Shown: positions 1 to 64,000 of the stretch, one piece after another | Layout: each line of letters opens with the position of its first letter | How positions within the stretch are numbered: position 1 is the first letter of the stretch | Origin: Mycoavidus cysteinexigens | GTDB lineage: Bacteria > Pseudomonadota > Gammaproteobacteria > Burkholderiales > Burkholderiaceae | DNA: 64,000 nucleotides | Reading direction: 5' to 3' | NCBI GenBank assembly: GCA_031963225.1 | Contig: JASSUD010000001.1 | Span: 23,942-87,941 of the forward strand | Position numbers and translations under genes: made by a program | The notes under the pieces: model-generated | Databases searched by the model: none | The model's input: the letters and a program-made list of their open reading frames with translations, nothing else | Told to the model about the DNA's origin: nothing

Positions 1-112
1 CAGAGACTTGGTGTGCTCGCTCAGCTTGATAAAGCTGCAAAAAAGCGCTGAAGGCCTTGCCACTCAACGTTTTTCTCTAGTTAAAAGTGCTGCGCATGCC
101 AAGAAAATTATC

Positions 113-442
113 TTATTAACTGATGTTACGCACGCATTCAAAAAGACTGTGGTGTGCATGTTGGGGTTCCTCTGTCACCACCAACCTACGCGTCAATGTA
201 GGTTGGTGGTGAGGTACGAACCCCATGCGCGCTAACTTAAGCCAAAGACCAGAACATATTGTCGCTAAACTGTACAAAAAGTTAAGCGAAAAAAGGGGAT
301 TTTTTCCATGAACAGGCTATCTTTTGGCTTAAGTTAGCGCGCATGGGTACGAACCCCAACATGCATACCACTTACTTTTAATCTTTGCGCTCTGCCGATC
401 AATAACTCGCCGTTCTACAGCATGCGTAACATCAGTTATTAA
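113..442. repeat. Composite REP/MITE-like element (outer inverted termini, inner REP hairpin units, nested MITE)
   Basis: Outer termini TTATTAACTGATGTTACGCA (113-132) and TGCGTAACATCAGTTATTAA (423-442) are inverted. Forward REP unit GGTGTGCATGTTGGGGTTCC..CACCACCAACCTAC at 151-189. The reverse unit starts at 198 and is split by a 118-bp insert. Confidence 0.8.
226..343. mobile_element. 118-bp MITE-like insert nested inside a REP unit (copy 1)
   Basis: About 22-bp inverted termini TGCGCGCTAACTTAAGCCAAAGA. Flanked by direct repeat GGTACGAACCCCA (213-225 and 346-358). A near-identical copy lies at 10941-11058. Confidence 0.75.
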
Positions 443-483
443 AATTTAGAAATAGCAAAAAACACAACGCCCCATAAAAATGA

Positions 484-554
484 TGCATTCATAAAAAGCC
501 CCCATCGAAGTTAGGCATAGCATGCAACTTCGATGGGGGCTTTTTATGAATGCA
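484..554. terminator. Long perfect hairpin, candidate bidirectional terminator
   Basis: TGCATTCATAAAAAGCCCCCATCGAAGTT / AACTTCGATGGGGGCTTTTTATGAATGCA arms around a 13-nt loop. The GC-rich core is flanked by A-run and T-run. Confidence 0.6.
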
Positions 555-741
555 TATAGCGCGCAATGCAGGCTACCAGCATCTAAGATGGCTTGGTGCT
601 ACCAGGCTCACACAACAGCATGGCAGCGGGTTGCTGATTGCTTGATTATTATTAAAACGGATTCTTAATATTTTTTGAAGATGCACACCGTTGGCACGGT
701 GTATATCTGCTGCAAAAAAATAGACAATAAAAGGAAATAAA

Positions 742-3700
742 ATGCTGACAGGTACATTTGCTGCAAAGACAAAATCACAAGGTGTATCTCGACAGCAAGA
801 CACCAGCCATTACCCTGCCACAGTAAAAGTAGAAACCTTGCTGCAGTATGCGGATGCAATGCGTGCCAATAATATTGTGCTAGCAACCCAATACGCAAAA
901 GATGCATTGGATTGCGCCCGGTCGCTGCCCCAGAGCTCTCAGGCTGCGCTAGAGGCGATCTATACACGGTATAGCGATTTATTCCAAAGGCTAAACTTAC
1001 CTCAACCAACTGCTTCTGCATCCTCCTCTTCGAGCGGTACCCCTGCAGTCTCTAGACCAAAGCGCGACCCAGCGAGAGCAAAAGTATCTGCGGCGCCCAC
1101 AGACCATATAGCTTCTACTAGCCACTCAGCAAAGCCTAGCGACCTAAAAAAACAGCCTCCCCCTTTTTCTGCTCTCCCTGAGAAATACGCTACGCTGCCG
1201 CCTCCTTACCTAGCTAAAATGCCCACCGTAGCATCAGCTGCTTTAAGCAAAGGGCAGCGGTATCTTGGTAAAGGCGACGCCTATGTTTTACACGGTGAAT
1301 TTGATAAAGCGCGCAGCGCCTATATGCAAGCCGCTATTTATGCCGATACGAAAGCGCAAGCACATCAAAAATTACGTACTTTACCCACCCAAGCAGAACC
1401 TCTAACCGATATATCGGTCACTTCTCGCCTATTAGGGGACTGGTTTAAAAATACGCGCGCACAGGTAATAAACCACTTTAAGCAATATGAACAAGAAAGA
1501 GGGGTACCTCATTGCTTTGACTTAGATACTTCGATTTTCAAAGCGCAGACAGCCTCTTACAGTGAAGCCCATTCGCTGTCTGATATTAAAAATATGCAGC
1601 AGGTAGCGCAATGCTACAACGCACTCCTACTTCCTGCACACCCAGAAAAATTACGGCTCCAAAGTGAGGTATATGCAATAGCACGCCATGCTATTCAAGC
1701 CTTTAGTACATCGACCTTACATGACGCCAGCGAAGTAGCCGAAATTATCCATATAGGCGCGCTAGCCGATCCTGGCCTATATTTCGCTCTAGCCAATAGC
1801 ATGGCAAATGCATTGGATCCAGTTAAAAATCCCATTATGAATAACTGGGTTGCACAAGGCCTAGCTGTAGCCATTCGTAACTATCCATTTGAAATATATC
1901 GCAATGCTTCTGGCTTAGAAAATCTACGCAGGCTGATCGATATTATTCCACCACTCTATGCACGCCTACACCATACTCATATAGAAAAAAATGCGACCCA
2001 GTTACAAATAGCCCTCGCTCCGTTAACTGAATTATTTGATCTTCTAGTGCTAGCAGGAGTCAGCGGCATCGATAAAATGCTGCATACGAATCTAGATAAA
2101 TTATTAGATACCCTAATTGAATATGCAGACCGCAGCTCTGCCTATGATGCACTCGGCCATCAAGCACGCTACACTCAACAAGCACTGGCGCATATTGGAA
2201 ATAATGAAACACTGAAAGAAGCCGTTGCAGGGGGTACGTTTCAATTAGGCGTGGCAATATCTACTTTAGTAAGTGGCATTATTAAACTAGATCCCAGTAA
2301 CTTACCTAAGATCTATCAAAATATAAAAGCACTCATACCTGGCACACTCGCAGATCCTTGGTATATGGCAGCGCGCTATGCCGAAGCATTAGTAAAAACA
2401 CAAGAATGGACGCTTTTTGAGCTATTTGTTAGAAAAAATGAATACGCAACCCATCCCCATTTCTTAAGGAAAATCTGCCTATTATTAGAAGAAATAGCAC
2501 TCACACACCCAAAGGCTAGTGACGGCGCTCAACGCTTATTGACTGAAATCCAAGATACAAAATACTGGGGCAATAATAAAACCGTGCAAAACAGCGCCAC
2601 CCAAGCGCTGATGCGAGTACAAAAACACCTAATACACTCCTTGCAATCCCAACAGGAGGCGAGGGTACCTACGGCTATGCTGGCGGTATGGGATGCATTT
2701 TGGAAAACCCCCTCCACCAATTTATTTTTGACACAAGCCAAATCTGCCCAGCAACAGCTCCAAAACCTACAACAAAAAGCGCCTTCTACCCAATCTGCGC
2801 TGAACGCAACCCAGCTAAAAAACATCCACGCGCAACATTTACAAAGCGCGGGCGACATTCAAGAAGCACAAGCGCTATATGTTCCACTACAAGGCTATAC
2901 CCAAGGGCAAACCGCGCAAGCACAAGATTTGCAAGTATTAGTAGAAACGTTTTTTAAATCCAACAAAAAAGTACTACTACTATTAGGCGCAGCAGGAACC
3001 GGCAAATCCACCTTCAATCGCTACCTAGCCCAAAAAAAACTAGAAGCACACACCGAACTCCAGGACCCAAACCAACCCTTAGTCATATTTATTGAATTAA
3101 GAAACAGCAAAGACCCCCATCGAGACGCCATTAAAAGCTTCCTAAAAGGGCAGGGCTTCACTTCCAAACAAATTCAACAACTACGCACCCAGCAACGCTG
3201 CATCTTTATTTTTGATGGCTACGACGAAATCAAAGAGCGCAATCGTAATTTCTACGCACTCAATGATTTAGCCTCCTGGCCCAACGCCCAATTCATCATA
3301 ACCAGCCGCCCCGAATACCTAGGAATAGGCTACCAACAATATTTTCACCCCGCAGGCAGCCCTGAGCTCTTGCAAGAATGCACCATCGCACCACTTTCCA
3401 AAGCCAGCCAAGCAAGCTACATCGAAAAATACATCGCCCACCACGCTAGCGCATGGAAACTAGATCAATACCAAGAAGCCTTAGCACAACTAGACGCACT
3501 AGAAAAAGAACTAGATCGCCCCGTCGTGCTACGCATGATCCTGCAAGTCTTGCCGCAACTCAACGCCTCATCTAAGCTAACGCTAGGGCAAGTATATGAA
3601 GCCTACCTAACACAATGGTGGGAACGCGCCCATGCCCGCCTAGCTCAAGTTGGCCTCACCGCCCAAGAAGAAGCCGCCAAAATCCTACTAGCCGAAAAAT

Positions 3701-6612
3701 CCGACGACTTCACCCAACACGGCCTCGAATACAGCCAAGACTGCGCCACAGCATTAACCAAAGACGAATTAACCGTAGCACAACGCAGTCCAGAATTTGA
3801 GGGCGCCTACCCCGACACCTACCGAGCCTTCTTCGGAAATGACGAAAAAGCAAGACTCCTACTACTAAACGCCCCCCTGCAACAAGGCGCAGACAAACGC
3901 TACCAATTCACCCATAAATCTATCCAAGAATACCTAGTAGCCCGAGCCATAGTAGAACAAAGCCGAACCAAAGGCTGGAACAAAACCATGCACCGCTCTA
4001 CTACTGCTGTGGTAGAGCCTAAAGTAGACATGTACATGAACCAGCTCAATTTAATAGAGAATCCAGTCATTTTGGATTTTCTAGTAGAGCCGCTCAAGCA
4101 AGACCCTTACTTCAAAAAGCAGGTGTGGAACTGGATACTGGCATCTAGGGTTGAGACCGAGCAGCAGACAGAAGAGCTAACCGAAGAATTTGCGCTTAGT
4201 GCACGTCAGACGCGCATTAAAAAATCACCATTCAGACAAGGTGCTGCTAACGCAGCTACTTTATTGGCAAGAGCAAGAGAATCTTTTAGTGGTAAAGATC
4301 TAAGTGGAGTTCAAATTCCTGGAGCAGATTTAAATAATGGGGTATTTGATAATACTAATTTCACACGCGCCAATTTAGAGAATGTGATTTTTGTAAATGC
4401 ATGGCTGCGCCGTGCAACGTTTGATAAGGCGCAAATGCGAGGGGTGCAGTTTGGTCAGGCTGTTTCTATGTTTGATACGCCAGAAGAAGAGATAAGCCAA
4501 CTAACACCTTATTTCTCCCACAATGAGCTTTATTATTTATTTGCAGAAAATAATCGTATACAGTGCTTTGACAGAGTTCAAAATTACAAAGAAAACGAGT
4601 CAATTCTGGATGACTTTGCAGAAGTCAGCGCTAATACACCACCTATTGCTATGTCTCTCAATAGTGAAAAAATTCTCTTTGTAGGGAAAAATGGGTCTCT
4701 TGAGCACTGGTCATTAGTAGAAAAAGAGCGTGCCACTTCTTTTTATCATACAGACTATATTAACCATATAGCGCTTTGTGAAACCGGCAAATTTGCTGCG
4801 TCTGCAGGCGAGATAGCGCTGAATAAAAAAAGCAAACCTGCTATCACAATAGAAAATAAATACTTTGTTAAAGTTTGGTCAGAAGAAAAAGCAGACAAGT
4901 CTATTTTGGCATTTGAAAGTAGTAACTGTATTACTAGCTTAGCGCTTTGTGCAAAGCTTTCGATTGTCGCTTTTAGCACAAAAAACGAAACCACCATCCA
5001 AGTTCGCTCTTGGGATTCAAATATAGTCTATGAACTCAATAACGAAGCTCAAGTGCGCAGCCTTCTAATTTCAAAAAATGGTAAATGGATTATCGCTGGA
5101 AATGAAAATGGCACGATACATGTTTGGTCTGTGCTAACTAGAAAGCGAGAGCATATATTATCAGGACATATCAAATCAGTTTTAACTCTCGCCATCTTAG
5201 AACAAGATGAGATTCTTGCCTCTGGAGGAGAAGACCAGACAGTTAATTTATGGTACTTGCCTGCAGGTCAATATATATATACATTTACAGGACACACCTA
5301 TCCATTAGAGCGCGTTTCCTTTTCAGAAAATGGACGAAATCTATATTCTATTAGTAAAAAAAGAGTCTATGATAGAGAGAGTGTTAGTGAGTGGCAAAGC
5401 GAAAATAATCAGCTTAAAGAGCAGCCTTATACAGTTAAAAATTGGCGGCTTAATGATATAGATATAAATTTTTCTTCATCTAAAATGTTACAGCATATGC
5501 GATTTGGAATGCTGTCGCCGGATGGGAAATGGATTGCTAGCGCAGATTCAAATAATAATATTTGGCTAAATAAAACAGACCTATCTTCTTCTCAAAAAAT
5601 AGGAACTATAAAAGCACGCAGTGCCCCTATAGAATTTTCATCAGATGCAAAATGGTGTGTGTGGCATGATGAATCATATGATATTGTTTGTTACTCACTA
5701 GAGCGTGCGCGTGTTGAGCATAAATTTAATATTGGACGTCGCTGCAAAATACAGTTTTACCAAGATAATAAAAAAATTAGAGTATTAGAGTGTAAAAAAG
5801 ATAGCTATGATCTATATTCATTTTCCTTAGAGGAAAGGCAAAAATCTCATCTTATTTTTGAACAGACAATCCCTGAGAGTGAAATTGGGTATGTGGAAGC
5901 ATTTTCGTCGAATGCAGAATATCTTTTTTCTACTGAGACTGGTAATGATATTAGACAATGGTCAATTAAAGATCGTGAAATGAAAGTTTTATATTCTCGT
6001 CCGCGCTACAAAAATAGCGATGCATCTAAGATAAAAGTAAAAATTCCTGAAATAGAGCATGGAATTTTTGTTATAAATATAACTCCTTCTCAAAATGCAA
6101 AATGGTTAGCGTTTACAAACGATATATATGATAGTGAAGAGCCTTCTGGAGCAATTGTAAAAGTATGGCTATATTCTTTAGAGAGTAAAAATAAAGGAGT
6201 GGAAAATTTAAAATATTGTTTTGCTACGGATGTCCCACAAAATATTCAATTTACATTCTCACCTGACGAAAAATGGCTTGCGGTTAGTGAACAGAGTCGA
6301 TTGGTACTGCATCCAATTGCCTCCAAAGGGCAGCGAAAAATTATTGAGCATGGTCTAACAGAAGAAATTGAACAGATTATTTGGCAGGCAGACAAAATTC
6401 TAACTTTTGGAAAATATGGTAATGCACGTCTCTGGCAAATAGTATATAGCAACGATTCACCTGAAATAAATGACATTCGCCTAATATGGTCCTTGCCACA
6501 TTCTACATGGACACTAGAGCAAGCATCGATTTCTAAAACGGTTGGATTAGGTGCCCTTAACACTAAGCTTTTTGAAGAATTTGGTGTTCAGGATAAGATT
6601 ATAGAATTGTAA
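742..6612 (+). CDS. Giant STAND/NLR-like NTPase: helical N-region, NACHT NTPase, pentapeptide repeats, WD40/beta-propeller repeats (1956 aa)
   Basis: Uninterrupted ORF with AAGGAAA upstream of the ATG. Walker A GAAGTGKST, Walker B CIFIFDGYDE and NACHT-type IITSRPE lie at nt ~2960-3320. Pentapeptide run ADLNN GVFDN TNFTR ANLEN VIFVN AWLRR ATFDK at nt ~4290-4460. WD40 units NGTIHVWS, GHIKSVLTL..GGEDQTVNLW and GHTYPLERVSFSENG at nt ~5040-5350. Confidence 0.9.
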   Translation: MLTGTFAAKTKSQGVSRQQDTSHYPATVKVETLLQYADAMRANNIVLATQYAKDALDCARSLPQSSQAALEAIYTRYSDLFQRLNLPQPTASASSSSSGTPAVSRPKRDPARAKVSAAPTDHIASTSHSAKPSDLKKQPPPFSALPEKYATLPPPYLAKMPTVASAALSKGQRYLGKGDAYVLHGEFDKARSAYMQAAIYADTKAQAHQKLRTLPTQAEPLTDISVTSRLLGDWFKNTRAQVINHFKQYEQERGVPHCFDLDTSIFKAQTASYSEAHSLSDIKNMQQVAQCYNALLLPAHPEKLRLQSEVYAIARHAIQAFSTSTLHDASEVAEIIHIGALADPGLYFALANSMANALDPVKNPIMNNWVAQGLAVAIRNYPFEIYRNASGLENLRRLIDIIPPLYARLHHTHIEKNATQLQIALAPLTELFDLLVLAGVSGIDKMLHTNLDKLLDTLIEYADRSSAYDALGHQARYTQQALAHIGNNETLKEAVAGGTFQLGVAISTLVSGIIKLDPSNLPKIYQNIKALIPGTLADPWYMAARYAEALVKTQEWTLFELFVRKNEYATHPHFLRKICLLLEEIALTHPKASDGAQRLLTEIQDTKYWGNNKTVQNSATQALMRVQKHLIHSLQSQQEARVPTAMLAVWDAFWKTPSTNLFLTQAKSAQQQLQNLQQKAPSTQSALNATQLKNIHAQHLQSAGDIQEAQALYVPLQGYTQGQTAQAQDLQVLVETFFKSNKKVLLLLGAAGTGKSTFNRYLAQKKLEAHTELQDPNQPLVIFIELRNSKDPHRDAIKSFLKGQGFTSKQIQQLRTQQRCIFIFDGYDEIKERNRNFYALNDLASWPNAQFIITSRPEYLGIGYQQYFHPAGSPELLQECTIAPLSKASQASYIEKYIAHHASAWKLDQYQEALAQLDALEKELDRPVVLRMILQVLPQLNASSKLTLGQVYEAYLTQWWERAHARLAQVGLTAQEEAAKILLAEKSDDFTQHGLEYSQDCATALTKDELTVAQRSPEFEGAYPDTYRAFFGNDEKARLLLLNAPLQQGADKRYQFTHKSIQEYLVARAIVEQSRTKGWNKTMHRSTTAVVEPKVDMYMNQLNLIENPVILDFLVEPLKQDPYFKKQVWNWILASRVETEQQTEELTEEFALSARQTRIKKSPFRQGAANAATLLARARESFSGKDLSGVQIPGADLNNGVFDNTNFTRANLENVIFVNAWLRRATFDKAQMRGVQFGQAVSMFDTPEEEISQLTPYFSHNELYYLFAENNRIQCFDRVQNYKENESILDDFAEVSANTPPIAMSLNSEKILFVGKNGSLEHWSLVEKERATSFYHTDYINHIALCETGKFAASAGEIALNKKSKPAITIENKYFVKVWSEEKADKSILAFESSNCITSLALCAKLSIVAFSTKNETTIQVRSWDSNIVYELNNEAQVRSLLISKNGKWIIAGNENGTIHVWSVLTRKREHILSGHIKSVLTLAILEQDEILASGGEDQTVNLWYLPAGQYIYTFTGHTYPLERVSFSENGRNLYSISKKRVYDRESVSEWQSENNQLKEQPYTVKNWRLNDIDINFSSSKMLQHMRFGMLSPDGKWIASADSNNNIWLNKTDLSSSQKIGTIKARSAPIEFSSDAKWCVWHDESYDIVCYSLERARVEHKFNIGRRCKIQFYQDNKKIRVLECKKDSYDLYSFSLEERQKSHLIFEQTIPESEIGYVEAFSSNAEYLFSTETGNDIRQWSIKDREMKVLYSRPRYKNSDASKIKVKIPEIEHGIFVINITPSQNAKWLAFTNDIYDSEEPSGAIVKVWLYSLESKNKGVENLKYCFATDVPQNIQFTFSPDEKWLAVSEQSRLVLHPIASKGQRKIIEHGLTEEIEQIIWQADKILTFGKYGNARLWQIVYSNDSPEINDIRLIWSLPHSTWTLEQASISKTVGLGALNTKLFEEFGVQDKIIEL

Positions 6613-6665
6613 ATATAAAAATATCATTTTCATTTCAAAGGCATGATATTTTATTATTATTTTGA

Positions 6666-7025
6666 TTAGTAATCATTTTTTCCGCTTCGAGTAAAGAAAC
6701 CTGGTTGCCCCCATTTTTCTTCTGTTTGTATCGGTAGTTGGGTTTCACTTTTTTCAGTGTGATTTATTTTTCTATTTGAAGAAAAGCTTCTGGAAACACC
6801 TTTTTTATTGAATTTTTCGGAAGTAGATTCTTTATTGATATTAATCTTCAATGATTTGGTTATGGTTGTTATGCCTTCATGAAGTGAGGATTTAAGTTTA
6901 CTGAAATTGCCAAATATTCCATTATTAGAGTTCAGTTTCTGAAGTCCATTTTTTTTTTGAGGCTGGAGTGTGGGTAAATTATCGATGCTTTTTTTAGGAC
7001 CTACTTCCCTATGTGTTTTAAACAT
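6666..7025 (-). CDS. Hypothetical small basic, low-complexity protein (119 aa)
   Basis: The internal ATG at 7025 is preceded by AAGAGG (spacing 6), so it is preferred over the track start 7094. Very AT-rich. No recognisable domain. The coding strand contains an A10 tract (6949-6958). Confidence 0.4.
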   Translation of the reverse strand: MFKTHREVGPKKSIDNLPTLQPQKKNGLQKLNSNNGIFGNFSKLKSSLHEGITTITKSLKININKESTSEKFNKKGVSRSFSSNRKINHTEKSETQLPIQTEEKWGQPGFFTRSGKNDY

Positions 7026-7300
7026 GCTGCACCTCTTTTGCCTATAAAAATTATTAAATTTTAATTGCCTAACACCGAGGCCTTTACGGATCATTAAACG
7101 ATAAAAATATATTTGATTTTTTTTAAAAACGAAATCTATAGGAATAAAACGAAGTTACGGGGCAGTTTGAATTTTCTGAATACAAGTTAGGAGTATCAAG
7201 CTTATGATTTTTTAGCTGGAGGCTGAGATGGCAGTGGATAAATTTCAGGAACTTAAAATTGATCTACCAAAAAGCTTCAAAAATATAGTTGCCGCTTGCT

Positions 7301-7357
7301 AAAAACTAAGGGTATGAACGGATTGGTCTGTAAGACCTATCTGCGTTATATATGCGC
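7301..7357 (+). promoter_or_regulatory. Island promoter-like box, copy 1
   Basis: AAAAACTAAGGGTATGAACGGATTGGTCTGTAAGACCTATCTGCGTTATATATGC. TTGGTC (7323-7328), 17 nt, TTATAT (7346-7351) resembles sigma70 -35/-10. Lies about 60 nt upstream of the 7411 start. Four related copies elsewhere. Confidence 0.55.
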
Positions 7358-7410
7358 GTTATTACTCATAAGATGCTTGCAAAAAAGATGCATAAAAAGA
7401 GAGAGGCGCT

Positions 7411-9312
7411 ATGGTCAACCCCTTAGCCACTGAAACGTCATACAGTCCAGCAGCACCTCAGGCTACTACCGGAAACATAAAAAAGGGCGATTCCTTCAAA
7501 GCCCGTTTCGCGCAAGGTCCTTTTGGCCCTTTTATTCCTGCTGCTATCGAAGAGCAGGAAAAAGTTCCTCAAAAAGCAGTTCGCGATCCTTTCATCAGGC
7601 ATCTGACAACCGAGTATTTTGGAGCCGAGTACCACAGCAGTCTTGCGCATATACATGACAAGGCAGTGGCAGAAGCTTTTAGCCCTCCTCGTAAATCCTT
7701 TCTTAGACGCGTAGTGACGGCCCCTTTTGCCGCTTCTACATGGCGCATGAAAATGCTCCCGCCTCTCTCTCCTGAGATATTTATCCGGGGAGTAAAGACA
7801 CTGCCTTCTAGGAAAGAAGAAAAAGCAGAGCCAGCAACAAGCAATAGCCAGGATATGGTGCCGGCCTCACTGGCCGATAAAGTGCAGCTCTTAGAAAACG
7901 TTTCGGACAAACTAGATGCGCTGTTCAGAGAAAATATCCTGAATACCCGTAAGCTCTCTGTAGAAGACCGGAAAAAAGATCTAGATTTAATCAAAGATTA
8001 TCAGCAAAAGATTAGAGCGACTTATACAGCACCTGAGTCTATCGTGAAAAAGCAGGCCGCTTCTGCACCGCCTTTGATGCTAAAAGAGAGTGCATCTCCT
8101 ACTCAAAATTCGGTGGTGCAGACTGCTACTGAAGAAACTAGCTCTTCCCATTCTCGTCGCACTACGGTGTATGAAATTGTAGATGGGGAAGAGGAAGATT
8201 TTGAATGTATAGACACGCTTTATACACCGGGGGCTAATCCTTACGCTACTACCGTACAAGAGATTCTAGATGAAGAAACAGTAGAGTCTCTGGATATGAC
8301 GTATGCATTTTTTAATGCATCAGAAGGTGGGGAGGTTTCATATTTGAATGCCTCAGAAGACCCCTCTGAACAGACATTTTCCGAAGCATGGGCCGTCTTT
8401 AAGGCCACTGCCAAGAGCATTACTGAACATAATCGCCCCGAAGATGGGATAGTACAAAAAATCTGCTTGACCCTTCTTAGTAGCTTAAATAGAGTAGTAA
8501 GCTCTTTATGCATTCCAGGCCTGTCGCTTGTTACGGACATGACTAAATATGTATTTGAACTTCACGCATTGTCTAAGATTCGAGAATGGGAAAACAGGAA
8601 TGCAATTAGAAAAGCATTGATAGAGATTTCGAAACCCATAATAACTTCCTCAGAGGGAGAGGCATTAGATATGAACGCAGTCAGTAATATTAATAGTTTT
8701 ACCACAGAAACAGCCATTAATTTAGCCAATGCTACGGGCGCTGCTATGCAAGTGCATACAGAGGATGTAGCTTCAAAAATTGCTCAGCATACGGAAAAAT
8801 TACAAAAAGATTTAGATGCTGGTACAGTAAAACTACAGAAAGATTTGAATGCTGGTACAGCGAGACTACAAAAAGATTTTAATAACGGTGCCGCCATTCT
8901 CATTGATGGTAATGCCGCCATCATTGGAAAATTGGAAGCCATAGAAGCAAATCAGCGAAGACAGGAAGAACATCAGCGAAAATTAGCACAAGATGTTGCT
9001 CCTCTTTTAAGAGTGCGTAAAACTTCAACTAATTCACTTGGCTCAAACGCTGACTCCGCTATTGGTCTTAATGATGGATCTCCATCTGGCTCTCGTTCTG
9101 TTAGCCCAGTAATAACTGATTCTCATAGTCCAGATTTTATCCATAAAGCTGAAGTGCAAGAGATCGTCGATAAGGCCTTGAAAGCCCAGGAAGAAAAACA
9201 TGCTAAAGAGATTGCTGGGTTAGAAGCTAAAGTGGATCGAACCAATCAACTATTGGAACAGTTTCTCCTTGGGCTACAAGCAAAAAATCAAGCAGCTGCA
9301 CAGGGTAATTAA
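7411..9312 (+). CDS. Family A: hypothetical 633-aa protein with coiled-coil C-terminal half and Ser-rich tail
   Basis: GAGAGAGG RBS. Internal 3x33-bp repeat (KLQKDL-D/N-AGT). Weakly hydrophobic segment ICLTLLSSLNRVVSSLCIPGLSLV. Ser-rich GSRSVSP region. A truncated copy of its 5' end is at 21591-21695. Confidence 0.75.
   Translation: MVNPLATETSYSPAAPQATTGNIKKGDSFKARFAQGPFGPFIPAAIEEQEKVPQKAVRDPFIRHLTTEYFGAEYHSSLAHIHDKAVAEAFSPPRKSFLRRVVTAPFAASTWRMKMLPPLSPEIFIRGVKTLPSRKEEKAEPATSNSQDMVPASLADKVQLLENVSDKLDALFRENILNTRKLSVEDRKKDLDLIKDYQQKIRATYTAPESIVKKQAASAPPLMLKESASPTQNSVVQTATEETSSSHSRRTTVYEIVDGEEEDFECIDTLYTPGANPYATTVQEILDEETVESLDMTYAFFNASEGGEVSYLNASEDPSEQTFSEAWAVFKATAKSITEHNRPEDGIVQKICLTLLSSLNRVVSSLCIPGLSLVTDMTKYVFELHALSKIREWENRNAIRKALIEISKPIITSSEGEALDMNAVSNINSFTTETAINLANATGAAMQVHTEDVASKIAQHTEKLQKDLDAGTVKLQKDLNAGTARLQKDFNNGAAILIDGNAAIIGKLEAIEANQRRQEEHQRKLAQDVAPLLRVRKTSTNSLGSNADSAIGLNDGSPSGSRSVSPVITDSHSPDFIHKAEVQEIVDKALKAQEEKHAKEIAGLEAKVDRTNQLLEQFLLGLQAKNQAAAQGN
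8797..8895 (+). repeat. 3 x 33-bp in-frame tandem repeat inside the family A gene
   Basis: AAATTACAAAAAGATTTAGATGCTGGTACAGTA, AAACTACAGAAAGATTTGAATGCTGGTACAGCG and AGACTACAAAAAGATTTTAATAACGGTGCCGCC. Confidence 0.8.
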
Positions 9313-9392
9313 AAATTTTTTTTTTAGAAAAACATATAGAGAATTTTATATATTTTGCAGAAAATTGCAGCGCAATAAAATATACTTATAAA

Positions 9393-9426
9393 ATGGCTCT
9401 TTGAAATAAAAAGGGCCATATTTTTA
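9393..9426 (+). terminator. Possible weak intrinsic terminator after the family A gene
   Basis: TGGCTCTTT / AAAGGGCCA imperfect stem followed by TATTTTT. Confidence 0.3.
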
Positions 9427-9478
9427 ATATGACCCCATCCATTTTTTGCTGCTGGCTAGTAGCTACAGGAAAATAAAT

Positions 9479-9826
9479 ATGAATTCTGCGGGTTCTATAC
9501 AACCACAGCGCACTGTTTGTAATGCTTCACTTATCGGCCAAGTTAACGAAGTTGGAAACATTGAAAAAGAGGAGGGCGGTGCAGTAAAGACTAATCTTCC
9601 GCTTGAAACGAGAAAGATTGCTCAGGAAGAACCGATATATTGGCGGATGGATACTGGTAAGGTGCTCACGGATTTAAACATTCGGCTGACGGTATTATTG
9701 TTCTGCACTATACCTTTTGCTTTTTTTGCTTCGACTGTCTTCCTATTTTGTGCACCAATTCTTGCCGCATTAATTTGCATTATAAAAACATGGTGTGACC
9801 TGATTAAAAGTCATCATGGATACTAA
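9479..9826 (+). CDS. Family B: small protein with one ~40-aa bilobed hydrophobic segment (115 aa)
   Basis: The ATG at 9479 follows the conserved leader CCATTTTTTGCTGCTGGCTAGTAGCTA shared with the 14930 and 21022 genes. Motif IAQEEPIYWR, then LTVLLFCTIPFAFFASTVFLFCAPILAALICII. Paralogues at 21022-21330 and pseudogene 14930-15250. Confidence 0.7.
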   Translation: MNSAGSIQPQRTVCNASLIGQVNEVGNIEKEEGGAVKTNLPLETRKIAQEEPIYWRMDTGKVLTDLNIRLTVLLFCTIPFAFFASTVFLFCAPILAALICIIKTWCDLIKSHHGY

Positions 9827-9936
9827 TATGGTTGAGCACACAAAGTTTATGGCAAGGGAAGTGCCTCAGGAAGCTCAACTGAATTGGATGCATTTTTATA
9901 AAAGAGAAAAAACTATTTAGATCAGGAAATAGAGAG

Positions 9937-10758
9937 ATGTGCCCTATCGCAATATCTTCAGCTAACCCTCTGTATCAGAGTCGGTTAAATTATCCTACTA
10001 TCGAAGATGATAGGGCAGCTCCTCTGCTACGCACAGCAGAGATTGGCGGATTGCTTGAAATGGAACCGTTATTGGTCATTCATGCACCTATTGAACAAGT
10101 GCATGCGCGCACATTTTCTTTTTCTACGACAACAAATCGGTTACAACCCTATATTGAAAGTCAGGCAAACTGGGATCCAAAAGGTTATCTGGTATGCTGG
10201 TTCTCAGCTGTTTCTTTGGGAATGTCTATACTAATTTTCAGTTTACACTGTATCGAAAAGTATCATGAAAATCATCAAGAGATACTGACTGCTCAGATTA
10301 TCAATATTCTTCTTACCTCGTTCAAGTACCTTCATTTTTTATTTTCCTGCCCTGCCTCTTGTATTAAATGGTCCCAAAAAGCAGCCAGATGGTTGTCGCC
10401 AAATCGCGCTTCAGAGCAGCGCATGGTACTAGCAAGCGCTTCACGCATTGTGCAAAAACCAACGAATTGCTTTTGGCCTACTATTCAATGGTGGGCACGG
10501 CTAGATAATAATGATTATTATTTACATGATGTATTAAGAGTGAGCTCCTTTATAACAGCTACGCTGAGCTTTTTTTTACACCTTATTGAAAAAAAACATG
10601 ATAACCATACGCCAATGCTATGGCTCGAGGGAGCGAACATCTGTCTTAACGTTTTTCTCATCTTGCATGATGTAGCAAGAATAGCTGTACAAGAATGGGG
10701 GCAACCGAGTCTATTGCCGCAGAATGCTATACGGATGACAAACTATCAAACTATCTAG
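9937..10758 (+). CDS. Family C: multi-pass membrane protein with duplicated H-x2-EK-x2-(E/D)NH motif (273 aa)
   Basis: LHCIEKYHENHQEILTAQIINILL and LHLIEKKHDNHTPMLWLEGANICL each sit between hydrophobic helices. C-terminus IRMTNYQTI. Paralogue at 21724-22476 ends IRMANYQTV. Confidence 0.75.
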   Translation: MCPIAISSANPLYQSRLNYPTIEDDRAAPLLRTAEIGGLLEMEPLLVIHAPIEQVHARTFSFSTTTNRLQPYIESQANWDPKGYLVCWFSAVSLGMSILIFSLHCIEKYHENHQEILTAQIINILLTSFKYLHFLFSCPASCIKWSQKAARWLSPNRASEQRMVLASASRIVQKPTNCFWPTIQWWARLDNNDYYLHDVLRVSSFITATLSFFLHLIEKKHDNHTPMLWLEGANICLNVFLILHDVARIAVQEWGQPSLLPQNAIRMTNYQTI

Positions 10759-10912
10759 TGCACGGTTGGTGTGAGGCAGAAATCCAAAGAATTGTTATTA
10801 ATAAAACATAAATTTTTGTGTATCACGGTCTATTTTAGAAACATGTGCTATGCATGTTTGGGAGTGTTGCTCACTAACTTTTTATCTTTAAACCTCATAT
10901 CTTTGCGGCAGG

Positions 10913-11086
10913 GTAGGTTGGTGGTGAGGAACGAACCCCATGCGCGCTAACTTAAGCCAAAGACCAGAATATATTGTCGCTAAACTGTACAAAAAGTTAA
11001 GCGAAAAAAGGGGATTTTTTCCATGAACAGGCTATCTTTTGGCTTAAGTTAGCGCGCATGGGAACGAACCCCAACATGCATACCAC
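10913..11086. repeat. REP unit with nested MITE (copy 2 of the composite at 198-370)
   Basis: GTAGGTTGGTGGTGAGGAACGAACCCCA + 118-bp insert + TGGGAACGAACCCCAACATGCATACCAC. Near-identical to 198-370 apart from a few substitutions. Confidence 0.85.
10941..11058. mobile_element. 118-bp MITE-like insert nested inside a REP unit (copy 2)
   Basis: Same TGCGCGCTAACTTAAGCC inverted termini and internal sequence as 226-343. Flanked by direct repeat GGAACGAACCCCA. Confidence 0.75.
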
Positions 11087-11398
11087 TGACTTTAATATTC
11101 CTGTTGCCGTTTTGTAGGCTGCTCTACAAAGGGACCGTGGCGTGTATGTGTTTGGATGTTCGCCCTGTAATTATTATTTCATTAGTTTGCACCATAGAAA
11201 TATGGTGCCGTCTACTTATGTCTGGTGATGGTTTCAATGCCTAAAGCGGCCAAATTTGGCTCAAGATGAAGGCAATCCAACGCCTTATCGTGAATGTAGA
11301 TAAGCCTTCTCTACCCATACTGCTAAAATCATACAACCCCCTCTGCAATATTTAGCCAAACCATGTATTTTTTTACAGAAAAATTTTATGTGAAAAGC

Positions 11399-11866
11399 TT
11401 ATGCAGTGAGCAGCAAAGGTCTTCTTATAATGGAAGCAGTAGGTTTTTTTTGAGAGTCTCTTTTATGCTGTTTATATAGCGACTGCATTTTTCTAAATTT
11501 GTTTTCTGCTTCTTCAAGTGCTTTGCTTATATTTTTTAGCATAAATGCGGTAGGTGATAAGAGAATAACGGGTGTTGCAGGAACTAATAGGAGACATACA
11601 GATATGTCTGGGGTTAAAGATGCAAAAAATATTGCAGTTATGGCTCCACATATTATAAATGTGATAGCGCTGGATGAGACTAATATTATTAATAAATTAA
11701 AACATATCTTTTCATATTCATTCAATTTTTGAATTTTATTTATTAATAGCTCTTCCGTGAGTATTTCATGTTCTGAAAAATAAGGTTCTGATGCTAAAAT
11801 CGGAAAAGTAGTCTTGCGCCATATATAATCTAATGGAGAAGGCCAATCTGAATTATAAATAACCAC
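11399..11866 (-). CDS. Family D: small two-TM protein (MFTFTSxW family)
   Basis: GTG at 11866 chosen by alignment with paralogue starts (TAAGGCGAGCTAT context shared with 23546). The track start 11932 is a TTG. Motifs DWPSPLDYIWRKTT, hydrophobic pair, AENKFRKMQSLYKQH, tail ASIIRRPLLLTA. Confidence 0.7.
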   Translation of the reverse strand: MVIYNSDWPSPLDYIWRKTTFPILASEPYFSEHEILTEELLINKIQKLNEYEKICFNLLIILVSSSAITFIICGAITAIFFASLTPDISVCLLLVPATPVILLSPTAFMLKNISKALEEAENKFRKMQSLYKQHKRDSQKKPTASIIRRPLLLTA

Positions 11867-12056
11867 TATAGCTCGCCTTACAATAAAAATAGAAGGTGTT
11901 TCAAATGGATGTGGCGTAATAGAAAACGCCAAAAAATATAATTCTTCTTTATTAGAATGGGTATGCCTTTCTAGACAAAATTAGAAAATCTGCAGGTTTC
12001 ATATTTTATGCAGTGAGCAGCAAAGGTCTTCTTGTACTAGAGGCAGTGGATTTTTT

Positions 12057-12488
12057 CTAATTCATTTCGTGTTGTTTATGTAATAACTGCATTTTTTGAA
12101 GTCGATTCTCTGCTTCTGTAAGCATAGCTGGTTGTATATGTTCATATACTAGATCCACAGATTTTAAAAATAAAAATGGAAACGCAATAAGCACAATAAA
12201 AATTAAAGCAGGTCCTAGAATTGGAAGTGAAAATACTGTCTCTGGAATAATTCCAATAATAGTCGGAAAGATTATTAAGGCAGTTATGAATGATACAGTC
12301 CAACTTTTAAAGTGGTGATATGGATCTTCATATTTTCTAAGGTTAATTATCCCGTCTTTTAATACCTCTTCCGTGATTATTTCATTATTGGAGATATAAG
12401 GTTCATGCGATAAAAATGAGGTCGTGGTATTCCTCCATACATAATTGCATACAGAAGGAGAGGACCAGTTTGAAGTAAAAGTAAACAC
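12057..12488 (-). CDS. Family D: small two-TM protein, C-terminal tail cut off by an in-frame TAG
   Basis: GTG start, MFTFTSNWSSPSVCNYVWRNTT, AENRLQKMQLLHKQH. After the stop at 12057-12059 the same frame still reads KKSTASSTRRPLLLTA-stop (12005-12056), which is the conserved family tail. Confidence 0.7.
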   Translation of the reverse strand: MFTFTSNWSSPSVCNYVWRNTTTSFLSHEPYISNNEIITEEVLKDGIINLRKYEDPYHHFKSWTVSFITALIIFPTIIGIIPETVFSLPILGPALIFIVLIAFPFLFLKSVDLVYEHIQPAMLTEAENRLQKMQLLHKQHEMN

Positions 12489-12599
12489 TTATAGTTCACC
12501 TGACAATAAAAAATAGGAGACATTTCAGATGGAAAGGGAGCGTAATAGAAAGCGCTGGAGAAATATGCTGTTTTCCGATGTGGTATGCCCATTTGCCTT

Positions 12600-14117
12600 C
12601 TAGCTCAAGTTACGAAAAATTTTGAACTGTTCAGGTTCTCTTAAGATAGGAGCGATTAACTTACAGTCCAATATGCCTCTTATAGGAGTAATTTTCCATA
12701 TATGCTTTTTTTCCCCTACGATCTGTAATGTATTATGGTCCCAGCTTATATTTTGGATAATTCCTAATAGAGGATCTACCGGTTTTTTCTGGAATGCTCC
12801 AGATTCTGTGGATAGTAATAAGATGGTCGTATTTCCTTCAAGCACAGCAAGCCAGCGTTCACAAGGAGAAAATTTGAATTGAACATTCTGAGCCGGTGTT
12901 AATGCAAAATGGCTTTGGACTCTTGCATGCTTATGGGAGTAAAGCCATATCGTGGCAGTTTGAGCACTGCCTTTGGCATTCATCTCCGCTAAGAGCAGCC
13001 ATTTTCCTTGGGGAGACACTGTGAGCTCGGTTATAGATGTGGGTTTATTTGCTATAGAGGACGCTTTTGAGTCAGTAGATTCGCAAGGCTCTATGCTTTT
13101 TTCAAGTTTGCCTGTTTTAGTCGACCATTGTTTAATGGTTTTTCCGTCTATTACAGTAAAAAAATGTTTTTTATCTGCTGAAAAGGCACTGGATGAAACG
13201 GTGCCTTTAATATGCATCACTTTAGCGGGTTGCGGTTTGATTTCTGCGCGGGTGGGTTCAAATCGTAGGGTTATGCGTTGGTAGGCGGCGTCTTCTGCTT
13301 CCTCTGCTGACGCTAGCATTTCTATTTCTTCTTGCGCTTGCAGCCTTGGCTCATGCACCTGAGGGGATGGGGCTGGCTGAAGCAAACTATTTTTAAGGAG
13401 GTCAGATTGTTCAAATTTATTTTTGGCTAAAATTCCTCTTGCACCTACTGCCCCCAGTGCTATTAGAGCAGTTGCCGAGGTAGTTACCCATATTGGCGCT
13501 ATTAAAACTGTGCCTATCTTCCATATTACACCTTTCAATAGCATACCTTTTAATACCGCAACCTCCCCTGCTGCTGTTGCGATAGTTGCCAAACCAGAAA
13601 TTTCTGCCGCCCTTTCTAGCGAATTAATAAATGCATTTTTCCACGCCAATACCTCAGCTTGCTCCGCACGCAATGCTTTCACTGCGTGTGACGAAAGCAT
13701 TTCTACATGAGGAAGCATAAGATACTGACTCTGTGCGCAAAACGTAAATTCTTCGCATCCTTCCCCTGAAAACTGTTTCACAGGCCCTTCTGAATCAGCA
13801 GGTTTACATATAATTTCTTTTTCCGCATTACGCCAAGCATGCCATTTACCGTCTAGGGATATTTCCTGCGGTTCTATTTCAGGTTCTGGTGCGGGTTTTG
13901 AAACGACGGGGGGCGTTTTAAGGAGCGGTAAGAGGCCGGTATTCAGGTTATTTTCTAATTCAGTGAAAGCAGTGGTGTTGTCTGGTGCTTCTCTGTGCTG
14001 AATTTTTGCCTGTCCTATAAACGTTCCAATGGTGTTTTTCGCTACTCTTTGCTCCATATTGAGCGGAGACGGTGGAGCGTTGGTAGCTTGTACAGAAGAG
14101 GATGGTCCAATATTCAC
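12600..14117 (-). CDS. Family E: WD-like repeat protein with central bilobed hydrophobic segment
   Basis: GTG at 14117 preceded by GGAGAAATA, identical to the starts of the two paralogues. The track start 14204 is an alternative. WD-like units ISLDGKWHAWRN, FSADKKHFFTVIDGKTIKQWS, VSPQGKWLLLAE..TIWLYS, FSPCERWLAVLEG. TM pair GLATIATAAGEVAVLKG..IGTVLIAPIWVTTSATALIALGAVG. Confidence 0.8.
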   Translation of the reverse strand: MNIGPSSSVQATNAPPSPLNMEQRVAKNTIGTFIGQAKIQHREAPDNTTAFTELENNLNTGLLPLLKTPPVVSKPAPEPEIEPQEISLDGKWHAWRNAEKEIICKPADSEGPVKQFSGEGCEEFTFCAQSQYLMLPHVEMLSSHAVKALRAEQAEVLAWKNAFINSLERAAEISGLATIATAAGEVAVLKGMLLKGVIWKIGTVLIAPIWVTTSATALIALGAVGARGILAKNKFEQSDLLKNSLLQPAPSPQVHEPRLQAQEEIEMLASAEEAEDAAYQRITLRFEPTRAEIKPQPAKVMHIKGTVSSSAFSADKKHFFTVIDGKTIKQWSTKTGKLEKSIEPCESTDSKASSIANKPTSITELTVSPQGKWLLLAEMNAKGSAQTATIWLYSHKHARVQSHFALTPAQNVQFKFSPCERWLAVLEGNTTILLLSTESGAFQKKPVDPLLGIIQNISWDHNTLQIVGEKKHIWKITPIRGILDCKLIAPILREPEQFKIFRNLS

Positions 14118-14329
14118 TATTTCTCCTATTTTTGAAAGAAAGGGAAGAAATACAGATGATGAGTAGAAAAGTACGATAAGTAACCAAACCGCGGTTTTTA
14201 TCATTAAAAGAAGTCCGTGCTACTAGTGTTTTTTACGGATATTTTTCTTAAGAAATGGGCTTAAAAATAGGGTTTCTACTGTCTGCTTTGAAATTGCCGT
14301 TGATAGAACCCTTTTACACGGGCATCTTG

Positions 14330-14425
14330 GTAGGTTGGTGGTGACAAAGGAACCCCAACATGCACAACACTTACTTTTAATCTTTGCGCTCGGCCTATCA
14401 GCGACTTGCGTAATATCAGTTAATA
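14330..14425. repeat. REP half-element (reverse unit plus tail and outer terminus)
   Basis: GTAGGTTGGTGGTGACAAAGGAACCCCAACATGCACAACACTTACTTTTAATCTTTGCGCTC..TGCGTAATATCAGTTAATAA. Collinear with 198-232 plus 359-442 of the first element. Confidence 0.8.
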
Positions 14426-14430
14426 AAAAA

Positions 14431-14568
14431 GCAGATGGCCTCGTAGAGCGATTTAATGAGATTGAATAGCGTTTCACTAAAATTGAAGCAGGCATTGAGC
14501 TACTTTTGAAGCAAGCTGGCTTACAGCCTCCGACAAATCCACAGCCACGAGTAGAGAACCCTGCATAA
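14431..14568 (+). pseudogene. Possible 3' remnant of a coiled-coil (family A / 29492-like) gene
   Basis: Reads VERFNEIE-stop-RFTKIEAGIELLLKQAGLQPPTNPQPRVENPA-stop. No start codon. It begins directly at the REP half-element, and its tail loosely resembles the C-termini of the 7411 and 29492 products. Confidence 0.3.
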
Positions 14569-14600
14569 GGATTTTCCTCTTCCTAAACAGATAGAAATAG

Positions 14601-14636
14601 TGCCCCACTCACTCAGCATGTTTGGGGCATTTTTTT
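14601..14636 (+). terminator. Intrinsic terminator (repeated spacer module)
   Basis: TGCCCCA..16-nt loop..TGGGGCA followed by T7. The same module recurs at 21390-21426, in each case about 60 nt before a promoter-like box. Confidence 0.55.
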
Positions 14637-14693
14637 GATGTTTTTACTTGGTATGCGATAGAGAAGTATTTATGCATAAGTATTCTATAAACT

Positions 14694-14750
14694 AAAAAAT
14701 TAAGGGTATAAATGGATAGGTCTGTAGAGGCAGTTCACGTTATATATGCG
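14694..14750 (+). promoter_or_regulatory. Island promoter-like box, copy 2
   Basis: AAAAAATTAAGGGTATAAATGGATAGGTCTGTAGAGGCAGTTCACGTTATATATGCG. The box and about 180 nt downstream (to 14929) are collinear with 19220-19455. Confidence 0.5.
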
Positions 14751-14929
14751 TTTTAGTAATTGTAAGATTGCGATGACGCCTAAAAGGAGAAGGTTAGATC
14801 AACTCCTTCCCTTCCGTATTGAAATTCCATTCAGTTCAGCACCTTCTCGGGCTGCCAATTTTTAATACGATCCATCTCTATTTATACAATCCATTTTTTG
14901 CCGCCACCTAGTAGCTATGCGGAGATAGT

Positions 14930-15250
14930 ATGCGTTTTTTATACCTTTTATATCAGCACGCTGTACCGTTATCAATGGCTAAATTCATGCTGCAGAAATT
15001 AACCATGAAGAAAATTGAAAAATGGGATCACAGTGCACTAAAAGGTAATCATGCTCTTATTGAAATAGTGAACACTGTTCATGAAGAGCCTGTATATCAG
15101 CGAATTGTACTGGTAGGGCGCTCACGGATTTAAAAATTCGGCTGACGGTATTATTGTTCTGCACGATAAATTTTGCTATTTTTGCTTTTGACTGTCTTCC
15201 TATTTTGTGCCCCAATTCTTGAAGTGTTGATTTTCATTATAAAAGCGTAG
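14930..15250 (+). pseudogene. Family B pseudogene (frameshifted)
   Basis: Same leader and RBS (GCGGAGATAGTATG) as 21022. The ORF stops at 15131-15133, while nucleotide homology to 9660-9800 (CGGATTTAAA.ATTCGGCTGACGGTATTATTGTTCTGCAC..) continues in another frame to about 15250. Confidence 0.7.
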
Positions 15251-15323
15251 TAATCAGCTTATCGGCCGCAAGGAATATAAAAGCCTATTTAAAATTTCTC
15301 GGCTCGCATCCGTTGGGATGCCT

Positions 15324-15890
15324 CTATGCTCTTCCTGAAAAAATACGAGTCAATAATAATGATGATGATGATGTTTTACCCATTAGACTTAGCTTACTGT
15401 TTATTTTATTGTTACCTTTAACCACATCTACCAGTGCTTTGACATCTTGCGTTAGATAATGATTCTGCCTATCTTGAATTCCTCGCTCAATTTCTACAAG
15501 TGCAAGCTTTTTCTTTAAAGCTTTAATCTCTAGATTTTTATCTTCAAGCTCTTGACGTAAAGTTTCGTAATCTTCTCTAAGCTGCTCGCTAATTTCTGTA
15601 ACGCTACCATTGAAAAAATCATCAAGGCGACCCAAATGAGTAATAGTAATCTCTTCCGTTTCAATATTTACCTCTAAATTACTGTTTTCAATCGATGCTG
15701 TCTGTACTTTTTGGGCTATGTTTTCTCGGCTATCGCTTCCAGCTGCTGCTTTAGCTGCAGCAGCAGCTTGTATTTCTTGCTGTTCAAGGTCGGCTTGCGC
15801 AGAAAAGTTTTCACGTAGATTTTCCAATCTGCCTATCATTTGTGAATATGAAGGTGTCATTTGAGATGATGAATTATTCACTAGTATCAT
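15324..15890 (-). CDS. Hypothetical coiled-coil protein (188 aa)
   Basis: GGAGAAGAAA RBS before the ATG. Heptad-rich EQLREDYETLRQELEDKNLEIKALKKKLALVEIERG. No TM segment and no recognisable family. Confidence 0.6.
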   Translation of the reverse strand: MILVNNSSSQMTPSYSQMIGRLENLRENFSAQADLEQQEIQAAAAAKAAAGSDSRENIAQKVQTASIENSNLEVNIETEEITITHLGRLDDFFNGSVTEISEQLREDYETLRQELEDKNLEIKALKKKLALVEIERGIQDRQNHYLTQDVKALVDVVKGNNKINSKLSLMGKTSSSSLLLTRIFSGRA

Positions 15891-16149
15891 TTTCTTCTCC
15901 TGTCAATATGGGATATTGCATTGTGTATAAAGGGGAAATTTATGATAAATGCTTAATATAAATATATATGGCTTTTTATCTATTATTTCTTATGTGTTCA
16001 CACTTATATTTAACGATAAATTAAAAAAATTACTCTCGTATCATTAGCTACAGAAAATAAATTGGGGGATCTCAAGAATAAAGTGCAACATGTTTAGCCA
16101 AATGAGTTTTCTGTAATTTTTGAGTCAAAGCTTGTTCAGCAGAGAGCGA

Positions 16150-16345
16150 GCCTAAAGTTTGGCGCAGTCTACTAAAGCTGAAAAGCAATATATTGTATGA
16201 ATCCATGAATATTCAAGATGCTAATTTAGTTGTGCAATGCCATTTTCTAATACACTTTCTGTGAGCACTTCCTCCTCAGAAATATAGAGGCCATGCGATA
16301 TAAATATTGCACTATTTATATAGGAAAAGATATTTTATTCTTTGC
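16150..16345 (-). pseudogene. Family D remnant (internally deleted)
   Basis: 16165-16345 aligns with 17160-17400 of the 16878-17372 gene and its leader (AGCTGAAAAGCAA..ATGAATCCATGAAT..GCCATTTTCTAATACACTTTCTGTGAGCACTTCCTCCTCAGA), but about 90 nt of the N-terminal coding part is missing. Confidence 0.65.
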
Positions 16346-16392
16346 AGAATGCTCAGAGTATAGAGACTTTCGAAAGCTGCAAACCAGCTATT

Positions 16393-16875
16393 TTATGTAG
16401 TGAGAAGCAAAAGCCGTCTCTGAATAGAAGTATGGGAATTTCTGTGAGCATCTATTTTATATTCCGCAGCGAGCCATTCCATTTGTCTGAGTCTATTTCT
16501 TGCTGCATCAATTAATTCTCGTGCTTGTAAAAGTATGATGAATACGGGGGCTGAAAATAAGATTGGCAGCCCAAGCAGTATAAATATAAATATAAGTCCT
16601 CCTATACTTGAGCTTGAAAATACTGTAGGAGGAATTATCAGAAAAGCCGTTGATACGGATATAAAAGAGGCTAATAATGACAAGGTTGATGCGGTATAAG
16701 CCCATGAATTTGTATAGTATTCATTGAGTTTTGCGATGCCATTTTTTAACGCGCTTTCCGTGAGCACTTCATCCTCAGGGATATAGGGGCTATGCGATAT
16801 AAATGAAGACGTTGTATTTCTCCATAGATATTCGCATACAGAAGGTGAATGCCAATGTGAAGTAAAAGTAAACAC
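16393..16875 (-). CDS. Family D: small two-TM protein (160 aa)
   Basis: GTG start 2 nt after the upstream gene's stop. MFTFTSHWHSPSVCEYLWRNTT, hydrophobic pair, ARNRLRQMEWLAAEYK, tail SIQRRLLLLTT. Confidence 0.75.
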   Translation of the reverse strand: MFTFTSHWHSPSVCEYLWRNTTSSFISHSPYIPEDEVLTESALKNGIAKLNEYYTNSWAYTASTLSLLASFISVSTAFLIIPPTVFSSSSIGGLIFIFILLGLPILFSAPVFIILLQARELIDAARNRLRQMEWLAAEYKIDAHRNSHTSIQRRLLLLTT

Positions 16876-16877
16876 GA

Positions 16878-17372
16878 TTATGCCATTAAATAAAAAGGAT
16901 TGTTTCTAACAGAAGTGTTTGGTGGGTTTTGAAAGTCCATTCTATGTTGTTTAGATAGAAGCTGTACTTGGTGGAGTCGATTATCTGCTTCATTAAGTAA
17001 TTCTGCTACATGTAAAAGTATAATAATTTGAGGTATCCAAAATAAAATTGGCAGCCCAATCAGCACAAATAGAAATAAAAGTATTCCAATATTTGAATGC
17101 ATAAATACTGCGGTAGGGATGGTTATAAAAGCAGTTGGCATAGCTATAAAAGAGGCCAAAGCTGAAAAGCAAGACGTTGTATGAATCCATGAATCTTTAA
17201 GATACTCATTTAGTTGTGTAATGCCATTTTCTAATACACTTTCTGTGAGCACTTCCTCCTCAGAGATATAGGGGGCATGTGATATAAACGAAGAAGTAGT
17301 CTTTCTCCATAGATATTCGCATATAGAAGGTGAAGACCAATGTGAAGTGGGAATAAACACTATTGCACCCAT
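16878..17372 (-). CDS. Family D: small two-TM protein (164 aa)
   Basis: IPTSHWSSPSICEYLWRKTT, hydrophobic pair, ADNRLHQVQLLSKQHR, tail SVRNNPFYLMA. Start at ATG 17372, or the homologous GTG at 17360. Confidence 0.75.
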   Translation of the reverse strand: MGAIVFIPTSHWSSPSICEYLWRKTTSSFISHAPYISEEEVLTESVLENGITQLNEYLKDSWIHTTSCFSALASFIAMPTAFITIPTAVFMHSNIGILLFLFVLIGLPILFWIPQIIILLHVAELLNEADNRLHQVQLLSKQHRMDFQNPPNTSVRNNPFYLMA

Positions 17373-17494
17373 TACATAGGAAAAGATATTTTATTATTTG
17401 CAGGAGCGCAGAATAGAGAGGGCTGGAACGAAAAAGCATGCATATATAAATGCATAACATTTATATATGCATTTTAGTCCTTTCTTAGCTTAAA

Positions 17495-18940
17495 TTATGA
17501 AAGCATGCTATATCTTAGGGTTCCGCGTGATAGGGGAGGTATGAGTTGTGCGTGCAGTGCATCCCCCACCGAAATAATTCTCCATACGCGATGGTTTGCG
17601 CCTACAACCTGCAGTTCATTATTTTCCCAGCGTATGTGTTGAATAGGCATTAATGCCGCATCTAAACGTGTGCTTTGAAATTCTCCGGATTCCGTGGTTA
17701 GGTGTAAGAGAGTGTTTCCTCCTTCAAGCACGGCAAGCCAGCGCTCACAGGGAGAGAATTCAAATTGAACGCCATTAGTGGTCGCCAATTCAAAATGGCT
17801 TTGCATTCTTGCGTGTTTACGGGAGTAGAGCCACATTTTGGCGCTGTGGTTGGTGCTTTGGGTATCTACCTCCACTAAGAGCAGCCATTTCCCTTTAGGC
17901 GAAACTTTGAGTTCAGTGATAGAGGTAGGCTTATTGGCTGTAGAAGATACGGCTGCATCAACAGGCTGGCAGGGTTCAATGCTCTTTTCAAGTTTGCCAG
18001 TTTTGGTAGACCATTGTTTAATGGTTTTTTCATCTATGACGGTAAAAAAATGTTTTTTGTCGGCTGAAAAGGCAGTGGAAGAGACATTGCCTTTAATATG
18101 TATGATTCTAGGTGCTTGAGGCTTTATTTCTGCGCGCGTGGGCTCAAAATGCAAGGTTATGCGCTGGTAGATTTCTTTATCTGTGGACGCTTGCGCTAGC
18201 ATTTCTAATTCCTCTTCTGCTTGCGGGCTCTTTTTTTGCTGGGGTTGCGTATTTACAAGAAGTTCTAGCTTTTCATTTTTTTGCTTTTTTAAAAGATTTC
18301 TACTGCTTATGGTTCCTACTACTGCTAGAGCGGTTGCTGGTGCACTTACCCATATCGGCGTTACCAACAGGGTACCTAGTTTGATTGCGAACCCTTTTAA
18401 TAATGCCCCTTGGATAATAGCAATGTCTGCCCCTGCAATTGCTACACTGAAGGAGCCGGATAAAAAAGTCGCTATATTTTTGAAAGTATCTATATCGTTC
18501 AATAACTCCCTTTGCTCCGCCTGCAATACGCTTACTTCTTCCTGCGAAAGGGTTTTTACCTCGGGTCGGATGAGATATTGGCTCTTTGCGCAGAAAGTAA
18601 ACTCTTTACATCCTTCCCCTGCAAACAGTTTCACCGGTCCTTTTGCATAAACCGGCTTGCATATAATGTCTCCTCCTTCATCGCGCCAGGCTAGCCATTT
18701 ACCATCTGGCGATATTTCTTGCTGTCTGAGGTCTGTTGGCTCAGACGGAGGAAATAGCCCTGCTATAAAGTCATCTGCCAGCTCAGTTAGGCTGTCATCA
18801 TTACCTGCGGGCTCTCTTGCTAGAATTCTTTCCCGTCCTAAATAGGTTTCGAAGAAGGTTCTCGCTTCCCGTCGACGCATATGCGCGTCAGTCTGGTGAG
18901 AGCTTGTGGCTTGTACGGAAGAAGAGTTTCCAATATTCAC
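17495..18940 (-). CDS. Family E: WD-like repeat protein with central bilobed hydrophobic segment (481 aa)
   Basis: GGAGAAATA-GTG start. ISPDGKWLAWRDEGG, TM pair SFSVAIAGADIAIIQG..LGTLLVTPIWVSAPATALAVVG, FSADKKHFFTVIDEKTIKQWS, VSPKGKWLLLVE..KMWLYS, FSPCERWLAVLEGG. Confidence 0.85.
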   Translation of the reverse strand: MNIGNSSSVQATSSHQTDAHMRRREARTFFETYLGRERILAREPAGNDDSLTELADDFIAGLFPPSEPTDLRQQEISPDGKWLAWRDEGGDIICKPVYAKGPVKLFAGEGCKEFTFCAKSQYLIRPEVKTLSQEEVSVLQAEQRELLNDIDTFKNIATFLSGSFSVAIAGADIAIIQGALLKGFAIKLGTLLVTPIWVSAPATALAVVGTISSRNLLKKQKNEKLELLVNTQPQQKKSPQAEEELEMLAQASTDKEIYQRITLHFEPTRAEIKPQAPRIIHIKGNVSSTAFSADKKHFFTVIDEKTIKQWSTKTGKLEKSIEPCQPVDAAVSSTANKPTSITELKVSPKGKWLLLVEVDTQSTNHSAKMWLYSRKHARMQSHFELATTNGVQFEFSPCERWLAVLEGGNTLLHLTTESGEFQSTRLDAALMPIQHIRWENNELQVVGANHRVWRIISVGDALHAQLIPPLSRGTLRYSMLS

Positions 18941-19219
18941 TATTTCTCCTGATTGAAGAAAGGGAGGGAAGACAGCGGTAGATGCAAAAACGCTGTCGGT
19001 TGTTGAACCCGGCTTTCTACCATTCAGAAGCAGATTTGCTACTACAGTTTATAACTGATAATTTTTCTTGCATGCGCTATTTTTTTAAAATGCTGGTTTA
19101 GGCTGCTTTTTTTATGACTACCCTTTTTACCTTATTTTTTGCTGCCTCATTTTGATATTTTTTTATAGGCTAAGGTGTGCCTACACAAAAAAATAAAAAT
19201 ATATTTTCTCTATATCCCG

Positions 19220-19274
19220 AAAAACTCAGGCTATAAATGGATAGGTGTGTAGAGGTAGTTCACGTTATATACGT
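19220..19274 (+). promoter_or_regulatory. Island promoter-like box, copy 3
   Basis: AAAAACTCAGGCTATAAATGGATAGGTGTGTAGAGGTAGTTCACGTTATATACGTG. Followed by the same ~180-nt leader as copy 2, ending in a family-B leader remnant (TTTTGCTGCTGCCTAGTAGCTAGG) with no ORF. The next gene starts at 19609. Confidence 0.45.
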
Positions 19275-19608
19275 GTTTTTGTAATTGTAAGATTGCGGTG
19301 ATGCCTAAAAGGAGAAGGTTAGATCAACTCCTTCAGTATTGAAATTCCACTCAATTCAGCGCCTCCTCGGGCTGCCAATTTTTAATACGATCCATCCCTA
19401 TTTATACAATTCATTGAATTTTGCTGCTGCCTAGTAGCTAGGCGGCGATAGCTAGACAAACTAGCCATTTTTCTAAGCTAGGGCACTTACTCTAAATCAG
19501 GGATGAGTTTGCGTTAGAGCACTCGAATCAAAGACCGATAGCCAGGTTAGTTAGGAGCAGCCGTCTGTCTTAAATTAGAGGGCAATTTACCCAAAGCTCA
19601 TCAATCCA

Positions 19609-20661
19609 ATGATAAATAAAATAATTGGTGTTCCCGTTTTTAATCGATCCGTCTTGGGCAATGATCCAATGTATTACGTCAAAAAGGGCAAAGAATGCTT
19701 CGACTGGGCCCATCATCAGCACCACAACATGATTGTTGAGACCCAACGTCTGTGCGCTAAAGTGCAAGATACGCTGAAAAGAGTTATACAGCTTGGAAAG
19801 GTTGAGGAAGAGGCGGAGCAGGACGCGTTACGTTATCCGCAATCTTTTTTAGATATATATCGAAAAGCGTATCACGCAAAACAAGAAATTGATGCTTTAG
19901 CAAAAGAAATTGCGCAATCTATACGTCCTCCTGGAAGAGTTCTTGAAGCGCCGATCAAATCAAAGCAAAGAGCAATGGAAAAGATCCATCGCGATTACGG
20001 TGGAAATGTAAATAAAATAACGGATCTGGCCAGAAATACTCTTATTGTTGACCCTAGAAATTTTAGGAAAGTATGCGAAAAACTGAAAGCACGGGGGGCC
20101 CGGCTCAAGGTATTGTTAGAAGAGAACGTACCGTCTGGCTATAGCGGGATTAATGCAACGCTGACCACCCAAACAGGGCTCATTGCGGAGGTCAAGATTA
20201 ATTCCCCTCAGATGATTTATACGGAAGTTCCAAAAAATAAAGCGAAAGAAGTTTTGGGTGAGAAGCTTTTTTGCAAAATCGATCAATGGGCGAGAGTGCA
20301 CGGGTTCCGTGCTGGAGAAGGTCATAAACTATACGAAAAACTACGGGCGCTAGGATCGCAAGACACAGATAAAAAATCTAAAATTGAGAAAAAGAGTCAG
20401 CGTTACTATTTCCAGATAAGAAATATGCCCTTGCGTTTTCAAGACGGAACAAGAATTTACAGAAATGAGCATGAGCAGGCAATGAAAAAGATCATAGAGG
20501 GCTCAGCGCAACTACAAGAAGGCCGATCTTCTCCTCGGCCGGCAGGCTCCTTCATGCTGCGGAAATCACGTAGCAATGGACATACTCCACTAATAACCAA
20601 ACAAAATTTGCGCGCAAGCTTGGATTGGTCCCTTACATTACCAGACACAGCCATCACTTAA
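19609..20661 (+). CDS. Divergent RelA/SpoT-domain (small alarmone synthetase / toxSAS-like) nucleotidyltransferase (350 aa)
   Basis: Ordered motifs PIKSKQRAMEKI, ITDLARNTLIV, PSGYSGINATL, AEVKINSPQM and GHKLYEKLR match the order of RSH synthetase-fold motifs as recalled. No clear RBS, so the start is uncertain. Confidence 0.5.
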   Translation: MINKIIGVPVFNRSVLGNDPMYYVKKGKECFDWAHHQHHNMIVETQRLCAKVQDTLKRVIQLGKVEEEAEQDALRYPQSFLDIYRKAYHAKQEIDALAKEIAQSIRPPGRVLEAPIKSKQRAMEKIHRDYGGNVNKITDLARNTLIVDPRNFRKVCEKLKARGARLKVLLEENVPSGYSGINATLTTQTGLIAEVKINSPQMIYTEVPKNKAKEVLGEKLFCKIDQWARVHGFRAGEGHKLYEKLRALGSQDTDKKSKIEKKSQRYYFQIRNMPLRFQDGTRIYRNEHEQAMKKIIEGSAQLQEGRSSPRPAGSFMLRKSRSNGHTPLITKQNLRASLDWSLTLPDTAIT

Positions 20662-20718
20662 AATAGAGCTAAATATATAGCTGTGTTTATGACGGATATG
20701 AAATAAGAACAGATAGAA

Positions 20719-20918
20719 ATGCACAAAGAATCCAGCGTTGACACTGACTGCCCCTTGAGCGGAAAATTAACAATGGTGCGGGAGAGGAGGCGGTTGCGGC
20801 TTCAGAATTAAAAGTCGCCCTTAAGCAGATCAAAGCATTGCAAAGAATGCTAGTCAAAAAGACTTTGGAAGCAGGAATTTTGCTCGAAGCGGTGGAATAT
20901 GGCTGGGTAAAAAACTAA
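20719..20918 (+). mobile_element. IS3-family transposase orfA remnant
   Basis: 20790-20918 reads [42 protein letters not shown]-stop, typical of the leucine-zipper end of IS3-type OrfA. It ends in AAAAAAC, like an IS3 slippery site. The upstream part is out of frame, and no orfB or inverted repeats were seen. Confidence 0.5.
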
Positions 20919-20964
20919 GGCTACAAATGGATATACGTATAGAGACGGCTCACGTTATATACGC
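20909..20964 (+). promoter_or_regulatory. Island promoter-like box, copy 4
   Basis: AAAAAACTAAGGCTACAAATGGATATACGTATAGAGACGGCTCACGTTATATACGC. Overlaps the end of the IS3 orfA remnant. About 55 nt upstream of the 21022 start (short leader variant). Confidence 0.5.
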
Positions 20965-21021
20965 AGTTCAGTAATTTTTGCTGCTGCCTATGCTGCTGCC
21001 TAGTAACTACGCGGAGATAGT

Positions 21022-21330
21022 ATGTATTTTGCTACACCTTTTATATCAGCACACTATGCCGTTATTAATGATCAATTCCATACTGCCAAAATTGACTCAA
21101 CAATTGAACAAAGAGATGGCAGCAGAGTAAAGAGTAATTCTCCCTATCAAAGAGAGAGAATTGCGCAGGAAGAGCCATATTTGCAGAGGGGCATGGCTAC
21201 GGCACTTACTGATCAGGCCCTTCTACTGATCGCATTGATCTGCCTTGCGCCTGTTGCTTTTGTAGCTCCACTTTCCTCCTTATTTTGTATACCGATTCTT
21301 ATTACACTGCTTTTGCTTGCAGAAGTATGA
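21022..21330 (+). CDS. Family B: small protein with bilobed hydrophobic segment (102 aa)
   Basis: GGAGATAGT-ATG. IAQEEPYLQRG, then ALLLIALICLAPVAFVAPLSSLFCIPILITLLLLA. Confidence 0.7.
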   Translation: MYFATPFISAHYAVINDQFHTAKIDSTIEQRDGSRVKSNSPYQRERIAQEEPYLQRGMATALTDQALLLIALICLAPVAFVAPLSSLFCIPILITLLLLAEV

Positions 21331-21389
21331 TATCAGTCGATTGAATTTAATAATAATTAAAAATAATTTATTACAAATAAATAGAAAAA

Positions 21390-21426
21390 TGCCCCGCTCA
21401 CTCAGCGTGTTTGGGGTATTTTTTTT
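21390..21426 (+). terminator. Intrinsic terminator (repeated spacer module, copy 2)
   Basis: GCCCCGCTCACTCAGCGTGTTTGGGG followed by TATTTTTTTT. 21380-21490 is collinear with 14590-14700. Confidence 0.5.
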
Positions 21427-21483
21427 GATGTTTTCGCTTGGTGTGTGATAGTGAGGTAATTATGCATAGATACTCCATAAACT

Positions 21484-21540
21484 AAAAAACTACGGGTATG
21501 AATTGATTGGTCTGTAAGACCTATTCGCGTTATATATGCC
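21484..21540 (+). promoter_or_regulatory. Island promoter-like box, copy 5
   Basis: AAAAAACTACGGGTATGAATTGATTGGTCTGTAAGACCTATTCGCGTTATATATGCC. The closest match to copy 1, and the similarity continues through the leader to the ATG at 21591. Confidence 0.55.
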
Positions 21541-21590
21541 TGCTATTACTCGTAAAATGCTTATAAGAAGTGTATAAATAGAGAGGCGCT

Positions 21591-21695
21591 ATGCTAAAAC
21601 CATTAGGCATGGAAGCTACATATAGTAAATACTTCAAAATGCAAAGTGGGTTCCTTATGGTTGCAGCGTTTTATGATGGTATGCCCTGTATTTAG
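21591..21695 (+). pseudogene. Family A 5' remnant (34 codons)
   Basis: AGAGAGGCGCTATGCTAAAACCATTAGGCATGGAAGCTACATATAGT parallels AGAGAGGCGCTATGGTCAACCCCTTAGCCACTGAAACGTCATACAGT at 7400-7446. Stop at 21693-21695. Confidence 0.65.
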
Positions 21696-21723
21696 AAGAG
21701 AAAAATTACTTGTATAAGGAAAT

Positions 21724-22476
21724 ATGCAGATGAGCCTTATTCCGCTATCTTCAATTTGCCCTCCATATCGTAATCAATCCAATCCTACTATAAATGAAGA
21801 AATAGAAGTCAGACAACCTCTAGTAGATACAGAGCAGGTTGACGAACTACCTACAACGACAGATCAGCTGCTATCTTATATCGAAGAGCGGGTGGATCCA
21901 AAAGGTAATTGGGAGTGTATATTATCAGTGAGCTCTACTGTAATGACTGCGGCTATTCTACTTTTCCATGGTCTTGAAAAATACAATGAAAATCATAAAG
22001 AGATACTGGGCACTCAGATTATTAATATTGTCATTATCACATTTGTTTATGCTAGGAGAGCTTTATACTGCACGGCTTCTTCTGTTAGTTGGTCTAAAAA
22101 AGTGGCTAAATGGTGGCAATCTAGGCGCTCGCCTGAACAAGTCGTAGCAACAGAAAATTTAAATATTACTCCGCGGCCAATTAGTTGTTTTTCATCTGCT
22201 TTTCAATATTTAAAAAATATAGAAAAAATGGATGATTATTTTTATTATGCCCTACAGGCTGGATGTTTTATCATTTTTTTAGAAACTTTCTATTTGCATA
22301 GGATTGAAAAAGATAATGAAAATCATGCATTTATATTGGGGCTTGATATACTCAATGTAGTGTATAGCGGTTTCCTGAGTTGGATTCAAATAAAAAAAAC
22401 TATAGCCGAAAACCGCATACAGCCGAATGTATTGCCGGTGAATAATATACGAATGGCAAACTATCAAACTGTTTAG
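21724..22476 (+). CDS. Family C: multi-pass membrane protein with duplicated H-x2-EK-x2-ENH motif (250 aa)
   Basis: FHGLEKYNENHKEILGTQIINIVI and LHRIEKDNENHAFILGLDILNVVY. Ends IRMANYQTV. The leader (AGAAGAGAAAAATTACTTGTATAAGGAAATATG) resembles that of 9937. Confidence 0.75.
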   Translation: MQMSLIPLSSICPPYRNQSNPTINEEIEVRQPLVDTEQVDELPTTTDQLLSYIEERVDPKGNWECILSVSSTVMTAAILLFHGLEKYNENHKEILGTQIINIVIITFVYARRALYCTASSVSWSKKVAKWWQSRRSPEQVVATENLNITPRPISCFSSAFQYLKNIEKMDDYFYYALQAGCFIIFLETFYLHRIEKDNENHAFILGLDILNVVYSGFLSWIQIKKTIAENRIQPNVLPVNNIRMANYQTV

Positions 22477-22528
22477 TTTAGTAATAAAACATAATTTTTT
22501 GCGTATTATTTTATATATTTCGAGGATT

Positions 22529-22705
22529 GTGGTTTGCATGTTGGGGTTCGTGCCTCACCCCAACCTACCGAGATGCATATGTAAAATGGCTTTACAAACC
22601 TCCACCAACCCAAGAACAAGCAAAGGACGATAGGTTGGGGTGAGGCACGAACCCCAACATGCACACCACAGTCTTTTTGAATACCTGCATAACATCAGTG
22701 AAATA
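22529..22705. repeat. REP pair (forward + reverse units) with tail
   Basis: GTGGTTTGCATGTTGGGGTTCGTGCCTCACCCCAACCTAC .. ATAGGTTGGGGTGAGGCACGAACCCCAACATGCACACCAC, then ..CTGCATAACATCAGTGAAATAA. Lies between convergent genes. Confidence 0.85.
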
Positions 22706-22954
22706 ATAAAAGAAATAGAAAGTAATGGCAGAAATATTGCAATCCATTTTAATAGGATATGTTTATGATTAACCCAATTTTATCATCCAAACCAAATAGC
22801 ATTATAAAATCACGATAACCGTAAAACAGAAAACAGATATAGAGTTTTGTACCGAAGAGCAAGATGATCAGGATTTTGCAGAGTATAAAAGCAGCGTATT
22901 AGCTACACTGGAAGAATGCTTTAGAAGTATACAAAACCAACACTCTTATTTAAA

Positions 22955-22994
22955 ATGGCTGGATTCTGTGTGATACAGAATCCAGCCATTTTTG
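22955..22994 (+). terminator. Strong orphan intrinsic terminator
   Basis: ATGGCTGGATTCTGT / ACAGAATCCAGCCAT 15-bp stem followed by TTTTTG. It follows a startless reading frame ending ..EECFRSIQNQHSYLKWLDSV-stop. Confidence 0.6.
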
Positions 22995-23078
22995 TGTTTG
23001 TAATATGCTTGCCTTGTGTAGATTGGTTATTGCCTTATAATTATTTATAAAATCTTTTAAAAGCATACCATTTCATCT

Positions 23079-23546
23079 TTATGCCATGAGTAACATAGGT
23101 CTTTTTCTAATAGAAGCGGTGGTTTCTTTTGCAGAATCAATTTTGCATTTCGCATTGAGTAATCGCATATGGTGAAATCTATTTTCTGCTTCTTCGCGTG
23201 CTTTATCTATATTCGTAAGTATAACTATGAGAGGAGACATAAAAGAAAATGGTATCATAGGCCATAGCAGAAGCAATGAAGAGGTGATTGGAGTTAAAGA
23301 TGAAAATAATATTGCTGTAATGATCCCAGATATGATAAATGCAGTTACAGAGAATATTAAAATATTTTTTAAAAAATGAATAAATGTATAATCGTATTCC
23401 TTTAATTTCTCAATTTTGCTTCGTAATATGTCTTCGGTGATTATTTCATTTTCAGGAAAGTAGGGTCTGGATGCTAAAAGTGGAATCGTAGCCTGTCTCC
23501 ATAGATAATTATGTGGAGAAGACCAATCTGAGGTAAAGGTAAACAT
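23079..23546 (-). CDS. Family D: small two-TM protein (155 aa)
   Basis: ATG start, MFTFTSDWSSPHNYLWRQAT, hydrophobic pair, AENRFHHMRLLNAKCK, tail ASIRKRPMLLMA. Confidence 0.75.
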   Translation of the reverse strand: MFTFTSDWSSPHNYLWRQATIPLLASRPYFPENEIITEDILRSKIEKLKEYDYTFIHFLKNILIFSVTAFIISGIITAILFSSLTPITSSLLLLWPMIPFSFMSPLIVILTNIDKAREEAENRFHHMRLLNAKCKIDSAKETTASIRKRPMLLMA

Positions 23547-23573
23547 ATAGCTCGCCTTATGGTCAAAAATATA

Positions 23574-25070
23574 TTATGAAAGCATGCTAAATCGCACGGA
23601 TCTTTGTGGAAGAGGCGGGATGAGCTGTGGATATAGACTGTTTTCAACAGGAATAATTTTCCATATGCGGTTATCTGCTCCTACAACTTGCAGTTCATTT
23701 TGAACCCAGTGTATGCGCTGAATAGGGGTTAATGGCGGGTCTAGCCGTTTTCTTTGGAATTCTCCAGATTCTGTGGTGAGGCGTAAGAGGGTGTGCCCTC
23801 CTTCAAGTACTGCTAGCGAGCGCTCGCAGGGGGAAAATTCAAATTGAACGGTATTCGTTGTTGTTAATGAAAAATGGCTTTGTATTCTTCCATGCTGACG
23901 GGAGTAGAGCCACATGCTGGCTTTTTTAACAGAATCTTGTGGATGTACTTCTGCTAAGAGTAGCCATTTTCCTCGCGGGGATATTTTAAGTTCGGTTATA
24001 GAGGCGGGTTTATTCGCGACAGAGGGCGTGGCTGTGCTAGTAGGTGGTGCGCAAGGCTCTATGTTTTTTTCAATTTTGCCTGTTTTAGTAGACCATTGTT
24101 TAATGGTTTTTCCGTCTACTACGGTAAAAAAATGTTTTTTATCCGCTGAAAAGACACTGGAAGAAATGGTGCCTTTAATATACATAATTTTAGATGCTTT
24201 CGGCTTTATCGCTTCTCGCGTAGGTTCAAAGTGGAGGGTTATGCGCTGATAGGTGGCCTCTTCTGCAGGCTCTTGCATTTCTATGGTTTCTTCTTGTGCT
24301 TGTTCTTCCTGTTTAGGCGCTTGTGCCGGTTCTGTGGATGGGAGCGGGATGTTTTTAATAAGGTCAGATTTTTCAATTTTATTTTTTATAAAGACCCCTC
24401 CTGTACCAGCTGCTCCTAGCGTTAATAAAACGGTTGCAGAGCTCGTTAGCCATATTGGGGCGATTAAAAGTGTGCCTACTTTTAATAGTGCGCCTTTCCA
24501 TAATATGCCGCTCACTATTGCAAAATCTCCTCCCATTAGTAAGAAACTCGTAATAGTGGATGCCAGAGCTGCCGGGCGTGTAAAGTCAAGGTTTGCATTT
24601 TTTTTCCTCAACAACTCCATTTGCTCTGCAAAAAATGCTTTCATTTCTTGTGAGGACAGCATTTCTACCTGGGGGATCATGAGATATTGACTCTGTGGAC
24701 AAAAGCTAAACTCTTCGCATTGCTCTCCTAGAAAGCGTTTTACAGGCCCTTCTGTGTTAGCTGGTTTCCATAAAATTTCTTGTTCTGCATTACGCCAGGC
24801 GTGCCATTTGCCATCTAGTGAAGTTTCCTGGGGCTCTATCTCGGGCTCTGTAGGTGGTATGACTTCTGCAGTATTCACAAACGGTAGGATGTTTTCTACC
24901 AGATTCGTTTGCAATTCAACGAAATTTTGCTTACCTGGTGCTTCTCTTTGTTGAATTTCAGTACGTCCCACACACGTATGGATGCGGTTTGTGATTTCCC
25001 TCTGCGTTATATTGAGTAGAGGTTGTTGAGAACTGCTGGCTTGCACGGAAGAAGAGTTTCCAATATTCAC
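23574..25070 (-). CDS. Family E: WD-like repeat protein with central bilobed hydrophobic segment (498 aa)
   Basis: GGAGAAATA-GTG start. TSLDGKWHAWRN, TM pair ALASTITSFLLMGGDFAIVSG..VGTLLIAPIWLTSSATVLLTLGAAG, FSADKKHFFTVVDGKTIKQWS, ISPRGKWLLLAE..SMWLYS, FSPCERSLAVLEGG. Confidence 0.85.
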   Translation of the reverse strand: MNIGNSSSVQASSSQQPLLNITQREITNRIHTCVGRTEIQQREAPGKQNFVELQTNLVENILPFVNTAEVIPPTEPEIEPQETSLDGKWHAWRNAEQEILWKPANTEGPVKRFLGEQCEEFSFCPQSQYLMIPQVEMLSSQEMKAFFAEQMELLRKKNANLDFTRPAALASTITSFLLMGGDFAIVSGILWKGALLKVGTLLIAPIWLTSSATVLLTLGAAGTGGVFIKNKIEKSDLIKNIPLPSTEPAQAPKQEEQAQEETIEMQEPAEEATYQRITLHFEPTREAIKPKASKIMYIKGTISSSVFSADKKHFFTVVDGKTIKQWSTKTGKIEKNIEPCAPPTSTATPSVANKPASITELKISPRGKWLLLAEVHPQDSVKKASMWLYSRQHGRIQSHFSLTTTNTVQFEFSPCERSLAVLEGGHTLLRLTTESGEFQRKRLDPPLTPIQRIHWVQNELQVVGADNRIWKIIPVENSLYPQLIPPLPQRSVRFSMLS

Positions 25071-25408
25071 TATTTCTCCTTTGAGAGGTGGAAATACAGG
25101 GATAGATAGAAAGCGATTTAATCTGAAGTGGTGATTTTTATCATGAAAAGTGTATTTTTCTGCTACGGTTTTTTATGGATACATTTTTATAAAAATACAT
25201 TTAAAAATAATGTTTTTATCTTATTTAGTTTAATTCGCGTGTGTGTCTATTGCGTGTGCTTGGGTAGAGGCCCAATCACGTGCTGAAGAGCGCCCATGCT
25301 TGGTGCACATAAAAAAATGCCCCAATAGTGAAGTGCCCACCAAAAGTCAGATCTGATATTCAACTTTCGCTGGGCACTTTAATATTAGGGCTCGTAGCTC
25401 ACTAAAAC

Positions 25409-27412
25409 CTATGCGTAATTATTTTTTTTATCGTTTCTATATTTTTTAATAAGCGCTATTTCTTCAGGGCTTAATATAAGAACAGAGTCATCGCCGTCGT
25501 CGTTTTGCGCTGGTGCAAAGGTGCTTTTCTTTACTACTACAGGAGATCCTGGGTCAGAGCTGCTATCAGAAGAAGGTGAGGTGCTTCTAGATAGGCCTGG
25601 CATACTTCCGTCTGATGTGTCCGAGTTTGTATCTGAGTTTGTGGAAATGGTTCGTGCTCTAGGCTGAAGCAATGTGGTGTTTGTTGCTGGAGTATCTTGT
25701 ACTACTCCCATCGCTGGTGCGCTAGTAAGGGCCAATTGCGGCGTAGTAGAGCCGGTAAGTTGGAGCAGGATTTCTGGGGAAATATTGAGTGCTCCGCTTT
25801 GTGCTTGTGCCAGAAATAATGTGGTGATTAGTTGCTGCTGCCGTTGCATGGCTTCCATTCGGGCCGCCATTTCATTGATTACACTGACTCCTACTGAGAG
25901 GTCTTCGCGTATAGACCCAAAACCTTCCTGAACTTCTTCTTGCACCTCTTCTACTGTGGTTTGAAAACGTTTTTGAGATTTTTTGATATCTTCGCTAGCA
26001 TTAGCTATTTCATTAAGGGCTGCTACTCCCGTTTGCATATCTTGCTTAATTTCACCTGTTTCCTGAAGTAGTACAGTTGCTCCTGTGCGCAAATCTTGTT
26101 TGATTTCGTCAGTGTGCTGAGTGATTTTTTTAGAAGTTTGATGCGTTGCGTTAGTTAATTCATTAAGTACAGTTGCTCCTGTACGCAAATCTTGTTTGAT
26201 TTCATCTGTATGCTGAATGATGGCTTTAGAAGTTTGATGCGTTGTGTTAGTTAATTCATTCAGCGCAGTTGCTCCTGTACGCAAATCTTGTTTGATCTCG
26301 TCAGTATGCTGAATGATTTTTTTAGAAGTTTGATGCGCGGTGCTAGTTAATTCATTAAGTGCAGTTGCTCCTGTACGTAAATCTTGTTTGATTTCATCTG
26401 TGTGCTGAATGATTGTTTTAGAGGATTGATGCGTTGCATCAGCTAATTCATTAAGCGCAGCTACTCCTGTGCGCATATCCTTTTTGATTTCGCCCGTTGC
26501 TGAATTAATTTGATCAGTTTGCTGGATTATGGTTTTGGAATTATTATAGGTTTGCCAAATAAGTTTACGGAGCTGATCGGAAATGTCAGTAAGGGGATTC
26601 ATAATCTTTTTATTGAGCTCGTTAGCATAATTGGTTTTCGCATAATGCCGATCTATGATCGATGTAGCGATAGCGTTGTATAAAAAGAGCGAGGTAAAAA
26701 TAGCCAGGGGAACGCCACAAGCCACTAATGGGGAAACAACCAGTAAACCCGCTTGGATAGTACCCGCCCATATAGTGCTAAGACCTAGCGCACTCCCTAA
26801 CAGTCCTTTCGTTCGGGGTAAGGTAATGAGGTACTCTATAGTAGAGAGAGGTTTATGGGCTCGTGCTGTCAATAGCGCTTGCAGATCGGTGGTGCTTTGA
26901 TCTAGACCCATTAATTCATGCTGAAAATATTTCCCTTGTATAGCCTGTGGACCAAAAGGTGCTTCCTCAGGTTCTTTATCCCATGCAAGGTAAATCGCTT
27001 TCTGTGCTTCAGAGGATGGTTTTTGCGCTGGATTTTCTGCGCATGCATATAGCTGTTTAGCAATACTAGTACGGTTCACTAGTAAATTATGACTTTTATA
27101 GAGATCGGCCTCTCGCTGCTGCTTATCTTTTTCGGATAGCCAAAAATCATTATAAAACCGTTCAAAGCGTGTATTTTTGTTTTTCTGCTGATCTGCTGTA
27201 ACCAAGCTGGCGTCCTGCTGCAGGCCGCTTTTTTTAGAAAGCCAATCGTTGTATTGTGATTCAAAATATTTGTCTTTAAAAGCATATTTTTTTAATTCTT
27301 CTTCCATGGGAAGAAATAATGCTTTTTGCTGATCAAACGTTTTTTTTGCATCTTGATAGGGCAAGCTGAAGAAATGCGCAGCCATATCAGAATTGGGTTT
27401 AAACGTTCTCAT
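25409..27412 (-). CDS. Hypothetical membrane protein: N-domain, ~50-aa bilobed hydrophobic segment, 32-aa tandem coiled repeats, Ser-rich tail (667 aa)
   Basis: ATG at 27412 preceded by GGAGG (the track start 27436 is TTG). LLGSALGLSTIWAGTIQAGLLVVSPLVACGVPLAIFTSLFLYNAIATSII. Repeats TGATALNELT.T.HQTSK.IIQHTDEIKQDLR. Tail GLSRSTSPSSDSSSDPGSP. Confidence 0.8.
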   Translation of the reverse strand: MRTFKPNSDMAAHFFSLPYQDAKKTFDQQKALFLPMEEELKKYAFKDKYFESQYNDWLSKKSGLQQDASLVTADQQKNKNTRFERFYNDFWLSEKDKQQREADLYKSHNLLVNRTSIAKQLYACAENPAQKPSSEAQKAIYLAWDKEPEEAPFGPQAIQGKYFQHELMGLDQSTTDLQALLTARAHKPLSTIEYLITLPRTKGLLGSALGLSTIWAGTIQAGLLVVSPLVACGVPLAIFTSLFLYNAIATSIIDRHYAKTNYANELNKKIMNPLTDISDQLRKLIWQTYNNSKTIIQQTDQINSATGEIKKDMRTGVAALNELADATHQSSKTIIQHTDEIKQDLRTGATALNELTSTAHQTSKKIIQHTDEIKQDLRTGATALNELTNTTHQTSKAIIQHTDEIKQDLRTGATVLNELTNATHQTSKKITQHTDEIKQDLRTGATVLLQETGEIKQDMQTGVAALNEIANASEDIKKSQKRFQTTVEEVQEEVQEGFGSIREDLSVGVSVINEMAARMEAMQRQQQLITTLFLAQAQSGALNISPEILLQLTGSTTPQLALTSAPAMGVVQDTPATNTTLLQPRARTISTNSDTNSDTSDGSMPGLSRSTSPSSDSSSDPGSPVVVKKSTFAPAQNDDGDDSVLILSPEEIALIKKYRNDKKNNYA
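26022..26554. repeat. In-frame tandem repeat array, 96-bp period (about 5 units plus partial units)
   Basis: The marker AGTTGCTCCTGT recurs at 26075, 26171, 26267 and 26363, with AGCTACTCCTGT at 26459. Spacing is exactly 96 nt. Units are roughly 85-95 percent identical by eye. Confidence 0.9.
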
Positions 27413-27617
27413 ACATCCTGCCTCCACGCCCTTCAATTAGGCGTATTGCATGTTGGAATATCGAAGCTACAAGCTGTGTACTATAGTGGGGTGGGGTGTA
27501 TATTTATATACTATAAATACTGTATTTATATTATTGTATTGCAGGGTGCTTGCTATGCAGATCTGTCTTCGGTATGGGTGGTCTTTATCACTTACTTTTA
27601 ATTTTTTATTTTAGAGT

Positions 27618-27684
27618 TTTTTTAAGCAGGTTTTCAAGGGCGTGGTGGTGTGCGTGTTGGGGTTCCTTCGTCACCCCAACCTAC
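27618..27684. repeat. REP unit (long form, forward)
   Basis: TTTTTAAGCAGGTTTTCAAGGGCGTGGTGGTGTGCGTGTTGGGGTTCCTTCGTCACCCCAACCTAC. Lies in the divergent intergenic region between the 25409 and 27917 genes. Confidence 0.8.
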
Positions 27685-27916
27685 CGTGCTAATAGTTTAT
27701 TAGGTAATTTAAGAGGTCTCTGCATATGGTTTCTCCATTTTCAAATAGGCTTATTTCGTTTGGTCATATTGGTTCAATGGAGTAGGGTGGGTTGGGAGAT
27801 TATTCGGAGTTTTCTTAGTGAGAAAATGCTGAGTTTTATAGGTTCAAGAATGTATCCTACCGCGAAACTGCACAGAGGGTGCAATAGGAAAACATAGAAT
27901 TTATAAGGAGCATGTA

Positions 27917-28789
27917 ATGCGTGTGCAAGGGGCTGGATTAAGCGGGCAGAATGTGTCGTATGGAGTACGGCAAAATGTAAAGGGAAATCGAGAGGTACCA
28001 GCTCATTTTATTAGCCCCTCTGCAACCTATTTTATTGATAAAAATATACAGAAAAGTAGGCCACTTCCTGTGCAACTGAAGTCAGCGGCAAGGTGTAGGC
28101 CCATACAAAATCAACAAAGCCATCTTGATTCGAGATGCGCTGGCGAGCCATCGCCCACCATATCAAAAAATAATTATAGGAGGGGGAGAGAAAATTATAA
28201 TAATAGATCTACCATTGCATCGCTTGCTTCTCATCCGCACCGAACTATTCTGCCTCATTTTTATGAGTCAAATTTTTTAAATTCAAGAAAATTTGAAGGG
28301 TATGACGATGGTATTGAAAGTACACGTGTACCTCTTAAAATTTCAATACATCCTTCTCGTGATCGTGGAAGAGAATTGCTGGTTGATTCTCCTGTATCTC
28401 GTGCTAGTTCAGAAGGTGGTGTGGAGCTTAAAAAAAATCCTATTCAACATAATCCTCGAGCACAATTAAATAAGTGCATTGAGTTATTACAGTCTGGTGC
28501 TATTGTTTTGGAAAACAATAGTGTGGATGATATTTTTGAGAGAGTGTCTGCTGAATGTAATTTTAGCGATGAAAACAAAGAATTATTTAAAAAGGCTTTG
28601 AATAAGCGTGCGCTTACACAGCCAAGGCTGTTGAGAATTTTAGAAATATTCAGGGATGCTCCAAATATGGATAATCCTGTAAAACCAACCTTGTTGAATA
28701 AGATGAAGCTTTTCTTTCTAAGAACTAGAAATGATTGGGAATACAAAAAAATGATTTTTGCTCAAAAAGGTTTGGGTGTGTTGCGATAA
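27917..28789 (+). CDS. Hypothetical basic protein (290 aa)
   Basis: AAGGAG RBS 7 nt before the ATG. No TM segment and no recognisable domain. Confidence 0.6.
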   Translation: MRVQGAGLSGQNVSYGVRQNVKGNREVPAHFISPSATYFIDKNIQKSRPLPVQLKSAARCRPIQNQQSHLDSRCAGEPSPTISKNNYRRGRENYNNRSTIASLASHPHRTILPHFYESNFLNSRKFEGYDDGIESTRVPLKISIHPSRDRGRELLVDSPVSRASSEGGVELKKNPIQHNPRAQLNKCIELLQSGAIVLENNSVDDIFERVSAECNFSDENKELFKKALNKRALTQPRLLRILEIFRDAPNMDNPVKPTLLNKMKLFFLRTRNDWEYKKMIFAQKGLGVLR

Positions 28790-28947
28790 AATGAAATTTT
28801 CTATTTGGAAGATATAGAGCAGGGTGGCGGACTTTTTAAAATATGCGTGTGTACATGCAGGTGTCTTGGTATTAAAATTGCAGTCCTTTTCTTGCTAGGG
28901 TTAATTTTTACAATAAAAATTTATCCCATTTCATCAGGTATATAGCG

Positions 28948-29271
28948 ATGTCCTCCCCCAGTTTTTATAAAAACCATCTATTTTTTTGTACCAATCAACG
29001 TGCAGATGATGCGCGCCCTTGCTGTGCAAACCGAGGTTCAAAAGAGCTTATGAGTTATGCCAAAAAGCAAGTGAAAGCGCTTGACTTGGCTGGGCCTGGG
29101 AAGGTGCGTGTGAGTTCGGCAGGATGTTTAGGGCGTTGTGAAGAGGGACCTGCTGCGGTGGTATATCCGGAAGGTACTTGGTATACGTGCATGGACCAAT
29201 CTGATGTAGATGAAATTATTGAAAAGCATTTAAAAAATGGACAGCCCGTTGAGCGTTTGCTTATGGATTAG
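28948..29271 (+). CDS. Thioredoxin-like [2Fe-2S] ferredoxin
   Basis: HLFFCTNQR..PCCANRGS..VRVSSAGCLGRCEEGPAAVVYPEGTWY, the Cys pattern and length (107 aa) typical of this family. Confidence 0.8.
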   Translation: MSSPSFYKNHLFFCTNQRADDARPCCANRGSKELMSYAKKQVKALDLAGPGKVRVSSAGCLGRCEEGPAAVVYPEGTWYTCMDQSDVDEIIEKHLKNGQPVERLLMD

Positions 29272-29326
29272 AATTATTTTTTGAAAAATGCGTAGGTTTG
29301 TGCCAACCAAAAACCTATGCATCAAT

Positions 29327-29458
29327 GTAGGTTGGTGGTGACGAAGGAACCCCAACATGCACACCATAGTCTTTTTGCATACCTGCGTTAATGTATAAGC
29401 AGGTTTTAAAAGAGGTAGTGGTGTGCATGTTGGGGTTCGTGCCTCACCACCAACCTAC
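29327..29458. repeat. REP pair (reverse + forward units)
   Basis: GTAGGTTGGTGGTGACGAAGGAACCCCAACATGCACACCA .. AAGCAGGTTTTAAAAGAGGTAGTGGTGTGCATGTTGGGGTTCGTGCCTCACCACCAACCTAC. Lies between convergent genes. Confidence 0.85.
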
Positions 29459-29491
29459 GCGATATATAGTGGAAATGGCTTTTAGATATTT

Positions 29492-30664
29492 TTATTGCGC
29501 TTTATTTTGAAGTAGCGCGATAATAATTTGTTGGCCCTCTGAAAATGTTTTTAGATCTGCTTTTACCTCAGTCATATCCTCTTCAAGTTTTTTAATCTTT
29601 TCACCTACTACTCTATGCAATTTTACTTCAATGCGTTCTTGTCCACGCTCAACGCTGTCAATTTTTTGAGTTAATGCATTAAATCCTCGTTCTAATACCC
29701 CCACTATTTGAGTGACACTATTCAGGTTCTGTGTTACTCGACCTACATGTGCTTGAATTGCATTAACTTCTGCTTCCAAGTTACGTGCTACTTTGACAAA
29801 TTCATCAAAATTTCCATTTTGCCGTACGAGTACTGTTTCAGTGCGTCGGGGTAAATTGGGCAGCATGCCTATATCCATAAATTTCTCCATTAATGAGTTA
29901 CATACTTGAATCAACTTGAGTTGATCTTCTGTGTTTGCCTGCTCGGCACGGTTTTTAAAATAAGTTGCTATGGTCCAAATGATGCTAATGGCTCCGCTTA
30001 TGAAAGCCATGTGTTGCACGGTAATATGTGATACCAGGCCTGATTGCGCGATTAATCCCCAGCCCATCAGTGCTACTGGAGCTAAGAATCCATGTAATTC
30101 TTTTAGAAAATATGCTAATACTCCATGTGTGGCTGGGGTTTGAACGTATTGTATGGGGTGTGGCGTGGCGGCGAACTTAATGCGGTCTAATTCTTTTAAT
30201 GCGCTTTCAAGCTGGCATTGGTTTTCTGCAGTGTCATTTTCACAAAGGGCTTGTGTGATTTTGTAAATGATTTTGACTTGATATAGTCCCGCTTCAATAT
30301 GTCGTTGAATAGTTACTTTGTCTGCTTTAAATAGGTATGCTTTGACCACGTTTTTTTCAAGGTCAGACCATGAGGCTTCCAGGTTGGTTTGGGCTTCTAT
30401 ACACGCAGCGGTTAACCGTTTCCATTCAGGTGCTGTATTGGTAGTGTTAAAAGATGATGGAATGGCCTCTGCATTTAGTGTGTTCTGTTGAATAGCAGCA
30501 TCTTTGTATTCTTTTTTTTCAAGTTTATATGGGATAGAGCCAACTATTTCAGAAGGAGGCGCCATACGCTTTGGGTTGCGGCTAGTTGATCGACACTTAT
30601 GTGGAATAAATCGGCAGTTTTGCCTAGGTATATTGGGTAAATGTGCGGAATCTGTGCCAATCAT
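29492..30664 (-). CDS. Hypothetical membrane protein: N-domain, bilobed hydrophobic segment, coiled-coil C-terminal half (390 aa)
   Basis: Strong AGGAGGG RBS. FLAPVALMGWGLIAQSGLVSHITVQHMAFISGAISIIWTIATYF, then heptad-rich LEAEVNAIQAHVGRVTQNLNSVTQIVGVLERGFNALTQKIDSVERGQERIEVKL. Confidence 0.75.
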   Translation of the reverse strand: MIGTDSAHLPNIPRQNCRFIPHKCRSTSRNPKRMAPPSEIVGSIPYKLEKKEYKDAAIQQNTLNAEAIPSSFNTTNTAPEWKRLTAACIEAQTNLEASWSDLEKNVVKAYLFKADKVTIQRHIEAGLYQVKIIYKITQALCENDTAENQCQLESALKELDRIKFAATPHPIQYVQTPATHGVLAYFLKELHGFLAPVALMGWGLIAQSGLVSHITVQHMAFISGAISIIWTIATYFKNRAEQANTEDQLKLIQVCNSLMEKFMDIGMLPNLPRRTETVLVRQNGNFDEFVKVARNLEAEVNAIQAHVGRVTQNLNSVTQIVGVLERGFNALTQKIDSVERGQERIEVKLHRVVGEKIKKLEEDMTEVKADLKTFSEGQQIIIALLQNKAQ

Positions 30665-31080
30665 ATTTCCCTCCTAAATAGGTAGTAATAGGAGAACGGT
30701 AGCTAGGCAGAGGTGGTACACGGAATAAAGCATAATTTTCTCGCCATGAACGCTAGGTTTTTTATGTGGCTTGGGTAGCGAGTAAATACACTGCCTGCCC
30801 AGGCCCTGTTTTCGACATTCCGAAGTAACTGAGAGTGTCTAGGCATAAAATTAAACCAAACAAGTTAATTAATCAACCATTTTGATAAAAATATTCTATT
30901 TAGTTGATTTTATAGGGCGTTGCCCGTATAAAAAGCATAGGTTCTCAGCAGGGGCCGGCCGATTGGTGTATACGCTTTATCAAGCTATTGAAGGCGTGCG
31001 CCGCATGAATGCAGGCGATGGTCTTCAGGCAGCAAATGAAGTCAAGCAAACCCATTCCACCCATTAAGTAGAGCAAGCGC

Positions 31081-31476
31081 ATGGACAATAATTCTAAAAA
31101 AGTAAGCGGTTTTACCCGTCTTTGGGGTGCATTTGGACATACTTACTGCGGTATACGCGATGCCATACGGGAAGAGCGCGCATTTCGCCAAGAGTTTTTA
31201 TTGGCTTGTATTTTTATTCCGCTTGCGATGGTATTGCCCGTCACTGTAGTTGAGCGGCTTATGTTGATTGGCTCGATACTGGGGGTGCTCAGTATGGAGT
31301 TACTCAACTCAGGCATTGAAGCGGCTATTGATCGTATCTCATTAGAACAGCACCCACTTGCCAAGCGGGCGAAAGATTTTGGGAGTGCGGCTGTGTTTAT
31401 CGCGCTGTGTGGGTGCGCATTGATATGGTTATCACTTGTCGGTCCGCTGGTATGGCAGCTGGTTATAGCACGCTAA
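31081..31476 (+). CDS. dgkA: Diacylglycerol kinase
   Basis: Collinear with E. coli DgkA as recalled: GFTRL..AFRQE..ELLNSGIEAAIDRIS..HPLAKRAKDFGSAAVFIAL. 131 aa. Confidence 0.9.
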   Translation: MDNNSKKVSGFTRLWGAFGHTYCGIRDAIREERAFRQEFLLACIFIPLAMVLPVTVVERLMLIGSILGVLSMELLNSGIEAAIDRISLEQHPLAKRAKDFGSAAVFIALCGCALIWLSLVGPLVWQLVIAR

Positions 31477-31680
31477 TGCAAGGCTGTGCGTAGCTTCGCC
31501 TTTTCATACGATTTTTCTATTGTTCTCCTGCCCTGTATATAGATATTTCCTACAGTTCACATCTAGCTACGTTATTACTCTTTGGATTTGTATAACGCGG
31601 TGCAAGGTACTCTAAAAAAGTATATGTGATGGATGTGTTGCTGTTTACTCAGCGCATGGGTATAGACAGGGGGAGAGCAA

Positions 31681-32106
31681 ATGACTTATCCGACAACAAT
31701 AAATAATAATTCGCGAGTATATTTTGGGGCTCATAATTATTCGAATGCGACTCAAATGGTCCGAAAGCCACCTCGGGCGTTTGTACCTAGTCCATTGGGG
31801 CGCCATCACACTAACAGATCGCAGTTACCAACTGCCTATGATGATGTTGAGCCTGCTAGGCCTACTCAAACGAAGAACATCAATCAAAATAAAAGTAGAA
31901 ATAGAGGCGGATGCTATAAAGCAATGGGGGCAACGCTTGCTGTCACAGGGCTTGCAGCGGTAGGGAGCGCAATGTATTTACACTACGCCCCTAATGAGCA
32001 GGTAGATATCCACCCAAATATTGTTATGGGCTTAGGTATTGGAGGGCTTATGCCATTGTGTGTAGGCCTAGTATTAACAGGTATGGGCATATCTAAGAGT
32101 CCGTAA
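31681..32106 (+). CDS. Hypothetical protein, disordered N-half and C-terminal bilobed Gly-rich hydrophobic segment (141 aa)
   Basis: GGGGGAGAG RBS. AMGATLAVTGLAAVGSAMYLHY..IVMGLGIGGLMPLCVGLVLTGMGI. Confidence 0.6.
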   Translation: MTYPTTINNNSRVYFGAHNYSNATQMVRKPPRAFVPSPLGRHHTNRSQLPTAYDDVEPARPTQTKNINQNKSRNRGGCYKAMGATLAVTGLAAVGSAMYLHYAPNEQVDIHPNIVMGLGIGGLMPLCVGLVLTGMGISKSP

Positions 32107-32240
32107 TGTAGGGCGGAATATTAAAAATTCCGCGGTGTGCACGGCTTGATCATGCCAGTTATCCAAGGAATAGGGAGATCTGGTAGATAAACCGTGCATC
32201 CATCGATTTGCCTTGAGAGGAGCCATTGCGCTTAGCCGTA

Positions 32241-32753
32241 TCAATAGCGTATGCCGCAGCATATCGCTATCATGCCTATGACCATAGTTCCAGCGCCGGC
32301 ACTGGCTAAAGTGGGATTAAAAGAAGAATCTGCACCGCTTTTAGCGGCTAGTGCTAGAGGTGCCGCTCCTGTAAAAAAAAGACCGAAGCCGATTAATTGA
32401 ATTGCAGCTTTTACCTTCCTCCTTCTTGATTCTGATATGGAAGAAGGGGAGTTCGATATGCATATGCTCTGAGGTTTAGGGCTTTCGCTTCGTATTTCAA
32501 TATTGCCTGTACAGGGGGAGAGGTTCCCTATCTGAATGATATGTTCATTGGAAGGTTGATTTGCGGCGTTTGTAGAGGGGGGCGGCGGTGCAAAAGGAAG
32601 ATTCTGTAATTTGCCCAATGACTTTACAGGAGATTTGCGTGTGGAAGGAGTCCCGATAATATGCTGGGTAGCCATACCACAGTGGTCTGCATCAGGAATC
32701 ACGCTTGATTCTTTACCGATGGAGCTAGGGTTCGTAGAGTTTAAATGAGGCAT
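32241..32753 (-). CDS. Hypothetical protein, disordered N-half and C-terminal bilobed hydrophobic segment (170 aa)
   Basis: ATG at 32753 preceded by GGAGAGAGAG (the track start 32855 lacks an RBS). AAIQLIGFGLFFTGAAPLALAA..LASAGAGTMVIGMIAICCGI. Same architecture as its convergent neighbour. Confidence 0.6.
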   Translation of the reverse strand: MPHLNSTNPSSIGKESSVIPDADHCGMATQHIIGTPSTRKSPVKSLGKLQNLPFAPPPPSTNAANQPSNEHIIQIGNLSPCTGNIEIRSESPKPQSICISNSPSSISESRRRKVKAAIQLIGFGLFFTGAAPLALAAKSGADSSFNPTLASAGAGTMVIGMIAICCGIRY

Positions 32754-32943
32754 CTCTCTCTCCAGTACACAATACGGCCTGACAGCCCGCATTCGCTTCT
32801 TAGGGCTTCTAAAGCCCTTTGGCCGCTCTATGTATAGAGACCAGATAGAGCGCATTCAAGGTGCACTGTAGAAAATATCAAGAGATAAAGAGATGCGTAT
32901 TAGAAAAAAAGTATGGTGCAGCGAAGCGTATTCTAGAAAATCA

Positions 32944-32975
32944 AAAAATAAAGGGCTCTAGGAGCCCTTTATTTG
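32944..32975 (-). terminator. Intrinsic terminator downstream of thiC
   Basis: AAAGGGCTC-TAG-GAGCCCTTT stem, followed on the minus strand by ATTTTTTGA. Confidence 0.6.
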
Positions 32976-33006
32976 GAGTGTATCGACGTGGAATTTTAAT
33001 AATGAT

Positions 33007-35145
<2,139 letters not shown>

Positions 35146-35168
35146 CTACGACAACAATCAAAATAAAA

Positions 35169-35254
35169 TGGTGCGCCCGGTCGGACTCGAACCGACACGC
35201 CCATTAGGCGAGAGATTTTAAGTCTCTTGCGTCTACCTATTCCGCCACGGGCGC
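35169..35254 (-). tRNA. tRNA-Leu (anticodon UAA)
   Basis: Minus strand GCGCCCGTGGCGGAATAGGTAGACGCAAGAGACTTAAAATCTCTCGCCTAATGGGCGTGTCGGTTCGAGTCCGACCGGGCGCACCA. 7-bp acceptor stem, anticodon loop CTTAAAA, long variable arm, GGTTCGAGTCC T-loop, encoded CCA. Confidence 0.9.
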
Positions 35255-35507
35255 ATTTTTAGAATGTGCTCAGAACTACAAAGCAGAATGTACCACATGT
35301 CCTGCGTGTTCTTAACTACGAGCAAATTACATAAGGCCGCGATTATAGACCGTAAATTGCAGATTGAAATAGTCCTTTATGAATAAGGTTGCATAAAAAA
35401 ATGGTTTGTTCGCTAGAATCACGTTTTTTACATTGGAGCTGGTACTTTTTTGTGCCGGAGCAATCAGATAGCGCAGTAATCACGGGATGATGAGGAAGGA
35501 GCGAGGG

Positions 35508-36968
35508 ATGGGTCAGAATACTGCGCAAGCAGGGATCAACAATCAAGTGGCAGGTATACAGAGCGTTGCGCAGGTGTTGCAGTGTGTAAAAGATGCCAAT
35601 ATCCAGTTTATCGATTTGCGGTTTACGGATACGCGAGGTAAAGAACAGCATGTTTCTGTGCCTGCCAGTGCATTTGATGCAGATAAATTTGAAAGCGGCC
35701 AGGCTTTTGATGGCTCGTCAATTGCGGGGTGGAAGGGTATTGAGGCATCGGATATGCTGCTTATCCCCGATCCTAAAACTGCCTATGTAGATCCTTTTTA
35801 TAATGATCCAACGCTGGTATTGACCTGTGATGTGATCGAACCATTTGATGGAAAAGGGTATGAGCGCGACCCTCGTTCCTTGGCAAGGCGTGCAGAGGCC
35901 TATTTGAAGAGCACAGGGTTGGGAGATACCGCTTATTTTGGTCCTGAACCAGAATTTTTTGTTTTTGATTCCATACGCTGGCAAGTCGATATGTCAGGCT
36001 CTTTTGTGGCGATAGACTCTCAAGAAGCGCCTTGGTCTTCTTCCAAAGAATATGCAGGGGGTAATAGTGGACACCGGCCCAATACTAAAGGCGGGTATTT
36101 CCCAGTGGCGCCTGTAGATACTTTTCAAGATATGCGTTCAGAAATGTGTCTGCTGCTTGAACAAATCGGCATTCCTGTAGAAGTGCATCACCATGAAGTG
36201 GCCGGTCAAGGACAAAACGAAATCGGAACCAAATTTTCTACATTGGTTCAGCGTGCAGATTGGACGCAGACGTTTAAATATATCGTGCATAACGTCGCGC
36301 ATCGGCTAGGAAAAACTGCAACGTTTATGCCTAAGCCTGTGGTAGGTGATAACGGTTCGGGTATGCACGTACACCAATCTATCTGGAAAGATGGACAAAA
36401 TTTATTTGCCGGCAATGATTACGCAGGGCTCTCCGAATTCGCGCTCTATTATTTGGGCGGAATCATGAAGCATGCTCGTGCACTCAATGCGTTTACCAAT
36501 CCAACGACTAATTCTTACAAACGTCTAGTGCCGGGCTATGAAGCACCTGTAAAACTGGCCTATTCAGCTCGTAACCGTTCTGCAGCGATTCGCATTCCGT
36601 ATGTGACCAATGCACGAGGCCGTCGTATTGAGACGCGTTTTCCGGATGCTATGGCTAACCCCTATCTGGCTTTTTCTGCTTTATTAATGGCCGGTTTAGA
36701 TGGCGTGCAAAATAAAATTCACCCGGGTGAGGCTGCGGAGAAAAATTTGTACGATCTTCCTCCTGAAGAGAATCAAAATATCCCCACGGTGTGTTCTAGC
36801 TTAGAGCAAGCTTTAGAAAACTTAGATCAAGACCGCGCCTTTTTAACGCGAGGCGGGGTGTTTAGTAATAGTATGATTGATGCTTATTTAGAGTTGAAAG
36901 AGGCAGAAGTTACGCGTTTACGTATGACGACGCATCCAGTAGAGTTTGAAATGTATTATTCATTGTAA
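35508..36968 (+). CDS. glnA: Glutamine synthetase type I
   Basis: [34 protein letters not shown] and adenylylation-site-like [13 protein letters not shown] at 35508 follows AAGGAG (track start 35487 also possible). Confidence 0.95.
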
Positions 36969-37024
36969 AAAATGATTTTTTTTTTTGAATGAAGAAAATG
37001 TGGGGCTATACCTCCACTAAGATA

Positions 37025-37044
37025 GGGCGTGTCCTCAATTGCCC
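37025..37044. repeat. Solo terminus of the second MITE family
   Basis: GGGCGTGTCCTCAATTGCCC matches the GTCCTCAATTGC termini of the element at 58215-58344. Confidence 0.5.
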
Positions 37045-37049
37045 TAGTG

Positions 37050-37088
37050 AAAAACGGCCTAGCTTAAAGCGAGCTAGGCCGTTTTTTT
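37050..37088. terminator. Bidirectional terminator between glnA and bamD
   Basis: AAAAA-CGGCCTAGCT-TAAAGC-GAGCTAGGCCG-TTTTTTT. Confidence 0.8.
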
Positions 37089-37149
37089 CGATATATATTC
37101 CTTGCCCAATATGCGAGCCACTTCCTTCTTGATGACCCGCTTACCAAAA

Positions 37150-37929
37150 CTAAGGTACGCGCTTGGAATCGGTAGCTTTCAACACCCGTTTAGCATCTGC
37201 AGCCAGTTCTGGTGTTCCTAACGCCTGGTAGGCTTTTTGCATTAAGCTTAGTGCTTTGGGAATAGCTGGAGTATTGGGATACTCTGTAAGAACGTGTTTA
37301 GCGCGATTGATGGCTGCCAGGTAAGCGCCCCGTTCGTAATAATATTGTGCGGCATGTACTTCATGTGCTGCCAGTGCATTGACGATATAACGCATGCGTT
37401 GCATGGCGTCCGGCGCATAACGGCTGCTAGGGTAGCGGGTAGCAATAACTTTGAAAGCATCATATGCACGGCGTAGCGCCTCGGGGTCGCGTTCGCTAAG
37501 GTCTTGTGCGCTTAACTGACCTAGCAAGCCTAGTTCATCTTTAAAATTGAGTAGGCCTTTTAGATAGTAAGCGTAGGCGAGTTGCGGATGATCAGGATGT
37601 AGCCGAATGAAGCGGTCTACTGCTTGTTCAGCGGCTTGAGGCTCATTGTTTTTCCATTGGCAGTAGGCCACGTTAATCTGCGCTTGTGGTGCTCGAGAGC
37701 CGAAAGGATCTCGGCCTTCCATTTTTTCAAAGTACTCCGCGCAACGGATCCAGTCGTGGCTTTCTAGAGCTTCCTGCGCTTGCACGTATAATTTGTCGCC
37801 AGACCAGGTGGCTGTTTCGTCTTTTTTCTCTGGCAACCCTCCACAGGCAGTTAGTGTGCCCACTATGGCTAATAGGGCGCATCTGGCTATATGGTAGGCG
37901 GGGCGGCTTTTGAGGAAGAGGGAAGTCAT
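37150..37929 (-). CDS. bamD: Outer membrane protein assembly factor BamD
   Basis: Lipobox LTAC-GG after a signal peptide. TPR-like helical protein of the expected size. Divergent from rluD, as in many proteobacteria. Confidence 0.85.
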   Translation of the reverse strand: MTSLFLKSRPAYHIARCALLAIVGTLTACGGLPEKKDETATWSGDKLYVQAQEALESHDWIRCAEYFEKMEGRDPFGSRAPQAQINVAYCQWKNNEPQAAEQAVDRFIRLHPDHPQLAYAYYLKGLLNFKDELGLLGQLSAQDLSERDPEALRRAYDAFKVIATRYPSSRYAPDAMQRMRYIVNALAAHEVHAAQYYYERGAYLAAINRAKHVLTEYPNTPAIPKALSLMQKAYQALGTPELAADAKRVLKATDSKRVP

Positions 37930-38018
37930 AGATTTCTGCCGAAGTTTTATTTTGTGATAGAAGACGAAGTGTACTGAATTAAGAATAGGTTCCCAACCTT
38001 GTATTTTTACAACAAAGC

Positions 38019-38151
38019 GTGGTTGGTGGTGAAGGCACGAATCTAAACATATTGACCGCTGGCTTTTAATTTTTGCTTTTGGAAAGTTTTTAAGCAGGCC
38101 TTCAAGAGGGCAGTGGTTAGGTGTTGGGGTTCCTTCGTCACCCCAACCTAC
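38019..38151. repeat. REP pair (degenerate reverse unit + long forward unit)
   Basis: GTGGTTGGTGGTGAAGGCACGAATCTAAACAT .. TTTTTAAGCAGGCCTTCAAGAGGGCAGTGGTTAGGTGTTGGGGTTCCTTCGTCACCCCAACCTAC. Lies in the bamD/rluD divergent promoter region. Confidence 0.75.
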
Positions 38152-38213
38152 GAATAACGATTCCTCTTTAGAGTGGTTCTTTCTAAAGGGGCTTTACTGA
38201 ATGCGGAGTTATA

Positions 38214-39314
38214 TTGACCGTTGAAGCGCTCTTTGAGCCTTTACAGGGTTTGGACCCTTTGGAATCGGCTGTGGATGCAGATTGCCCCGAGCCTCTCACT
38301 GCCACCATTCCTGCTGAGTATGAGGGAGAACGCTTAGATAAAGTATTAGCTTATCTTTTCCCGCAATACTCTCGTGCTTGCTTGCAGAGTTGGGTGAAGG
38401 CCGAGCGCGTGCAGGTGGCAGGAGCGCTTGCGAGCTTGCGTCAAAAGGCGTGCGAGGGCGCGATGGTCGCGTTGTGGCCAGATTTGAAACCCGAGCAGCA
38501 GGCTTTTCGACCTGAACCTGTTCCGCTGTCTATTGTCTATGAAGATGCTAGTTTAGTGGTGATTAATAAGCCTGCAGGATGTGTTGTGCATCCTGCGGTG
38601 GGCAATTGGGGAGGAACCCTCCTTAATGGATTGCTGCATCGGTATGGCGCAGCCGCAGCAGCACTGCCGCGTGCGGGTATTGTGCATCGCTTGGATAAAG
38701 ATACCAGTGGATTGATGGTAGTAGCACGTACATTAGAGGCTCAAACTGCTTTAGTGCGTCAGCTTCAGGCGCGTACGGTAAAGCGCATGTATCAGGCATT
38801 GGTTTGGGGCACACCGCCAGTGCGGGGCCTGGTTAATGCATCTATAGGCCGTGATCCAAGAAGCCGTATCCGTATGGCAGTCGTGGTGGGGGCAGCGTCT
38901 AAGCCAGCGCGCACGCACTATCTACGATGCTCAGTGAGCATGGCAGCAGGTTTGCCCGTTGCTGCGCTTTTATGTGCTCTGGAAACCGGCCGTACGCACC
39001 AGATTCGAGTGCATTTGTCTCATTTAGGGTATCCGATAGTGGGTGATCCCCTCTATGGACGTGGCCATGGTCAGCAGCGTGCTATCGGGTTTTGCGCTGA
39101 CCAAGCTTCTTCTCGAGCTAAACCAAGCGCCGCAGTACAACTTGCTTCAGAGCTGGTTACTTTCCCAAGACAATTTTTACATGCTTGCCAGCTTGCGTTT
39201 GCGCATCCTGAGAGCGGGGAGCCCTTATCTTGGCAGGCCGAGCTTCCGGACGATGCAGCGGCTTTAGCTCAAAAGGTCGGGGTACATTGGGACGCGCCAT
39301 CTACGTCTGTTTAG
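38214..39314 (+). CDS. rluD: 23S rRNA pseudouridine synthase RluD
   Basis: S4-like N-domain (RLDKVLAYLFPQYSRACLQSWVKAERVQV) and catalytic HRLDKDTSGLMVVA. TTG start as in the track, so the start is uncertain. Confidence 0.85.
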   Translation: MTVEALFEPLQGLDPLESAVDADCPEPLTATIPAEYEGERLDKVLAYLFPQYSRACLQSWVKAERVQVAGALASLRQKACEGAMVALWPDLKPEQQAFRPEPVPLSIVYEDASLVVINKPAGCVVHPAVGNWGGTLLNGLLHRYGAAAAALPRAGIVHRLDKDTSGLMVVARTLEAQTALVRQLQARTVKRMYQALVWGTPPVRGLVNASIGRDPRSRIRMAVVVGAASKPARTHYLRCSVSMAAGLPVAALLCALETGRTHQIRVHLSHLGYPIVGDPLYGRGHGQQRAIGFCADQASSRAKPSAAVQLASELVTFPRQFLHACQLAFAHPESGEPLSWQAELPDDAAALAQKVGVHWDAPSTSV

Positions 39315-39361
39315 ATATTTATATTCTTTGTATACACATGCCAAAAGCATGATAAAAGTCT

Positions 39362-39400
39362 GTGGTGTGCATGTTGGGGTTCCAACATCCCCAAACCTAC
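39362..39400. repeat. Single REP unit (forward)
   Basis: GTGGTGTGCATGTTGGGGTTCCAACATCCCCAAACCTAC, between rluD and rimO. Confidence 0.75.
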
Positions 39401-39428
39401 CGTTCTCTATATTTTGGAAAAAATTTGT

Positions 39429-40883
39429 ATGTCGTCTGCTGTTGACACCCCTCCTAGCTCTACTCTTACTCTTTCTGAAACCACGCCCCGAAAAGTGGGA
39501 TTTGTATCGCTGGGGTGCCCTAAAGCATTGGTCGATTCAGAAAATATCCTCACGCAACTGCGTATAGAAGGGTATGAAATCTCCCCCACCTATGAAGGGG
39601 CCGATTTGGTGGTGGTGAATACCTGTGGTTTTATCGATGCGGCTGTGCAAGAAAGTTTGGATGCGATTGGGGAGGCACTCAATGCCAATGGTAAGGTTAT
39701 TGTGACGGGTTGTTTAGGGGCGAAAAAAACAGCAGAGGGAGGGACGGTAGTCGAAGCGGCATATCCCCAGGTGTTATCGGTTACAGGCCCGCATGCTGCT
39801 GCAGAAGTGATGGAGGCTGTGCACCAGAACTTACCGCGCCCCCATGAGCCATTTGTAGATTTAGTGCCTCCTTCTGGGATTAAATTAACGCCGCGTCACT
39901 ATGCGTATTTAAAAATTTCTGAAGGCTGTAACCATCGCTGCACATTTTGCATTATCCCGTCAATGCGGGGTGATTTGGTCTCACGACCTATTGCTGAGGT
40001 GATGATTGAAGCGGAGAATTTACTAAAAGCAGGTGTGAAAGAGCTTTTAGTGATTTCCCAGGACACCAGCGCGTATGGCGTGGATGTGAAATATCGCATG
40101 GGTTTTTGGCAGGGCCGTCCTCTCAAAACACGTATGACAGAGTTAGTTGCAGCGCTTGGGGAGCTCGCTAAGCCTTATGGTGCATGGATACGTTTGCACT
40201 ATGTATACCCTTATCCGCATGTAGACGAGTTACTGCCCCTCATGGCAGAAGGTCGGATCTTGCCTTACTTGGATGTGCCCTTACAACATGCGCATCCTGC
40301 TGTGCTAAAATGTATGAAACGCCCAGCACATGCCGAGAAAAACTTAGAACGTATCCAAGCCTGGCGGGCTGTGTGTCCGGACATCGTGGTGCGGAGCACG
40401 TTTATTGCAGGCTTTCCTGGTGAAACAGAAGCAGAATTTGAGACGCTACTCGACTTTATCCGAGAGGCGCAATTAGATCGAGTGGGCTGTTTCGCTTACT
40501 CTCCTGTTGAAGGTGCACGTGCGAATGCCTTAGAGGGCGCATTGCCCGAAGCCTTGCGCGAAGAGCGCCGTGCGCGTTTTATGGAAGTGGCAGAAACCGT
40601 TTCAGCACAGCGCTTAAAGCGAAAAGAAGGCCAGGTATTGCAAGTGCTGATCGATGAAGTAGGTCCAGAAGGGGCGATAGGGCGCTCTGCTGCAGATGCG
40701 CCAGAAATTGATGGATTAGTCTATATGAGCCACCAATCTTCTTCTGGTGCATCTAGACAAAAGAAGGGCCCTAGAGCCGCAGCGCCTTTGGCCCCTTGCC
40801 GCGTTGGAGAATTCGCCTTTGTGAAAATCCATGAAGCGAAGGGACATGATTTGTACGGAGAGCGCGTTGCGCAGCCGGATTAA
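39429..40883 (+). CDS. rimO: Ribosomal protein S12 methylthiotransferase RimO
   Basis: MTTase N-domain [10 protein letters not shown], radical-SAM [15 protein letters not shown]-like C-terminus. ATG at 39429 preferred over the track's TTG at 39414. Confidence 0.9.
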
Positions 40884-40953
40884 AAAGCAGGTCTGCATTT
40901 TGTAAGCGGTATCCATAAACAAGATACCGCTTCAATACCTTCTAGGACATGCC

Positions 40954-42042
40954 CTAAGCCTCTGATAGCTCCCAACGGGGCCTAACCGTAAAAGCATAAT
41001 GCGTGCGGGCTTGCTCAGGCCAGCGGTGCAGGCGTAGTGCCCCTGCAAAGGCGATCATTGCGCCGTTATCTGTACATAGCTCGGGAGCGGGGTAATGAAC
41101 CGTTTTTCCTACGGCTTGTGTAGCTGTATGCAATGCCTGTCGCAATTGCATATTGGCACCTACTCCGCCTGCTACAACCAGTTGTTTTAAACCGGTTTGT
41201 TCTAATGCTTTGAGTGATTTAGAAACGAGTACCTCTACCGCTGCATCTACAAATCCACGCGCAAGATCTGCTCGCTCGCTCAGTGTGAGGGGGGCGCAAT
41301 GTCGGCGTACCTGCGTTAAAACGGCTGTCTTTAAACCACTAAAACTAAAATCGAGATTACCTGAATGCAACATGGGACGCGGTAAAACTACAGCTCCCGC
41401 GCGTCCTTGCAAAGCGAGTTGTGACAGAGCTGCTCCACCAGGATAGCCAAGACCAATCAATTTGGCCGTTTTATCAAAAGCTTCACCCGCTGCATCATCT
41501 AGCGTTTCACCCAGCAGTGTATAGCGACCAACCTCTTCTACATGCATGAGCTGGGTATGCCCGCCGGATACCAACAGTGCTACGAATGGAAAAGAAGGCG
41601 TGCTTCCTGGCGCGCATGAGTGAGAAGAGGGCAGGGAAGCTTCAGAGGAAGGGGCAAATAAAAGTGCAGGAGGTGCATCGATTAAAGGAGAAAGTAGATG
41701 TCCTTCAAGATGATGAATGCCAATAACAGGCTTATTCCAAGCTAATGCTAAGCTATTTGCTAACCCAGCTCCCACCAGTAATGCCCCGGCTAGACCGGGT
41801 CCTTGTGTGAAAGCAATTGCATCGATAGAAGCAGGCAGCATATTTGCATCTTGCAGCACTTGTTTGAGCAAGGGTAAGCCGCGCTGAATATGATCCCGTG
41901 CCGCTAGTTCAGGCACTACGCCGCCGTGTACCGCATGCAAATCAACTTGAGAATGTAGTGCTTGCGCGAGCAAACCGCGCTGGGTGTCGTAGAGCGCTAT
42001 CCCTGTTTCATCACAGGAGCTTTCTAGGCCGAGAATAAGCAT
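40954..42042 (-). CDS. tsaD: tRNA N6-adenosine threonylcarbamoyltransferase TsaD
   Basis: [41 protein letters not shown]. Confidence 0.95.
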
Positions 42043-42307
42043 TTTTTATAAGACCTGGGTATTAGATAAATTTACACTGTATAGAAATGATGTGCCTCGT
42101 AAACGATTTGCTCTTATTTATACATGAGAGTAGTCTGTATAACTCGGCATTTCCTTAATAGGACCAATCTTCGAGTGCTTCGAGCTTTCTTGTAAGGTAT
42201 TTTAAGTACTCAAGAGGCCTTTTGTATAAGTCCCGCGCATTGCAGGGTAGCCTGCCTCCCAACATTGCTGTCGTACAGCCTCAATATACCTTGACTTAGA
42301 AGAGGAA

Positions 42308-44836
42308 ATGGATCTTCTGCGGACGGTCCTAAAAAATACTTCCTTTTACTCTTTATTGCTTGCTACTTATATGCCTATTCATCCTACCTCTCCTGCTTCT
42401 TTCTCGCCAAAATTTGCACGCGCCACCACTTCATATGTGACTGACTCAGAATTTCGCACATCTGCTTTTAGTGATGATGCCTCCTCAATTGCAGGATCTG
42501 AGTTATCCGAACAGTATGCGTCATGTGAAGAATTAGATTTAGACGCGGAATATAAATCATGTGAAGAATTAGAATGTGAAACTACGCTTGCTGATGAGGA
42601 ATTAGAAGCAGCGGAGCGCGAATTAGAAAATAATTTCCGGAAGCGCATGGCATCCATACTTTTTGAAAATATGGACCTACTGCAGGATGAAAATATAGAA
42701 TCTGCTTCGAATGAAATCACAGATAAAGCAGCTAATTTGATAGTGGATTTTTTATATTATGAAAATAAGCCACTGCCAACCTATATTTTCGATTATTTGT
42801 CTGACCTTGCTATAAAAGAATTATGTAAAGAGATAAGCGGATGGGCTGGCAATTTTTGTGAAGAGGGCGTGAGGAATAACTTAAAGAGTTATGTATTAAG
42901 TTGGGATGATTTAACTGCACAGAAAACAGCCTTATCTAAATGTATAGAATCTGTAAAAATATCTCGCATACTTTCTGAAAAGTGTCTGGTGGAGTTGTAT
43001 AAATTTATATATAACTACCGTTGTTTAGAAAATATGCAATCTCATGTTGACGCAGCAGCAGAGGATTTCAAGTACGCTTGCGATGTTTTTTTGAGTCCGC
43101 ATCCACTTAAAAGTGAATCTGAGAAAAATGAGCAGACGGATTTCTTGGAAAGCTTGAAGCAATATAAATCTAAGCTCACCACGCTTTGGAGGGAGAGTGC
43201 CGAGATATACTTTGATCTTTACAAAAATGATGCCTTTTCGGTAGATAAGATAAGAGAGAAAGAAAAATATTTTTTCAAAGCAGCAGCCGGGGCCAAAGTA
43301 AGCGATTCAAAAATACACAATCAATTAAAAAATATACCTAATAATGCCTACTCGCTAGAATGGCCTGTATCGCTTTATAACCAATTTATCTATGGTGAAA
43401 TTCATCGCATTATTTTTGTCTCTGAGTTTGAAGGCATTGCACAAAAGATATTGCAAGCAACATTGCCAGAAGAAGATCAATATATTATTGCTCGTTTGGG
43501 GCTAAGCACACATATACCTGAACCCGTTGTCGAGCAACAAGCAGTAAGCTCAGAATCCTCGCTACCCGACGTCACCCCCTCTCTATTTTTCAGAGCACTT
43601 CAAGCGATACAACAGCTCTTCAAAACCCTGTATGACTACTCATTGGGTGCTTTTATTGCCTATGTGGGTACTTTTATTGCCTATGTTAAATATTTGCTTT
43701 CTTCCAGCAAGAAAGCAGACCTATCTACTGAAGTAGATTCCTTTGATTTGGCATTGGAAAATATAACCATAGAAACGGATGAAACGGTAAAAAATGGTGT
43801 ATCGGAGCTATATGCAGAGGTAGTGGAACAAGATCTTTCTATACCTTTTCAAAGTGCAGAAAAAAGTGACTATCAAATAGTCAACGATAAGTTGTCAGAC
43901 GAGATCATTGAGAAATTACAATGTAAATTAAATGAAAATAATATACTCGATAATATGGCTATAAAAGGGGAATACAAAAAACCTTTAACCACTTTAGCCC
44001 TTTCAACCCCTTATGCGACGGCATTAAAAATTCATCAAAATATTCAAGTATCCACCGAATGGATAGACTTTGACGATAAATCTAGTACACATACAGTATA
44101 TTTTAATGAAAGTGATCGCAGAAAATCAGGCGATGATGCTAATAAGGAGATTTTGTCAAAAGAACCAAAATATATCCTAGATGGCAAATTGGTGGATTTT
44201 TGCAGTCACTATGGTAACTTTGCAAAAAATAAAGATGAGCTCCTGTTAATATCTGATTTGCTGGCTACATCTTCTTTTATAGATGAGTTTTTGATCCATG
44301 CAGGAGCATTTCCTTCATTTAAATCAGAAATAATAAAAGGGCAAAAATCATACGATTATTTTCTGAGTAGAGAGAATGATGACGTTAAGCTAATAATCTC
44401 TTTTGAAAATAATGAGAAAAACGAAAATTTGCCTTTGGAAGAGGCTTCTGAAGAAAATCAGTTTGACAGTTTCATGCGCTGGAAAGTAGCTCTGAAAATA
44501 AATGTGAACGACGGCGAGCAGCAAAACATCACTATTTTACGAGAGGACTGCACTTATTACTGCAAAAGCAAGAAAATGGCTGTGGAGATGAATCCCAGCA
44601 ACCCTGAGGAAGGGGGGGATCTAACTATGTTGCCTGAGCAGAGTTCTAGTAGCGCTACCTTGACTGAGGTAGATGATCTTCAGGAGCTGCCAGCGACCAA
44701 TACTTTTGTTCACACCATTCCTCCTTTAGAGAGGTTGGGACGTCGCAGATTCGTCCAATCCAGTTCCACTCTGAGTAGTGAATCTGCTGTTAGTCGCTCC
44801 AGAAGTACCTCTCCAAACTATGAACAGTTTGCGTAA
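42308..44836 (+). CDS. Hypothetical acidic protein (842 aa), paralogous to the next gene
   Basis: Long ORF with no recognisable domain. The alternative start ATG 42371 (MPIHPTSPASF) is the position conserved with the paralogue start MPILLTSSTCP. Ends in the Ser-rich SRSRSTSPNYEQFA. Confidence 0.75.
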   Translation: MDLLRTVLKNTSFYSLLLATYMPIHPTSPASFSPKFARATTSYVTDSEFRTSAFSDDASSIAGSELSEQYASCEELDLDAEYKSCEELECETTLADEELEAAERELENNFRKRMASILFENMDLLQDENIESASNEITDKAANLIVDFLYYENKPLPTYIFDYLSDLAIKELCKEISGWAGNFCEEGVRNNLKSYVLSWDDLTAQKTALSKCIESVKISRILSEKCLVELYKFIYNYRCLENMQSHVDAAAEDFKYACDVFLSPHPLKSESEKNEQTDFLESLKQYKSKLTTLWRESAEIYFDLYKNDAFSVDKIREKEKYFFKAAAGAKVSDSKIHNQLKNIPNNAYSLEWPVSLYNQFIYGEIHRIIFVSEFEGIAQKILQATLPEEDQYIIARLGLSTHIPEPVVEQQAVSSESSLPDVTPSLFFRALQAIQQLFKTLYDYSLGAFIAYVGTFIAYVKYLLSSSKKADLSTEVDSFDLALENITIETDETVKNGVSELYAEVVEQDLSIPFQSAEKSDYQIVNDKLSDEIIEKLQCKLNENNILDNMAIKGEYKKPLTTLALSTPYATALKIHQNIQVSTEWIDFDDKSSTHTVYFNESDRRKSGDDANKEILSKEPKYILDGKLVDFCSHYGNFAKNKDELLLISDLLATSSFIDEFLIHAGAFPSFKSEIIKGQKSYDYFLSRENDDVKLIISFENNEKNENLPLEEASEENQFDSFMRWKVALKINVNDGEQQNITILREDCTYYCKSKKMAVEMNPSNPEEGGDLTMLPEQSSSSATLTEVDDLQELPATNTFVHTIPPLERLGRRRFVQSSSTLSSESAVSRSRSTSPNYEQFA

Positions 44837-44882
44837 GTATTATTTCAACCGCATGCTTCCAAGAAATAGGACCGTACGTCTC

Positions 44883-45013
44883 GTAGGTTGGGGTGAGGTA
44901 CGAACCCCAACACCTAACCACGGCCTTCTTGAAGACCTGCTTGTAAATTGGTAAAAGCAAAAATTACAAGCCAGTGATATGTAGGTTGGGGTTCGTACCT
45001 CACCCCAACCTAC
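44883..45013. repeat. REP pair (reverse + forward) separating the two paralogues
   Basis: GTAGGTTGGGGTGAGGTACGAACCCCAACACCTAACCAC .. GTGATATGTAGGTTGGGGTTCGTACCTCACCCCAACCTAC. Confidence 0.85.
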
Positions 45014-45098
45014 GAGCCAATTAGCGTTGATAGCAAAATGCAAGGCCTGACTTCATTTAAGAAATAATTTTTTCTATTGTTTATTAACAGTTACCTAT

Positions 45099-46133
45099 AT
45101 GCCTATTCTTCTTACCTCTTCCACTTGCCCCTCACCAGACCTTGCACATGTCACTAACCCCCTTGTGAAGCAGCAAGCAATAAGCACAGAATCTTCGTTA
45201 TCTGGTGTCACTCTGTTCCAATCTTTTACCGCAGCGATACAACAGCTCTTCAAAACCCTGTATGACTGTTCCTTGGGTGCGTTTATTGCCTGTGTCAAAA
45301 AAGTGATTGCCTATTTGCTGCGCTCCAGCGAGAAAGCAGACCTGTCTGCTGGGGAAGTCCCTTTTGGATATATCTTTAAAATAGAAGAATGTACATTGCC
45401 AAAAGAGCGTATAGGCGAATTACAACGTAGATTAAATTTAGATAATATAACTGGCGAAATTTCTTTCGAAGGGAAATACGAAACAGCTTTAATTTCTCGC
45501 AAAAATAAATTAGGGATGGATGAAAATATTAAAATATCCAAACGATTTATCGATTTTAAAGATGAATATGGCGTTCACGCAATATATTTTAAAGAAAATA
45601 ACGATAATAACCAAAACGCTGATAATGGTATAGAGTTATCATCAGAAAATACAAAAAAGCTGCTGGCTTTTAAGTTGGCAGCTTTGTGTGAGGCTGATGG
45701 TTCTTTGGGAAGTAAGGATAAGCTGCTATTAATGTCTGATTTGCTGGCTGAATATCATATTATAAATAACTACCTGATTAAATTCCTGATTAATCCAAGA
45801 GATTTGTCTCAATTTGCACCAAAAGCAAGCGAAGGAAAAAAATCATACGCCTATTTTATTAGTAGAGAGAATGATGACATTAAACTCATTATCTCTTGTG
45901 AGACTAATAAGGAAAATGAAGTATTGAATCTGAATGAGGCTTTCGAAGAAAATAAGCCTGAAAATATCCGTAGTTGGAAAATGGCTCTGAAAATAAATGT
46001 AAGCAATCAGTCTGCAGCCAGAAGACAGCCCATCACTATTGAGGACTTCACTTATCGTTGGAAAAGGCTGAAAACTTCTGAGGAAATGCTTGCGAATAAT
46101 AATGCGTCTTCAGACTATAAGCAGACTGCGTAA
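45099..46133 (+). CDS. Hypothetical protein (344 aa), short paralogue of the 42308 product
   Basis: Aligns with residues ~405-760 of the 842-aa protein: QQLFKTLYDCSLGAFIAC vs QQLFKTLYDYSLGAFIAY, and KSYAYFISRENDDIKLIISCETNKENE vs KSYDYFLSRENDDVKLIISFENNEKNE. The same ATGCCTATTC start context. Confidence 0.75.
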   Translation: MPILLTSSTCPSPDLAHVTNPLVKQQAISTESSLSGVTLFQSFTAAIQQLFKTLYDCSLGAFIACVKKVIAYLLRSSEKADLSAGEVPFGYIFKIEECTLPKERIGELQRRLNLDNITGEISFEGKYETALISRKNKLGMDENIKISKRFIDFKDEYGVHAIYFKENNDNNQNADNGIELSSENTKKLLAFKLAALCEADGSLGSKDKLLLMSDLLAEYHIINNYLIKFLINPRDLSQFAPKASEGKKSYAYFISRENDDIKLIISCETNKENEVLNLNEAFEENKPENIRSWKMALKINVSNQSAARRQPITIEDFTYRWKRLKTSEEMLANNNASSDYKQTA

Positions 46134-46160
46134 TCTATTTGCATAGAGATGTTGTTAAAT

Positions 46161-46211
46161 AAAAAAATAGGGCCTCATTGCACAGTTAAATGCAATGAGG
46201 CCCTATTTTTT
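46161..46211. terminator. Bidirectional terminator between the 45099 gene and efp
   Basis: AAAAAAA-TAGGGCCTCATTGCA-CAGTTAA-ATGCAATGAGGCCCTA-TTTTTT. Confidence 0.85.
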
Positions 46212-46231
46212 GTTACTTTAATTGAGTGGCC

Positions 46232-46789
46232 TTAAGCTCGGCCGCGATATTCGTGTGTACGAGTATCTACTTCAATTTTGTCGCCGATGGTGCAAAACAG
46301 GGGAACCTGTAATTCTAAGCCGCTGATGAGTTTTGCACTCTTCATGACTTTACCGGAAACGGTGTCGCCTTTAATAGCAGGCTCGGTGTAGCCAATTTCA
46401 CGTACCACTGTGGTTGGGAGATCTACCGAGATAGCTTTGCCATCATAAAAAACGACTTCACAAGGCATGCCATCTTCCAAGTAATACAAGGTATCGCCTA
46501 GATCTGCTTTTTCCACTTCATACTGTTGATAATCATTATCCATGAAAACATACATAGGATCAGCAAAATAGGAGTACTGTGCTTCTTTGCGGTCGAGTAC
46601 AACGACCTCAAATTTTTCGTCTGCCTTGTACACTGACTCAGTGACACTGGCATTGAGCAGATTGCGTAATTTCATTTTCACGACCGCAGAGTTGCGGCCG
46701 GATTTGTTGTATTCCGCTTTTTGTACGACCATGGGCTGGTTGCCTACCATGATGACGTTGCCTGCGCGGGTTTCCTGTGCGGTTTTCAT
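46232..46789 (-). CDS. efp: Elongation factor P (Arg32 type)
   Basis: Start at [15 protein letters not shown] (ATG 46789; the track adds 7 codons). The loop [12 protein letters not shown] puts Arg at position 32, the EarP-rhamnosylated type. Confidence 0.95.
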
Positions 46790-47300
46790 AGATGAGAGAG
46801 AATCAAGCAAATAAGAAGAGAGTGGGAGGAGAGATCCAGCCAGTAAAAGGGGCGCCTAGACTTAGAGCATGCGCCCAGCAGTCAAAAGGCACCCATTTTT
46901 GGACTTGTACGGTGCTCTGTATTCTTATTGTACTCTAGTATATTCAAAACCTCAGCTCTGCTGAACCAAAGAAATGGATTCGGGATTGACAGTTATTAGA
47001 GATTTTGAGCAGGCTCATAAAGGACATCGCTCTTTTTATTTAGCAACTGTTGGAGTTGCCGCCTTACGTGGAGTCATTTCTATACTGACATAGTTTGCTC
47101 TATCCATTGCTCTCTCCAGATTTATCATACGCCCTATTTGCGGCTACCTCTATTGCTATGCATCAGTTTTAATCACGTTCTGTACAACAGCGAAGAGGCA
47201 GTTCATATTTGGTATGCAATATAGGATAGGTACGGAAGAGAGGGGGAGCGCATTAGAAAAAAGTGTCGCAACACGAAGTGTGTAAATGCAGGAGCAATGC

Positions 47301-48545
47301 CTAGCTCAGCGCTAATTGGTTGGTGCAAAAAGCGACGAGATTGGAGGCTAGATCTCCCACCTCCGTAAGAGACTGTGCCCAATGATGCGCATGGCGCTGA
47401 AGGCATCCCATTTGAGACCAGAATGAAAGGGTGTCTGGCAGGCGAGCTCCAGGCGCCCCATTCCATGCGCGCCAGAATTGAATGAGGGCATCACTAACAG
47501 GTTGTTCTAGGTCTACTGTGTAGTGATGCAATGCCGCTTCCAGTTTGGCGAGATGAGCTTGTTGGTTTTGTGGATAGATATGCCATATGAAAGGGCGTTG
47601 TGCCCATTGGGCACGCACAAAAGAGTCTTCTCCTCGAGCAAAGTTTAAATCGCATAGCCATAGTAGTTGGTCATATTGATTTTGCGTGAGAAAGGGCAGG
47701 CTGTGGACGGTGAGTTGCCCCTTTGTTGCGCTAGTGCCTGCAGGAAAGTTATCTTGTCCCATAAACCGTGCGACTGCGGGCAAGATGAGCCCTTGCGGAA
47801 CAAAGCAAGTGATAGGAGTTGAATGGGTACTCCATGTAGCTAGGAGTTCAGCTAGCAGGGGATTCTCGTAACAAAACAGCGAAATCTGGGTGGTATTGGG
47901 TGCCTGTGCCTTAAAAGGAGAGATGCCCAGCGCTTGCCAAAATGCTGCGCGCTCGGCAGGATTTTTTAAAAAATCCTCTCGCCTTTTGCAGAGATCCTTT
48001 TCTTTTAAAACCCCTCCCGTTCCCCTCTCAAGCCCTGGGAAAAAGCAGGTTTTTGTGAGAGGGTAGAGAGGATGTGGGGAGGGGAGGGCATGAAAGCTGG
48101 GTACCCAAGCTTCGCCGCTTAGGTATTCCAGGTCAATCCATATAGGTGTGGGTGCGCGCAAAGTGTTTTTGGACGTGTTGTTTATAGCGTTACATATCGG
48201 GCTTGATGTATTACTCTGCGTGCTGCGAGCTGCCATGCGCTCGATATACTGCACAGGGAGCTCACAGCCGAATGCTTCTATGACTATATCCGGTATGGTG
48301 ATGGAGGAGTCTTCCTCTGCTGCAGTAGGGGTCCAGTGCCTGATACAGAGTGACTCCACGCTTTGTATGGGTAGATTTGGATTAACTGCGCTGCAGAGTT
48401 TAGAAAAAGTGTGTAGATCATCCACCCAAAGCTGTACTTCCCAGGCATAGTCTGTTTTAAGCTGGCGTGCGAGTCGCCAGCACACGCCGATATCGCCAAA
48501 GTTATCGATAACTTTGCAGAAAATGTCACAGGTCAAACGAGTCAT
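47301..48545 (-). CDS. earP: EF-P arginine-32 rhamnosyltransferase EarP
   Basis: N-terminus CDIFCKVIDNFGDIGVCWRLARQL matches the EarP (DUF2331) signature as recalled. Located upstream of efp. Confidence 0.85.
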   Translation of the reverse strand: MTRLTCDIFCKVIDNFGDIGVCWRLARQLKTDYAWEVQLWVDDLHTFSKLCSAVNPNLPIQSVESLCIRHWTPTAAEEDSSITIPDIVIEAFGCELPVQYIERMAARSTQSNTSSPICNAINNTSKNTLRAPTPIWIDLEYLSGEAWVPSFHALPSPHPLYPLTKTCFFPGLERGTGGVLKEKDLCKRREDFLKNPAERAAFWQALGISPFKAQAPNTTQISLFCYENPLLAELLATWSTHSTPITCFVPQGLILPAVARFMGQDNFPAGTSATKGQLTVHSLPFLTQNQYDQLLWLCDLNFARGEDSFVRAQWAQRPFIWHIYPQNQQAHLAKLEAALHHYTVDLEQPVSDALIQFWRAWNGAPGARLPDTLSFWSQMGCLQRHAHHWAQSLTEVGDLASNLVAFCTNQLALS

Positions 48546-48683
48546 ATACCGGTCCAGTACTAGAGCTTATGGGATGTGTGCCATTACCCATAATTCCAAT
48601 GCATTCAAATGAAAAAAACGCCTCTTCTCTCTGAGTCACTTCCCTCTGCGGCTCCCCTTCCTTTGCAAACAAAGGGAATCGAC

Positions 48684-50741
48684 ATGTCCGTGATCCAGAA
48701 TTTGCCCAATCTACCAGGTGTATACCGTTATTTTGATGCGAACGATACGCTGCTGTATGTGGGCAAGGCAAAGGATTTAAAAAAGCGCGTATCCAGTTAC
48801 TTTCTAAAGAAAAAAGATTTGTCGCCACGTATAGCGCTGATGGTGTCGCAGATCGTGCGTATGGAGACTACGGTTACGCGCTCAGAAGGCGAGGCCTTGC
48901 TGCTTGAAAACAACCTGATTAAAGCATTATCACCACGTTATAACATTGTATTCCGGGATGATAAGTCTTACCCCTATCTTAAAATCAGTAAGCATCGTTA
49001 CGGGCGTATTTCTTCGCATCGTGGAGCGATTGATCAAAAGCATCATTACTTTGGCCCTTTCCCAGGAGGGCATGCCGTACGGGAGAGCGTGCATATCCTG
49101 CAGCGTGTTTTTCAGTTAAGAACTTGTGAAGATTCTGTTTTTTCAAACCGAACCCGGCCGTGTTTATTGCATCAGATTAACCGGTGTACCGCTCCTTGTG
49201 TGGGTGCCATTTCTGAAGAGGCGTATGCGCGAGATGTATCCGATGCGATGCGCTTTCTAAAAGGGGAACATCGAGTGGTGCTCAGTGAATTTGAACACCG
49301 TATGCAGACCTTGGCGTCGGAGTTGAAATTTGAAGCGGCAGCCTTGGTACGCAACCAAATTAGCGCACTTTCTGGAGTCTTGCAGCATCAAGCGGTGGAG
49401 GTGACTGAAAAAGGCGTGGGCGATATGGGTACGGAAGTCGATATTATTGCCGTAGCAATGGGTGCTGCAAAAGGGTGCGTAAATGTAGCGATGGTGCGGG
49501 GTGGTCGGCATTTGGGTGACCGTGCCTATTTTTCTTCGCATTTTTTAACGCGTGCTGGCAAGATCGAAGAAGCTTCTGAGCCTGGAGCGGAGGAAGCGGT
49601 TACTGCAGGTGAAGAAAGTCACGATACGGAGGGGGAAAGCACAGAGCGCACTAAGCCGGTGCTTGAAAAAAATACCGTAGAAACGTTTGAGCCAGCGGAT
49701 TTGGAAGCAGATTTATTAGATGCTTTTCTCAGTCAACACTATGCAATACATGCATTACCTGCGATGGTGATAACCAGTCATGCACTGCAAACGGAACTCA
49801 AAGAGGTGTTAGCGGCACAAGTCAAACATCCAGTGAAGTGGGTGTGTTCCTTAGGGGGAGGCACTCGGCTAAAGCCTTTGTGGAAAACCTGGCTTGACAT
49901 GGCCCAACAAAATGCGGAACTCGCACTGACTCAGCATGAAGCCCAACGCAGCTCCCAGCAAAAACGTACCAAGGCGCTTGCAGAGGCCTTGGATTTGCCT
50001 ATGGAAGGGTTAGATGATCTGCGTATTGAATGCTTTGATGTGAGCCATACATCGGGGGAGGCCACGCAAGCGTCTTGTGTGGTGTATCACCACCATCAGA
50101 TGCAGCCTAAAGAATACCGGCGTTACAACCTAGACAATATTACGCCGGGCGATGATTATGCCGGCATGCGACAAGTACTATATCGTCGCTATCTGCCTTT
50201 GAGCTCCATGGCCAAAAAATCCGATGAGGCAGTGAAAGCAGTCCCTCCTGATGCAGTAAAAACAAAAAAAACGGCCCAGCAAGAGATATCCCAAAAATTA
50301 CCTGATCTGATTTTGATCGATGGAGGCGCAGGGCAGGTTAATGTTGCACGAGAAGTTTTCGAGCAGCTGGGCTTAGATTGCAGCAGATTAGTGGGGGTAG
50401 CAAAAGGCGATCATCGCAAAGTAGGGCTAGAAACGCTGATTTTTGCGGATGGTCAAGCACCCCGTGTTCTTGGTAAAGAGAGTATTGCTTTATTGTTGAT
50501 TGCACAGATTCGTGATGAAGCACATCGATTTGCTATTACAGGCATGCGCGCAAAGCGCGCAAAGGCCCGCCAACACTCAGAGTTAGAGACTTTAGATGGC
50601 ATAGGAGCAAAGCGGCGCCAACGCTTGCTTGCACGTTTTGGCAGCGCTCGTGCAGTAAGAGCTGCTAGCATTGATGAGCTAGCTAGTGTAGAAGGTATAT
50701 CGCATGCGCTGGCGGAGCAGATTTATCGTCAGTTACGTTAA
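48684..50741 (+). CDS. uvrC: Excinuclease ABC subunit C
   Basis: [35 protein letters not shown] directly after ATG 48684 (the track adds 25 codons). UvrBC-interaction and HhH C-terminus [18 protein letters not shown]. Confidence 0.95.
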
Positions 50742-50876
50742 GACACGCCCTAAGACCAGAGATAAATCAGACTAAAACAGCCCCGAGGTGGGTTGTATTG
50801 TGAAGCTCTGGTCGGCAAAATGCTGTTTTTTTGTATTTTTTTATTCAGAATTGCTTGAGGTTTAAGGCCGATACCG

Positions 50877-51512
50877 ATGCCATTTAATTTGCCCATTTCC
50901 CTGACGTGGCTGCGAATCATTTTAATTCCGCTCATTATTGGCATTTTTTATTGGCCAGAGGCGCAGCTGTCTCTTGCAGATAAAAATTTAGTGTCTGCTG
51001 TTATATTTATTTTGGCGGCTTTAACAGACTGGTTTGATGGTTTTTTAGCCCGGAGGTTGAATCAAACTTCTGCATTCGGCGCATTTTTAGATCCAGTGGC
51101 TGATAAATTGATGGTGACGGCTGCACTGCTTATTTTGGTAGAGCTTGCGCGTTTGAATGCTGCAGTGGCATTGGTCATTGTGGGGCGTGAAATTGCGATT
51201 TCAGCGCTGCGTGAATGGATGGCGCAAATAGGCGCGAGCAAAAGTATTGCGGTGAATTCATTAGGCAAAATTAAAACAGCATGTCAGATGGGCGCTATTC
51301 CCATGTTGCTTTTTTATGGTCCACTCACAGTGGGTTGGCCTGCGAAGCATTTTTCGGTATTGGGCGTGCAGTTGCCAATGGGTTTTATATGTAATACGCC
51401 ACTCTGGGGCACCCTATTGCTCTACTTTGCAGCAGTGCTCACAATTTGGTCGATGTTTTATTATATGCGCTTGGCTTGGCCACAAATTCGCCAGCGCGTA
51501 GCGCTCAGTTAA
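50877..51512 (+). CDS. pgsA: CDP-diacylglycerol--glycerol-3-phosphate 3-phosphatidyltransferase
   Basis: CDP-alcohol phosphatidyltransferase motif DWFDGFLARRLNQTSAFGAFLDPVADK. uvrC-pgsA adjacency. Confidence 0.9.
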   Translation: MPFNLPISLTWLRIILIPLIIGIFYWPEAQLSLADKNLVSAVIFILAALTDWFDGFLARRLNQTSAFGAFLDPVADKLMVTAALLILVELARLNAAVALVIVGREIAISALREWMAQIGASKSIAVNSLGKIKTACQMGAIPMLLFYGPLTVGWPAKHFSVLGVQLPMGFICNTPLWGTLLLYFAAVLTIWSMFYYMRLAWPQIRQRVALS

Positions 51513-51533
51513 TAGTGATCTACTTGTAATTAC

Positions 51534-51582
51534 TTGAAGGCAGGCGTTGGAGTTACTTTTTTACTCCAACGCCTGCCTTCAA
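51534..51582. terminator. Bidirectional terminator between pgsA and suhB
   Basis: TTGAAGGCAGGCGTTGGAGT-TACTTTTTTA-ACTCCAACGCCTGCCTTCAA, a 20-bp perfect stem. Confidence 0.8.
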
Positions 51583-51600
51583 ATTTGGATGCCATGTGGC

Positions 51601-52404
51601 TTACTTTATGGCTTCTATACGGCTATAAGGCTTCAGAATAGGGATCATCTGTGCAGAGAGTTTCACATTGCCTGCCACGATTTCTCCATATTTCAGAAAA
51701 TCGGATTCTCCCGTATAGTCTGCGACCATACCGCCCGCCTCTGCAACCAGCAGGCTGCCTGCGGCTATATCCCAGCTATAAAGACCTTGCTCAAAATATC
51801 CATCTAATCGGCCTGCTGCTACATTGGCAAGATTGAGTGCTGCAGCACCTGGGCGGCGTAGTGCTGTGCAAGAGCGTGTCATCTGGCCAAAGAGTTGCAA
51901 GTAAGGCTCGAGATCCCGATCTTTGCGAAATGGAAAACCCGTCCCTATTAGCCCGTCAGATAAATGATCACGTTGCCCAACACGAATACGGCGATCATTT
52001 AAAAAAGCACCGCCTCCTTTTGATGCGGTAAAAATATCGTCTCGATTAGGGTCGAGAATCACAGCTTGTGTCACAACGCCTTTGTACAGTAAGGCAATAG
52101 AGACGCAATAGTAAGGGAAGCCGTGAATAAAGTTATGTGTACCGTCTAATGGATCAATAATCCATTGATAGTCTGATTTGTGCTCAGATTGCCCAGACTC
52201 TTCGGCCAAAATGGAATGATCCGGGTAGGCTGAAAGTATGGTCTCAATAATTGCAGCTTCTGAGGCTTTATCGATATCTGTGACAAAATCACGACGCTGT
52301 TTTGCATGTATTTCGATACCTTTGATATCGAGCGATGCACGGTTGATAATTTGACTAGCGCGCCGTGCTGCGCGGACTGCAATATTGATCATGGGATGAT
52401 GCAT
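51601..52404 (-). CDS. suhB: Inositol monophosphatase family protein SuhB
   Basis: [31 protein letters not shown], and W-D-x-AAG in the C-terminal part. Confidence 0.9.
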
Positions 52405-52521
52405 GGGGAATCCTTTCGCATGTAAGAAGATGAAAAAGAGGGCCTAACGGCCCTCTTTTTGCTCGTACCTGACTTCAACGTACGTAATCATAAAGTAGTA
52501 CTGACTCAAGAGATATCATTC

Positions 52522-53367
52522 ATGCAAGATTTGTTGACAGAAAATGAAGGGCCAGCCCTGCGCTGCATTTTGGTAGAACCTAGTCATGTAGGTAATGTAG
52601 GGGCCGCCGCTCGAGCGATGAAAACCATGGGGTTGACTCAGCTATTTCTGGTTAACCCCCGGGATGCGGATGTAAAAATGGCGGAGCAAGCTATTGCAAT
52701 GGCCAGTGGAGCAGAAGATGTATTGAAAAATGCCATCATTGTGCCGTCCTTAGAGCTTGCTTTGCAAGATGTGCAGTATTCACTGGCCTTATCTGCTAGA
52801 CCTCGTGAATACAGCCCTCCTGTGAAGCCTTTGAGAGAAGCAGCACGTTATGCACAGCAATTAAGCCATGCAGGAGCATGCGTAGCCTGTGTATTCGGTA
52901 ATGAGCGTACAGGTTTACTCAATACGCATATCCAACTTTGCAGCGCACTATTACATATTCCCACTAGCTCTGTGTATAGCTCTCTCAATTTAGCACAGGC
53001 GGTGCAGGTGATTGCTTACGAATGGCGTATGGCTTTCTTGGAGGGCATGGACCACAAGCAAGCCCTTAGCCTCGAAGTGCCTCATCCCGTTATACAAGAA
53101 AAACGAGCGGCGGATACTATGGCGTCTCAGAGCCAAAGTGAGCAGATCCAAGGTGTAAGTCTTGCTACCGGTGAAGATATCGAAGCACTTTTTACGCATC
53201 TAGAACGTGCGTTGATAGCCATTGATTTCTTAGATCCAGCAGCTCCCAAAAAGCTTATGCCACGCCTGCGTCAGCTTTTTTCTCGTACACAACTAGAGCG
53301 AGAAGAACTCAATATTTTGCGCGGTATAGCTAAACATATTTTGCGTAAGGTAGGGAGTGAAGGGTAA
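52522..53367 (+). CDS. trmJ: tRNA (cytidine/uridine-2'-O)-methyltransferase TrmJ
   Basis: LVEPSHVGNVGAAARAMKTMG, FGNERTGL and SSLNLAQAVQVIAYEWR align with E. coli TrmJ as recalled. ATG 52522 chosen (the track adds 21 codons). Confidence 0.85.
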   Translation: MQDLLTENEGPALRCILVEPSHVGNVGAAARAMKTMGLTQLFLVNPRDADVKMAEQAIAMASGAEDVLKNAIIVPSLELALQDVQYSLALSARPREYSPPVKPLREAARYAQQLSHAGACVACVFGNERTGLLNTHIQLCSALLHIPTSSVYSSLNLAQAVQVIAYEWRMAFLEGMDHKQALSLEVPHPVIQEKRAADTMASQSQSEQIQGVSLATGEDIEALFTHLERALIAIDFLDPAAPKKLMPRLRQLFSRTQLEREELNILRGIAKHILRKVGSEG

Positions 53368-53486
53368 TTTGCCCATTTTTCTCAAGATTGCTTGAGTTGG
53401 TCGTGCGCAGCCTCCAGCATTTTTATACTTTTACAAGCAGTTTCTTTTTATGTGGAAGTTGGACTATCGCCAGTGCAAAAAGGTGG

Positions 53487-53740
53487 TTAATACAGGGTCA
53501 GTTTTGGTTTGAACTTCCGGTTTTTTATTGGCGCATGAAAATTATCTTGAGGGAGTCCTGTAATTTTGGTAATCAGCTCTGCTGGTAAACCTTCTTCTAA
53601 CATTTTATTTAATATTGCAAATTTCTCTTGCTGTATCCCTTCTTGCCGACTGTCCTGTTTAAGCTGCTGTGCAACGTTCATCATCTCCTCCCCGGCTTGT
53701 GAACTGTACTGATAAATCGTTTTATAAAAATCTTCTTCGC
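53487..53740 (-). pseudogene. 3' remnant of an Rpn-family gene
   Basis: KTIYQYSSQAGEEMMNVAQQLKQ..QQEKFAILNKMLEEGLPAELITKITGLPQDNFHAPIKNRKFKPKLTLY parallels the C-terminus of the intact gene at 53956-54900. DNA similarity also covers about 30 nt past the stop (53455-53740 vs 53920-54215). The 5' side is cut by the REP cluster. Confidence 0.8.
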
Positions 53741-53745
53741 TTAAC

Positions 53746-53900
53746 GTCACCACCAACCTACATGAACGGTAGGTTGGTGGTGACGAAGGAACCCCAACAT
53801 GCACACCACCGACTTTTAATCATCGCTTTTAGCCTGCACATGCAGGTTTTAAAAGGACAGTGGTCATCATGTTGGGGTTCGTACCTCACCACCAACCTAC
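53746..53900. repeat. REP cluster (partial forward, reverse, long forward unit)
   Basis: GTCACCACCAACCTAC-ATGAACG-GTAGGTTGGTGGTGACGAAGGAACCCCAACATGCACACCAC .. GCAGGTTTTAAAAGGACAGTGGTCATCATGTTGGGGTTCGTACCTCACCACCAACCTAC. Confidence 0.85.
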
Positions 53901-53955
53901 ACGTTAAAATTTCTTTTGGTGTGAAAGCTGGACTGCCGCAAGTGCAAAAAGATGG

Positions 53956-54900
53956 CTAATACAAGGTCAGTTTTGGTTTGAGTTTCAGGTTTTTCATTAG
54001 CGCATGAAAATCGTCTTGAGGAAGCCCTGTAATTTTGGTAATCAGCTCTGCTGGTAAACCTTCTTCTAACATCTTGTTTAATACTGCAAATTTCTCTTGC
54101 TGTACCCCTTTTTGCTGACCTTCTCGCTGACCCTCTTCCCAACCTTCCTGTTTAAGCTGCTGTGCAACGCTCATCATATCCTCCCCGGTTTTTGAACTGT
54201 ATTGATAAATCATCTTATAAAACTGATCGAAGTCTGCACAATTCCCTTCGCTTAACATGTAATGGAACACCTTCTTTTTTCGGTCCTTTGATAAAGGATG
54301 GTGGTCTAATCCTGTAACAATATCCTGAGCGAAATCGCATAAGTCTTTCACTTTTATATATTTCTGTAGCGTCTCCAGTAGCGCAATGCTGCCGTGTGTT
54401 CGGATTTCTTCATCAGGAATCGCGCTCACATCAATAATAATAGGTATTTTTGGAAAATCTCCTCTTCTTTTTTGGCCTGGATTTTCGAAGTGATCCAATA
54501 TATCTGCAGAATAAGGGTAGGGGCTTGTCCTCCCTCGATAAAAAATTAAAGAGGTTACTTCGGGTAGCTCATCATGTCCTTTGTCTAGATGCCCCTGCAT
54601 AACGTCGATTTCATAACGACAAACTCGTAATGGAAGCATCCGTTCAGCACCGCTTTGGTGCTCGATGAGCATGTATAGATAAGCGTCTTTTTTTCTGCAT
54701 TTTACGCGGTACAAAATATCGGTGAAGCGCTGTTTTAGCTCATTGCCAATAAATGAGCCATTTTGCAGCTCCAGTGTCGATAGATCACACTGCTGCTGAA
54801 GTTCTTTTGGAAGGTGTACTTCCAAAAAACGACGAGCAATTTCGATATCGCTTAGAAAATCTTTAAAGAGAGAGTCATGTGGCTTTGAGATATTGCTCAT
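53956..54900 (-). CDS. Rpn-family recombination-promoting nuclease / putative transposase (YhgA-like, PD-(D/E)xK)
   Basis: From ATG 54900: MSNISKPHDSLFKDFLSDIEIARRFLEVHLP..YMLIEHQS..LPLRVCRYE..IFYRGRTSPYPYS..DVSAIPDEEI, collinear with E. coli RpnA as recalled. Confidence 0.9.
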   Translation of the reverse strand: MSNISKPHDSLFKDFLSDIEIARRFLEVHLPKELQQQCDLSTLELQNGSFIGNELKQRFTDILYRVKCRKKDAYLYMLIEHQSGAERMLPLRVCRYEIDVMQGHLDKGHDELPEVTSLIFYRGRTSPYPYSADILDHFENPGQKRRGDFPKIPIIIDVSAIPDEEIRTHGSIALLETLQKYIKVKDLCDFAQDIVTGLDHHPLSKDRKKKVFHYMLSEGNCADFDQFYKMIYQYSSKTGEDMMSVAQQLKQEGWEEGQREGQQKGVQQEKFAVLNKMLEEGLPAELITKITGLPQDDFHALMKNLKLKPKLTLY

Positions 54901-55210
54901 CTGGTGTACGTGGAAGAATAAAGTGCATAAATGGCATTCCAGCAAGATTTATTTGCCCTGCCGCATGGATGTAATGCTTAATAGATCAGCTTGCTGCTCA
55001 AGAGAAGCTATGTTTTTTCCTCTCCAAGTAAGCTAACGTATCTAAGTTAAATGCTAAACCATACAAGTTAAAAAGTAAATCAAATGAGATATTTTTATCT
55101 AATTTAGTTTTATTTTTGGGTGGCAACATGTCTGTGTATAGCGCAAAGCCCCGTGTCCTCTATGAAGAAACGGGGCTTTCGTAATTCTTGGGCGTATGCC
55201 CGAGCTGAGG

Positions 55211-55465
55211 CTAATACACCGATAACGCCTCGATACATTTTTCATCTAGCCGTAAGTAACCACCGCGTTTTCTATGCATAGAGTCTTCTAGATCCAAATC
55301 ACTTAATACCAAGCGATGCGTATGGTTATCAATATGGTGAGCAGAGCGGTGTGTATGTCCCTGAATGAGTACATGGGTGTGCGTTTGCGCGAACAGCGCT
55401 GCAACAGCTTGGGGAGTGATGTCTTTGGGATCCACTGCTGATGGACATTTTTGTGTACTTGCAGG
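55211..55465 (-). pseudogene. Duplicated 3' fragment of lpxH
   Basis: DPKDITPQAVAALFAQTHTHVLIQGHTHRSAHHIDNHTHRLVLSDLDLEDSMHRKRGGYLRLDEKCIEALSVY vs the intact LpxH C-terminus. About 90 percent nt identity by eye between 55205-55465 and 56699-56960. No catalytic N-terminal part. Confidence 0.85.
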
Positions 55466-55474
55466 GGAGTAAGG

Positions 55475-55530
55475 TCTAGTAGCGCAATGCTGCTGTGTGT
55501 TTGGAGTGCTTCATCAGAAATTGCGCTGTG
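55475..55530 (-). pseudogene. Short internal fragment of an Rpn-family gene abutting the lpxH fragment
   Basis: GGTCTAGTAGCGCAATGCTGCTGTGTGTTTGGAGTGCTTCATCAGAAATTGCGCT vs 54371-54426 CGTCTCCAGTAGCGCAATGCTGCCGTGTGTTCGGATTTCTTCATCAGGAATCGCGCT. Confidence 0.6.
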
Positions 55531-55682
55531 AAGTTGCATTCAGTCAGACTTGACTCAAGAATGAGATCAGGGCGCAGTTAGAGCATCTGAATAACCTTGT
55601 AGCAAGGAAGGTAGACGAAAACAGGTCAATGAATTCGACAAACAAGTATAAAAAATGCTACGGGATTATTCAGATACTCTCC

Positions 55683-56546
55683 TTAATAGCCAGATCCGCG
55701 AGGATTTATCGCTAATTTTTCTTTTTTCCACATCGAGTTCAACCGTTTTAATTGAACAGATCGATCTGCTTTTTTTCTGATGCTTAATGGATTATATAAT
55801 GCCGGTATGTTTTCAATAATCTTCAGAAATTCATCGCTAGCATAATGAGTAATTACAATATGCCTTAAATGATTTAAAGCATATTTATCAGCTAAAAATT
55901 TCTGATATAAATGAGAATTTGTCAAGATTATTTTTGCTGATTTTTCATCTTGCATTGCCAAATGCTTTAATTTAATAACAGTAGTTTGTCCATTTGGAAA
56001 TTTTTCATAAAATTCTTTTTTTTCAAGAATAATAAAAGCAGCTTCTAAATGAGAGCTGGAAATAGTTAATAAAACAGTACCTCCACTGTCACTATGTAAT
56101 ATAGTATCATGCAGTATGGAATTTTCCAAAATATCTTTCGCTGATTCCAGGTCAGAAACAGCTATATCTTTTAATATAAGCTCAGGATGTTTTAATTTTT
56201 TAAAAAGAGTATGATTTTTAAATATAAATTCACATATTTTTAGATTGGATTTTGCCTCTTCATTTAATTTCTCAGGAGGCAAGGATATGAGTCTTTCATA
56301 TAATTCACCTTCTTCATTATATTGAGTGGGTTTAAATTTTACAGGTGTCCTGTCACTCATGAAAACTTCTCTGGTTTGACTTCCCTCTTTTTGAAAAGAA
56401 TCTGATTTTTTTACATTTTTTGTGGGAAAATAATTAACAATATTTTCAAATTTTTTTGAAACCTTTCCCGCAAGTTCTCTATCCTGGCTTAGAGGATATT
56501 GAACTGTTTTAAGCGGAATGTCGCGTGGTATATTATTGGTTTCCAT
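55683..56546 (-). CDS. Hypothetical AT-rich protein with degenerate helical repeats (287 aa)
   Basis: Full ORF between the two lpxH copies. Recurrent ~35-aa pattern ESAKDILENSILHDTIL / EAAFIILEKKEFYEKF / KSAKIILTNSHLYQKFL / SDEFLKIIENIPALYNPL. No family recognised. Confidence 0.6.
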   Translation of the reverse strand: METNNIPRDIPLKTVQYPLSQDRELAGKVSKKFENIVNYFPTKNVKKSDSFQKEGSQTREVFMSDRTPVKFKPTQYNEEGELYERLISLPPEKLNEEAKSNLKICEFIFKNHTLFKKLKHPELILKDIAVSDLESAKDILENSILHDTILHSDSGGTVLLTISSSHLEAAFIILEKKEFYEKFPNGQTTVIKLKHLAMQDEKSAKIILTNSHLYQKFLADKYALNHLRHIVITHYASDEFLKIIENIPALYNPLSIRKKADRSVQLKRLNSMWKKEKLAINPRGSGY

Positions 56547-56706
56547 TTTTATCCTTTATTGAAATATTACAATCCAATATTAATCAGCGGCTTCCGGATA
56601 AATCGTAAGTGCCTTTGTGCACAAAGTTTTTTTATGGAAATAAGGTGGAGAAAATTGTGAGGAAATGGCATATTGGGAGTTCATGAATCCACCCACCTTT
56701 GGCTGG

Positions 56707-57582
56707 CTAATACACCGATACCGCCTCGATACCTTTTTCATCTAGCCGTAAATAACCACCACGTTTTCTATGCGTAGCATCTTCTAGATCCCAGTCACTT
56801 AATACCCAGCGATGCGTATGGTTATCAATATGATGGGCAGGGCGGTGTGTATGCCCATGAATGAGTATATGGGTGTGTGTTTGCGCGAACAGCGCAGCAA
56901 CAGCTTCGGGGGTGACGTCTTTGGAGTCCACTGCTGATGGGCATTTTTGTGTACTTGTAGCGGATGGAAAATGTTTTGAGTGTGGATGAGGGATATGGCG
57001 AGCCTTATCGCTTTGCGCGCGGATCCAGTTTGCTAGGCCTAGCCTCCAGCTCAGTGGCCAAGCAAGAAAAAACCGTTGAATAAGTGGGTTGCGGACTATG
57101 CGCCTAAAGCGTTGGTAGGCATGATCGGCTGTGCATAAATGATCGCCGTGTGAGAGTGCGATGCGCAGGCCATAGGCCTCAAGAATAAAAGGGTCGGGTA
57201 ACAATCGCGCGCCGGCAAGCGCAGCGAAGCGAGGTCCTAGCAAAAAATCTCGGTTTCCATGCAGGATATAGAGGGCTCGCGTGGGGGTAGCTGGGTTTTT
57301 TGCAGAGGTATCTGGGTGAGATGGTACCGTTGTGTTTAGGCCTCTCATACAAGATAGCATGCGTTTTATAAAAGGCTGTTCGACCATTCCATCGCCTACC
57401 CAGAACTCAAACAGATCGCCCAAAATAAAAACAGCGCTCGCATCTCGTGTGGTGTGCTGCATAAAATGCTCAAATGCAGCCGCTGTTTTGGGCATAGAAG
57501 GGCATAGATGTAGATCAGAAATAAAATACACCGGCCCTGAAGAAAATGGGGTTTTGGAAAAATCAGAGGGCTTTGAAGTCAT
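56707..57582 (-). CDS. lpxH: UDP-2,3-diacylglucosamine diphosphatase
   Basis: YFISDLHL, ILGDLFEFWVGD, LHGNRDFLLG, HGDHLC, HGHTHRP metallophosphoesterase motifs. Confidence 0.9.
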   Translation of the reverse strand: MTSKPSDFSKTPFSSGPVYFISDLHLCPSMPKTAAAFEHFMQHTTRDASAVFILGDLFEFWVGDGMVEQPFIKRMLSCMRGLNTTVPSHPDTSAKNPATPTRALYILHGNRDFLLGPRFAALAGARLLPDPFILEAYGLRIALSHGDHLCTADHAYQRFRRIVRNPLIQRFFLAWPLSWRLGLANWIRAQSDKARHIPHPHSKHFPSATSTQKCPSAVDSKDVTPEAVAALFAQTHTHILIHGHTHRPAHHIDNHTHRWVLSDWDLEDATHRKRGGYLRLDEKGIEAVSVY

Positions 57583-57687
57583 ATTTCAGCTCAGCTGTAG
57601 TCGCAAGCGCTTTAATCCCTGTGCGCCATACGATTCGCTAAAAGTTAGGCTTGTTAAGCGAATCGTGATGGCTAGCTATAAAAATGC

Positions 57688-58188
57688 TTACGCAGTAACA
57701 ACTGCTTTTTCAATTAGAACCGCTTCTACAGGCACATCTTGGTGATACCCGTTTGTGCCGGTTTTCACTGCAGCAATTTTATCCATTACCTCTAAACCAG
57801 ACACCACACGCCCAAAGACGCAATATCCCCACCCTTGTACCGTAGGTGCAGAAAAGTTTAAGAAGTCGTTGTCAGACAGATTGATAAAAAATTGTGCACT
57901 GGCGGAATGAGGCGCATTGGTGCGAGCCATTGCAATACTGCCACGTACATTTTTAAGGCCATTATTGGCTTCGTTTTCAATGGTAGCTTGGGTAGGTTTT
58001 TGGTCCATATCCTCTGTGAAGCCTCCACCTTGAATCATGAAGCCTGGAATAACCCGATGAAAAATGGTGTTGTCATAGTGACCACTTTTTACGTAGTTCA
58101 AGAAATTTTCTACTGTTTTAGGGGCTTTTTCAGCGTCCAGTTCAAGTTGAATCACGCCAAAAGAAGTATGCAGTTCGATCATAAACAT
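57688..58188 (-). CDS. ppiB: Peptidyl-prolyl cis-trans isomerase B (cyclophilin type)
   Basis: Near-collinear with E. coli PpiB as recalled: [57 protein letters not shown]. No signal peptide. Confidence 0.95.
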
Positions 58189-58214
58189 TCCTAAGTAAGG
58201 TTGGAGAAAAATTA

Positions 58215-58344
58215 GGGCATGTCCTCAATTGCTCCAAAGGGCTCATCTTTGAGGTTGTCCGGTCACTGTACTCAAGTAAAGTTCCGATCCTTATGCTCCT
58301 GCTCCCCAAAATATGAGCCCTTTGGAGCAATTGAGGACACACCC
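58215..58344. mobile_element. 130-bp MITE-like element with perfect 26-bp terminal inverted repeats
   Basis: GTCCTCAATTGCTCCAAAGGGCTCAT at the left end and its exact reverse complement ATGAGCCCTTTGGAGCAATTGAGGAC at the right. Lies between ppiB and the TPR gene. Confidence 0.8.
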
Positions 58345-58943
58345 TAGGGTAACGTTTCAGTGCCTTGAGCCGGCTGTGGCTGATTTTTGCGAAGTAACTT
58401 TTGGAGATCGCGCTGGCGCTGCTTGGAGAGCAGATTGTGTGTATCGCGTGTCGCAGCTTGCTGGTAAGCCAAAATGGCAAGCTGCGTATATATTGTTCCT
58501 AGGTTTTGGTAGGCCAGAGGGTAGTTTGGATTCGCGCTAATAGCGGTTTCTAAAGTGGCGCGAGCCTGGGCATATTGCCCTCTTTTTGCATAAAGCGCTG
58601 CGAGATTATTATAAGATTCTGGCAACTCAGGATAGCGCGCAATCAGGTTTTGAAAAGCTTCAATAGCTTCGTCATCTTGGCCTTCCCGGGCTAATTGGGT
58701 GGCGTGTTGAAAAAGCGCCTGAACATTATGCGTGGCGCCCGTTGGGCGCTGATTAGGAATAGGTGCTGGCGCAGCTGGTTCCGTGCCAGGTACGGTGTCT
58801 GTGCCTATATTTTGAGGCGCGGGAGCGCTTGCGAAAGAGGCTGTATCTATATTAGATGCAACAGCAGCGGAGGGGTTGTTTGCATAGGCTGGGCAAAAAA
58901 ACAGACTAGCAATAAATAAAATAAGGCGATTGGGCAGGTTCAT
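58344..58943 (-). CDS. Secreted tetratricopeptide-repeat protein
   Basis: ATG 58943 gives the signal peptide MNLPNRLILFIASLFFCPAYA. The track start 59135 would overlap cysS. TPR units AIEAFQNLIARYPE, YNNLAALYAKRGQYAQARATLETAI, NPNYPLAYQNLGTIY. Confidence 0.75.
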   Translation of the reverse strand: MNLPNRLILFIASLFFCPAYANNPSAAVASNIDTASFASAPAPQNIGTDTVPGTEPAAPAPIPNQRPTGATHNVQALFQHATQLAREGQDDEAIEAFQNLIARYPELPESYNNLAALYAKRGQYAQARATLETAISANPNYPLAYQNLGTIYTQLAILAYQQAATRDTHNLLSKQRQRDLQKLLRKNQPQPAQGTETLP

Positions 58944-59055
58944 GAGCAGTAAATCAAGAGTGCTATACTCGCCGGCCATTTTCGCCGGAATAGGTGATGT
59001 AAGGTTAACACATTGGTTGCGCTGCGATGGCGCCTTCTTGTAGAGTATTTCTGCG

Positions 59056-60537
59056 ATGTCTTCTCTTCGTTTATATAACACCCTTACCCGCACAAAAGAG
59101 GTTTTTGTACCTCTGGTGCCTAAAGAAGTGCGCATGTATGTCTGCGGTATGACCGTCTATGATTATTGTCATATGGGGCACGCCCGTGTGATGGTGGTAT
59201 TCGATATCGTACAGCGCTGGCTACGCGCTTCAGGCTATCGTGTGACGTATGTGCGCAATATTACGGATATTGATGACAAAATTATCCGCCGTGCACAGGA
59301 AAACGGTGAGCCCGTTTCTGCGCTAACGGAGCGTTTTATTCGCGCTATGCATGAAGATGCAGATGCATTGGGTGTTTTGCGCCCAGATAGCGAGCCACGC
59401 GCTACGGAATTCGTACCGCAGATGCTAGAAATGATCGAAGCGCTTGAGAAAAATGGTTATGTCTATCAAAGCGACTCAGGCGATGTGAATTATTCTGTGC
59501 GCAAGTTTGTGGGCTACGGAAAATTATCTGGTAAATCTTTGGATAATCTACGCGCTGGAGCCCGAGTGGCGGTGAGTGAATCTAAGAATGACCCACTAGA
59601 TTTTGTACTCTGGAAGCCCGTGGAAAAGCCTGCTTCAGAGAATAATTTAGAATCCAGTATGCATGCGCACTCCACCCAGAAAGCTACACCTAGTTGGCCT
59701 TCAAAATGGGGGGAAGGGCGCCCTGGCTGGCATATTGAATGTTCTGCAATGAGTCGAGCCTTATTGGGTTCTCATTTTGATATTCATGGTGGTGGCCAAG
59801 ATTTGCAATTTCCGCATCATGAAAATGAAATTGCTCAAAGCGAAGGCGCTTGTAGCGAGCCCGCTGAATTAGGGGAGCATAAGCCGTTTGTGAATTACTG
59901 GCTGCACAATGGGTATGTGCAGATCGACAATGAAAAAATGTCGAAATCGCTGAATAATTTTGCGACGATCCGTGCAGTGCTGGAGCAATTTGACGCAGAA
60001 GTCGTGCGCTTTTTTATCTTGCGTGCGCATTATCGAAGCCCATTGAACTACAGTACCACGCATCTTGAAGATGCGCGTCAGGCGCTAACGCGCTTATATA
60101 CTGCACTTAAAAAAGTGCCAGCTGATGAGCAGGAAGTAGAGTGGTCTGAGCCCTATGCCCAACGTTTTAGTGCAGCACTCAATGATGATTTTAATACGCC
60201 TTTGGCGGTAGCCGTGTTGTTTGATTTAGCTACGGCCATCAATACGCATGCAGATGCCGTGCTTGCACGTCAACTAAAAGGGCTTGCTAAAGTATTGGGT
60301 TTGTTAGAACGTTCGCCCTCGGATTTCTTGCAGCATGATCCTACACAAGTTCAAGCAGACCACGCAGCCCTCCATAGCCTGAGCGCAGAAGATATTGAAG
60401 CTCGTATTAAGCAGCGCAGTGTTGCTAGGGCAGCCCGGCGTTTTCAAGAAGCGGACGCTATTCGGGATGCCTTATTGATGGCGGGAATCGTATTAGAAGA
60501 TGCGCCGGATGGCCGGTGTGACTGGCGTCGTGCGTAG
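59056..60537 (+). CDS. cysS: Cysteine--tRNA ligase
   Basis: HIGH-type [13 protein letters not shown] (EKMSKSLNN), zinc-site HIECSAM. Confidence 0.95.
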
Positions 60538-60569
60538 GCATTTATTTTTAGGGTATATAGGAGAGCAGT

Positions 60570-61289
60570 ATGGCCAAAGGCCAAGAATCAGCACTAAGAG
60601 CTAGTGGAGCCGGCGGCAGTATCGAAGTACATACCGCTTCGCAAGTGCTGAGCTGCTCAACGCCTATCGAGGTGCAGCCCGATTATTGGGAGTGTGCTAG
60701 CGCAGCGTTGATGAAAAGTGATCGCATCTTAAAAAAGATAATTCCGCAGTATCGCTCTACCCATTTGATTAGTCGAGGCGATCCTTTTGTTACGCTTGTG
60801 CGCTCTGTTGTAGGGCAACAAATTTCTGTGCGTGCAGCGCAAACGGTATGGGATCGAGTGGCAGGAGCATGTGTAGAACTCCATCCCACCCAGTTTTTAG
60901 AAGTGGGATCGGAGCGTTTAGCTGCTTGTGGGCTTTCAAAAAGAAAAGTGGAATATATTTTAGATCTAGCTAGCCACTTTAATGCCAAGACTGTGCGTTT
61001 GGATGAGTGGGCGCAGATGGAAGATGAAGCGGTTATTGCAGATTTAACGCAAATTCGTGGAGTGGGTCGCTGGACAGCAGAAATGTTTTTAATTTTCAAT
61101 CTGCGTCGCCCTAATGTTTTACCGCTTGATGATGCGGGTTTAATACGTGCTGTGAGTGTAAATTACTTTAGCGGAGAGTCCGTTACGCGCAGCGAAGTAC
61201 GCGAAATTGCAACAAACTGGGCTCCTTGGTGTACCGTTGCCACTTGGTATTTATGGCGGAGCCTAGATGCTATTGCGCAGAATTACTAG
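60570..61289 (+). CDS. DNA-3-methyladenine glycosylase II family protein (HhH-GPD)
   Basis: AGGAGA RBS. QQISVRAAQTVWDR, HhH IRGVGRWTAEMFLIF, catalytic-Asp context LPLDDAGL. Confidence 0.8.
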   Translation: MAKGQESALRASGAGGSIEVHTASQVLSCSTPIEVQPDYWECASAALMKSDRILKKIIPQYRSTHLISRGDPFVTLVRSVVGQQISVRAAQTVWDRVAGACVELHPTQFLEVGSERLAACGLSKRKVEYILDLASHFNAKTVRLDEWAQMEDEAVIADLTQIRGVGRWTAEMFLIFNLRRPNVLPLDDAGLIRAVSVNYFSGESVTRSEVREIATNWAPWCTVATWYLWRSLDAIAQNY

Positions 61290-61452
61290 AATGTGTCTAC
61301 CCTTGTACCTTGTAGATACAGCCTAGCAATTCTGTGCTGTGATATATAAAGCCCTATTTTTAACCATGGCTAAAAATAGGGAGCAAGTTCTATCCATTAC
61401 TCCATGGACTATCCTGCTTCGAAAAAATTCGAAAGCTTTTTCTGACGGATTC

Positions 61453-62424
61453 ATGAAAACTACCTTTTTAGATTTTGAAGGGCCGATTGCAGAGCTCGAA
61501 GCAAAAATTGAAGAACTGCGTTTTGTGCAGGACGATTCAGTTCTAGATCTCTCTAGAGAAGTTGAGCAGCTCTCTGAAAAAAGTCGCCAACTTACCAAAG
61601 ATCTGTATTCCAAACTGACTCCTTGGCAAGTGGTACAGATTGCGCGCCATCCGCAGCGCCCTTATACCTTGGATTACATCGAGCATATTTTTACAGATTT
61701 CCATGAATTGCATGGAGATCGTGCTTTTGCGGATGATTTGTCGATAATTGGTGGGTTAGCGCGTTTGAATGGGCAGCCCTGTATGGTTATTGGGCACCAA
61801 AAAGGGCGTGATACTAAAGAGCGCGCTGCACGCAACTTTGGTATGTCCAAACCCGAGGGCTATCGCAAAGCCGAGCGCTTGATGCGGCTTGCTGAAAAAT
61901 TTGGCCTACCCATATTTACCTTTATTGATACGCCGGGCGCCTATCCAGGTGTGGGGGCGGAAGAAAGGGGGCAGTCTGAAGCTATTGGCTATAACTTGTA
62001 TGTGATGGCTGAGCTCAAAACACCGATAATCGCTACGATCATTGGGGAAGGGGGGTCAGGAGGGGCGCTAGCTATTGGCGTGGCAGATAATGTGCTTATG
62101 CTGCAGCACTCTATTTATTCTGTGATTTCCCCAGAAGGATGCGCTTCCATTTTATGGAAAAGCGCTGCGCGTGCGCCTGAAGCGGCTGATGCATTAGGTT
62201 TGACAGCGCAGCGTATTAAAGCACTAGGCCTTATTGATAAAGTAGTCAATGAACCTTTAGGAGGCGCACATCGCGACACTAAAGCTATGGCTGCGATTTT
62301 AAAACGTACGCTGGTGGATTGTTTGCGCCAGTTGCAACCTATGAGTATCAGTGAACTCAAGGCGAGAAGGTTCGACAGACTGATGAGCTACGGTAAATTC
62401 ACAGATTCCTCCGAGACTTTATAA
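61453..62424 (+). CDS. accA: Acetyl-CoA carboxylase carboxyltransferase subunit alpha
   Basis: From ATG 61453: [66 protein letters not shown]. The track adds 38 codons. Confidence 0.95.
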
Positions 62425-62435
62425 AAGTAACGAGG

Positions 62436-63983
62436 TTGGCGGTGATGATTGAGTTGGTGCTTAAAGCTTTTCAGGCAAAATTAACATTGCTCCCTCAGCA
62501 TGAGCTTGAAAAACGGCGGTTTGCCATTGCATTTAGCGGTGGAGTCGATTCAAGTGTGTTGTTGCATGCAGCGGTAACATGCTTGGGAGCGCACCGTTGT
62601 GTAGCTTTGCATGTACATCACGGATTAAATGTACACGCAGATAGTTGGCAAGAAGCGGCGCAGGCCGTAGCGCAGCGTTTAGGCGTGCAATTTGAAGCGC
62701 GTCGCGTGGTGATTGATGCATCGGGGCAGGGTATAGAGGCAGCGGCGCGTGAAGCGCGCTATGCTGCTTTGAGCGCATTATGTATACAAAATGACGCAAG
62801 CGTTCTATTGCTAGGTCATCATGAAGATGATCAGGTTGAAACGATGTGGCTACAGTTGCTCAGAGGTGGCGGATTGCCAGGAGTGGCAGCGATGCCTGAA
62901 AAACCCGTAGAGCGGATAGAGTCACATGCTGGGTTTGTAGAGAATAAGGCGCTTCGCCCCTCAAAAGCCAGTTCTACTCCTACCATTACCTGGCTACGTC
63001 CGCTCTTGTCTGTGCCTCGTAGCGCTATCCAAGCGTATGCTGCACATCACCACTTATCTTGGATTGAAGACGATAGTAATGTCGATGTGCGTTATGCACG
63101 TAATGCGCTACGTCACGATATATTGCCTCAAGTGGCGAAGCATTTTCCTGCATACAAAAAGGCTAGTGTGCGCTTCGCTAGATATGCAGCACAAACCCAA
63201 AGTCTTTTAGATGATTTAGCTGAAATAGATTTACGCGCATTAGAGAGCGAGCCGCATAGTGTGGGCAATGCGCATACATTGCGCATGCTCTCTCACAATG
63301 CTTTTAATGCATTGCTCCATCGCTCTTTTGCTAGGGCAGTGAATGTATTGCGTTACTGGATGCGCATCGAAGAGGTACCGGTTGCTTCTTCTGCATGGCT
63401 GGATGAGGCGTGTCGGCAGTTAGATAAAAATAGACTGTTACCATCGCCCTCCTTACATTCGACACATGCTGCTGCACCAAAGCGTGTTGCATGGCAAATT
63501 CCTTATGCGAATTTCTATTTGTCGATTTATCGTGACCGTATGTATTGGGAACGGGCAGATGAGCAAGCATTGCGAGACCCTGGTGTGGTTTCTGAAGAGA
63601 TGCTTTTGCAGTGGCAAGGTCAAACACAGTGGCTACTGACTCCGTGGGGAGGCAGTGTGCACTTTATAATGGCTTCGAAAAATGAGACGGCTAGCGTATC
63701 TACAGCTTTGCTGCGCTCTAAGCCGCTGACTGCGCGTAAGCGCTCTGGTGGCGAACGTTTTCGGGCATACCCGGGAGCGCCTAGCCGAACGCTGAAAAAC
63801 TTGTTTCAAGAAGCGAACGTGCCGGCTTGGCAGCGTGCGCTTCCATTAATTTATATAGGCGAAACGCTTTTATTTGTCCCTTATATAGGGCTAAATCTGG
63901 GCGATATCGCCGCTGCTGAATCTGAAATTAGTACACAGTCTGAAGACTATGTACAGCTCGAATGGTGTGTAGAACCCCTATAG
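62436..63983 (+). CDS. tilS: tRNA(Ile)-lysidine synthase
   Basis: PP-loop FAIAFSGGVDSSVLL, LLGHHEDDQVET, C-terminal KNLFQEANVPAWQR. The first ATG is at 62445. accA-tilS adjacency. Confidence 0.9.
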   Translation: MAVMIELVLKAFQAKLTLLPQHELEKRRFAIAFSGGVDSSVLLHAAVTCLGAHRCVALHVHHGLNVHADSWQEAAQAVAQRLGVQFEARRVVIDASGQGIEAAAREARYAALSALCIQNDASVLLLGHHEDDQVETMWLQLLRGGGLPGVAAMPEKPVERIESHAGFVENKALRPSKASSTPTITWLRPLLSVPRSAIQAYAAHHHLSWIEDDSNVDVRYARNALRHDILPQVAKHFPAYKKASVRFARYAAQTQSLLDDLAEIDLRALESEPHSVGNAHTLRMLSHNAFNALLHRSFARAVNVLRYWMRIEEVPVASSAWLDEACRQLDKNRLLPSPSLHSTHAAAPKRVAWQIPYANFYLSIYRDRMYWERADEQALRDPGVVSEEMLLQWQGQTQWLLTPWGGSVHFIMASKNETASVSTALLRSKPLTARKRSGGERFRAYPGAPSRTLKNLFQEANVPAWQRALPLIYIGETLLFVPYIGLNLGDIAAAESEISTQSEDYVQLEWCVEPL

Positions 63984-64000
63984 CGTGTGTCCTCAATTAC
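63983..64000. repeat. Terminus of the second MITE family, cut by the window end
   Basis: GCGTGTGTCCTCAATTAC directly after the tilS stop. Matches the GTGTCCTCAATTGC ends at 37025 and 58215/58344. Confidence 0.4.

Follow-up and report, generated by a model that had tools for sequence, protein, structure and literature searches.

Mycoavidus is a Burkholderia-related endosymbiont that lives inside Mortierella fungi. The window, the whole 64,000-nucleotide stretch of Mycoavidus cysteinexigens DNA analyzed here, encodes a giant STAND protein in which an ARM-like alpha-solenoid, a NACHT domain, pentapeptide repeats, WD40 propeller 1, propeller 2 and a short tail follow each other in this order:

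742..6612, plus strand: giant STAND protein, open reading frame of 1956 aa
1651..2334, plus strand: ARM-like alpha-solenoid repeats, aa 304-531 (Pfam PF23948, ARM_5, 100 bits, E 1.4e-28)
2971..3441, plus strand: NACHT NTPase domain, aa 744-900 (Pfam PF05729; score 52.6 bits, threshold 26.7)
4300..4461, plus strand: pentapeptide repeats, aa 1187-1240 (Pfam PF00805, 29 bits; also PF13599)
4537..5466, plus strand: propeller 1, canonical WD40 repeats, approximately aa 1266-1575 (Pfam WD40, 70.6 bits)
5503..6492, plus strand: propeller 2, homologue of the family E propeller, aa 1588-1917 (AlphaFold2, Foldseek, hhalign)
5890..6492, plus strand: blades 4-7 of propeller 2 (BLASTP E 1e-10 to 2e-12; E-only HMM 59.5 bits)

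The Walker A (GAAGTGKST) and Walker B (IFIFDGYDE) motifs in the translated NACHT domain, together with a C-terminal repeat region formed by propellers 1 and 2, identify the giant as a protein of the STAND/NLR type, as the original prediction had assumed. WD40 and other propeller families of Pfam match aa 1266-1612, and the WD40 matches fall in propeller 1, not in propeller 2; the four-stranded blades of the latter extend over aa 1588-1622, 1631-1662, 1668-1711, 1717-1752, 1776-1828, 1836-1868, and 1876-1917. The interval that had originally drawn attention, 5890-6480, corresponds to aa 1717-1913 of the giant.

Three paralogous proteins, here called family E, are encoded on the opposite strand at the previously given distances of 6-18 kb:

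12600..14117, minus strand: E1, 505 aa from the likely true start, a GTG at 14117
12651..13283, minus strand: E1 C-terminal propeller part, end of blade 3 and blades 4-7 (BLASTP 30% identity, E 2e-12; alignment A1)
13419..13598, minus strand: E1 predicted two-helix hydrophobic hairpin (Kyte-Doolittle), conserved across the family
17495..18940, minus strand: E2, open reading frame of 481 aa (AlphaFold2 model)
17540..18169, minus strand: E2 C-terminal propeller part, aa 258-467 (AlphaFold2 pLDDT 83-92; BLASTP E 1e-11)
18305..18484, minus strand: E2 predicted hydrophobic hairpin, approximately aa 153-212 (hydropathy, peaks aa 156-212)
18551..18727, minus strand: E2 N-terminal propeller part, aa 72-130, comprising blade 2 plus the initial strands of blade 3 (AlphaFold2; BLASTP E 2e-5)
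23574..25070, minus strand: E3, open reading frame of 498 aa (BLASTP E 1e-10)
23616-24251, ~24387-24578 and ~24657-24836, minus strand: E3 C-terminal part, hairpin and N-terminal part (BLASTP, hydropathy)

The longest open reading frame of E1 begins at 14204 (12600-14204, minus strand; 534 aa); the GTG at 14117 is the likely start since its context, AGGAGAAATA-GTG-AATATTGGA, matches that at the start of E2, and since other family members begin with MNIG or MNVG (N-termini MNIGNSSSVQ). The hydrophobic N-terminal extension of E1 was rejected as an artefact of the longest reading frame, given the start context shared with E2. The window E2 and E3 are identical to the database proteins P0003 and P0002, respectively.

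Family E proteins carry a central bilobed hydrophobic region of ~60 aa, followed by a Lys/Arg-rich flank, and have no signal peptide. Their earlier description as membrane-type proteins agrees with the hydrophobic hairpin predicted here by hydropathy alone, with peaks that in E1-E3 are only moderately hydrophobic (Kyte-Doolittle 1.5-1.8). The hairpin recurs in all E-like proteins (E1-E3, P0005, P0009, P0010, P0012, P0027), and is absent from the E-type unit of a further relative, P0013. In E2 it sits within an insertion of ~130 aa (aa 131-257) with helices on both flanks; this insertion is missing from the Mycoavidus giants (alignment A5).

The blades proposed as shared between the giant C-terminus and the three family E proteins are indeed homologous: giant aa 1720-1900 align with E1 (30% identity, E 2e-12), E2 (26%, E 1e-11) and E3 (26%, E 1e-10) in BLASTP, and all four of the blade-by-blade pairings proposed originally occur in these alignments. 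An HMM built from five family E C-termini only, with the giant left out so that the test is not circular, finds one domain in the giant (aa 1719-1912; 59.5 bits, i-E 1.6e-20), and gives at most 1.7 bits elsewhere on this protein, including its canonical WD40 region; the E-family HMMs generally stay at or below 2.7 bits in propeller 1, whose resemblance to family E is of the generic WD40 kind. Approximately 110 generic WD40 proteins, the best matches out of 1.84 billion representatives, reach a maximum of 31.3 bits and mostly 21 bits or less. Among open reading frames of at least 60 aa in the window and four related loci, the E proteins and the giant orthologues alone match the E-only HMM. The E proteins themselves do not reach the Pfam WD40 threshold (18.8 against a cut-off of 27 bits), and other propeller families are also sub-threshold. 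Homology extends to blades 1-3, where an HMM of eight E-like N-terminal parts matches giant aa 1587-1677 collinearly with 46.4 bits, and the equivalent site in the other three Mycoavidus giants with 44-49 bits, compared to 32 bits for the best generic control. Finally, alignment of the giant profile with the E-like profile by hhalign yields a probability of 99.93% (E 1.8e-35); its 304 columns run from 14 to 335 in the giant profile and from 59 to 493 in the E-like profile, thus crossing the insert. Judged from these sequence comparisons, giant and family E are specific homologues whose similarity clearly exceeds that of WD40 proteins in general, and what they share is the whole terminal propeller. 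The idea of a shared four-blade module therefore stands for its homologous blades, which are blades 4-7, and fails for its extent, since the unit is a full seven-bladed propeller at aa 1588-1917.

The AlphaFold2 models, built on shallow alignments of 6 and 12 sequences (pLDDT 65 and 76), are consistent with this revision; they contain seven propeller blades in the giant and six in E2 instead of four. Giant aa 1580-1956 (pLDDT 76, pTM 0.74) are modeled as 28 strands in seven groups of four, and Foldseek matches this model to seven-bladed WD40 propellers (RbBP5, Swd1, nvWrap-T) over 330-350 columns with TM scores up to 0.70. In the E2 model, strands at aa 74-130 (pLDDT 77-92) precede a helix at aa 133-163 and a low-confidence stretch at aa 154-254, so that confident beta parts flank the insert on both sides; the Foldseek matches of E2 to WDR4 and WDR5 cover both halves over 400-440 columns. 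As modeled, E2 assembles six blades from its two halves, blade 1 of E1-E3 being replaced by N-terminal helices, and the divergent E-like proteins have all seven blades; each protein would thus possess an essentially complete propeller of its own. The models of propeller 2 and family E show the attributes of a WD40-type seven-bladed beta-propeller, a predicted closed ring of four-stranded antiparallel blades, although closure is only putative in E1-E3 with their helices in place of blade 1. In family E this propeller stands by itself, and past the initial strands of blade 3 it is broken by ~130 aa of helices and the predicted two-helix hydrophobic hairpin; a propeller split in this way requires that both halves share one side of the membrane and fold as one domain.

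Compared to canonical WD40 propellers (WDR5, RbBP5/Swd1, and the Thermomonospora WD40 protein, PDB 5yzv), the predicted fold is alike (Foldseek E 1e-9 to 1e-11, TM 0.65-0.70), whereas the sequences are very divergent (9-17% identity to the PDB matches listed) and family E has a predicted membrane hairpin inserted within a blade. We know of no described example of such an insertion, and a search of the available literature for beta-propellers split by a transmembrane hairpin found none. Family E resembles chlamydial Inc proteins and other hairpin-anchored effectors in its central bilobed hydrophobic region and lack of a signal peptide, in soluble parts predicted on one membrane side, and in its clustered, lineage-specific paralogous genes; yet there is no sequence relationship, and the soluble parts are predicted to form one beta-propeller instead of coiled coils. 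Like plant NLRs with integrated decoys (RRS1-WRKY, RGA5-HMA), the giant has a domain with further copies in separate proteins encoded by the same genome; in Mycoavidus, however, the shared domain is the repeat/sensor propeller itself, and the carrier is a bacterium. Amyloid-motif pairs (fungal NWD2/HET-S; bacterial BASS/Bell) likewise combine a STAND protein with a membrane-directed protein that is encoded nearby and has a homologous segment, but they share a motif of ~20-40 aa between the NLR N-terminus and the partner C-terminus. An assignment of the giant and family E to such pairs was rejected, as they share a folded C-terminal propeller of ~330 aa, and BLASTP of the giant against E1-E3 found no significant similarity at the N-termini.

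An NLR family with alpha-solenoid, NACHT, pentapeptide and WD40 regions is common to Mortierellomycete fungi and Mycoavidus according to two reports (Ciach et al., bioRxiv 10.1101/2021.12.02.471044; Wojciechowski et al., bioRxiv 10.1101/2022.03.16.484565), one of which describes a long alpha-solenoid N-terminal domain for these proteins (10.1101/2022.03.16.484565). The giant has the same architecture, with its ARM-like solenoid, NACHT, pentapeptide and WD40 regions, and fits this family by its Pfam domain order; a further mark of membership would be ~45-50% identity to fungal proteins such as KFH66451, with each the best hit of the other. A distinct second propeller, or paralogy with membrane proteins, is not mentioned in the available parts of these sources (10.1101/2021.12.02.471044; 10.1101/2022.03.16.484565), and a search of the available literature on Mycoavidus in connection with NACHT or WD40 did not yield a description of a propeller shared between a giant and membrane paralogues, in agreement with the earlier impression of an undescribed arrangement.

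Family E has a narrow distribution. Only five clusters were found among 5.8 billion proteins, and the specific matches of the profile search in 1.84 billion representatives were giants and E-like proteins only; those with a traceable source all belong to the Mycoavidus clade (assemblies GCA_0319630xx/0319634xx, three of them Mycoavidus cysteinexigens MAGs and the rest in the same accession series). The nearest relatives of the giant are all in Mycoavidus assemblies; P0015 shares 33% identity with the giants. Giant and E proteins co-occur in all four sampled close Mycoavidus lineages. They share an island both in the window and in strain REB-025A; strain AD086 lacks this linkage, having the two genes on separate contigs (29 and 51 kb).

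In a neighbor-joining tree (distance-based, from a short alignment of 219 columns, 500 bootstraps), the giants' propeller clade received 99-100% and the Mycoavidus E clade 100% support, whereas a grouping of all six NACHT proteins had 1% and the deep branches 20-53%. Giants and E proteins are 18-31% identical, the residues without variation lying at core W/F/S/P positions. On this phylogenetic evidence, the two propeller types are products of an ancient duplication; they had parted by the time the sampled Mycoavidus lineages arose, and nothing points to exchange since then. As to the earlier question whether the giant acquired the module from family E or the reverse, a recent acquisition either way does not agree with such an old split. 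In P0013, NACHT and pentapeptide repeats are fused directly to an E-type unit with the helical insert but without the hydrophobic hairpin (aa 1092-1533, aligning with aa 1582-1952 of the AM1000 giant); therefore, the propeller has switched on more than one occasion between STAND proteins and an existence of its own.

The reading preferred here, with a probability of roughly 0.75, is that of a whole beta-propeller of common descent, which domain shuffling has placed in two protein contexts within the Burkholderia-related, endofungal lineage of Mycoavidus. The notion that generic WD40 resemblance, compositional bias or chance accounts for the match could draw on the weak, sub-threshold WD40-type matches of family E in Pfam and on the recurrence of S-P-D-G-K-W in many blades; it has practically no chance of being correct, given 59.5 bits over four collinear blades against at most 31.3 bits for the best generic proteins, the near-absence of signal on the canonical WD40 region of the giant, and the hhalign result. 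That the giant and family E recently exchanged the domain within this genome, by transfer or by gene conversion, is scarcely credible: the genes are 6-18 kb apart and the propeller half of the giant is a recombination mosaic, but the propellers fall into separate, strongly supported clades, and the window giant is no closer to the window E proteins (22-26% identity) than to the E-like proteins of other lineages (21-31%). A heteromeric propeller, in which four-blade modules from different proteins combine to close a ring, followed solely from the view that only four blades are shared; it is very improbable and also unnecessary, since the terminal propeller of the giant has seven contiguous blades in the model, and the E N-terminal parts add blades of their own.

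Functional coupling, in which the giant and the E proteins recognise a common ligand, or either serves the other as decoy or bait, like an NLR carrying a copy of a guarded protein, would agree with their co-occurrence in every sampled close lineage, with the common island in the window and REB-025A, and with the P0013 fusion as a Rosetta-stone style hint of joint working. We consider it unlikely in view of the low giant-to-E identity with its invariant core residues and of the separate contigs in AD086; moreover, in the same strain pairs the propeller half of the giant has a dS of 0.8-1.0 whereas the E2 and E3 orthologues remain at the background of 0.15-0.18, and this approximately fivefold synonymous divergence, the opposite of co-divergence, argues against tight co-evolution on one shared ligand. 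Somewhat less unlikely, at about one chance in five, are purely bacterial roles, with the giant as a STAND or anti-phage NLR-like sensor in the cytoplasm, the E proteins residing in the inner membrane with their propellers on the cytoplasmic side, and no secretion of either. Defence genes for NACHT proteins with repeat sensors are widespread among bacteria, and the missing signal peptide and Lys/Arg-rich flank after the hairpin fit an E protein with both ends in the bacterial cytoplasm; yet PADLOC found no defence family for either the giant or E2, the surrounding proteins are of types typical of host-directed repertoires, and the family of the giant is common to the fungal hosts (10.1101/2021.12.02.471044; 10.1101/2022.03.16.484565). 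As a whole, the original observation is confirmed, and its interpretation is partly supported.

The island around the giant and E genes is low in GC and contains orphan, lineage-specific hairpin-membrane and coiled-coil families, and in REB-025A also ankyrin proteins. Its N-termini have a Ser/Thr/Pro/Asn/Gln fraction of 0.42, against 0.29 on the housekeeping side (p = 4e-4; a crude comparison bearing on a putative N-terminal type III secretion signal, based on longest-ORF start codons, some of which may be incorrect among the controls). Genes for Hrp-type type III secretion are found 3 kb away from P0013, and secretion systems of types II, III, and IV have been reported in Mycoavidus (PMC5877345). 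Because of these orphan families, the low GC content, the composition of the N-termini and type III secretion in the genus, the gene neighborhood tentatively suggests, at somewhat less than even odds, that E proteins may be secreted and inserted in a host membrane in the manner of Inc-type effectors; their topology also suits a protein of the bacterial inner membrane whose propeller faces the cytoplasm.

In the shuffled-propeller reading, the propeller could serve, at lower confidence, as a protein-binding platform; in the giant, propeller 2 would be the repeat or sensor end, governing NACHT oligomerisation, and in family E the same kind of platform would be tethered at the membrane surface. 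With ~25% identity between them, the two propeller types probably differ in their binding partners, which would still be related. The NLR architecture of the giant, common to the host fungi, is already known; what we did not find described in the available literature is a propeller shared with predicted membrane paralogues in which a hairpin splits it. It is improbable that family E mimics, in membrane-tethered form, the sensor propeller of an NLR family common to Mycoavidus and its Mortierella hosts, tuning host or symbiont NLR signaling. In that case, E proteins at the host membrane of the symbiont interface would intercept or titrate the ligand of the NLR propeller, or engage the NLR itself; family E would represent a bacterial family of sensor-domain decoys, and P0013 its fused ancestral or derived form.

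One ancestral propeller is present in two contexts in this window, in the giant STAND/NACHT-WD40 protein and in the three predicted membrane proteins of family E. The carriers and their parts are as follows (blade boundaries from the AlphaFold2 model, other domains of the giant from Pfam):

742-6612 (+): giant protein, one open reading frame of 1956 aa
Giant aa 304-531: ARM-like alpha-solenoid
Giant aa 744-900: NACHT NTPase (52.6 bits, cut-off 26.7)
Giant aa 1187-1240: pentapeptide repeats
Giant about aa 1266-1612: canonical WD40 repeats
Giant aa 1588-1622, 1631-1662, 1668-1711, 1717-1752, 1776-1828, 1836-1868, 1876-1917: blades 1 to 7 of the terminal propeller (propeller 2)
12600-14204 (-): E1, longest ORF 534 aa, 6 kb downstream of the giant
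17495-18940 (-): E2, ORF of 481 aa, 11 kb downstream of the giant
23574-25070 (-): E3, ORF of 498 aa, 17 kb downstream of the giant

The giant is of a type already known, since its family has been described: Ciach et al. (10.1101/2021.12.02.471044) report NACHT-PPR-WD40 NLRs of Mortierellomycota that also occur in Mycoavidus, at 45-50% identity, which they read as horizontal transfer, and Wojciechowski et al. (10.1101/2022.03.16.484565) describe a long alpha-solenoid N-terminal domain in Mortierellomycete NLRs, with homologs mainly in Mycoavidus. A literature search did not find the paralogy of the second propeller with membrane proteins described.

The original prediction held that the giant's C-terminus (aa 1717-1913, encoded by 5890-6480) and the C-termini of family E share a four-blade module. 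The specific similarity is real: in BLASTP the C-termini of E1, E2 and E3 matched giant aa 1720-1900 at 26-30% identity (E-values 2e-12, 1e-11, and 1e-10, respectively), and all four blade pairings originally quoted were reproduced. Generic WD40 similarity, the explanation against which a check had been proposed, was addressed non-circularly with an HMM built from five E proteins only; this profile found a single domain in the giant at aa 1719-1912 (59.5 bits), with all remaining matches in the giant, its canonical WD40 region included, at 1.7 bits or less. About 110 generic WD40 proteins, the top matches of an exhaustive profile search among 1.84 billion representatives, peaked at 31.3 bits, most of them scoring no more than 21 bits. 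When every ORF of the window and of four related loci was scored, the profile matched only E proteins and giant orthologs.

The homology stands, and its extent has to be redrawn; the four blades are blades 4-7 of a whole seven-bladed propeller, as follows from the seven strand groups of the giant's model together with collinear homology on the N-terminal side. A second collinear BLASTP match linked the E N-terminus to giant aa 1629-1669 (E-value 2e-5), and an exhaustive search recovered, besides more giants, the divergent relatives P0009, P0010, P0012, and P0027, all about 500 aa long and each with a hydrophobic segment at its center (with family E, the E-likes). An alignment of 12 sequences extends the homology from 'LSPDGKWIASAD' (giant aa ~1590) to 'LIWSLP' (aa ~1925), and places an insertion of about 130 aa in the E-likes after 'FTFCAKSQYLIRP'. 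The HMM of the N-terminal part, built from eight E-likes, gave 46.4 bits at aa 1587-1677 of the window's giant and 44-49 bits at the corresponding position of the three further Mycoavidus giants; generic WD40 controls reached 32 bits at most. When the profile of five giants was compared with that of eight E-likes, the probability was 99.93% (E-value 1.8e-35) over 304 columns spanning the insert.

The structure models, which rest on shallow alignments of 6 and 12 sequences, agree with this extent. Giant aa 1580-1956 (pLDDT 76, pTM 0.74) form 28 strands in seven groups of four, and Foldseek matched this model to seven-bladed WD40 propellers over 330-350 columns with TM scores up to 0.70. Before the insert, the E2 model (overall pLDDT 65; 77-92 for its beta parts) shows a single blade together with a long and a short strand; after the insert come two strands followed by four blades. 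Foldseek alignments of this model to WDR4 and WDR5, of 400-440 columns, cover both halves. As modeled, the family E propeller is interrupted within blade 3 by helical stalks and by a hydrophobic hairpin, the latter predicted from hydropathy alone; a hairpin within a propeller blade is an unusual protein architecture. E1-E3 and the ortholog from strain AD086 carry N-terminal helices in place of blade 1, which the divergent E-likes have kept. Heteromeric propeller assembly, one of the earlier suggestions, is unnecessary, because every protein has its own propeller.

Identity to E1 is 54% for E2 and for E3, and all three proteins contain a central two-lobed hydrophobic region of about 60 aa. The longest ORF of E1, from the ATG at 14204, adds a hydrophobic 29-aa N-terminal extension (14115-14204, -), which was weighed as a possible signal anchor and dismissed, the extension being an artefact of taking the longest ORF; E1 is probably a 505-aa protein without an N-terminal hydrophobic segment, starting at the GTG at 14117 in the context AGGAGAAATA-GTG-AATATTGGA, as at the E2 start, and the other family E members begin with MNIG or MNVG. 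The E genes contain long antisense ORFs at 18183-18650, 24253-24690, and 12973-13284 (all +); conservation of these ORFs between strains is explained by that of the E genes alone, and their apparent dN/dS of 0.5-0.64 suggests that they are not genes. Downstream of every E gene of the Mycoavidus group, on its own strand and separated from it by 27-122 nt, come one or two genes encoding hairpin-membrane proteins (about 145-177 aa), the majority of which begin MFTFTS(H/D/N)WSSPS; the divergent P0010 and P0012 are without such neighbors. The arrangement looks like a conserved gene pair or operon:

11399-11932, 12057-12488, 16393-16875, 16878-17372, 23079-23546 (-): hairpin-membrane genes after E genes in the window
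L001 11571-12065, L004 11576-12554, L009 4024-4515, L010 10622-11113: hairpin-membrane genes after E genes at related loci

A genome scan found six loci, all labeled 'MAG: Mycoavidus cysteinexigens', from isolates BRE-REB-025A, BRE-AM1000, and BRE-AD086, and each of these three genomes has a giant ortholog and an E gene; the terminal region of the window's giant is 64, 59, and 43% identical to its orthologs in REB-025A, AM1000, and AD086, respectively. The traceable divergent members come from the same assembly series (P0013, a NACHT protein with an E-type unit, from GCA_031963415; P0010 from GCA_031963445; P0012 from GCA_031963035); a review (PMC13315312) names Amses et al. 2023 as the source of Mycoavidus genomes from hosts in the Mortierellaceae. 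Family E amounts to five clusters among 5.8 billion proteins. As far as these databases show, the module is confined to one clade, the Burkholderia-related endosymbionts of Mortierella fungi.

Whether the giant acquired the propeller from family E or the reverse was examined in a distance-based neighbor-joining tree covering blades 3-7 (219 columns; bipartition support from 500 bootstraps). The propellers of five WD40-bearing giants form one clade (99-100%), the E proteins of the Mycoavidus group form a separate clade (100%), and nothing points to a recent acquisition either way; the origin of E1, E2, and E3 postdates the split from strain AD086 (81%). Giants and E-likes are 18-31% identical; for the window's giant, identity is no higher to the E proteins encoded beside it (22-26%) than to those E-likes that come from other lineages (21-31%). 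The duplication is consequently old, with no indication of recent exchange in either direction. In P0013 an E-type unit with the helical insert comes directly after the ARM-like solenoid, NACHT, and pentapeptide repeats, and both the hydrophobic hairpin and the canonical WD40 propeller are lacking; its unit does not group with those of the other giants (all six NACHT proteins together have 1% support). Consequently, either the propeller was joined to NACHT on two or more occasions, or a stalk already inserted acquired or lost the hairpin. About 3 kb separates P0013 from Hrp-type type III secretion genes (FliP/SctR, SctS, SctQ, HpaP, FHIPEP/SctV, and SctU; L011 10001-14668 and 16684-24346, GCA_031963415). 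P0015, a protein of 1785 aa that is bacterial or fungal, combines a TPR-like N-terminus, NACHT, pentapeptide, and WD40 repeats with the giants' terminal propeller.

The giant gene is itself a mosaic of recombination and composition, with a breakpoint region at about 4000-4500. Compared with REB-025A and AM1000, aa 1-1000 have a GC content of about 0.46-0.50, 86-100% protein identity, and a dS of 0.15-0.20, the genome background; divergence begins at aa ~1220 against REB-025A or aa ~1100 against AM1000, and beyond it protein identity falls to 43-79%, with dS 0.4-2, dN/dS 0.15-0.46, and GC ~0.37. The propeller half (aa ~1250-1956) reaches a dS of 0.8-1.0 or more (Nei-Gojobori/Jukes-Cantor, where values near or above 1 approach saturation), whereas the E2 and E3 orthologs stay at the background (0.15-0.18; ThiC 0.19). 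Repeat shuffling of the fungal HET-E type was rejected as the cause, since a search for internal DNA repeats in the giant gene yielded a single weak 30-nt pair. The breakpoints differ between strain pairs, which argues for repeated recombination importing deeply diverged propeller alleles; these sequence comparisons point to a sensor end diversified by exchange, not by positive selection on point mutations.

The mechanism proposed for the propeller is that of a protein-binding platform, which in the giant would be the distal repeat domain of a STAND switch, and in family E would be tethered to a membrane; with the predicted hairpin inserted within a blade, the propeller must lie wholly on one membrane side. 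The topology is equally compatible with E proteins at the bacterial inner membrane with a cytoplasmic propeller, and with E proteins that are secreted and inserted into a host membrane, as Inc proteins are. We lean toward secretion, tentatively and at somewhat below even odds, on the lack of a signal peptide, the serine-rich N-termini (MNIGNSSSVQ...), the island context, the location of P0013, and the type II, III, and IV secretion reported in the genus (PMC5877345). The E neighborhood contains paralogous hairpin-membrane and coiled-coil orphans, with ankyrin proteins in REB-025A, and in a crude composition test the island N-termini had an S/T/P/N/Q fraction of 0.42 vs. 0.29 on the housekeeping side (p = 4e-4). 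Neither the giant nor E2 matched PADLOC defense models. A tblastn search of plasmids gave no match.

The region at 4-31 kb has low GC (0.36-0.43) and orphan genes; housekeeping genes at 33-64 kb (ThiC, GlnA, UvrC, CysS, TilS) indicate that the window is chromosomal. Its island (7411-30664), syntenic yet rearranged in REB-025A, consists of orphan paralog families with N-termini rich in S/T/P/N/Q, none matching Pfam above threshold:

7411-9312, 25409-27436, 29492-30664: coiled-coil and hairpin-membrane proteins
9937-10758, 21724-22476: multi-pass proteins of 250-273 aa
9446-9826, 21022-21330: small proteins of 102-126 aa

Two coiled-coil genes contain in-frame tandem repeats, at 26070-26505 (96 nt x 4.6, 85% matches, encoding the type 'HTDEIKQDLRTGATALNELT') and 8796-8883 (33 nt x 2.7). 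A second low-GC islet (0.38) at 42308-46133 lies within the housekeeping region of GC 0.45-0.51; its two orphan ORFs (842 and 344 aa) gave no Pfam or NCBIfam match. In REB-025A, large ankyrin-repeat proteins (L004 961-3939, +; L010 11439-18270) were not seen at the corresponding place of the window, and a 534-aa island protein (L004 4700-6304, -) combines a coiled coil with a propeller of 'DGKW' blades; its last blade is similar by eye, and it was rejected as a member of the module (C-terminal HMM 5.8 bits, N-terminal HMM a weak 17.4 bits).

A shared ligand or a decoy relation between the giant and family E, as first suggested, is hinted at by the fusion of NACHT with an E-type unit in P0013. 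Against tight coupling stand the low identity between the two forms (18-31%), a linkage that is not conserved (giant and E lie on different contigs in AD086), and discordant divergence (dS 0.15-0.18 for E2/E3 vs. 0.8-1.0 for the giant's propeller half). If the proteins are functionally unrelated, the finding is one of ordinary domain shuffling in an effector-like island.

Paralogous domain sharing inside one genome is common; new here is an unannotated, clade-restricted family of hairpin-split propeller proteins with the same domain origin as the giant's second propeller. This propeller thus exists in two forms, as the terminal repeat domain of an NLR-like giant and as the soluble part of hairpin-anchored proteins. 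Its relevance lies in the giant's NLR family being common to endosymbiont and fungal host, since few endosymbioses of a bacterium with a fungus are as tractable as that of Mycoavidus and Mortierella; what NLR-like proteins do in fungal immunity and in the control of symbionts is treated as an open question in PMC5658179 and by Ciach et al. (10.1101/2021.12.02.471044). The analysis provides reagents for asking whether both forms bind the same fungal or bacterial partner, namely a construct of propeller 2 and E propellers from which the insert has been removed.

Follow-up and report, generated by a model that had tools for sequence, protein, structure and literature searches.

Repeated orphan gene families in a low-GC island of Mycoavidus cysteinexigens: possible Inc-like hairpin-membrane effectors

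Introduction

Chlamydial Inc proteins insert into membranes as hairpins with both ends cytosolic. In LAMP1, the C-terminal GYQTI serves as a signal for AP-1/2/3 (PMC5297682), and antibacterial toxicity is proven for the Tas1 domain (PMC10083569). Mycoavidus (Burkholderiaceae) is an obligate endosymbiont in Mortierellaceae (Mortierella-type) fungi, for which type III and type IV secretion genes have been reported (PMC5877345, PMC5282467), and the helical N-domain of its NLR-like proteins is also found in NLRs of the fungal host (PMC9815663). We analysed a window of 64,000 nt of Mycoavidus cysteinexigens (GCA_031963225.1, JASSUD010000001.1, positions 23,942-87,941, forward strand), in which a preliminary description had proposed that five membrane-protein families, A to E, form one module present three times. 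Coordinates below are those of the window.

Results

The island is flanked on the chromosome by bacterial housekeeping genes, and its GC content (36-43%) lies below that of the window's housekeeping blocks (roughly 44-51%); a genome-wide REP element is common to both. Repeat searches located REP-like palindromic elements where C1 and D1a converge (10937..11094) and a REP pair with 46-nt arms that are 93% complementary (22525..22673). REP elements do lie at the convergence points as first described, but they are not specific to the module, since the element is a genome-wide intergenic repeat, with 11 copies over the whole window.

All-vs-all BLASTP of the ORF proteins showed paralogy far above chance for the three E proteins (52-57% identity, E down to 1e-170 or below), the five D (31-56%, E=1e-17 to 3e-61), the two C (34%, E=5e-46) and the two intact B (41%, E=1e-8). 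As in the preliminary description, the families are genuine, repeated and uncharacterised, and A to D had no relatives in Pfam, NCBIfam, PADLOC or the PDB. Clusters among 5.8 billion proteins numbered five for D, six for C and five for E, a C profile gave seven matches among 1.84 billion representative proteins (full HMMER), and the genomic relatives of E were Mycoavidus MAGs only; as judged by these searches, the island families are limited to a few Mycoavidus genomes. Over 13 orthologous pairs with a sister genome, dN/dS was 0.12-0.45, indicating that A to E are working genes under purifying selection.

The B, C, D and E genes, an upstream box of ~85 nt and remnants of B, D and A were all present where the preliminary description had placed them. 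The box occurs in five copies (7299, 14693, 19218, 20908 and 21483), and its 25-nt core gave four matches against none expected. Box 1 (7299..7385, +), a conserved promoter/leader element by its membership of the five-copy repeat family, lies 5' of A1; box 2 (14693..14779, +) was assigned by both the repeat family and the core motif, and box 4 (20908..20976, +) by the repeat family. Upstream of box 4, the segment 20760..20900 (+) reads as a remnant of what we take to be an IS3-type transposase OrfA. Box 5 is followed by an A remnant of 34 codons (together 21483..21695, +; the remnant itself at 21591-21695), which reads MLKPLGMEATYS against MVNPLATETSYS in A1. Box 3, together with a B-type 5' leader (19218..19461, +; DNA repeat families D13, D16, D18 and D19), lies ahead of a gene (19609..20661, +) that had been called RelA/SpoT-like; this fold class holds, and residues 74-271 can be assigned more specifically to a Tas1-type (p)ppApp-synthetase toxin domain (PDB 6ox6 Tas1, E=2.4e-39). 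Short, unrelated extensions precede and follow this domain at the N- and C-termini of the protein, whose dN/dS is 0.25.

A1 (7411..9312, +; 633 aa) is a polar protein without family matches, in which the central segment is weakly hydrophobic and short repeats resemble those of apolipoproteins (33-nt x2.7 at 8796-8883); its orthologue in JASSUK is 84% identical, with a dN/dS of 0.29. Family A is not unique, because an A-like ORF (25409..27436, -; 675 aa), in the same orientation as E3 and D3, shares the architecture of A1 and has weak collinear similarity to it (E=2e-4). The A-like protein combines a 51-aa uncharged bilobed hydrophobic domain with 32-aa amphipathic repeats (96-nt x4.6), and its match to the Pfam apolipoprotein family (4.6e-8) falls short of the Pfam cut-off. 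B1 (9479..9826, +; ~115 aa), with its start corrected to ATG 9479 and the N-terminus MNSAGSIQ, ends in a 33-aa uncharged hydrophobic hairpin, and B3 (21022..21330, +; 102 aa, dN/dS 0.45) has a 36-aa uncharged hairpin. B2 (~14930..15250, +; DNA repeat families D15 and D17) is a pseudogene with frameshifts and stops, the DNA of which is 81-91% identical to the 3' half of B1.

C1 (9937..10758, +; 273 aa, C-terminal NYQTI) has two helical hairpins, as judged by alignments and an AF2 model (helices 84-105/113-137 and 194-217/224-254, pLDDT ~80 there; the AF2 models were built on five to seven sequences and have a mean pLDDT of 51-57), each capped by H-x2-EK-x2-ENH. C3 (21724..22476, +; 250 aa, dN/dS 0.24) ends in NYQTV. 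Two H-x2-E-K-x2-[ED]-N-H motifs are conserved family-wide, the sole exception being P0025, the most distant member, in which the first His of motif 2 is substituted, and nearly all members, the most distant included, terminate in NYQT[IV]. Helices 2 and 4 are only weakly hydrophobic, so that C possibly does not span the membrane four times.

The two-TM D proteins fall into two subtypes, D-alpha, comprising D1a (11399..11866, -; 155 aa) and its nearest paralogue D3 (23079..23546, -; 155 aa, dN/dS 0.29), and D-beta, comprising D1b (12057..12488, -; 143 aa, DNA repeat family D14), D2a (16393..16875, -; 160 aa, dN/dS 0.27) and D2b (16878..17372, -; 164 aa, dN/dS 0.36). The C-terminal tail of D1b is truncated, and the lost sequence persists immediately downstream (12006-12056); in addition, a D remnant (16174..16304, -; DNA repeat family D9) matches a portion of D2b at 91% identity. 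Hydrophobicity is strong in the D hairpins (peak Kyte-Doolittle 2.5-2.9, 19-residue window), and their uncharged stretches measure 25-33 aa in D1a and D1b and 53-66 aa in the other three copies. Two other minus-strand ORFs lie nearby: a 188-aa coiled-coil ORF in copy 2 (15324..15890, -), which by the ORF list, BLASTP and Pfam has no kinship to A to E, as described, and a 390-aa orphan ORF (29492..30664, -), which has a 47-aa uncharged hydrophobic domain and is probably part of the same island.

The E proteins, described as WD-like with a central TM hairpin, do combine a hydrophobic hairpin at the centre with a beta-propeller at the C-terminus. E1 (12600..14117, -; 505 aa) consists of an N-terminal blade, the hairpin and a WD40-type propeller; the gene stands, but it starts at the conserved GTG 14117, which is preceded by the Shine-Dalgarno sequence AGGAGA, and not at ATG 14204. 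E2 (17495..18940, -; 481 aa) has a dN/dS of 0.37, and in E3 (23574..25070, -; 498 aa), assigned by BLASTP paralogy, AF2 and Foldseek, the modelled propeller spans 274-483 (pLDDT mostly 70-86; Foldseek WD40 match 1e-8). The family is conserved over its full length, most strongly in the propeller. At the island edge, a 1956-aa NLR-like protein (742..6612, +) has an ARM-like helical N-domain, NACHT, pentapeptide repeats and WD40 (Pfam ARM_5 1.4e-28, NACHT 6e-14, WD40 9e-20), and its final ~330 residues are homologous to E1-E3 (BLASTP E=1e-10 to 1e-12, with a second collinear HSP and an hhalign probability of 98%).

We found that the five families do not behave as one co-functioning module duplicated as a unit, because they separate at other loci and their copies have diverged unevenly. 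Separate occurrence is partial, in that some loci carry subsets only. At L006, B-B-C lies next to an ankyrin gene and a further NACHT-WD gene, without D or E; E-D adjoins queF/pyrF at L008, without A, B or C; and a lone C lies amid housekeeping genes at L010 and L014. Between copies 1 and 3, identity is 57% for E, 51% for D, 41% for B and 34% for C, and B1 and the B2 pseudogene share ~90% DNA identity; such uneven divergence points to a mosaic of recombination events and not to a single block duplication. What remains stable and conserved is the association of two co-oriented pairs, B→C and E→D, every E being followed by one or two same-strand D genes, even in a distant genome (41%/30% identity). 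The three copies may have arisen as segments were duplicated repeatedly, paralogues recombined and genes decayed into pseudogenes, a process in which the promoter/leader box would have been duplicated along with the plus-strand genes and would also have captured the Tas1-type (p)ppApp synthetase gene. Sister genomes show large presence/absence differences, and the copy number of the island families varies between strains; in one sister genome, window 10940-16366 is missing, an ankyrin-gene insertion of 9.5 kb takes its place and a chimeric C is present. Ankyrin, LRR and NACHT-WD proteins are the neighbours of the island families in sister genomes.

Discussion

The reading that we favour, with about an even chance of being correct, is that of a fast-turning, lineage-specific low-GC island of secreted Inc-like hairpin-membrane effectors directed against fungal membranes. 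Although unrelated to one another, the orphan families (A/A-like, B, C, D and E) would share one design, in which a polar N-terminus lacking a Sec signal peptide is combined with a single or double hydrophobic helical hairpin; paired hydrophobic helices, as first described, were found in most families, and hydrophobicity analysis revealed no N-terminal hydrophobic segment or signal peptide in the island proteins. Their N-termini are richer in S/T/P/N/Q than those of housekeeping proteins (fraction 0.40 vs 0.29, p=0.007, one protein per family, in a crude test with n=13 vs 21 and uncurated ORF starts) and poorer in acidic residues and Leu, and the motif MN-x-x-S-x-x-S-[VI]-Q recurs in E, B and unrelated repeat proteins at L008. 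The proteins may be held away from the bacterial membrane and then exported into the fungal cell through a contact-dependent system, either type III, of which there are reports from the genus, or perhaps type IV.

Signal-peptide-less hairpin membrane proteins are also common as bacterial inner-membrane proteins, and hairpins as strongly hydrophobic as those of D might preferentially enter the membrane of the bacterium itself. The families might serve, for example, envelope remodelling, stress or small transport/anchor functions, having expanded in a hypervariable part of the chromosome, and their products would never be exported: such hairpins suit Sec/YidC-independent or SRP-dependent insertion, those of D and B are very hydrophobic, C stands alone among housekeeping genes at two other loci, and purifying selection is compatible with any function. 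We consider this rather unlikely, however, given the confinement to few Mycoavidus genomes with strain-variable copy number, the low-GC region with ankyrin, LRR and NLR-like company, the N-terminal composition unlike that of housekeeping proteins, and a WD40 propeller and YxxPhi tail that have no obvious role in the bacterial cytoplasm.

The same-strand D behind every E, the proven antibacterial activity of the Tas1 domain (PMC10083569), the variable copy number and accumulating remnants, and the Mycoplasma-related endobacteria that can share Mycoavidus-bearing Mortierellaceae as possible competitors could also be accommodated by a polymorphic toxin/immunity locus, in which E and the Tas1-like protein are toxins and D and B cognate or orphan immunity arrays. 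This appears distinctly improbable, since neither a toxin domain nor PAAR, Rhs, LXG, MuF or another delivery domain is present in E, which also lacks the conserved-N/variable-C pattern typical of polymorphic toxins, the two D subtypes show no one-to-one match with the E copies, B lies ahead of C and not behind a toxin gene, and the Tas1-like gene has neither a PAAR nor a MuF domain, with no immunity gene to be recognised and no Tis1-like ORF adjoining it. An anti-phage, NLR-type defence island, with the NACHT-WD protein as sensor and the small membrane proteins as abortive-infection effectors, is very doubtful: a NACHT NTPase with WD40 sensor repeats lies at the island edge and another adjoins B-B-C, and membrane-disrupting effectors are common among defence systems, but PADLOC gave no significant match for any of ten proteins, the NACHT protein included, E-D and C are found without a nearby NACHT gene, and the N-domain shared with fungal-host NLRs argues for host interaction or horizontal transfer and not for phage defence (PMC9815663).

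If the proteins are effectors directed at the fungal host, their hairpins would insert into a host membrane with both ends toward the fungal cytosol; we found no statement in the literature on a host-derived membrane around Mycoavidus. There, E would present a WD40-type propeller borrowed from the NLR-like neighbour, A-like proteins their amphipathic apolipoprotein-like repeats, and C a C-terminal YxxPhi sorting signal, with two hairpin caps rich in His and Glu exposed on the other side. The NYQT[IV] tail of C resembles GYQTI of LAMP1, a match that could be coincidence because the YxxPhi motif is short. The likeness to membrane-inserted effectors of intracellular bacteria proposed in the preliminary description is apt, as the organism is an obligate intracellular symbiont whose host is a fungal cell, and by their predicted hairpin topology the A to E proteins may be likened to the Inc proteins of chlamydiae.

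Gene families and their remnants

All-against-all BLASTP of the ORFs in a six-frame list of the window recovered repeated blocks of families B, C, D and E, and DNA repeat finding returned the same blocks, in agreement with the preliminary description of repeated gene families in this region. The E gene (~490 aa) is present in three copies on the minus strand (12600-14117/14204, 17495-18940 and 23574-25070), with 52-57% identity and E-values down to ≤1e-170; D (~155 aa) has five copies with pairwise identities of 31-56%, falling into two subtypes, one containing D1a and D3 and the other D1b, D2a and D2b; C (~260 aa) has two copies that are 34% identical (E=5e-46); and B (~110 aa) has two intact copies, 41% identical, and one pseudogene. 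Specifically, the B2 region contains frameshifts and stops and is a true pseudogene, a D fragment was found at 16174-16304 by DNA repeat finding, and a 34-codon remnant of the start of A1, the 633-aa polar protein, lies directly behind box 5, one of the ~85-nt elements upstream of the plus-strand genes of the island. A had been listed as a single-copy gene, but the 675-aa ORF 25409-27436(-), here called A-like, has the same layout as A1 with weak collinear similarity (E=2e-4); it is co-oriented with E3 and D3. This protein contains a 96-nt tandem repeat at 26070-26505 (4.6 copies, 85% matches) encoding 32-aa amphipathic repeats, which gave a weak sub-threshold Apolipoprotein match and whose number may differ between strains, the orthologue in the sister MAG JASSUK aligning over 608 of the 675 codons.

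All E genes begin with a conserved GTG behind the Shine-Dalgarno sequence AGGAGA, and the start of E1 was therefore placed at 14117; the starts of B1 (ATG, 9479) and D1a (GTG, 11866) were likewise corrected. The two H-x2-EK-x2-[ED]NH motifs noted earlier in C are kept throughout the family, the sole replacement being that of the first His of motif 2 in the most distant member. A basic/hydrophobic C-terminal tail, [KR][KR]-x-x-L-L-x-[AT], is conserved in four of the five D copies (regions 11399-12056, 16393-16443 and 23079-23129); that of D2b is degenerate (NNPFYLMA), and D1b has lost its tail through a premature stop, with the tail-coding DNA still present at 12006-12056.

Sequence relatives and selection

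HMM searches of Pfam, NCBIfam and PADLOC yielded nothing above cut-offs for A to D, bearing out the view that these families are unrecognised, and PDB sequence searches found no relatives of A1, B3 or the D profile. Among 5.8 billion proteins, D, C and E formed only 5, 6 and 5 clusters, respectively, all from a handful of NCBI/Logan assemblies, and a full HMMER search with the C profile against 1.84 billion representatives gave seven matches, all of them family members. In a pattern scan that took one genome from each prokaryotic species, relatives of E were confined to the Mycoavidus cysteinexigens MAGs JASSUF and JASSUK, apart from one unrelated weak WD40 match; an additional E member was found in a further sister MAG, JASSUL. 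For 13 orthologous pairs between the window and JASSUK, dN/dS ranged from 0.12 to 0.45, indicating that these are functional genes under somewhat relaxed purifying selection rather than decaying ORFs.

Organization of the loci

The preliminary description had proposed that A to E form a single five-gene module that was duplicated as a unit and whose members occur together. Comparison of loci, with flanks bounded by contig ends in some of them, does not uphold this. In JASSUK contig 14 (L006), two B genes and one C gene adjoin another NACHT-WD gene and are convergent with an ankyrin-repeat gene, D and E both being absent; in JASSUL contig 15 (L008), an E-D pair (41% and ~30% identical) is found next to queF and pyrF, convergent with an LRR-like gene and unaccompanied by A, B or C; and in two further loci (L010 and L014), C stands by itself among housekeeping genes. 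The syntenic JASSUK region lacks the segment corresponding to window positions 10940-16366 (D1a, D1b, E1, box 2, the B pseudogene, the coiled-coil ORF and the D remnant), its C gene is chimeric, and it carries an extra 9.5 kb between the C3 and D3 orthologues (JASSUK NODE_4, 12273-19095). This insert encodes two paralogous ankyrin proteins (859 and 992 aa; Ank_2, 1.4e-34), small coiled-coil ORFs and a coiled-coil/WD protein, and the difference is a strain-specific gain or loss within the island. In addition, the copies have not diverged to the same degree: comparing copies 1 and 3, identity is 57% for E and 34% for C, and at the DNA level B1 shares ~90% identity with the B2 pseudogene. Because the families separate elsewhere, JASSUK differs in structure and the copies have diverged unevenly, the five families are not one module. 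The arrangements that persist are two co-oriented pairs, B→C and E→D(-D); on the larger scale, segmental duplication, recombination between paralogues and decay have produced a mosaic. It illustrates how repertoires of this kind evolve, and sister strains differ greatly. Mobile-element activity may add to the rearrangements, as a putative IS3-type remnant and a Transposase_31 gene are present, the latter an intact YhgA-like gene at 53956-54945.

In L008 (552-7960), the E-D pair is immediately preceded by the genes for three paralogous repeat proteins of 917, 860 and 533 aa with degenerate HEAT/ARM-like repeats and no recorded Pfam match; the N-terminus is MN/MD-x-NSA-x-GSSS in two of them, and all three end in ...FQNAWKWFL.xIPSAFRVH.

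Box and REP elements and chromosomal setting

The box is present in five copies of ~70-85 nt, at 7299, 14693, 19218, 20908 and 21483, and its 25-nt core gave four matches where none was expected. An RNA gene was rejected, since an Rfam search over the whole window found only a tRNA; a consensus promoter scan gave fewer matches than shuffled sequence. The box behaves as a duplicated promoter/leader.

REP elements at the points of convergence had been counted as part of the module. However, the REP-like palindrome GTTGGGGTGAGGCACGAACCCCAACATGC and its variants occur in 11 copies across the whole window (156, 14335, 22536, 22634, 27652, 29332, 29425, 38119, 44887, 44981 and 53774), often as inverted intergenic pairs, within the island as well as between housekeeping genes. 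We therefore regard it as a genome-wide intergenic element rather than a module feature, and the island as belonging integrally to this chromosome. The remainder of the window consists of ordinary bacterial housekeeping genes (thiC, glnA, bamD, tsaD, efp/earP, uvrC and pgsA). The GC content of the island is 36-43%, compared with mostly 44-51% for the housekeeping genes. Contamination by host DNA or a chimeric contig was ruled out, because the island and its flanks share the REP element and Shine-Dalgarno-led starts and the island is syntenic in independent MAGs.

The orphan ORFs 27917-28789(+) and 29492-30664(-) continue the island and are 91% and 69-76% identical, respectively, in JASSUK, the dN/dS of the latter, 0.53, being the top of the set. 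A second low-GC pocket (~38%), with housekeeping genes on both sides, contains an 842-aa ORF at 42308-44836(+) and a 344-aa ORF at 45099-46133(+), neither with a Pfam match, separated by a REP pair; these two may represent further effector candidates.

Hydrophobic domains and predicted structures

A simple hydropathy scan and the lengths of uncharged stretches were used to judge hydrophobic segments. Paired hydrophobic helices had been ascribed to nearly all of the proteins; this holds for B, D, E and the A-like ORF, in which the hairpins are internal or C-terminal, and for C (20-24 aa per lobe). Uncharged stretches measured 33-36 aa in B; of the five D copies, three had 53-66 aa, and D1a and D1b only 25-33 aa; the A-like protein had 51 aa, and the uncharged hydrophobic domain of ORF 29492-30664 had 47 aa. 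Thus a bilobed uncharged domain of about 40 aa or more, as in chlamydial Inc proteins, is present in three of the five D copies, the A-like ORF and ORF 29492-30664; B is near the limit, E (26-31 aa plus a preceding amphipathic helix) and C are weaker, and A1 has no such domain. With E1 taken from its GTG, the scan found no signal-like hydrophobic segment in the first 30 residues of any A to E protein. The N-terminal 25 residues of the island proteins are richer in S/T/P/N/Q than those of the housekeeping proteins of the window (0.40 versus 0.29, p=0.007, one protein per family) and lower in acidic residues and Leu, and E, B and unrelated JASSUL repeat proteins have an MN-x-x-S-x-x-S-[VI]-Q-like start in common.

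The AlphaFold2 model of C, built from a shallow alignment, consists of two helical hairpins (helix pLDDT ~80) with the His/Glu motifs at the hairpin turns. A Foldseek search of the PDB with this model gave no specific match, only generic helical bundles at E>0.3, and a di-iron or four-helix-bundle enzyme, which the His/Glu motifs might have suggested, was dropped as having nothing to support it. The C-terminus of the family is N-Y-Q-T-[IV], which is kept even where overall identity falls to ~33%; two members each depart from it at one position (NCQTI and NYHTI).

For E, Pfam beta-propeller matches were below cut-offs. In its AlphaFold2 model, strands extend over residues 274-483, so that the C-terminal 210 residues are predicted to form propeller blades (pLDDT mostly 70-86), and Foldseek matched the model to WDR5, G-beta and TAF5 at ~1e-8 (probability 1.0, ~210-280 columns). 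The models thus support the earlier designation of E as WD-like, with a predicted all-beta blade architecture of the WD40 type.

The E propeller and NLR-like proteins

The propeller of E shares homology with the C-terminal ~330 residues of the product of a neighbouring gene, a 1956-aa ARM-like/NACHT/pentapeptide/WD40 protein (hhalign, 98%), and a second collinear BLASTP segment relates E residues 75-112 to residues 1631-1669 of this protein. On account of these two matches, E looks like the end of an NLR-like propeller into which a hydrophobic segment of ~140 residues has been inserted between blades. It resembles fungal and bacterial NLR-like NACHT-WD40 proteins in the propeller, along two collinear segments, but it differs from them in having neither a NACHT nor a helical N-domain and in carrying, between the first and the remaining blades, the insert with its hydrophobic hairpin.

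Large NLR-like proteins with ARM-like helical, NACHT, pentapeptide-repeat and WD40 regions are present in several copies per Mycoavidus genome, for example at 742-6612(+) in the window, 2033-7741 in L006 and ~7118-12250 in L004. Their helical N-domain is also found in NLRs of the fungal host, for which horizontal transfer has been suggested (PMC9815663), and the NLR-like protein from which the WD40 platform of E would derive has relatives in the fungal host too.

A Tas1-like (p)ppApp synthetase gene

The ORF at 19609-20661(+), earlier termed RelA/SpoT-like, does contain RSH-type motifs, and it matches the Tas1 toxin domain from Pseudomonas aeruginosa (PDB 6ox6_A), residues 74-271 aligning with Tas1 243-434 at E=2.4e-39. 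The stretches identical in the two proteins, K-S-x3-A-x2-K, D-L-A-R-N-T, G-Y-S-G and E-[VI]-x-[VI]-N-S-P, are those for nucleotide binding and catalysis. Known toxins of the Tas1 family are fused to PAAR (T6SS) or MuF (phage), and a Tis1-like immunity gene invariably comes after them (PMC10083569). In contrast to Tas1/Apk1 (T6SS) and Apk2 (phage MuF), the Tas1-like protein has an unrelated 73-aa N-terminus, in which Pfam and NCBIfam searches found no PAAR, MuF or other domain, and a ~80-aa C-terminal tail. The gene is followed by 20760-20900, which we take to be a remnant of an IS3-type OrfA, then by box 4 and B3. B3, the only intact ORF among these, encodes a hairpin-membrane protein for which PDB and Pfam searches gave no relative, and no recognisable Tis1-like or Aph1-like gene adjoins the ORF; an immunity gene may lie elsewhere.

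Because box 3 and the 5' leader found elsewhere ahead of B genes lie in front of it, the Tas1-like gene appears to have captured an island promoter, and, differing in this also from the Tas1/Apk family, it would be driven by a B-type promoter/leader. It is kept in JASSUK (91% identity, dN/dS 0.25), and its setting is one not described for this toxin family.

Possible roles of the island proteins

Mycoavidus, a member of the Burkholderiaceae, lives as an endosymbiont in fungi of the Mortierellaceae. T3SS and T4SS genes have been reported in its genomes (PMC5877345; PMC5282467). For the island proteins, the S/T/P/N/Q-rich, acid-poor composition of the N-termini may hint at export by a type III or IV system. 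We consider the chances about even that A to E and the A-like protein are secreted effectors inserted in host membranes, on account of the intracellular life of the bacterium, the strain-variable orphan status and low GC content of the genes, the hairpins without signal peptides, the propeller shared with a eukaryote-like NLR protein, the ankyrin, LRR and NLR-like neighbours, the polar N-termini and the NYQT[IV] terminus. Of the earlier proposal of a novel membrane-protein system, the uncharacterised membrane-protein families in an intracellular bacterium thus stand, but the five-gene system does not.

A less probable reading, though the strongest of the alternatives, is that these are inner-membrane proteins of the bacterium itself; if they do stay inside it, the region would be a hypervariable set of orphan membrane proteins, mainly of interest for annotation. 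It is rather improbable that the island is a toxin/immunity locus, in which E and the Tas1-like protein would act as toxins and D and B would confer immunity: the constant order of E followed by D and the homology to Tas1 would fit, but E has no delivery or toxin domain by Pfam, NCBIfam or PADLOC and is uniformly conserved, most strongly in its C-terminal propeller, which is not the pattern of toxins with a conserved N- and a variable C-terminus. An NLR-type defence island is very improbable, as PADLOC gives it no support: there was no match for A1, B, C, E, the Tas1-like protein or the NACHT protein, the coiled-coil matches were weak (ZorA, 7.6e-7, for the A-like ORF; LmuB, 6.6e-4, for the coiled-coil ORF), a D1a match to a candidate model was at chance level (0.005), and no island protein significantly matched a model of a known anti-phage defence protein.

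Effectors of endofungal Burkholderiaceae are almost unknown, and we found nothing comparable for Mycoavidus. Should the island proteins be effectors, as we favour, the island would provide a concrete list of candidates (hairpins, a conserved YxxPhi tail, a WD40 platform shared with an NLR-like protein and a (p)ppApp synthetase); candidates and motifs are directly testable, each functional assignment here being drawn from sequence.

Comparison with known effectors

The C-terminal GYQTI of LAMP1 serves in AP-1/AP-3 sorting and AP-2 internalisation (PMC5297682). The terminal NYQT[IV] of the C family may represent the same YxxPhi signal; however, the match comprises four residues, in a bacterial protein, ~16 residues from the last helix, and one C member has four extra residues past the motif. 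One rather unlikely extension is that B, C, D, E and the A-like protein constitute the first Inc-like set of host-membrane effectors of a fungal endosymbiont, in which NYQT[IV] would direct C through the fungal AP pathway to the vacuole or symbiont compartment, E would serve there as an NLR-derived WD40 platform, and the Tas1-type synthetase, without antibacterial delivery or immunity partners, would be co-delivered to act on host adenine nucleotides.

The closest likeness is to the Inc proteins of chlamydiae, also obligate intracellular bacteria, with the hairpin effectors of Legionella and Coxiella and Salmonella SseF/SseG as further analogues. Like Incs, the island families are many, unrelated and lineage-restricted, often forming clustered paralogues; the hydropathy scan found no Sec signal peptide, and the N-termini are polar; and bilobed uncharged hydrophobic domains of 40-60 aa are flanked by hydrophilic, often coiled-coil, regions. 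They differ from Incs in lacking sequence homology to them and in belonging to a betaproteobacterium with a fungal host. In addition, E would be a WD40 propeller interrupted by a hairpin, and in C conserved His/Glu caps sit on two hairpins; we know of no Inc counterpart to either design, nor of any hairpin-membrane effector family in fungal endosymbionts, the literature covered being that on the related genus Mycetohabitans. The finding would thus be of a known kind, lineage-specific families of hairpin-membrane effectors, in a new host setting, that of a fungal endosymbiont.

Follow-up and report, generated by a model that had tools for sequence, protein, structure and literature searches.

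We identified an element of about 85 nt, here called the box, in front of every plus-strand unit of a variable island in the genome of Mycoavidus cysteinexigens. The box is conserved, always points towards the genes that it precedes, occurs before particular gene families only, is non-coding and unstructured, and has edges that coincide with recombination breakpoints. From sequence comparison we lean towards reading it as a propagated promoter-region/operator module, which would place the gene families A and B, and secondarily family C and a Tas1-like gene, under common control, with module shuffling as a by-product. Promoter activity, the position of the transcription start and co-regulation are what we infer from the layout and distribution of the copies described below.

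A box family confined to one island

The window analysed here is a stretch of 64,000 nucleotides (C40:23942-87941) from an assembly of 2.85 Mb in 134 contigs, all of which was searched. A repeat search of the window found the 69-nt core of the box five times, each time on the plus strand, starting at 7299, 14693, 19218, 20908 and 21483 and with 71-86% identity to the reference copy (Table 1). The original prediction had located the five copies by the starts of their A-runs and was right to within 1 nt. The form that it gave for the box also describes a conserved element that is present, but this element is longer than was thought: it extends over ~85 nt, from a loose yTATAWMC about 10 nt before the A-run (2-10 nt 5' of it in most copies) to GTAAGA past position 69. 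Two details of that form hold in part. The GGAT is found in the other copies but reads TGAT in copy 5, and T(T/A)GGTC, supposed to occur in every copy, is present in three of the five, with TAGGTG in copy 3 and TATACG in copy 4 instead. The hexamers seen at the proposed -35 position are TTGGTC, TAGGTC, TAGGTG, TATACG, TAGACC, TAGATC, TGGGTC and TGGGTG.

A profile of the five copies was run with nhmmer against the whole 2.85-Mb assembly and recovered just those five (E 8e-16 to 3.5e-18); the best match beyond them had an E-value of 0.78. Searches of the whole genome with sub-motifs gave no further sites, and the matches to sub-motifs in C45, C56, C93, C110 and C127, which lie inside ORFs or REP elements, were rejected as chance. 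All five copies in the genome are located within one 14-kb stretch of the variable island. Given that there are only five copies genome-wide, the box is absent from the core genes and from the minus-strand genes of the island, and its proposed confinement to plus-strand island units is borne out. It heads every one of these units, as had been noted: the A1-B1-C1 unit, the B2 remnant, the RelA/SpoT-like gene, B3, and the family A remnant with C3. Similarity continues beyond the box in the two pairs of copies for which shared leaders had been described. Copies 2 and 3 have ~175 nt in common past the box, at 86% identity, and the leader common to copies 1 and 5, through the ATG of family A, was confirmed.

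Table 1. Positions in the window of the box copies, the genes behind them and the associated elements.
Feature	Position	Strand	Remarks
Box copy 1, A-type	7289-7374	+	36-nt leader, then ATG of A1 at 7411
Box copy 2, B-type body with A-type 5' edge	14683-14768	+	recombinant
Box copy 3, B-type	19208-19293	+	family B start lost; Tas1-like gene next at 19609
Box copy 4, B-type	20898-20976	+	ends after position 69 (~130 nt of leader deleted); ATG of B3 46 nt on, at 21022
Box copy 5, A-type	21473-21558	+	then ATG of family A remnant at 21592, then C3 at 21724
A1-B1-C1 unit, headed by copy 1	7411-10758	+	A1 7411-9312; B1 true ATG near 9476, end 9826; C1 9937-10758
B3, family A remnant and C3, headed by copies 4 and 5	21022-22476	+	B3 21022-21330; family A remnant 21592-21696; C3 21724-22476
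Tas1-like (p)ppApp-synthetase-domain gene	19609-20661	+	behind copy 3 and a captured family B leader
B-type leader, distal part	14769-14860	+	common to copies 2 and 3, G003 c and d, and G004 b; after copy 3 at 19294-19380
Family B proximal cassette	14861-14929	+	TTAATA-17-TACAAT, TTTTTTGCyGCy..CTAGTAGCTA, Shine-Dalgarno sequence, ATG
Terminator-like hairpin and T-run	14602-14636	+	~60 nt upstream of copy 2; same element at ~21390-21427 upstream of copy 5
IS2-group (IS3 family) orfA remnant	20676-20907	+	fused to copy 4 at the A-run of the frameshift window

Genes downstream of the box

Families A and B show no similarity to each other in blastp, and their leaders differ too. Searches of Pfam, NCBIfam and PADLOC assigned no function to families A, B and C; among the island genes scanned, two of the three proteins of family E gave sub-threshold matches to beta-propeller/WD40 domains, and there were no other matches. 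A regulator gene was not found in the island. The only transposase-like gene among the larger ORFs of the window that were scanned is a YhgA-like gene (Transposase_31, Rpn-type; 53956-54945, minus strand; Pfam E 7e-58), which is located between REP-like repeats.

Tas1 is a type VI effector with a (p)ppApp-synthetase toxin domain at its C terminus. The gene behind copy 3 had been called RelA/SpoT-like, and rightly so: residues 74-271 of its 350-aa product match this toxin domain of Tas1 (PDB 6ox6, E 2.4e-39). A TssC/VipB sheath gene is absent from the genome, so that the Tas1-like protein, if exported, must take another route. The genome has two FHIPEP-type export-gate genes, a type known from the flagellar and type III export machineries. 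Beside the Tas1-like gene we identified no obvious immunity gene.

Several of the genes behind the boxes have decayed. B2 is reduced to a remnant of 67 aa, family A remnants follow copy 5 and copy e of G003 (one of the related genomes described below), and the family B start has been lost after copy 3. The ORF of B3 is intact (102 aa) and lies directly behind box positions 1-69, with the family B proximal promoter deleted. Since some copies head decayed genes, part of the conservation of the box could reflect recent copying or gene conversion instead of selection.

The box in related genomes

Over three Mycoavidus genomes we count 12 strong copies: five in the present genome (G000), five in G003 (a to e) and two in G004 (a and b). 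All 12 are in sense orientation, 45-185 nt 5' of a start context that belongs to family A or to family B. A-type copies (copies 1 and 5, G003 a, b and e, and G004 a) are followed by ~40 nt that end in AGAGAGGCGCTATG, and B-type copies (copies 2, 3 and 4, G003 c and d, and G004 b) by ~95 nt of distal leader, after which comes a ~70-nt cassette. G003 copy d retains the full leader, unlike copy 4.

A more distant genome of the same genus, G001, yielded a weak profile match (E 0.0145) located ~115 nt upstream of a diverged family A ORF; the ORF itself was recovered independently, in a protein search. The same diverged box stands before another family A homologue of G001. Both homologues are weak, partial protein matches, with 31-39% identity over ~100-125 residues. 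The upstream half of their boxes is kept, as TAAGG..AACnGAT.GG..T.TAAGA, and at the position of TTATAT both have TATCTT, which is of the form TAnnnT and stands 17 nt after T(A/G)GGA(C/G). No match came from 57 other genomes of the bacterial family when they were searched with a sequence-only covariance model, and the pattern of invariant positions, searched in one genome per species, matched Mycoavidus only, plus the expected few chance matches in AT-rich genomes.

Family A has a second lineage (L053 on C24 of G000, L054 and L055; 514-544 aa, 36% identity), which is conserved in G000, G003 and G004. Its upstream region differs and has a good TATACT hexamer; the likeness to the box there (TAAGG .. 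CTGAGAG .. TTATAC) is too weak to call.

Conservation and layout of the element

Box copies of the same type are 75-86% identical, compared to 48-53% at the four-fold degenerate sites of neighbouring paralogues (families E, D, C and B), for which the expectation by chance is 27%; the overall nucleotide identity of these paralogues is 58-69%. From the GGAT to the GTTAT block none of the 12 copies has an indel, and the presumed spacer is the least conserved stretch. The orthologous A1 genes of G000, G003 and G004 have three unrelated upstream flanks and their homology starts at the box. Therefore, whatever drives A1 must be in the conserved 112-nt stretch that starts with the box and ends at the ATG.

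The box does not code for protein, with stops in every frame in at least 8 of the 12 copies. Its consensus fold reaches -1.7 kcal/mol with one compensatory pair (RNAalifold), the B leader showed no compensatory pairs and no covariation in support of an RNA fold, and an Rfam search of the box gave no match at E up to 1. We rejected a structured cis-regulatory RNA (riboswitch or leader) for want of covarying structure and of an Rfam match, and a small ORF or small RNA in the B leader, where the ORF is variable or frameshifted and covariation is lacking. No terminal inverted repeats were found at the box flanks, and a MITE or REP-type mobile repeat was discarded on this account and because the five copies are restricted to one 14-kb stretch.

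The original prediction had seen a sigma-70 layout in the box, and here the evidence is divided. The 17-nt spacer is constant, in the 12 strong copies as well as in both copies of G001, but the -35 is poor, with at most three of six matches to TTGACA in all hexamers. TTATAT lacks the key A at -11 and, within the clade of G000, G003 and G004, the shifted TATATA lacks the T at -7; no -10 register in this clade has both. In the position-weight scan no register is good in all copies, the best having a mean of 1.4 bits and the register originally proposed -2.1, and the consensus promoter scan flagged TTAATA-17-TACAAT of the family B cassette and not the box. Two other registers were rejected for inconsistent scores, namely TGGATA-17-(C/T)ACGTT and TTATAT-17-TAAGAT, the latter also being destroyed in copy 4, which still heads an intact B3. 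As no register scores well in all copies, the box, if it is a promoter, would be a weak or factor-dependent one, and the layout lends weak support to its assignment to sigma-70.

The genome has four sigma-70-family genes only. Motifs of other factors were compared with the box by eye: those of sigma-54 and sigma-32 do not fit, the spacing is 2-3 nt too long for the GGAAC..CGTT of sigma-E/ECF factors, and it is 24 nt here as against the PvdS/OrbS-type TAAAT-N16-CGT. A CRP/FNR-like dyad (TGTAR-N7-TCACG) was rejected since its spacing is wrong and it is not conserved. The hrpII/PIP box TTCG-N16-TTCG, another candidate, is absent from all copies and leaders; genome-wide this motif was observed 62 times, fewer than the ~84 expected by chance, and no link to type III secretion loci was found. 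There is a perfect TTCG-N16-TTCG at 7130-7153 on the minus strand, 36 nt before the ATG of a 142-aa ORF (6666-7094) and ~145 nt upstream of box copy 1, on the opposite strand to it. This match is probably due to chance, as the genome as a whole shows no enrichment of the motif.

If the box is a promoter-region/operator module, it would form the core of a cis-regulatory module of ~85 nt that comprises a promoter region and upstream control sites. The A-run could act as an UP-like element near -58 on the presumed numbering, and the deeply conserved TAAGG..AAyGGAT.GG, at about -55 to -33 on the same numbering, is probably an activator or repressor site. These would be followed by a weak -35, the fixed 17-nt spacer, an AT-rich -10-like hexamer (TTATAT or TATATA; TATCTT in G001) and a G+C-rich discriminator (TGCGCG), with a predicted start near box position 60-63. 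With such a start the element would extend from about -59 to +25, an extent close to the polymerase footprint. Family A would have a leader of ~50 nt and family B would gain a second, upstream promoter ahead of its own proximal one. The module may originally have belonged to orphan family A genes and may then have been copied before the unrelated family B genes, until gene decay and insertion brought family C genes and the Tas1-like gene behind it as well.

Recombination at the box

Copy 1 and the orthologous locus of G003 are homologous from the A-run onwards, with unrelated sequence upstream. Copy 2 is a mosaic of two parts, with the crossover inside the box: the 100 nt upstream of it, together with box positions 1-12, match G003 b, which stands behind the B3 terminator, at 88-96% identity, and its positions 12-69 and leader match G003 c at 91-100%. 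Gene order also differs at a box, being box-B1-C1 in G004 and box-A1-B1-C1 in G000 and G003. The mosaic of copy 2 and the arrangement in G004 indicate that boxes have served as crossover points, since modules that have otherwise diverged share no other long identical stretches. A hairpin with a T-run is found ~60 nt before 4 of the 12 copies (copy 2, copy 5, G003 b and G004 a); 5' of copies 2 and 5 it reads GCCCCAC..GTTTGGGGC, then T7. The hairpin 5' of copy 2 follows no plus-strand gene, and this marks the segment as a transplanted one.

A further-reaching reading, which we regard as conceivable but rather improbable, is that the box is a portable expression-and-exchange cassette, providing a regulated promoter, switched on by a presumed factor, for host- or competitor-directed accessory genes, the Tas1-like gene included, and at the same time a homology handle for their capture, swap and loss between modules and strains. 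If so, an endofungal symbiont would have in its chromosome a counterpart to the PeSL cassettes known from T4-type phages.

Copy 4 abuts an orfA remnant of the IS3 family, and for this reason it had been cautioned that the box could stem from a mobile element. The abutment is real; the derivation fares less well, as the intact relative ISBugl1 has no box and the other 11 copies have no IS. ISBugl1 reads GAATACGGCCGGGCAAAAAAATGGATAGCG and the flank of copy 4 reads GAATATGGCTGGGTAAAAAACTAAGG, with the last codons and the A6 run aligned. The similarity ends after the A-run, bar a displaced 10-mer, AAATGGATAG, which in the box lies 13 nt further on than in ISBugl1. The box profile did not match intact ISBugl1 even at E 1000, and no other copy of this IS was found in the assembly, where the remnant is its only trace. 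IS sequence adjoins copy 4, ~17 nt of it are left at G003 d, and by reading of the flanks no IS remnant stands at the other 11 copies.

In G003 the box follows the Tas1-like gene by 30 nt. That the remnant is an insertion specific to G000 was considered and then overturned by the ISBugl1 alignment: GGCTGGGT and the A-run are IS-derived and are also present beside G003 d, so that G003 is a deletion derivative. The deletion in G003 lies between two 12-nt repeats (ATATrGCTGkGT) and removed all but ~17 nt of the remnant. The most economical reading of the junction between remnant and box is an illegitimate join at the A-run common to them.

Alternative explanations

Instead of a promoter, the box might be a conserved 5' leader that acts as RNA, in stability or translation or by binding a small RNA or a protein. 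Transcription would come from a context-specific promoter immediately upstream and begin at the A-run, or directly before it, which would make the sharp 5' edge there the start site. The loose, TATA-like yTATAWMC lies 2-10 nt upstream of the A-run in most copies. Promoter-like pairs ending 8-9 nt before the A-run are present at copy 1 (TTGATC-19-TATAGT, 9.0 bits) and G004 a (TTGATG-17-TAACTT, 8.0 bits); each has a p of ~0.01-0.02 against AT-rich genomic windows, and the p combined by hand over seven independent upstream contexts is ~0.03. Nonetheless, we consider such a leader unlikely, as neither the box nor the B leader shows RNA structure or covariation, and both an Rfam match and a conserved small ORF are lacking. 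Moreover, the sequence upstream of copy 4 and G003 d is IS remnant with no promoter-like pair (-2.5 and -1.5), yet an intact B3 follows in both genomes. The box could also be devoid of a function of its own, the best-kept leftover of a segmental duplication whose copies stay similar through gene conversion between paralogous modules. An island made of three decaying module copies, with pseudogenes behind several boxes and demonstrable recombination between copies (the copy 2 mosaic), would be in line with this history, as would the finding that between orthologues of G000 and G003 the box is no better conserved than its homologous flanks. What makes such a relic quite unlikely is that the box heads two unrelated families with different leaders and upstream flanks, has the same orientation and a conserved distance to the start in all 12 copies, is recognisable before the distant family A homologues of G001, and has edges at which indels and replacements halt. 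If the element were inactive, the finding would come down to a trace that duplication and gene conversion have left in a decaying island.

The breakpoints invite yet another explanation, in which a recombinase or transposase would act on the box as a dedicated recombination site or mobile-element end, making it a cassette junction, and its position before genes would be a by-product. Homology does break at the box edges, the A-run is the exact point at which the IS remnant meets copy 4, and a box precedes B1-C1 in G004 and A1-B1-C1 in G000 and G003. However, no recombinase or integrase was found among the larger ORFs of the window that were scanned, the YhgA-like gene being the only transposase-like one and 30 kb off; there are no terminal inverted repeats, and reading of the flanks revealed no target-site duplications. 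The copies have a single orientation, occur only before genes and number two to five strong ones per genome, all inside these islands, and the crossover of copy 2 lies within 12 nt of ordinary homology, as homologous recombination predicts. We therefore hold a dedicated site to be very unlikely. Least credible of all, and close to negligible, is the view that an IS3-family element supplied the box from its orfA/orfB frameshift region. Next to copy 4 there is indeed a true IS2-group orfA remnant, whose last codons and A6 align with ISBugl1, with which there is also a shared 10-mer, but the profile has no match on ISBugl1, the similarity stops after the A-run, 11 copies have no IS upstream and the IS is single in the genome.

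Comparison with known systems

Type III effector regulons are marked by boxes such as the hrpII box of HrpB in Ralstonia and Burkholderia and the PIP box of HrpX in Xanthomonas, with the motif TTCG-N16-TTCG. In its proposed mode our box would be like these, a conserved box above a weak -10 marking dispersed, fast-evolving accessory genes for common activation. In contrast to them, it lacks TTCG-N16-TTCG, is far longer than a transcription-factor site and stands before no secretion-system gene.

Putative mobile promoters have been defined as upstream DNA of at least 50 nt with at least 80% identity within one genome (Matus-Garcia, Nijveen and van Passel 2012; PMC3575422). The Mycoavidus box is similar in that ~70-90 nt of upstream DNA are reused before unrelated coding sequences (family A, family B and, secondarily, the Tas1-like gene), and in having no recognisable transposon structure or known mechanism of movement. 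Unlike putative mobile promoters, A-type and B-type boxes are 57-76% identical here, which is under 80% over 50 nt; in the best 50-nt windows the identity is 84% for copy 5 and copy 2 (mostly flank), 76% for copy 1 and copy 2, and 60-70% for the other pairs. A further difference is that the copies are limited to one family of islands in one sub-clade of the genus. Segmental duplication accounts for most of the spread, along with one capture event or a few.

In T4-type phages, PeSL cassettes combine a terminator with early-promoter motifs and mediate the shuffling of modules (PMC2839356, PMC4122927). In both systems a short conserved regulatory motif heads variable genes without known function, marks the boundaries of insertions, deletions and replacements between relatives, and provides a crossover point between otherwise unrelated sequences. 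The terminator is a partial likeness: a terminator-like hairpin precedes the box by ~60 nt in 4 of 12 copies, but it is not a constant part of the element nor directly coupled to it. The setting differs too: the box lies on the chromosome of an endofungal bacterium instead of in a hyperplastic region of a phage. Its putative promoter does not conform to the strong early consensus, and its copy number is very low. The box resembles PeSL cassettes (PMC4122927) and reused promoters (PMC3575422) without clearly matching the formal definition of either. It is a lineage-restricted instance of a kind of feature that is already known.

Mycoavidus symbionts are hard to manipulate and the control of their fast-evolving accessory genes is very poorly understood. 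The shared module defines a small candidate regulon, consisting of families A, B and C and the Tas1-like gene, and could be used as DNA bait for its regulator. It also offers a small-scale example of promoter reuse, with one element, two unrelated families, a third gene captured and a recombination joint.

A second, more widespread repeat

The proximal cassette of family B reads TTAATA-17-TAC(A/C)AT, then TTTTTTGCTGCTGCCTAGTAGCTA, a Shine-Dalgarno sequence and the ATG. Elsewhere in the window it is found at 9415-9475 and 19381-19440, and partially at 20977-21021. Over the three genomes it stands before 15 family B genes, most of them without a box, and a terminator hairpin usually precedes it; the version before B1, inside the A1 operon, is degenerate. 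The hairpin of family B has the form GGCCCTTT..AAAGGGCC, and examples of the cassette include L015, L016, L018 and L019. Hairpin and cassette together make up a second terminator-promoter repeat, which is more widespread than the box.
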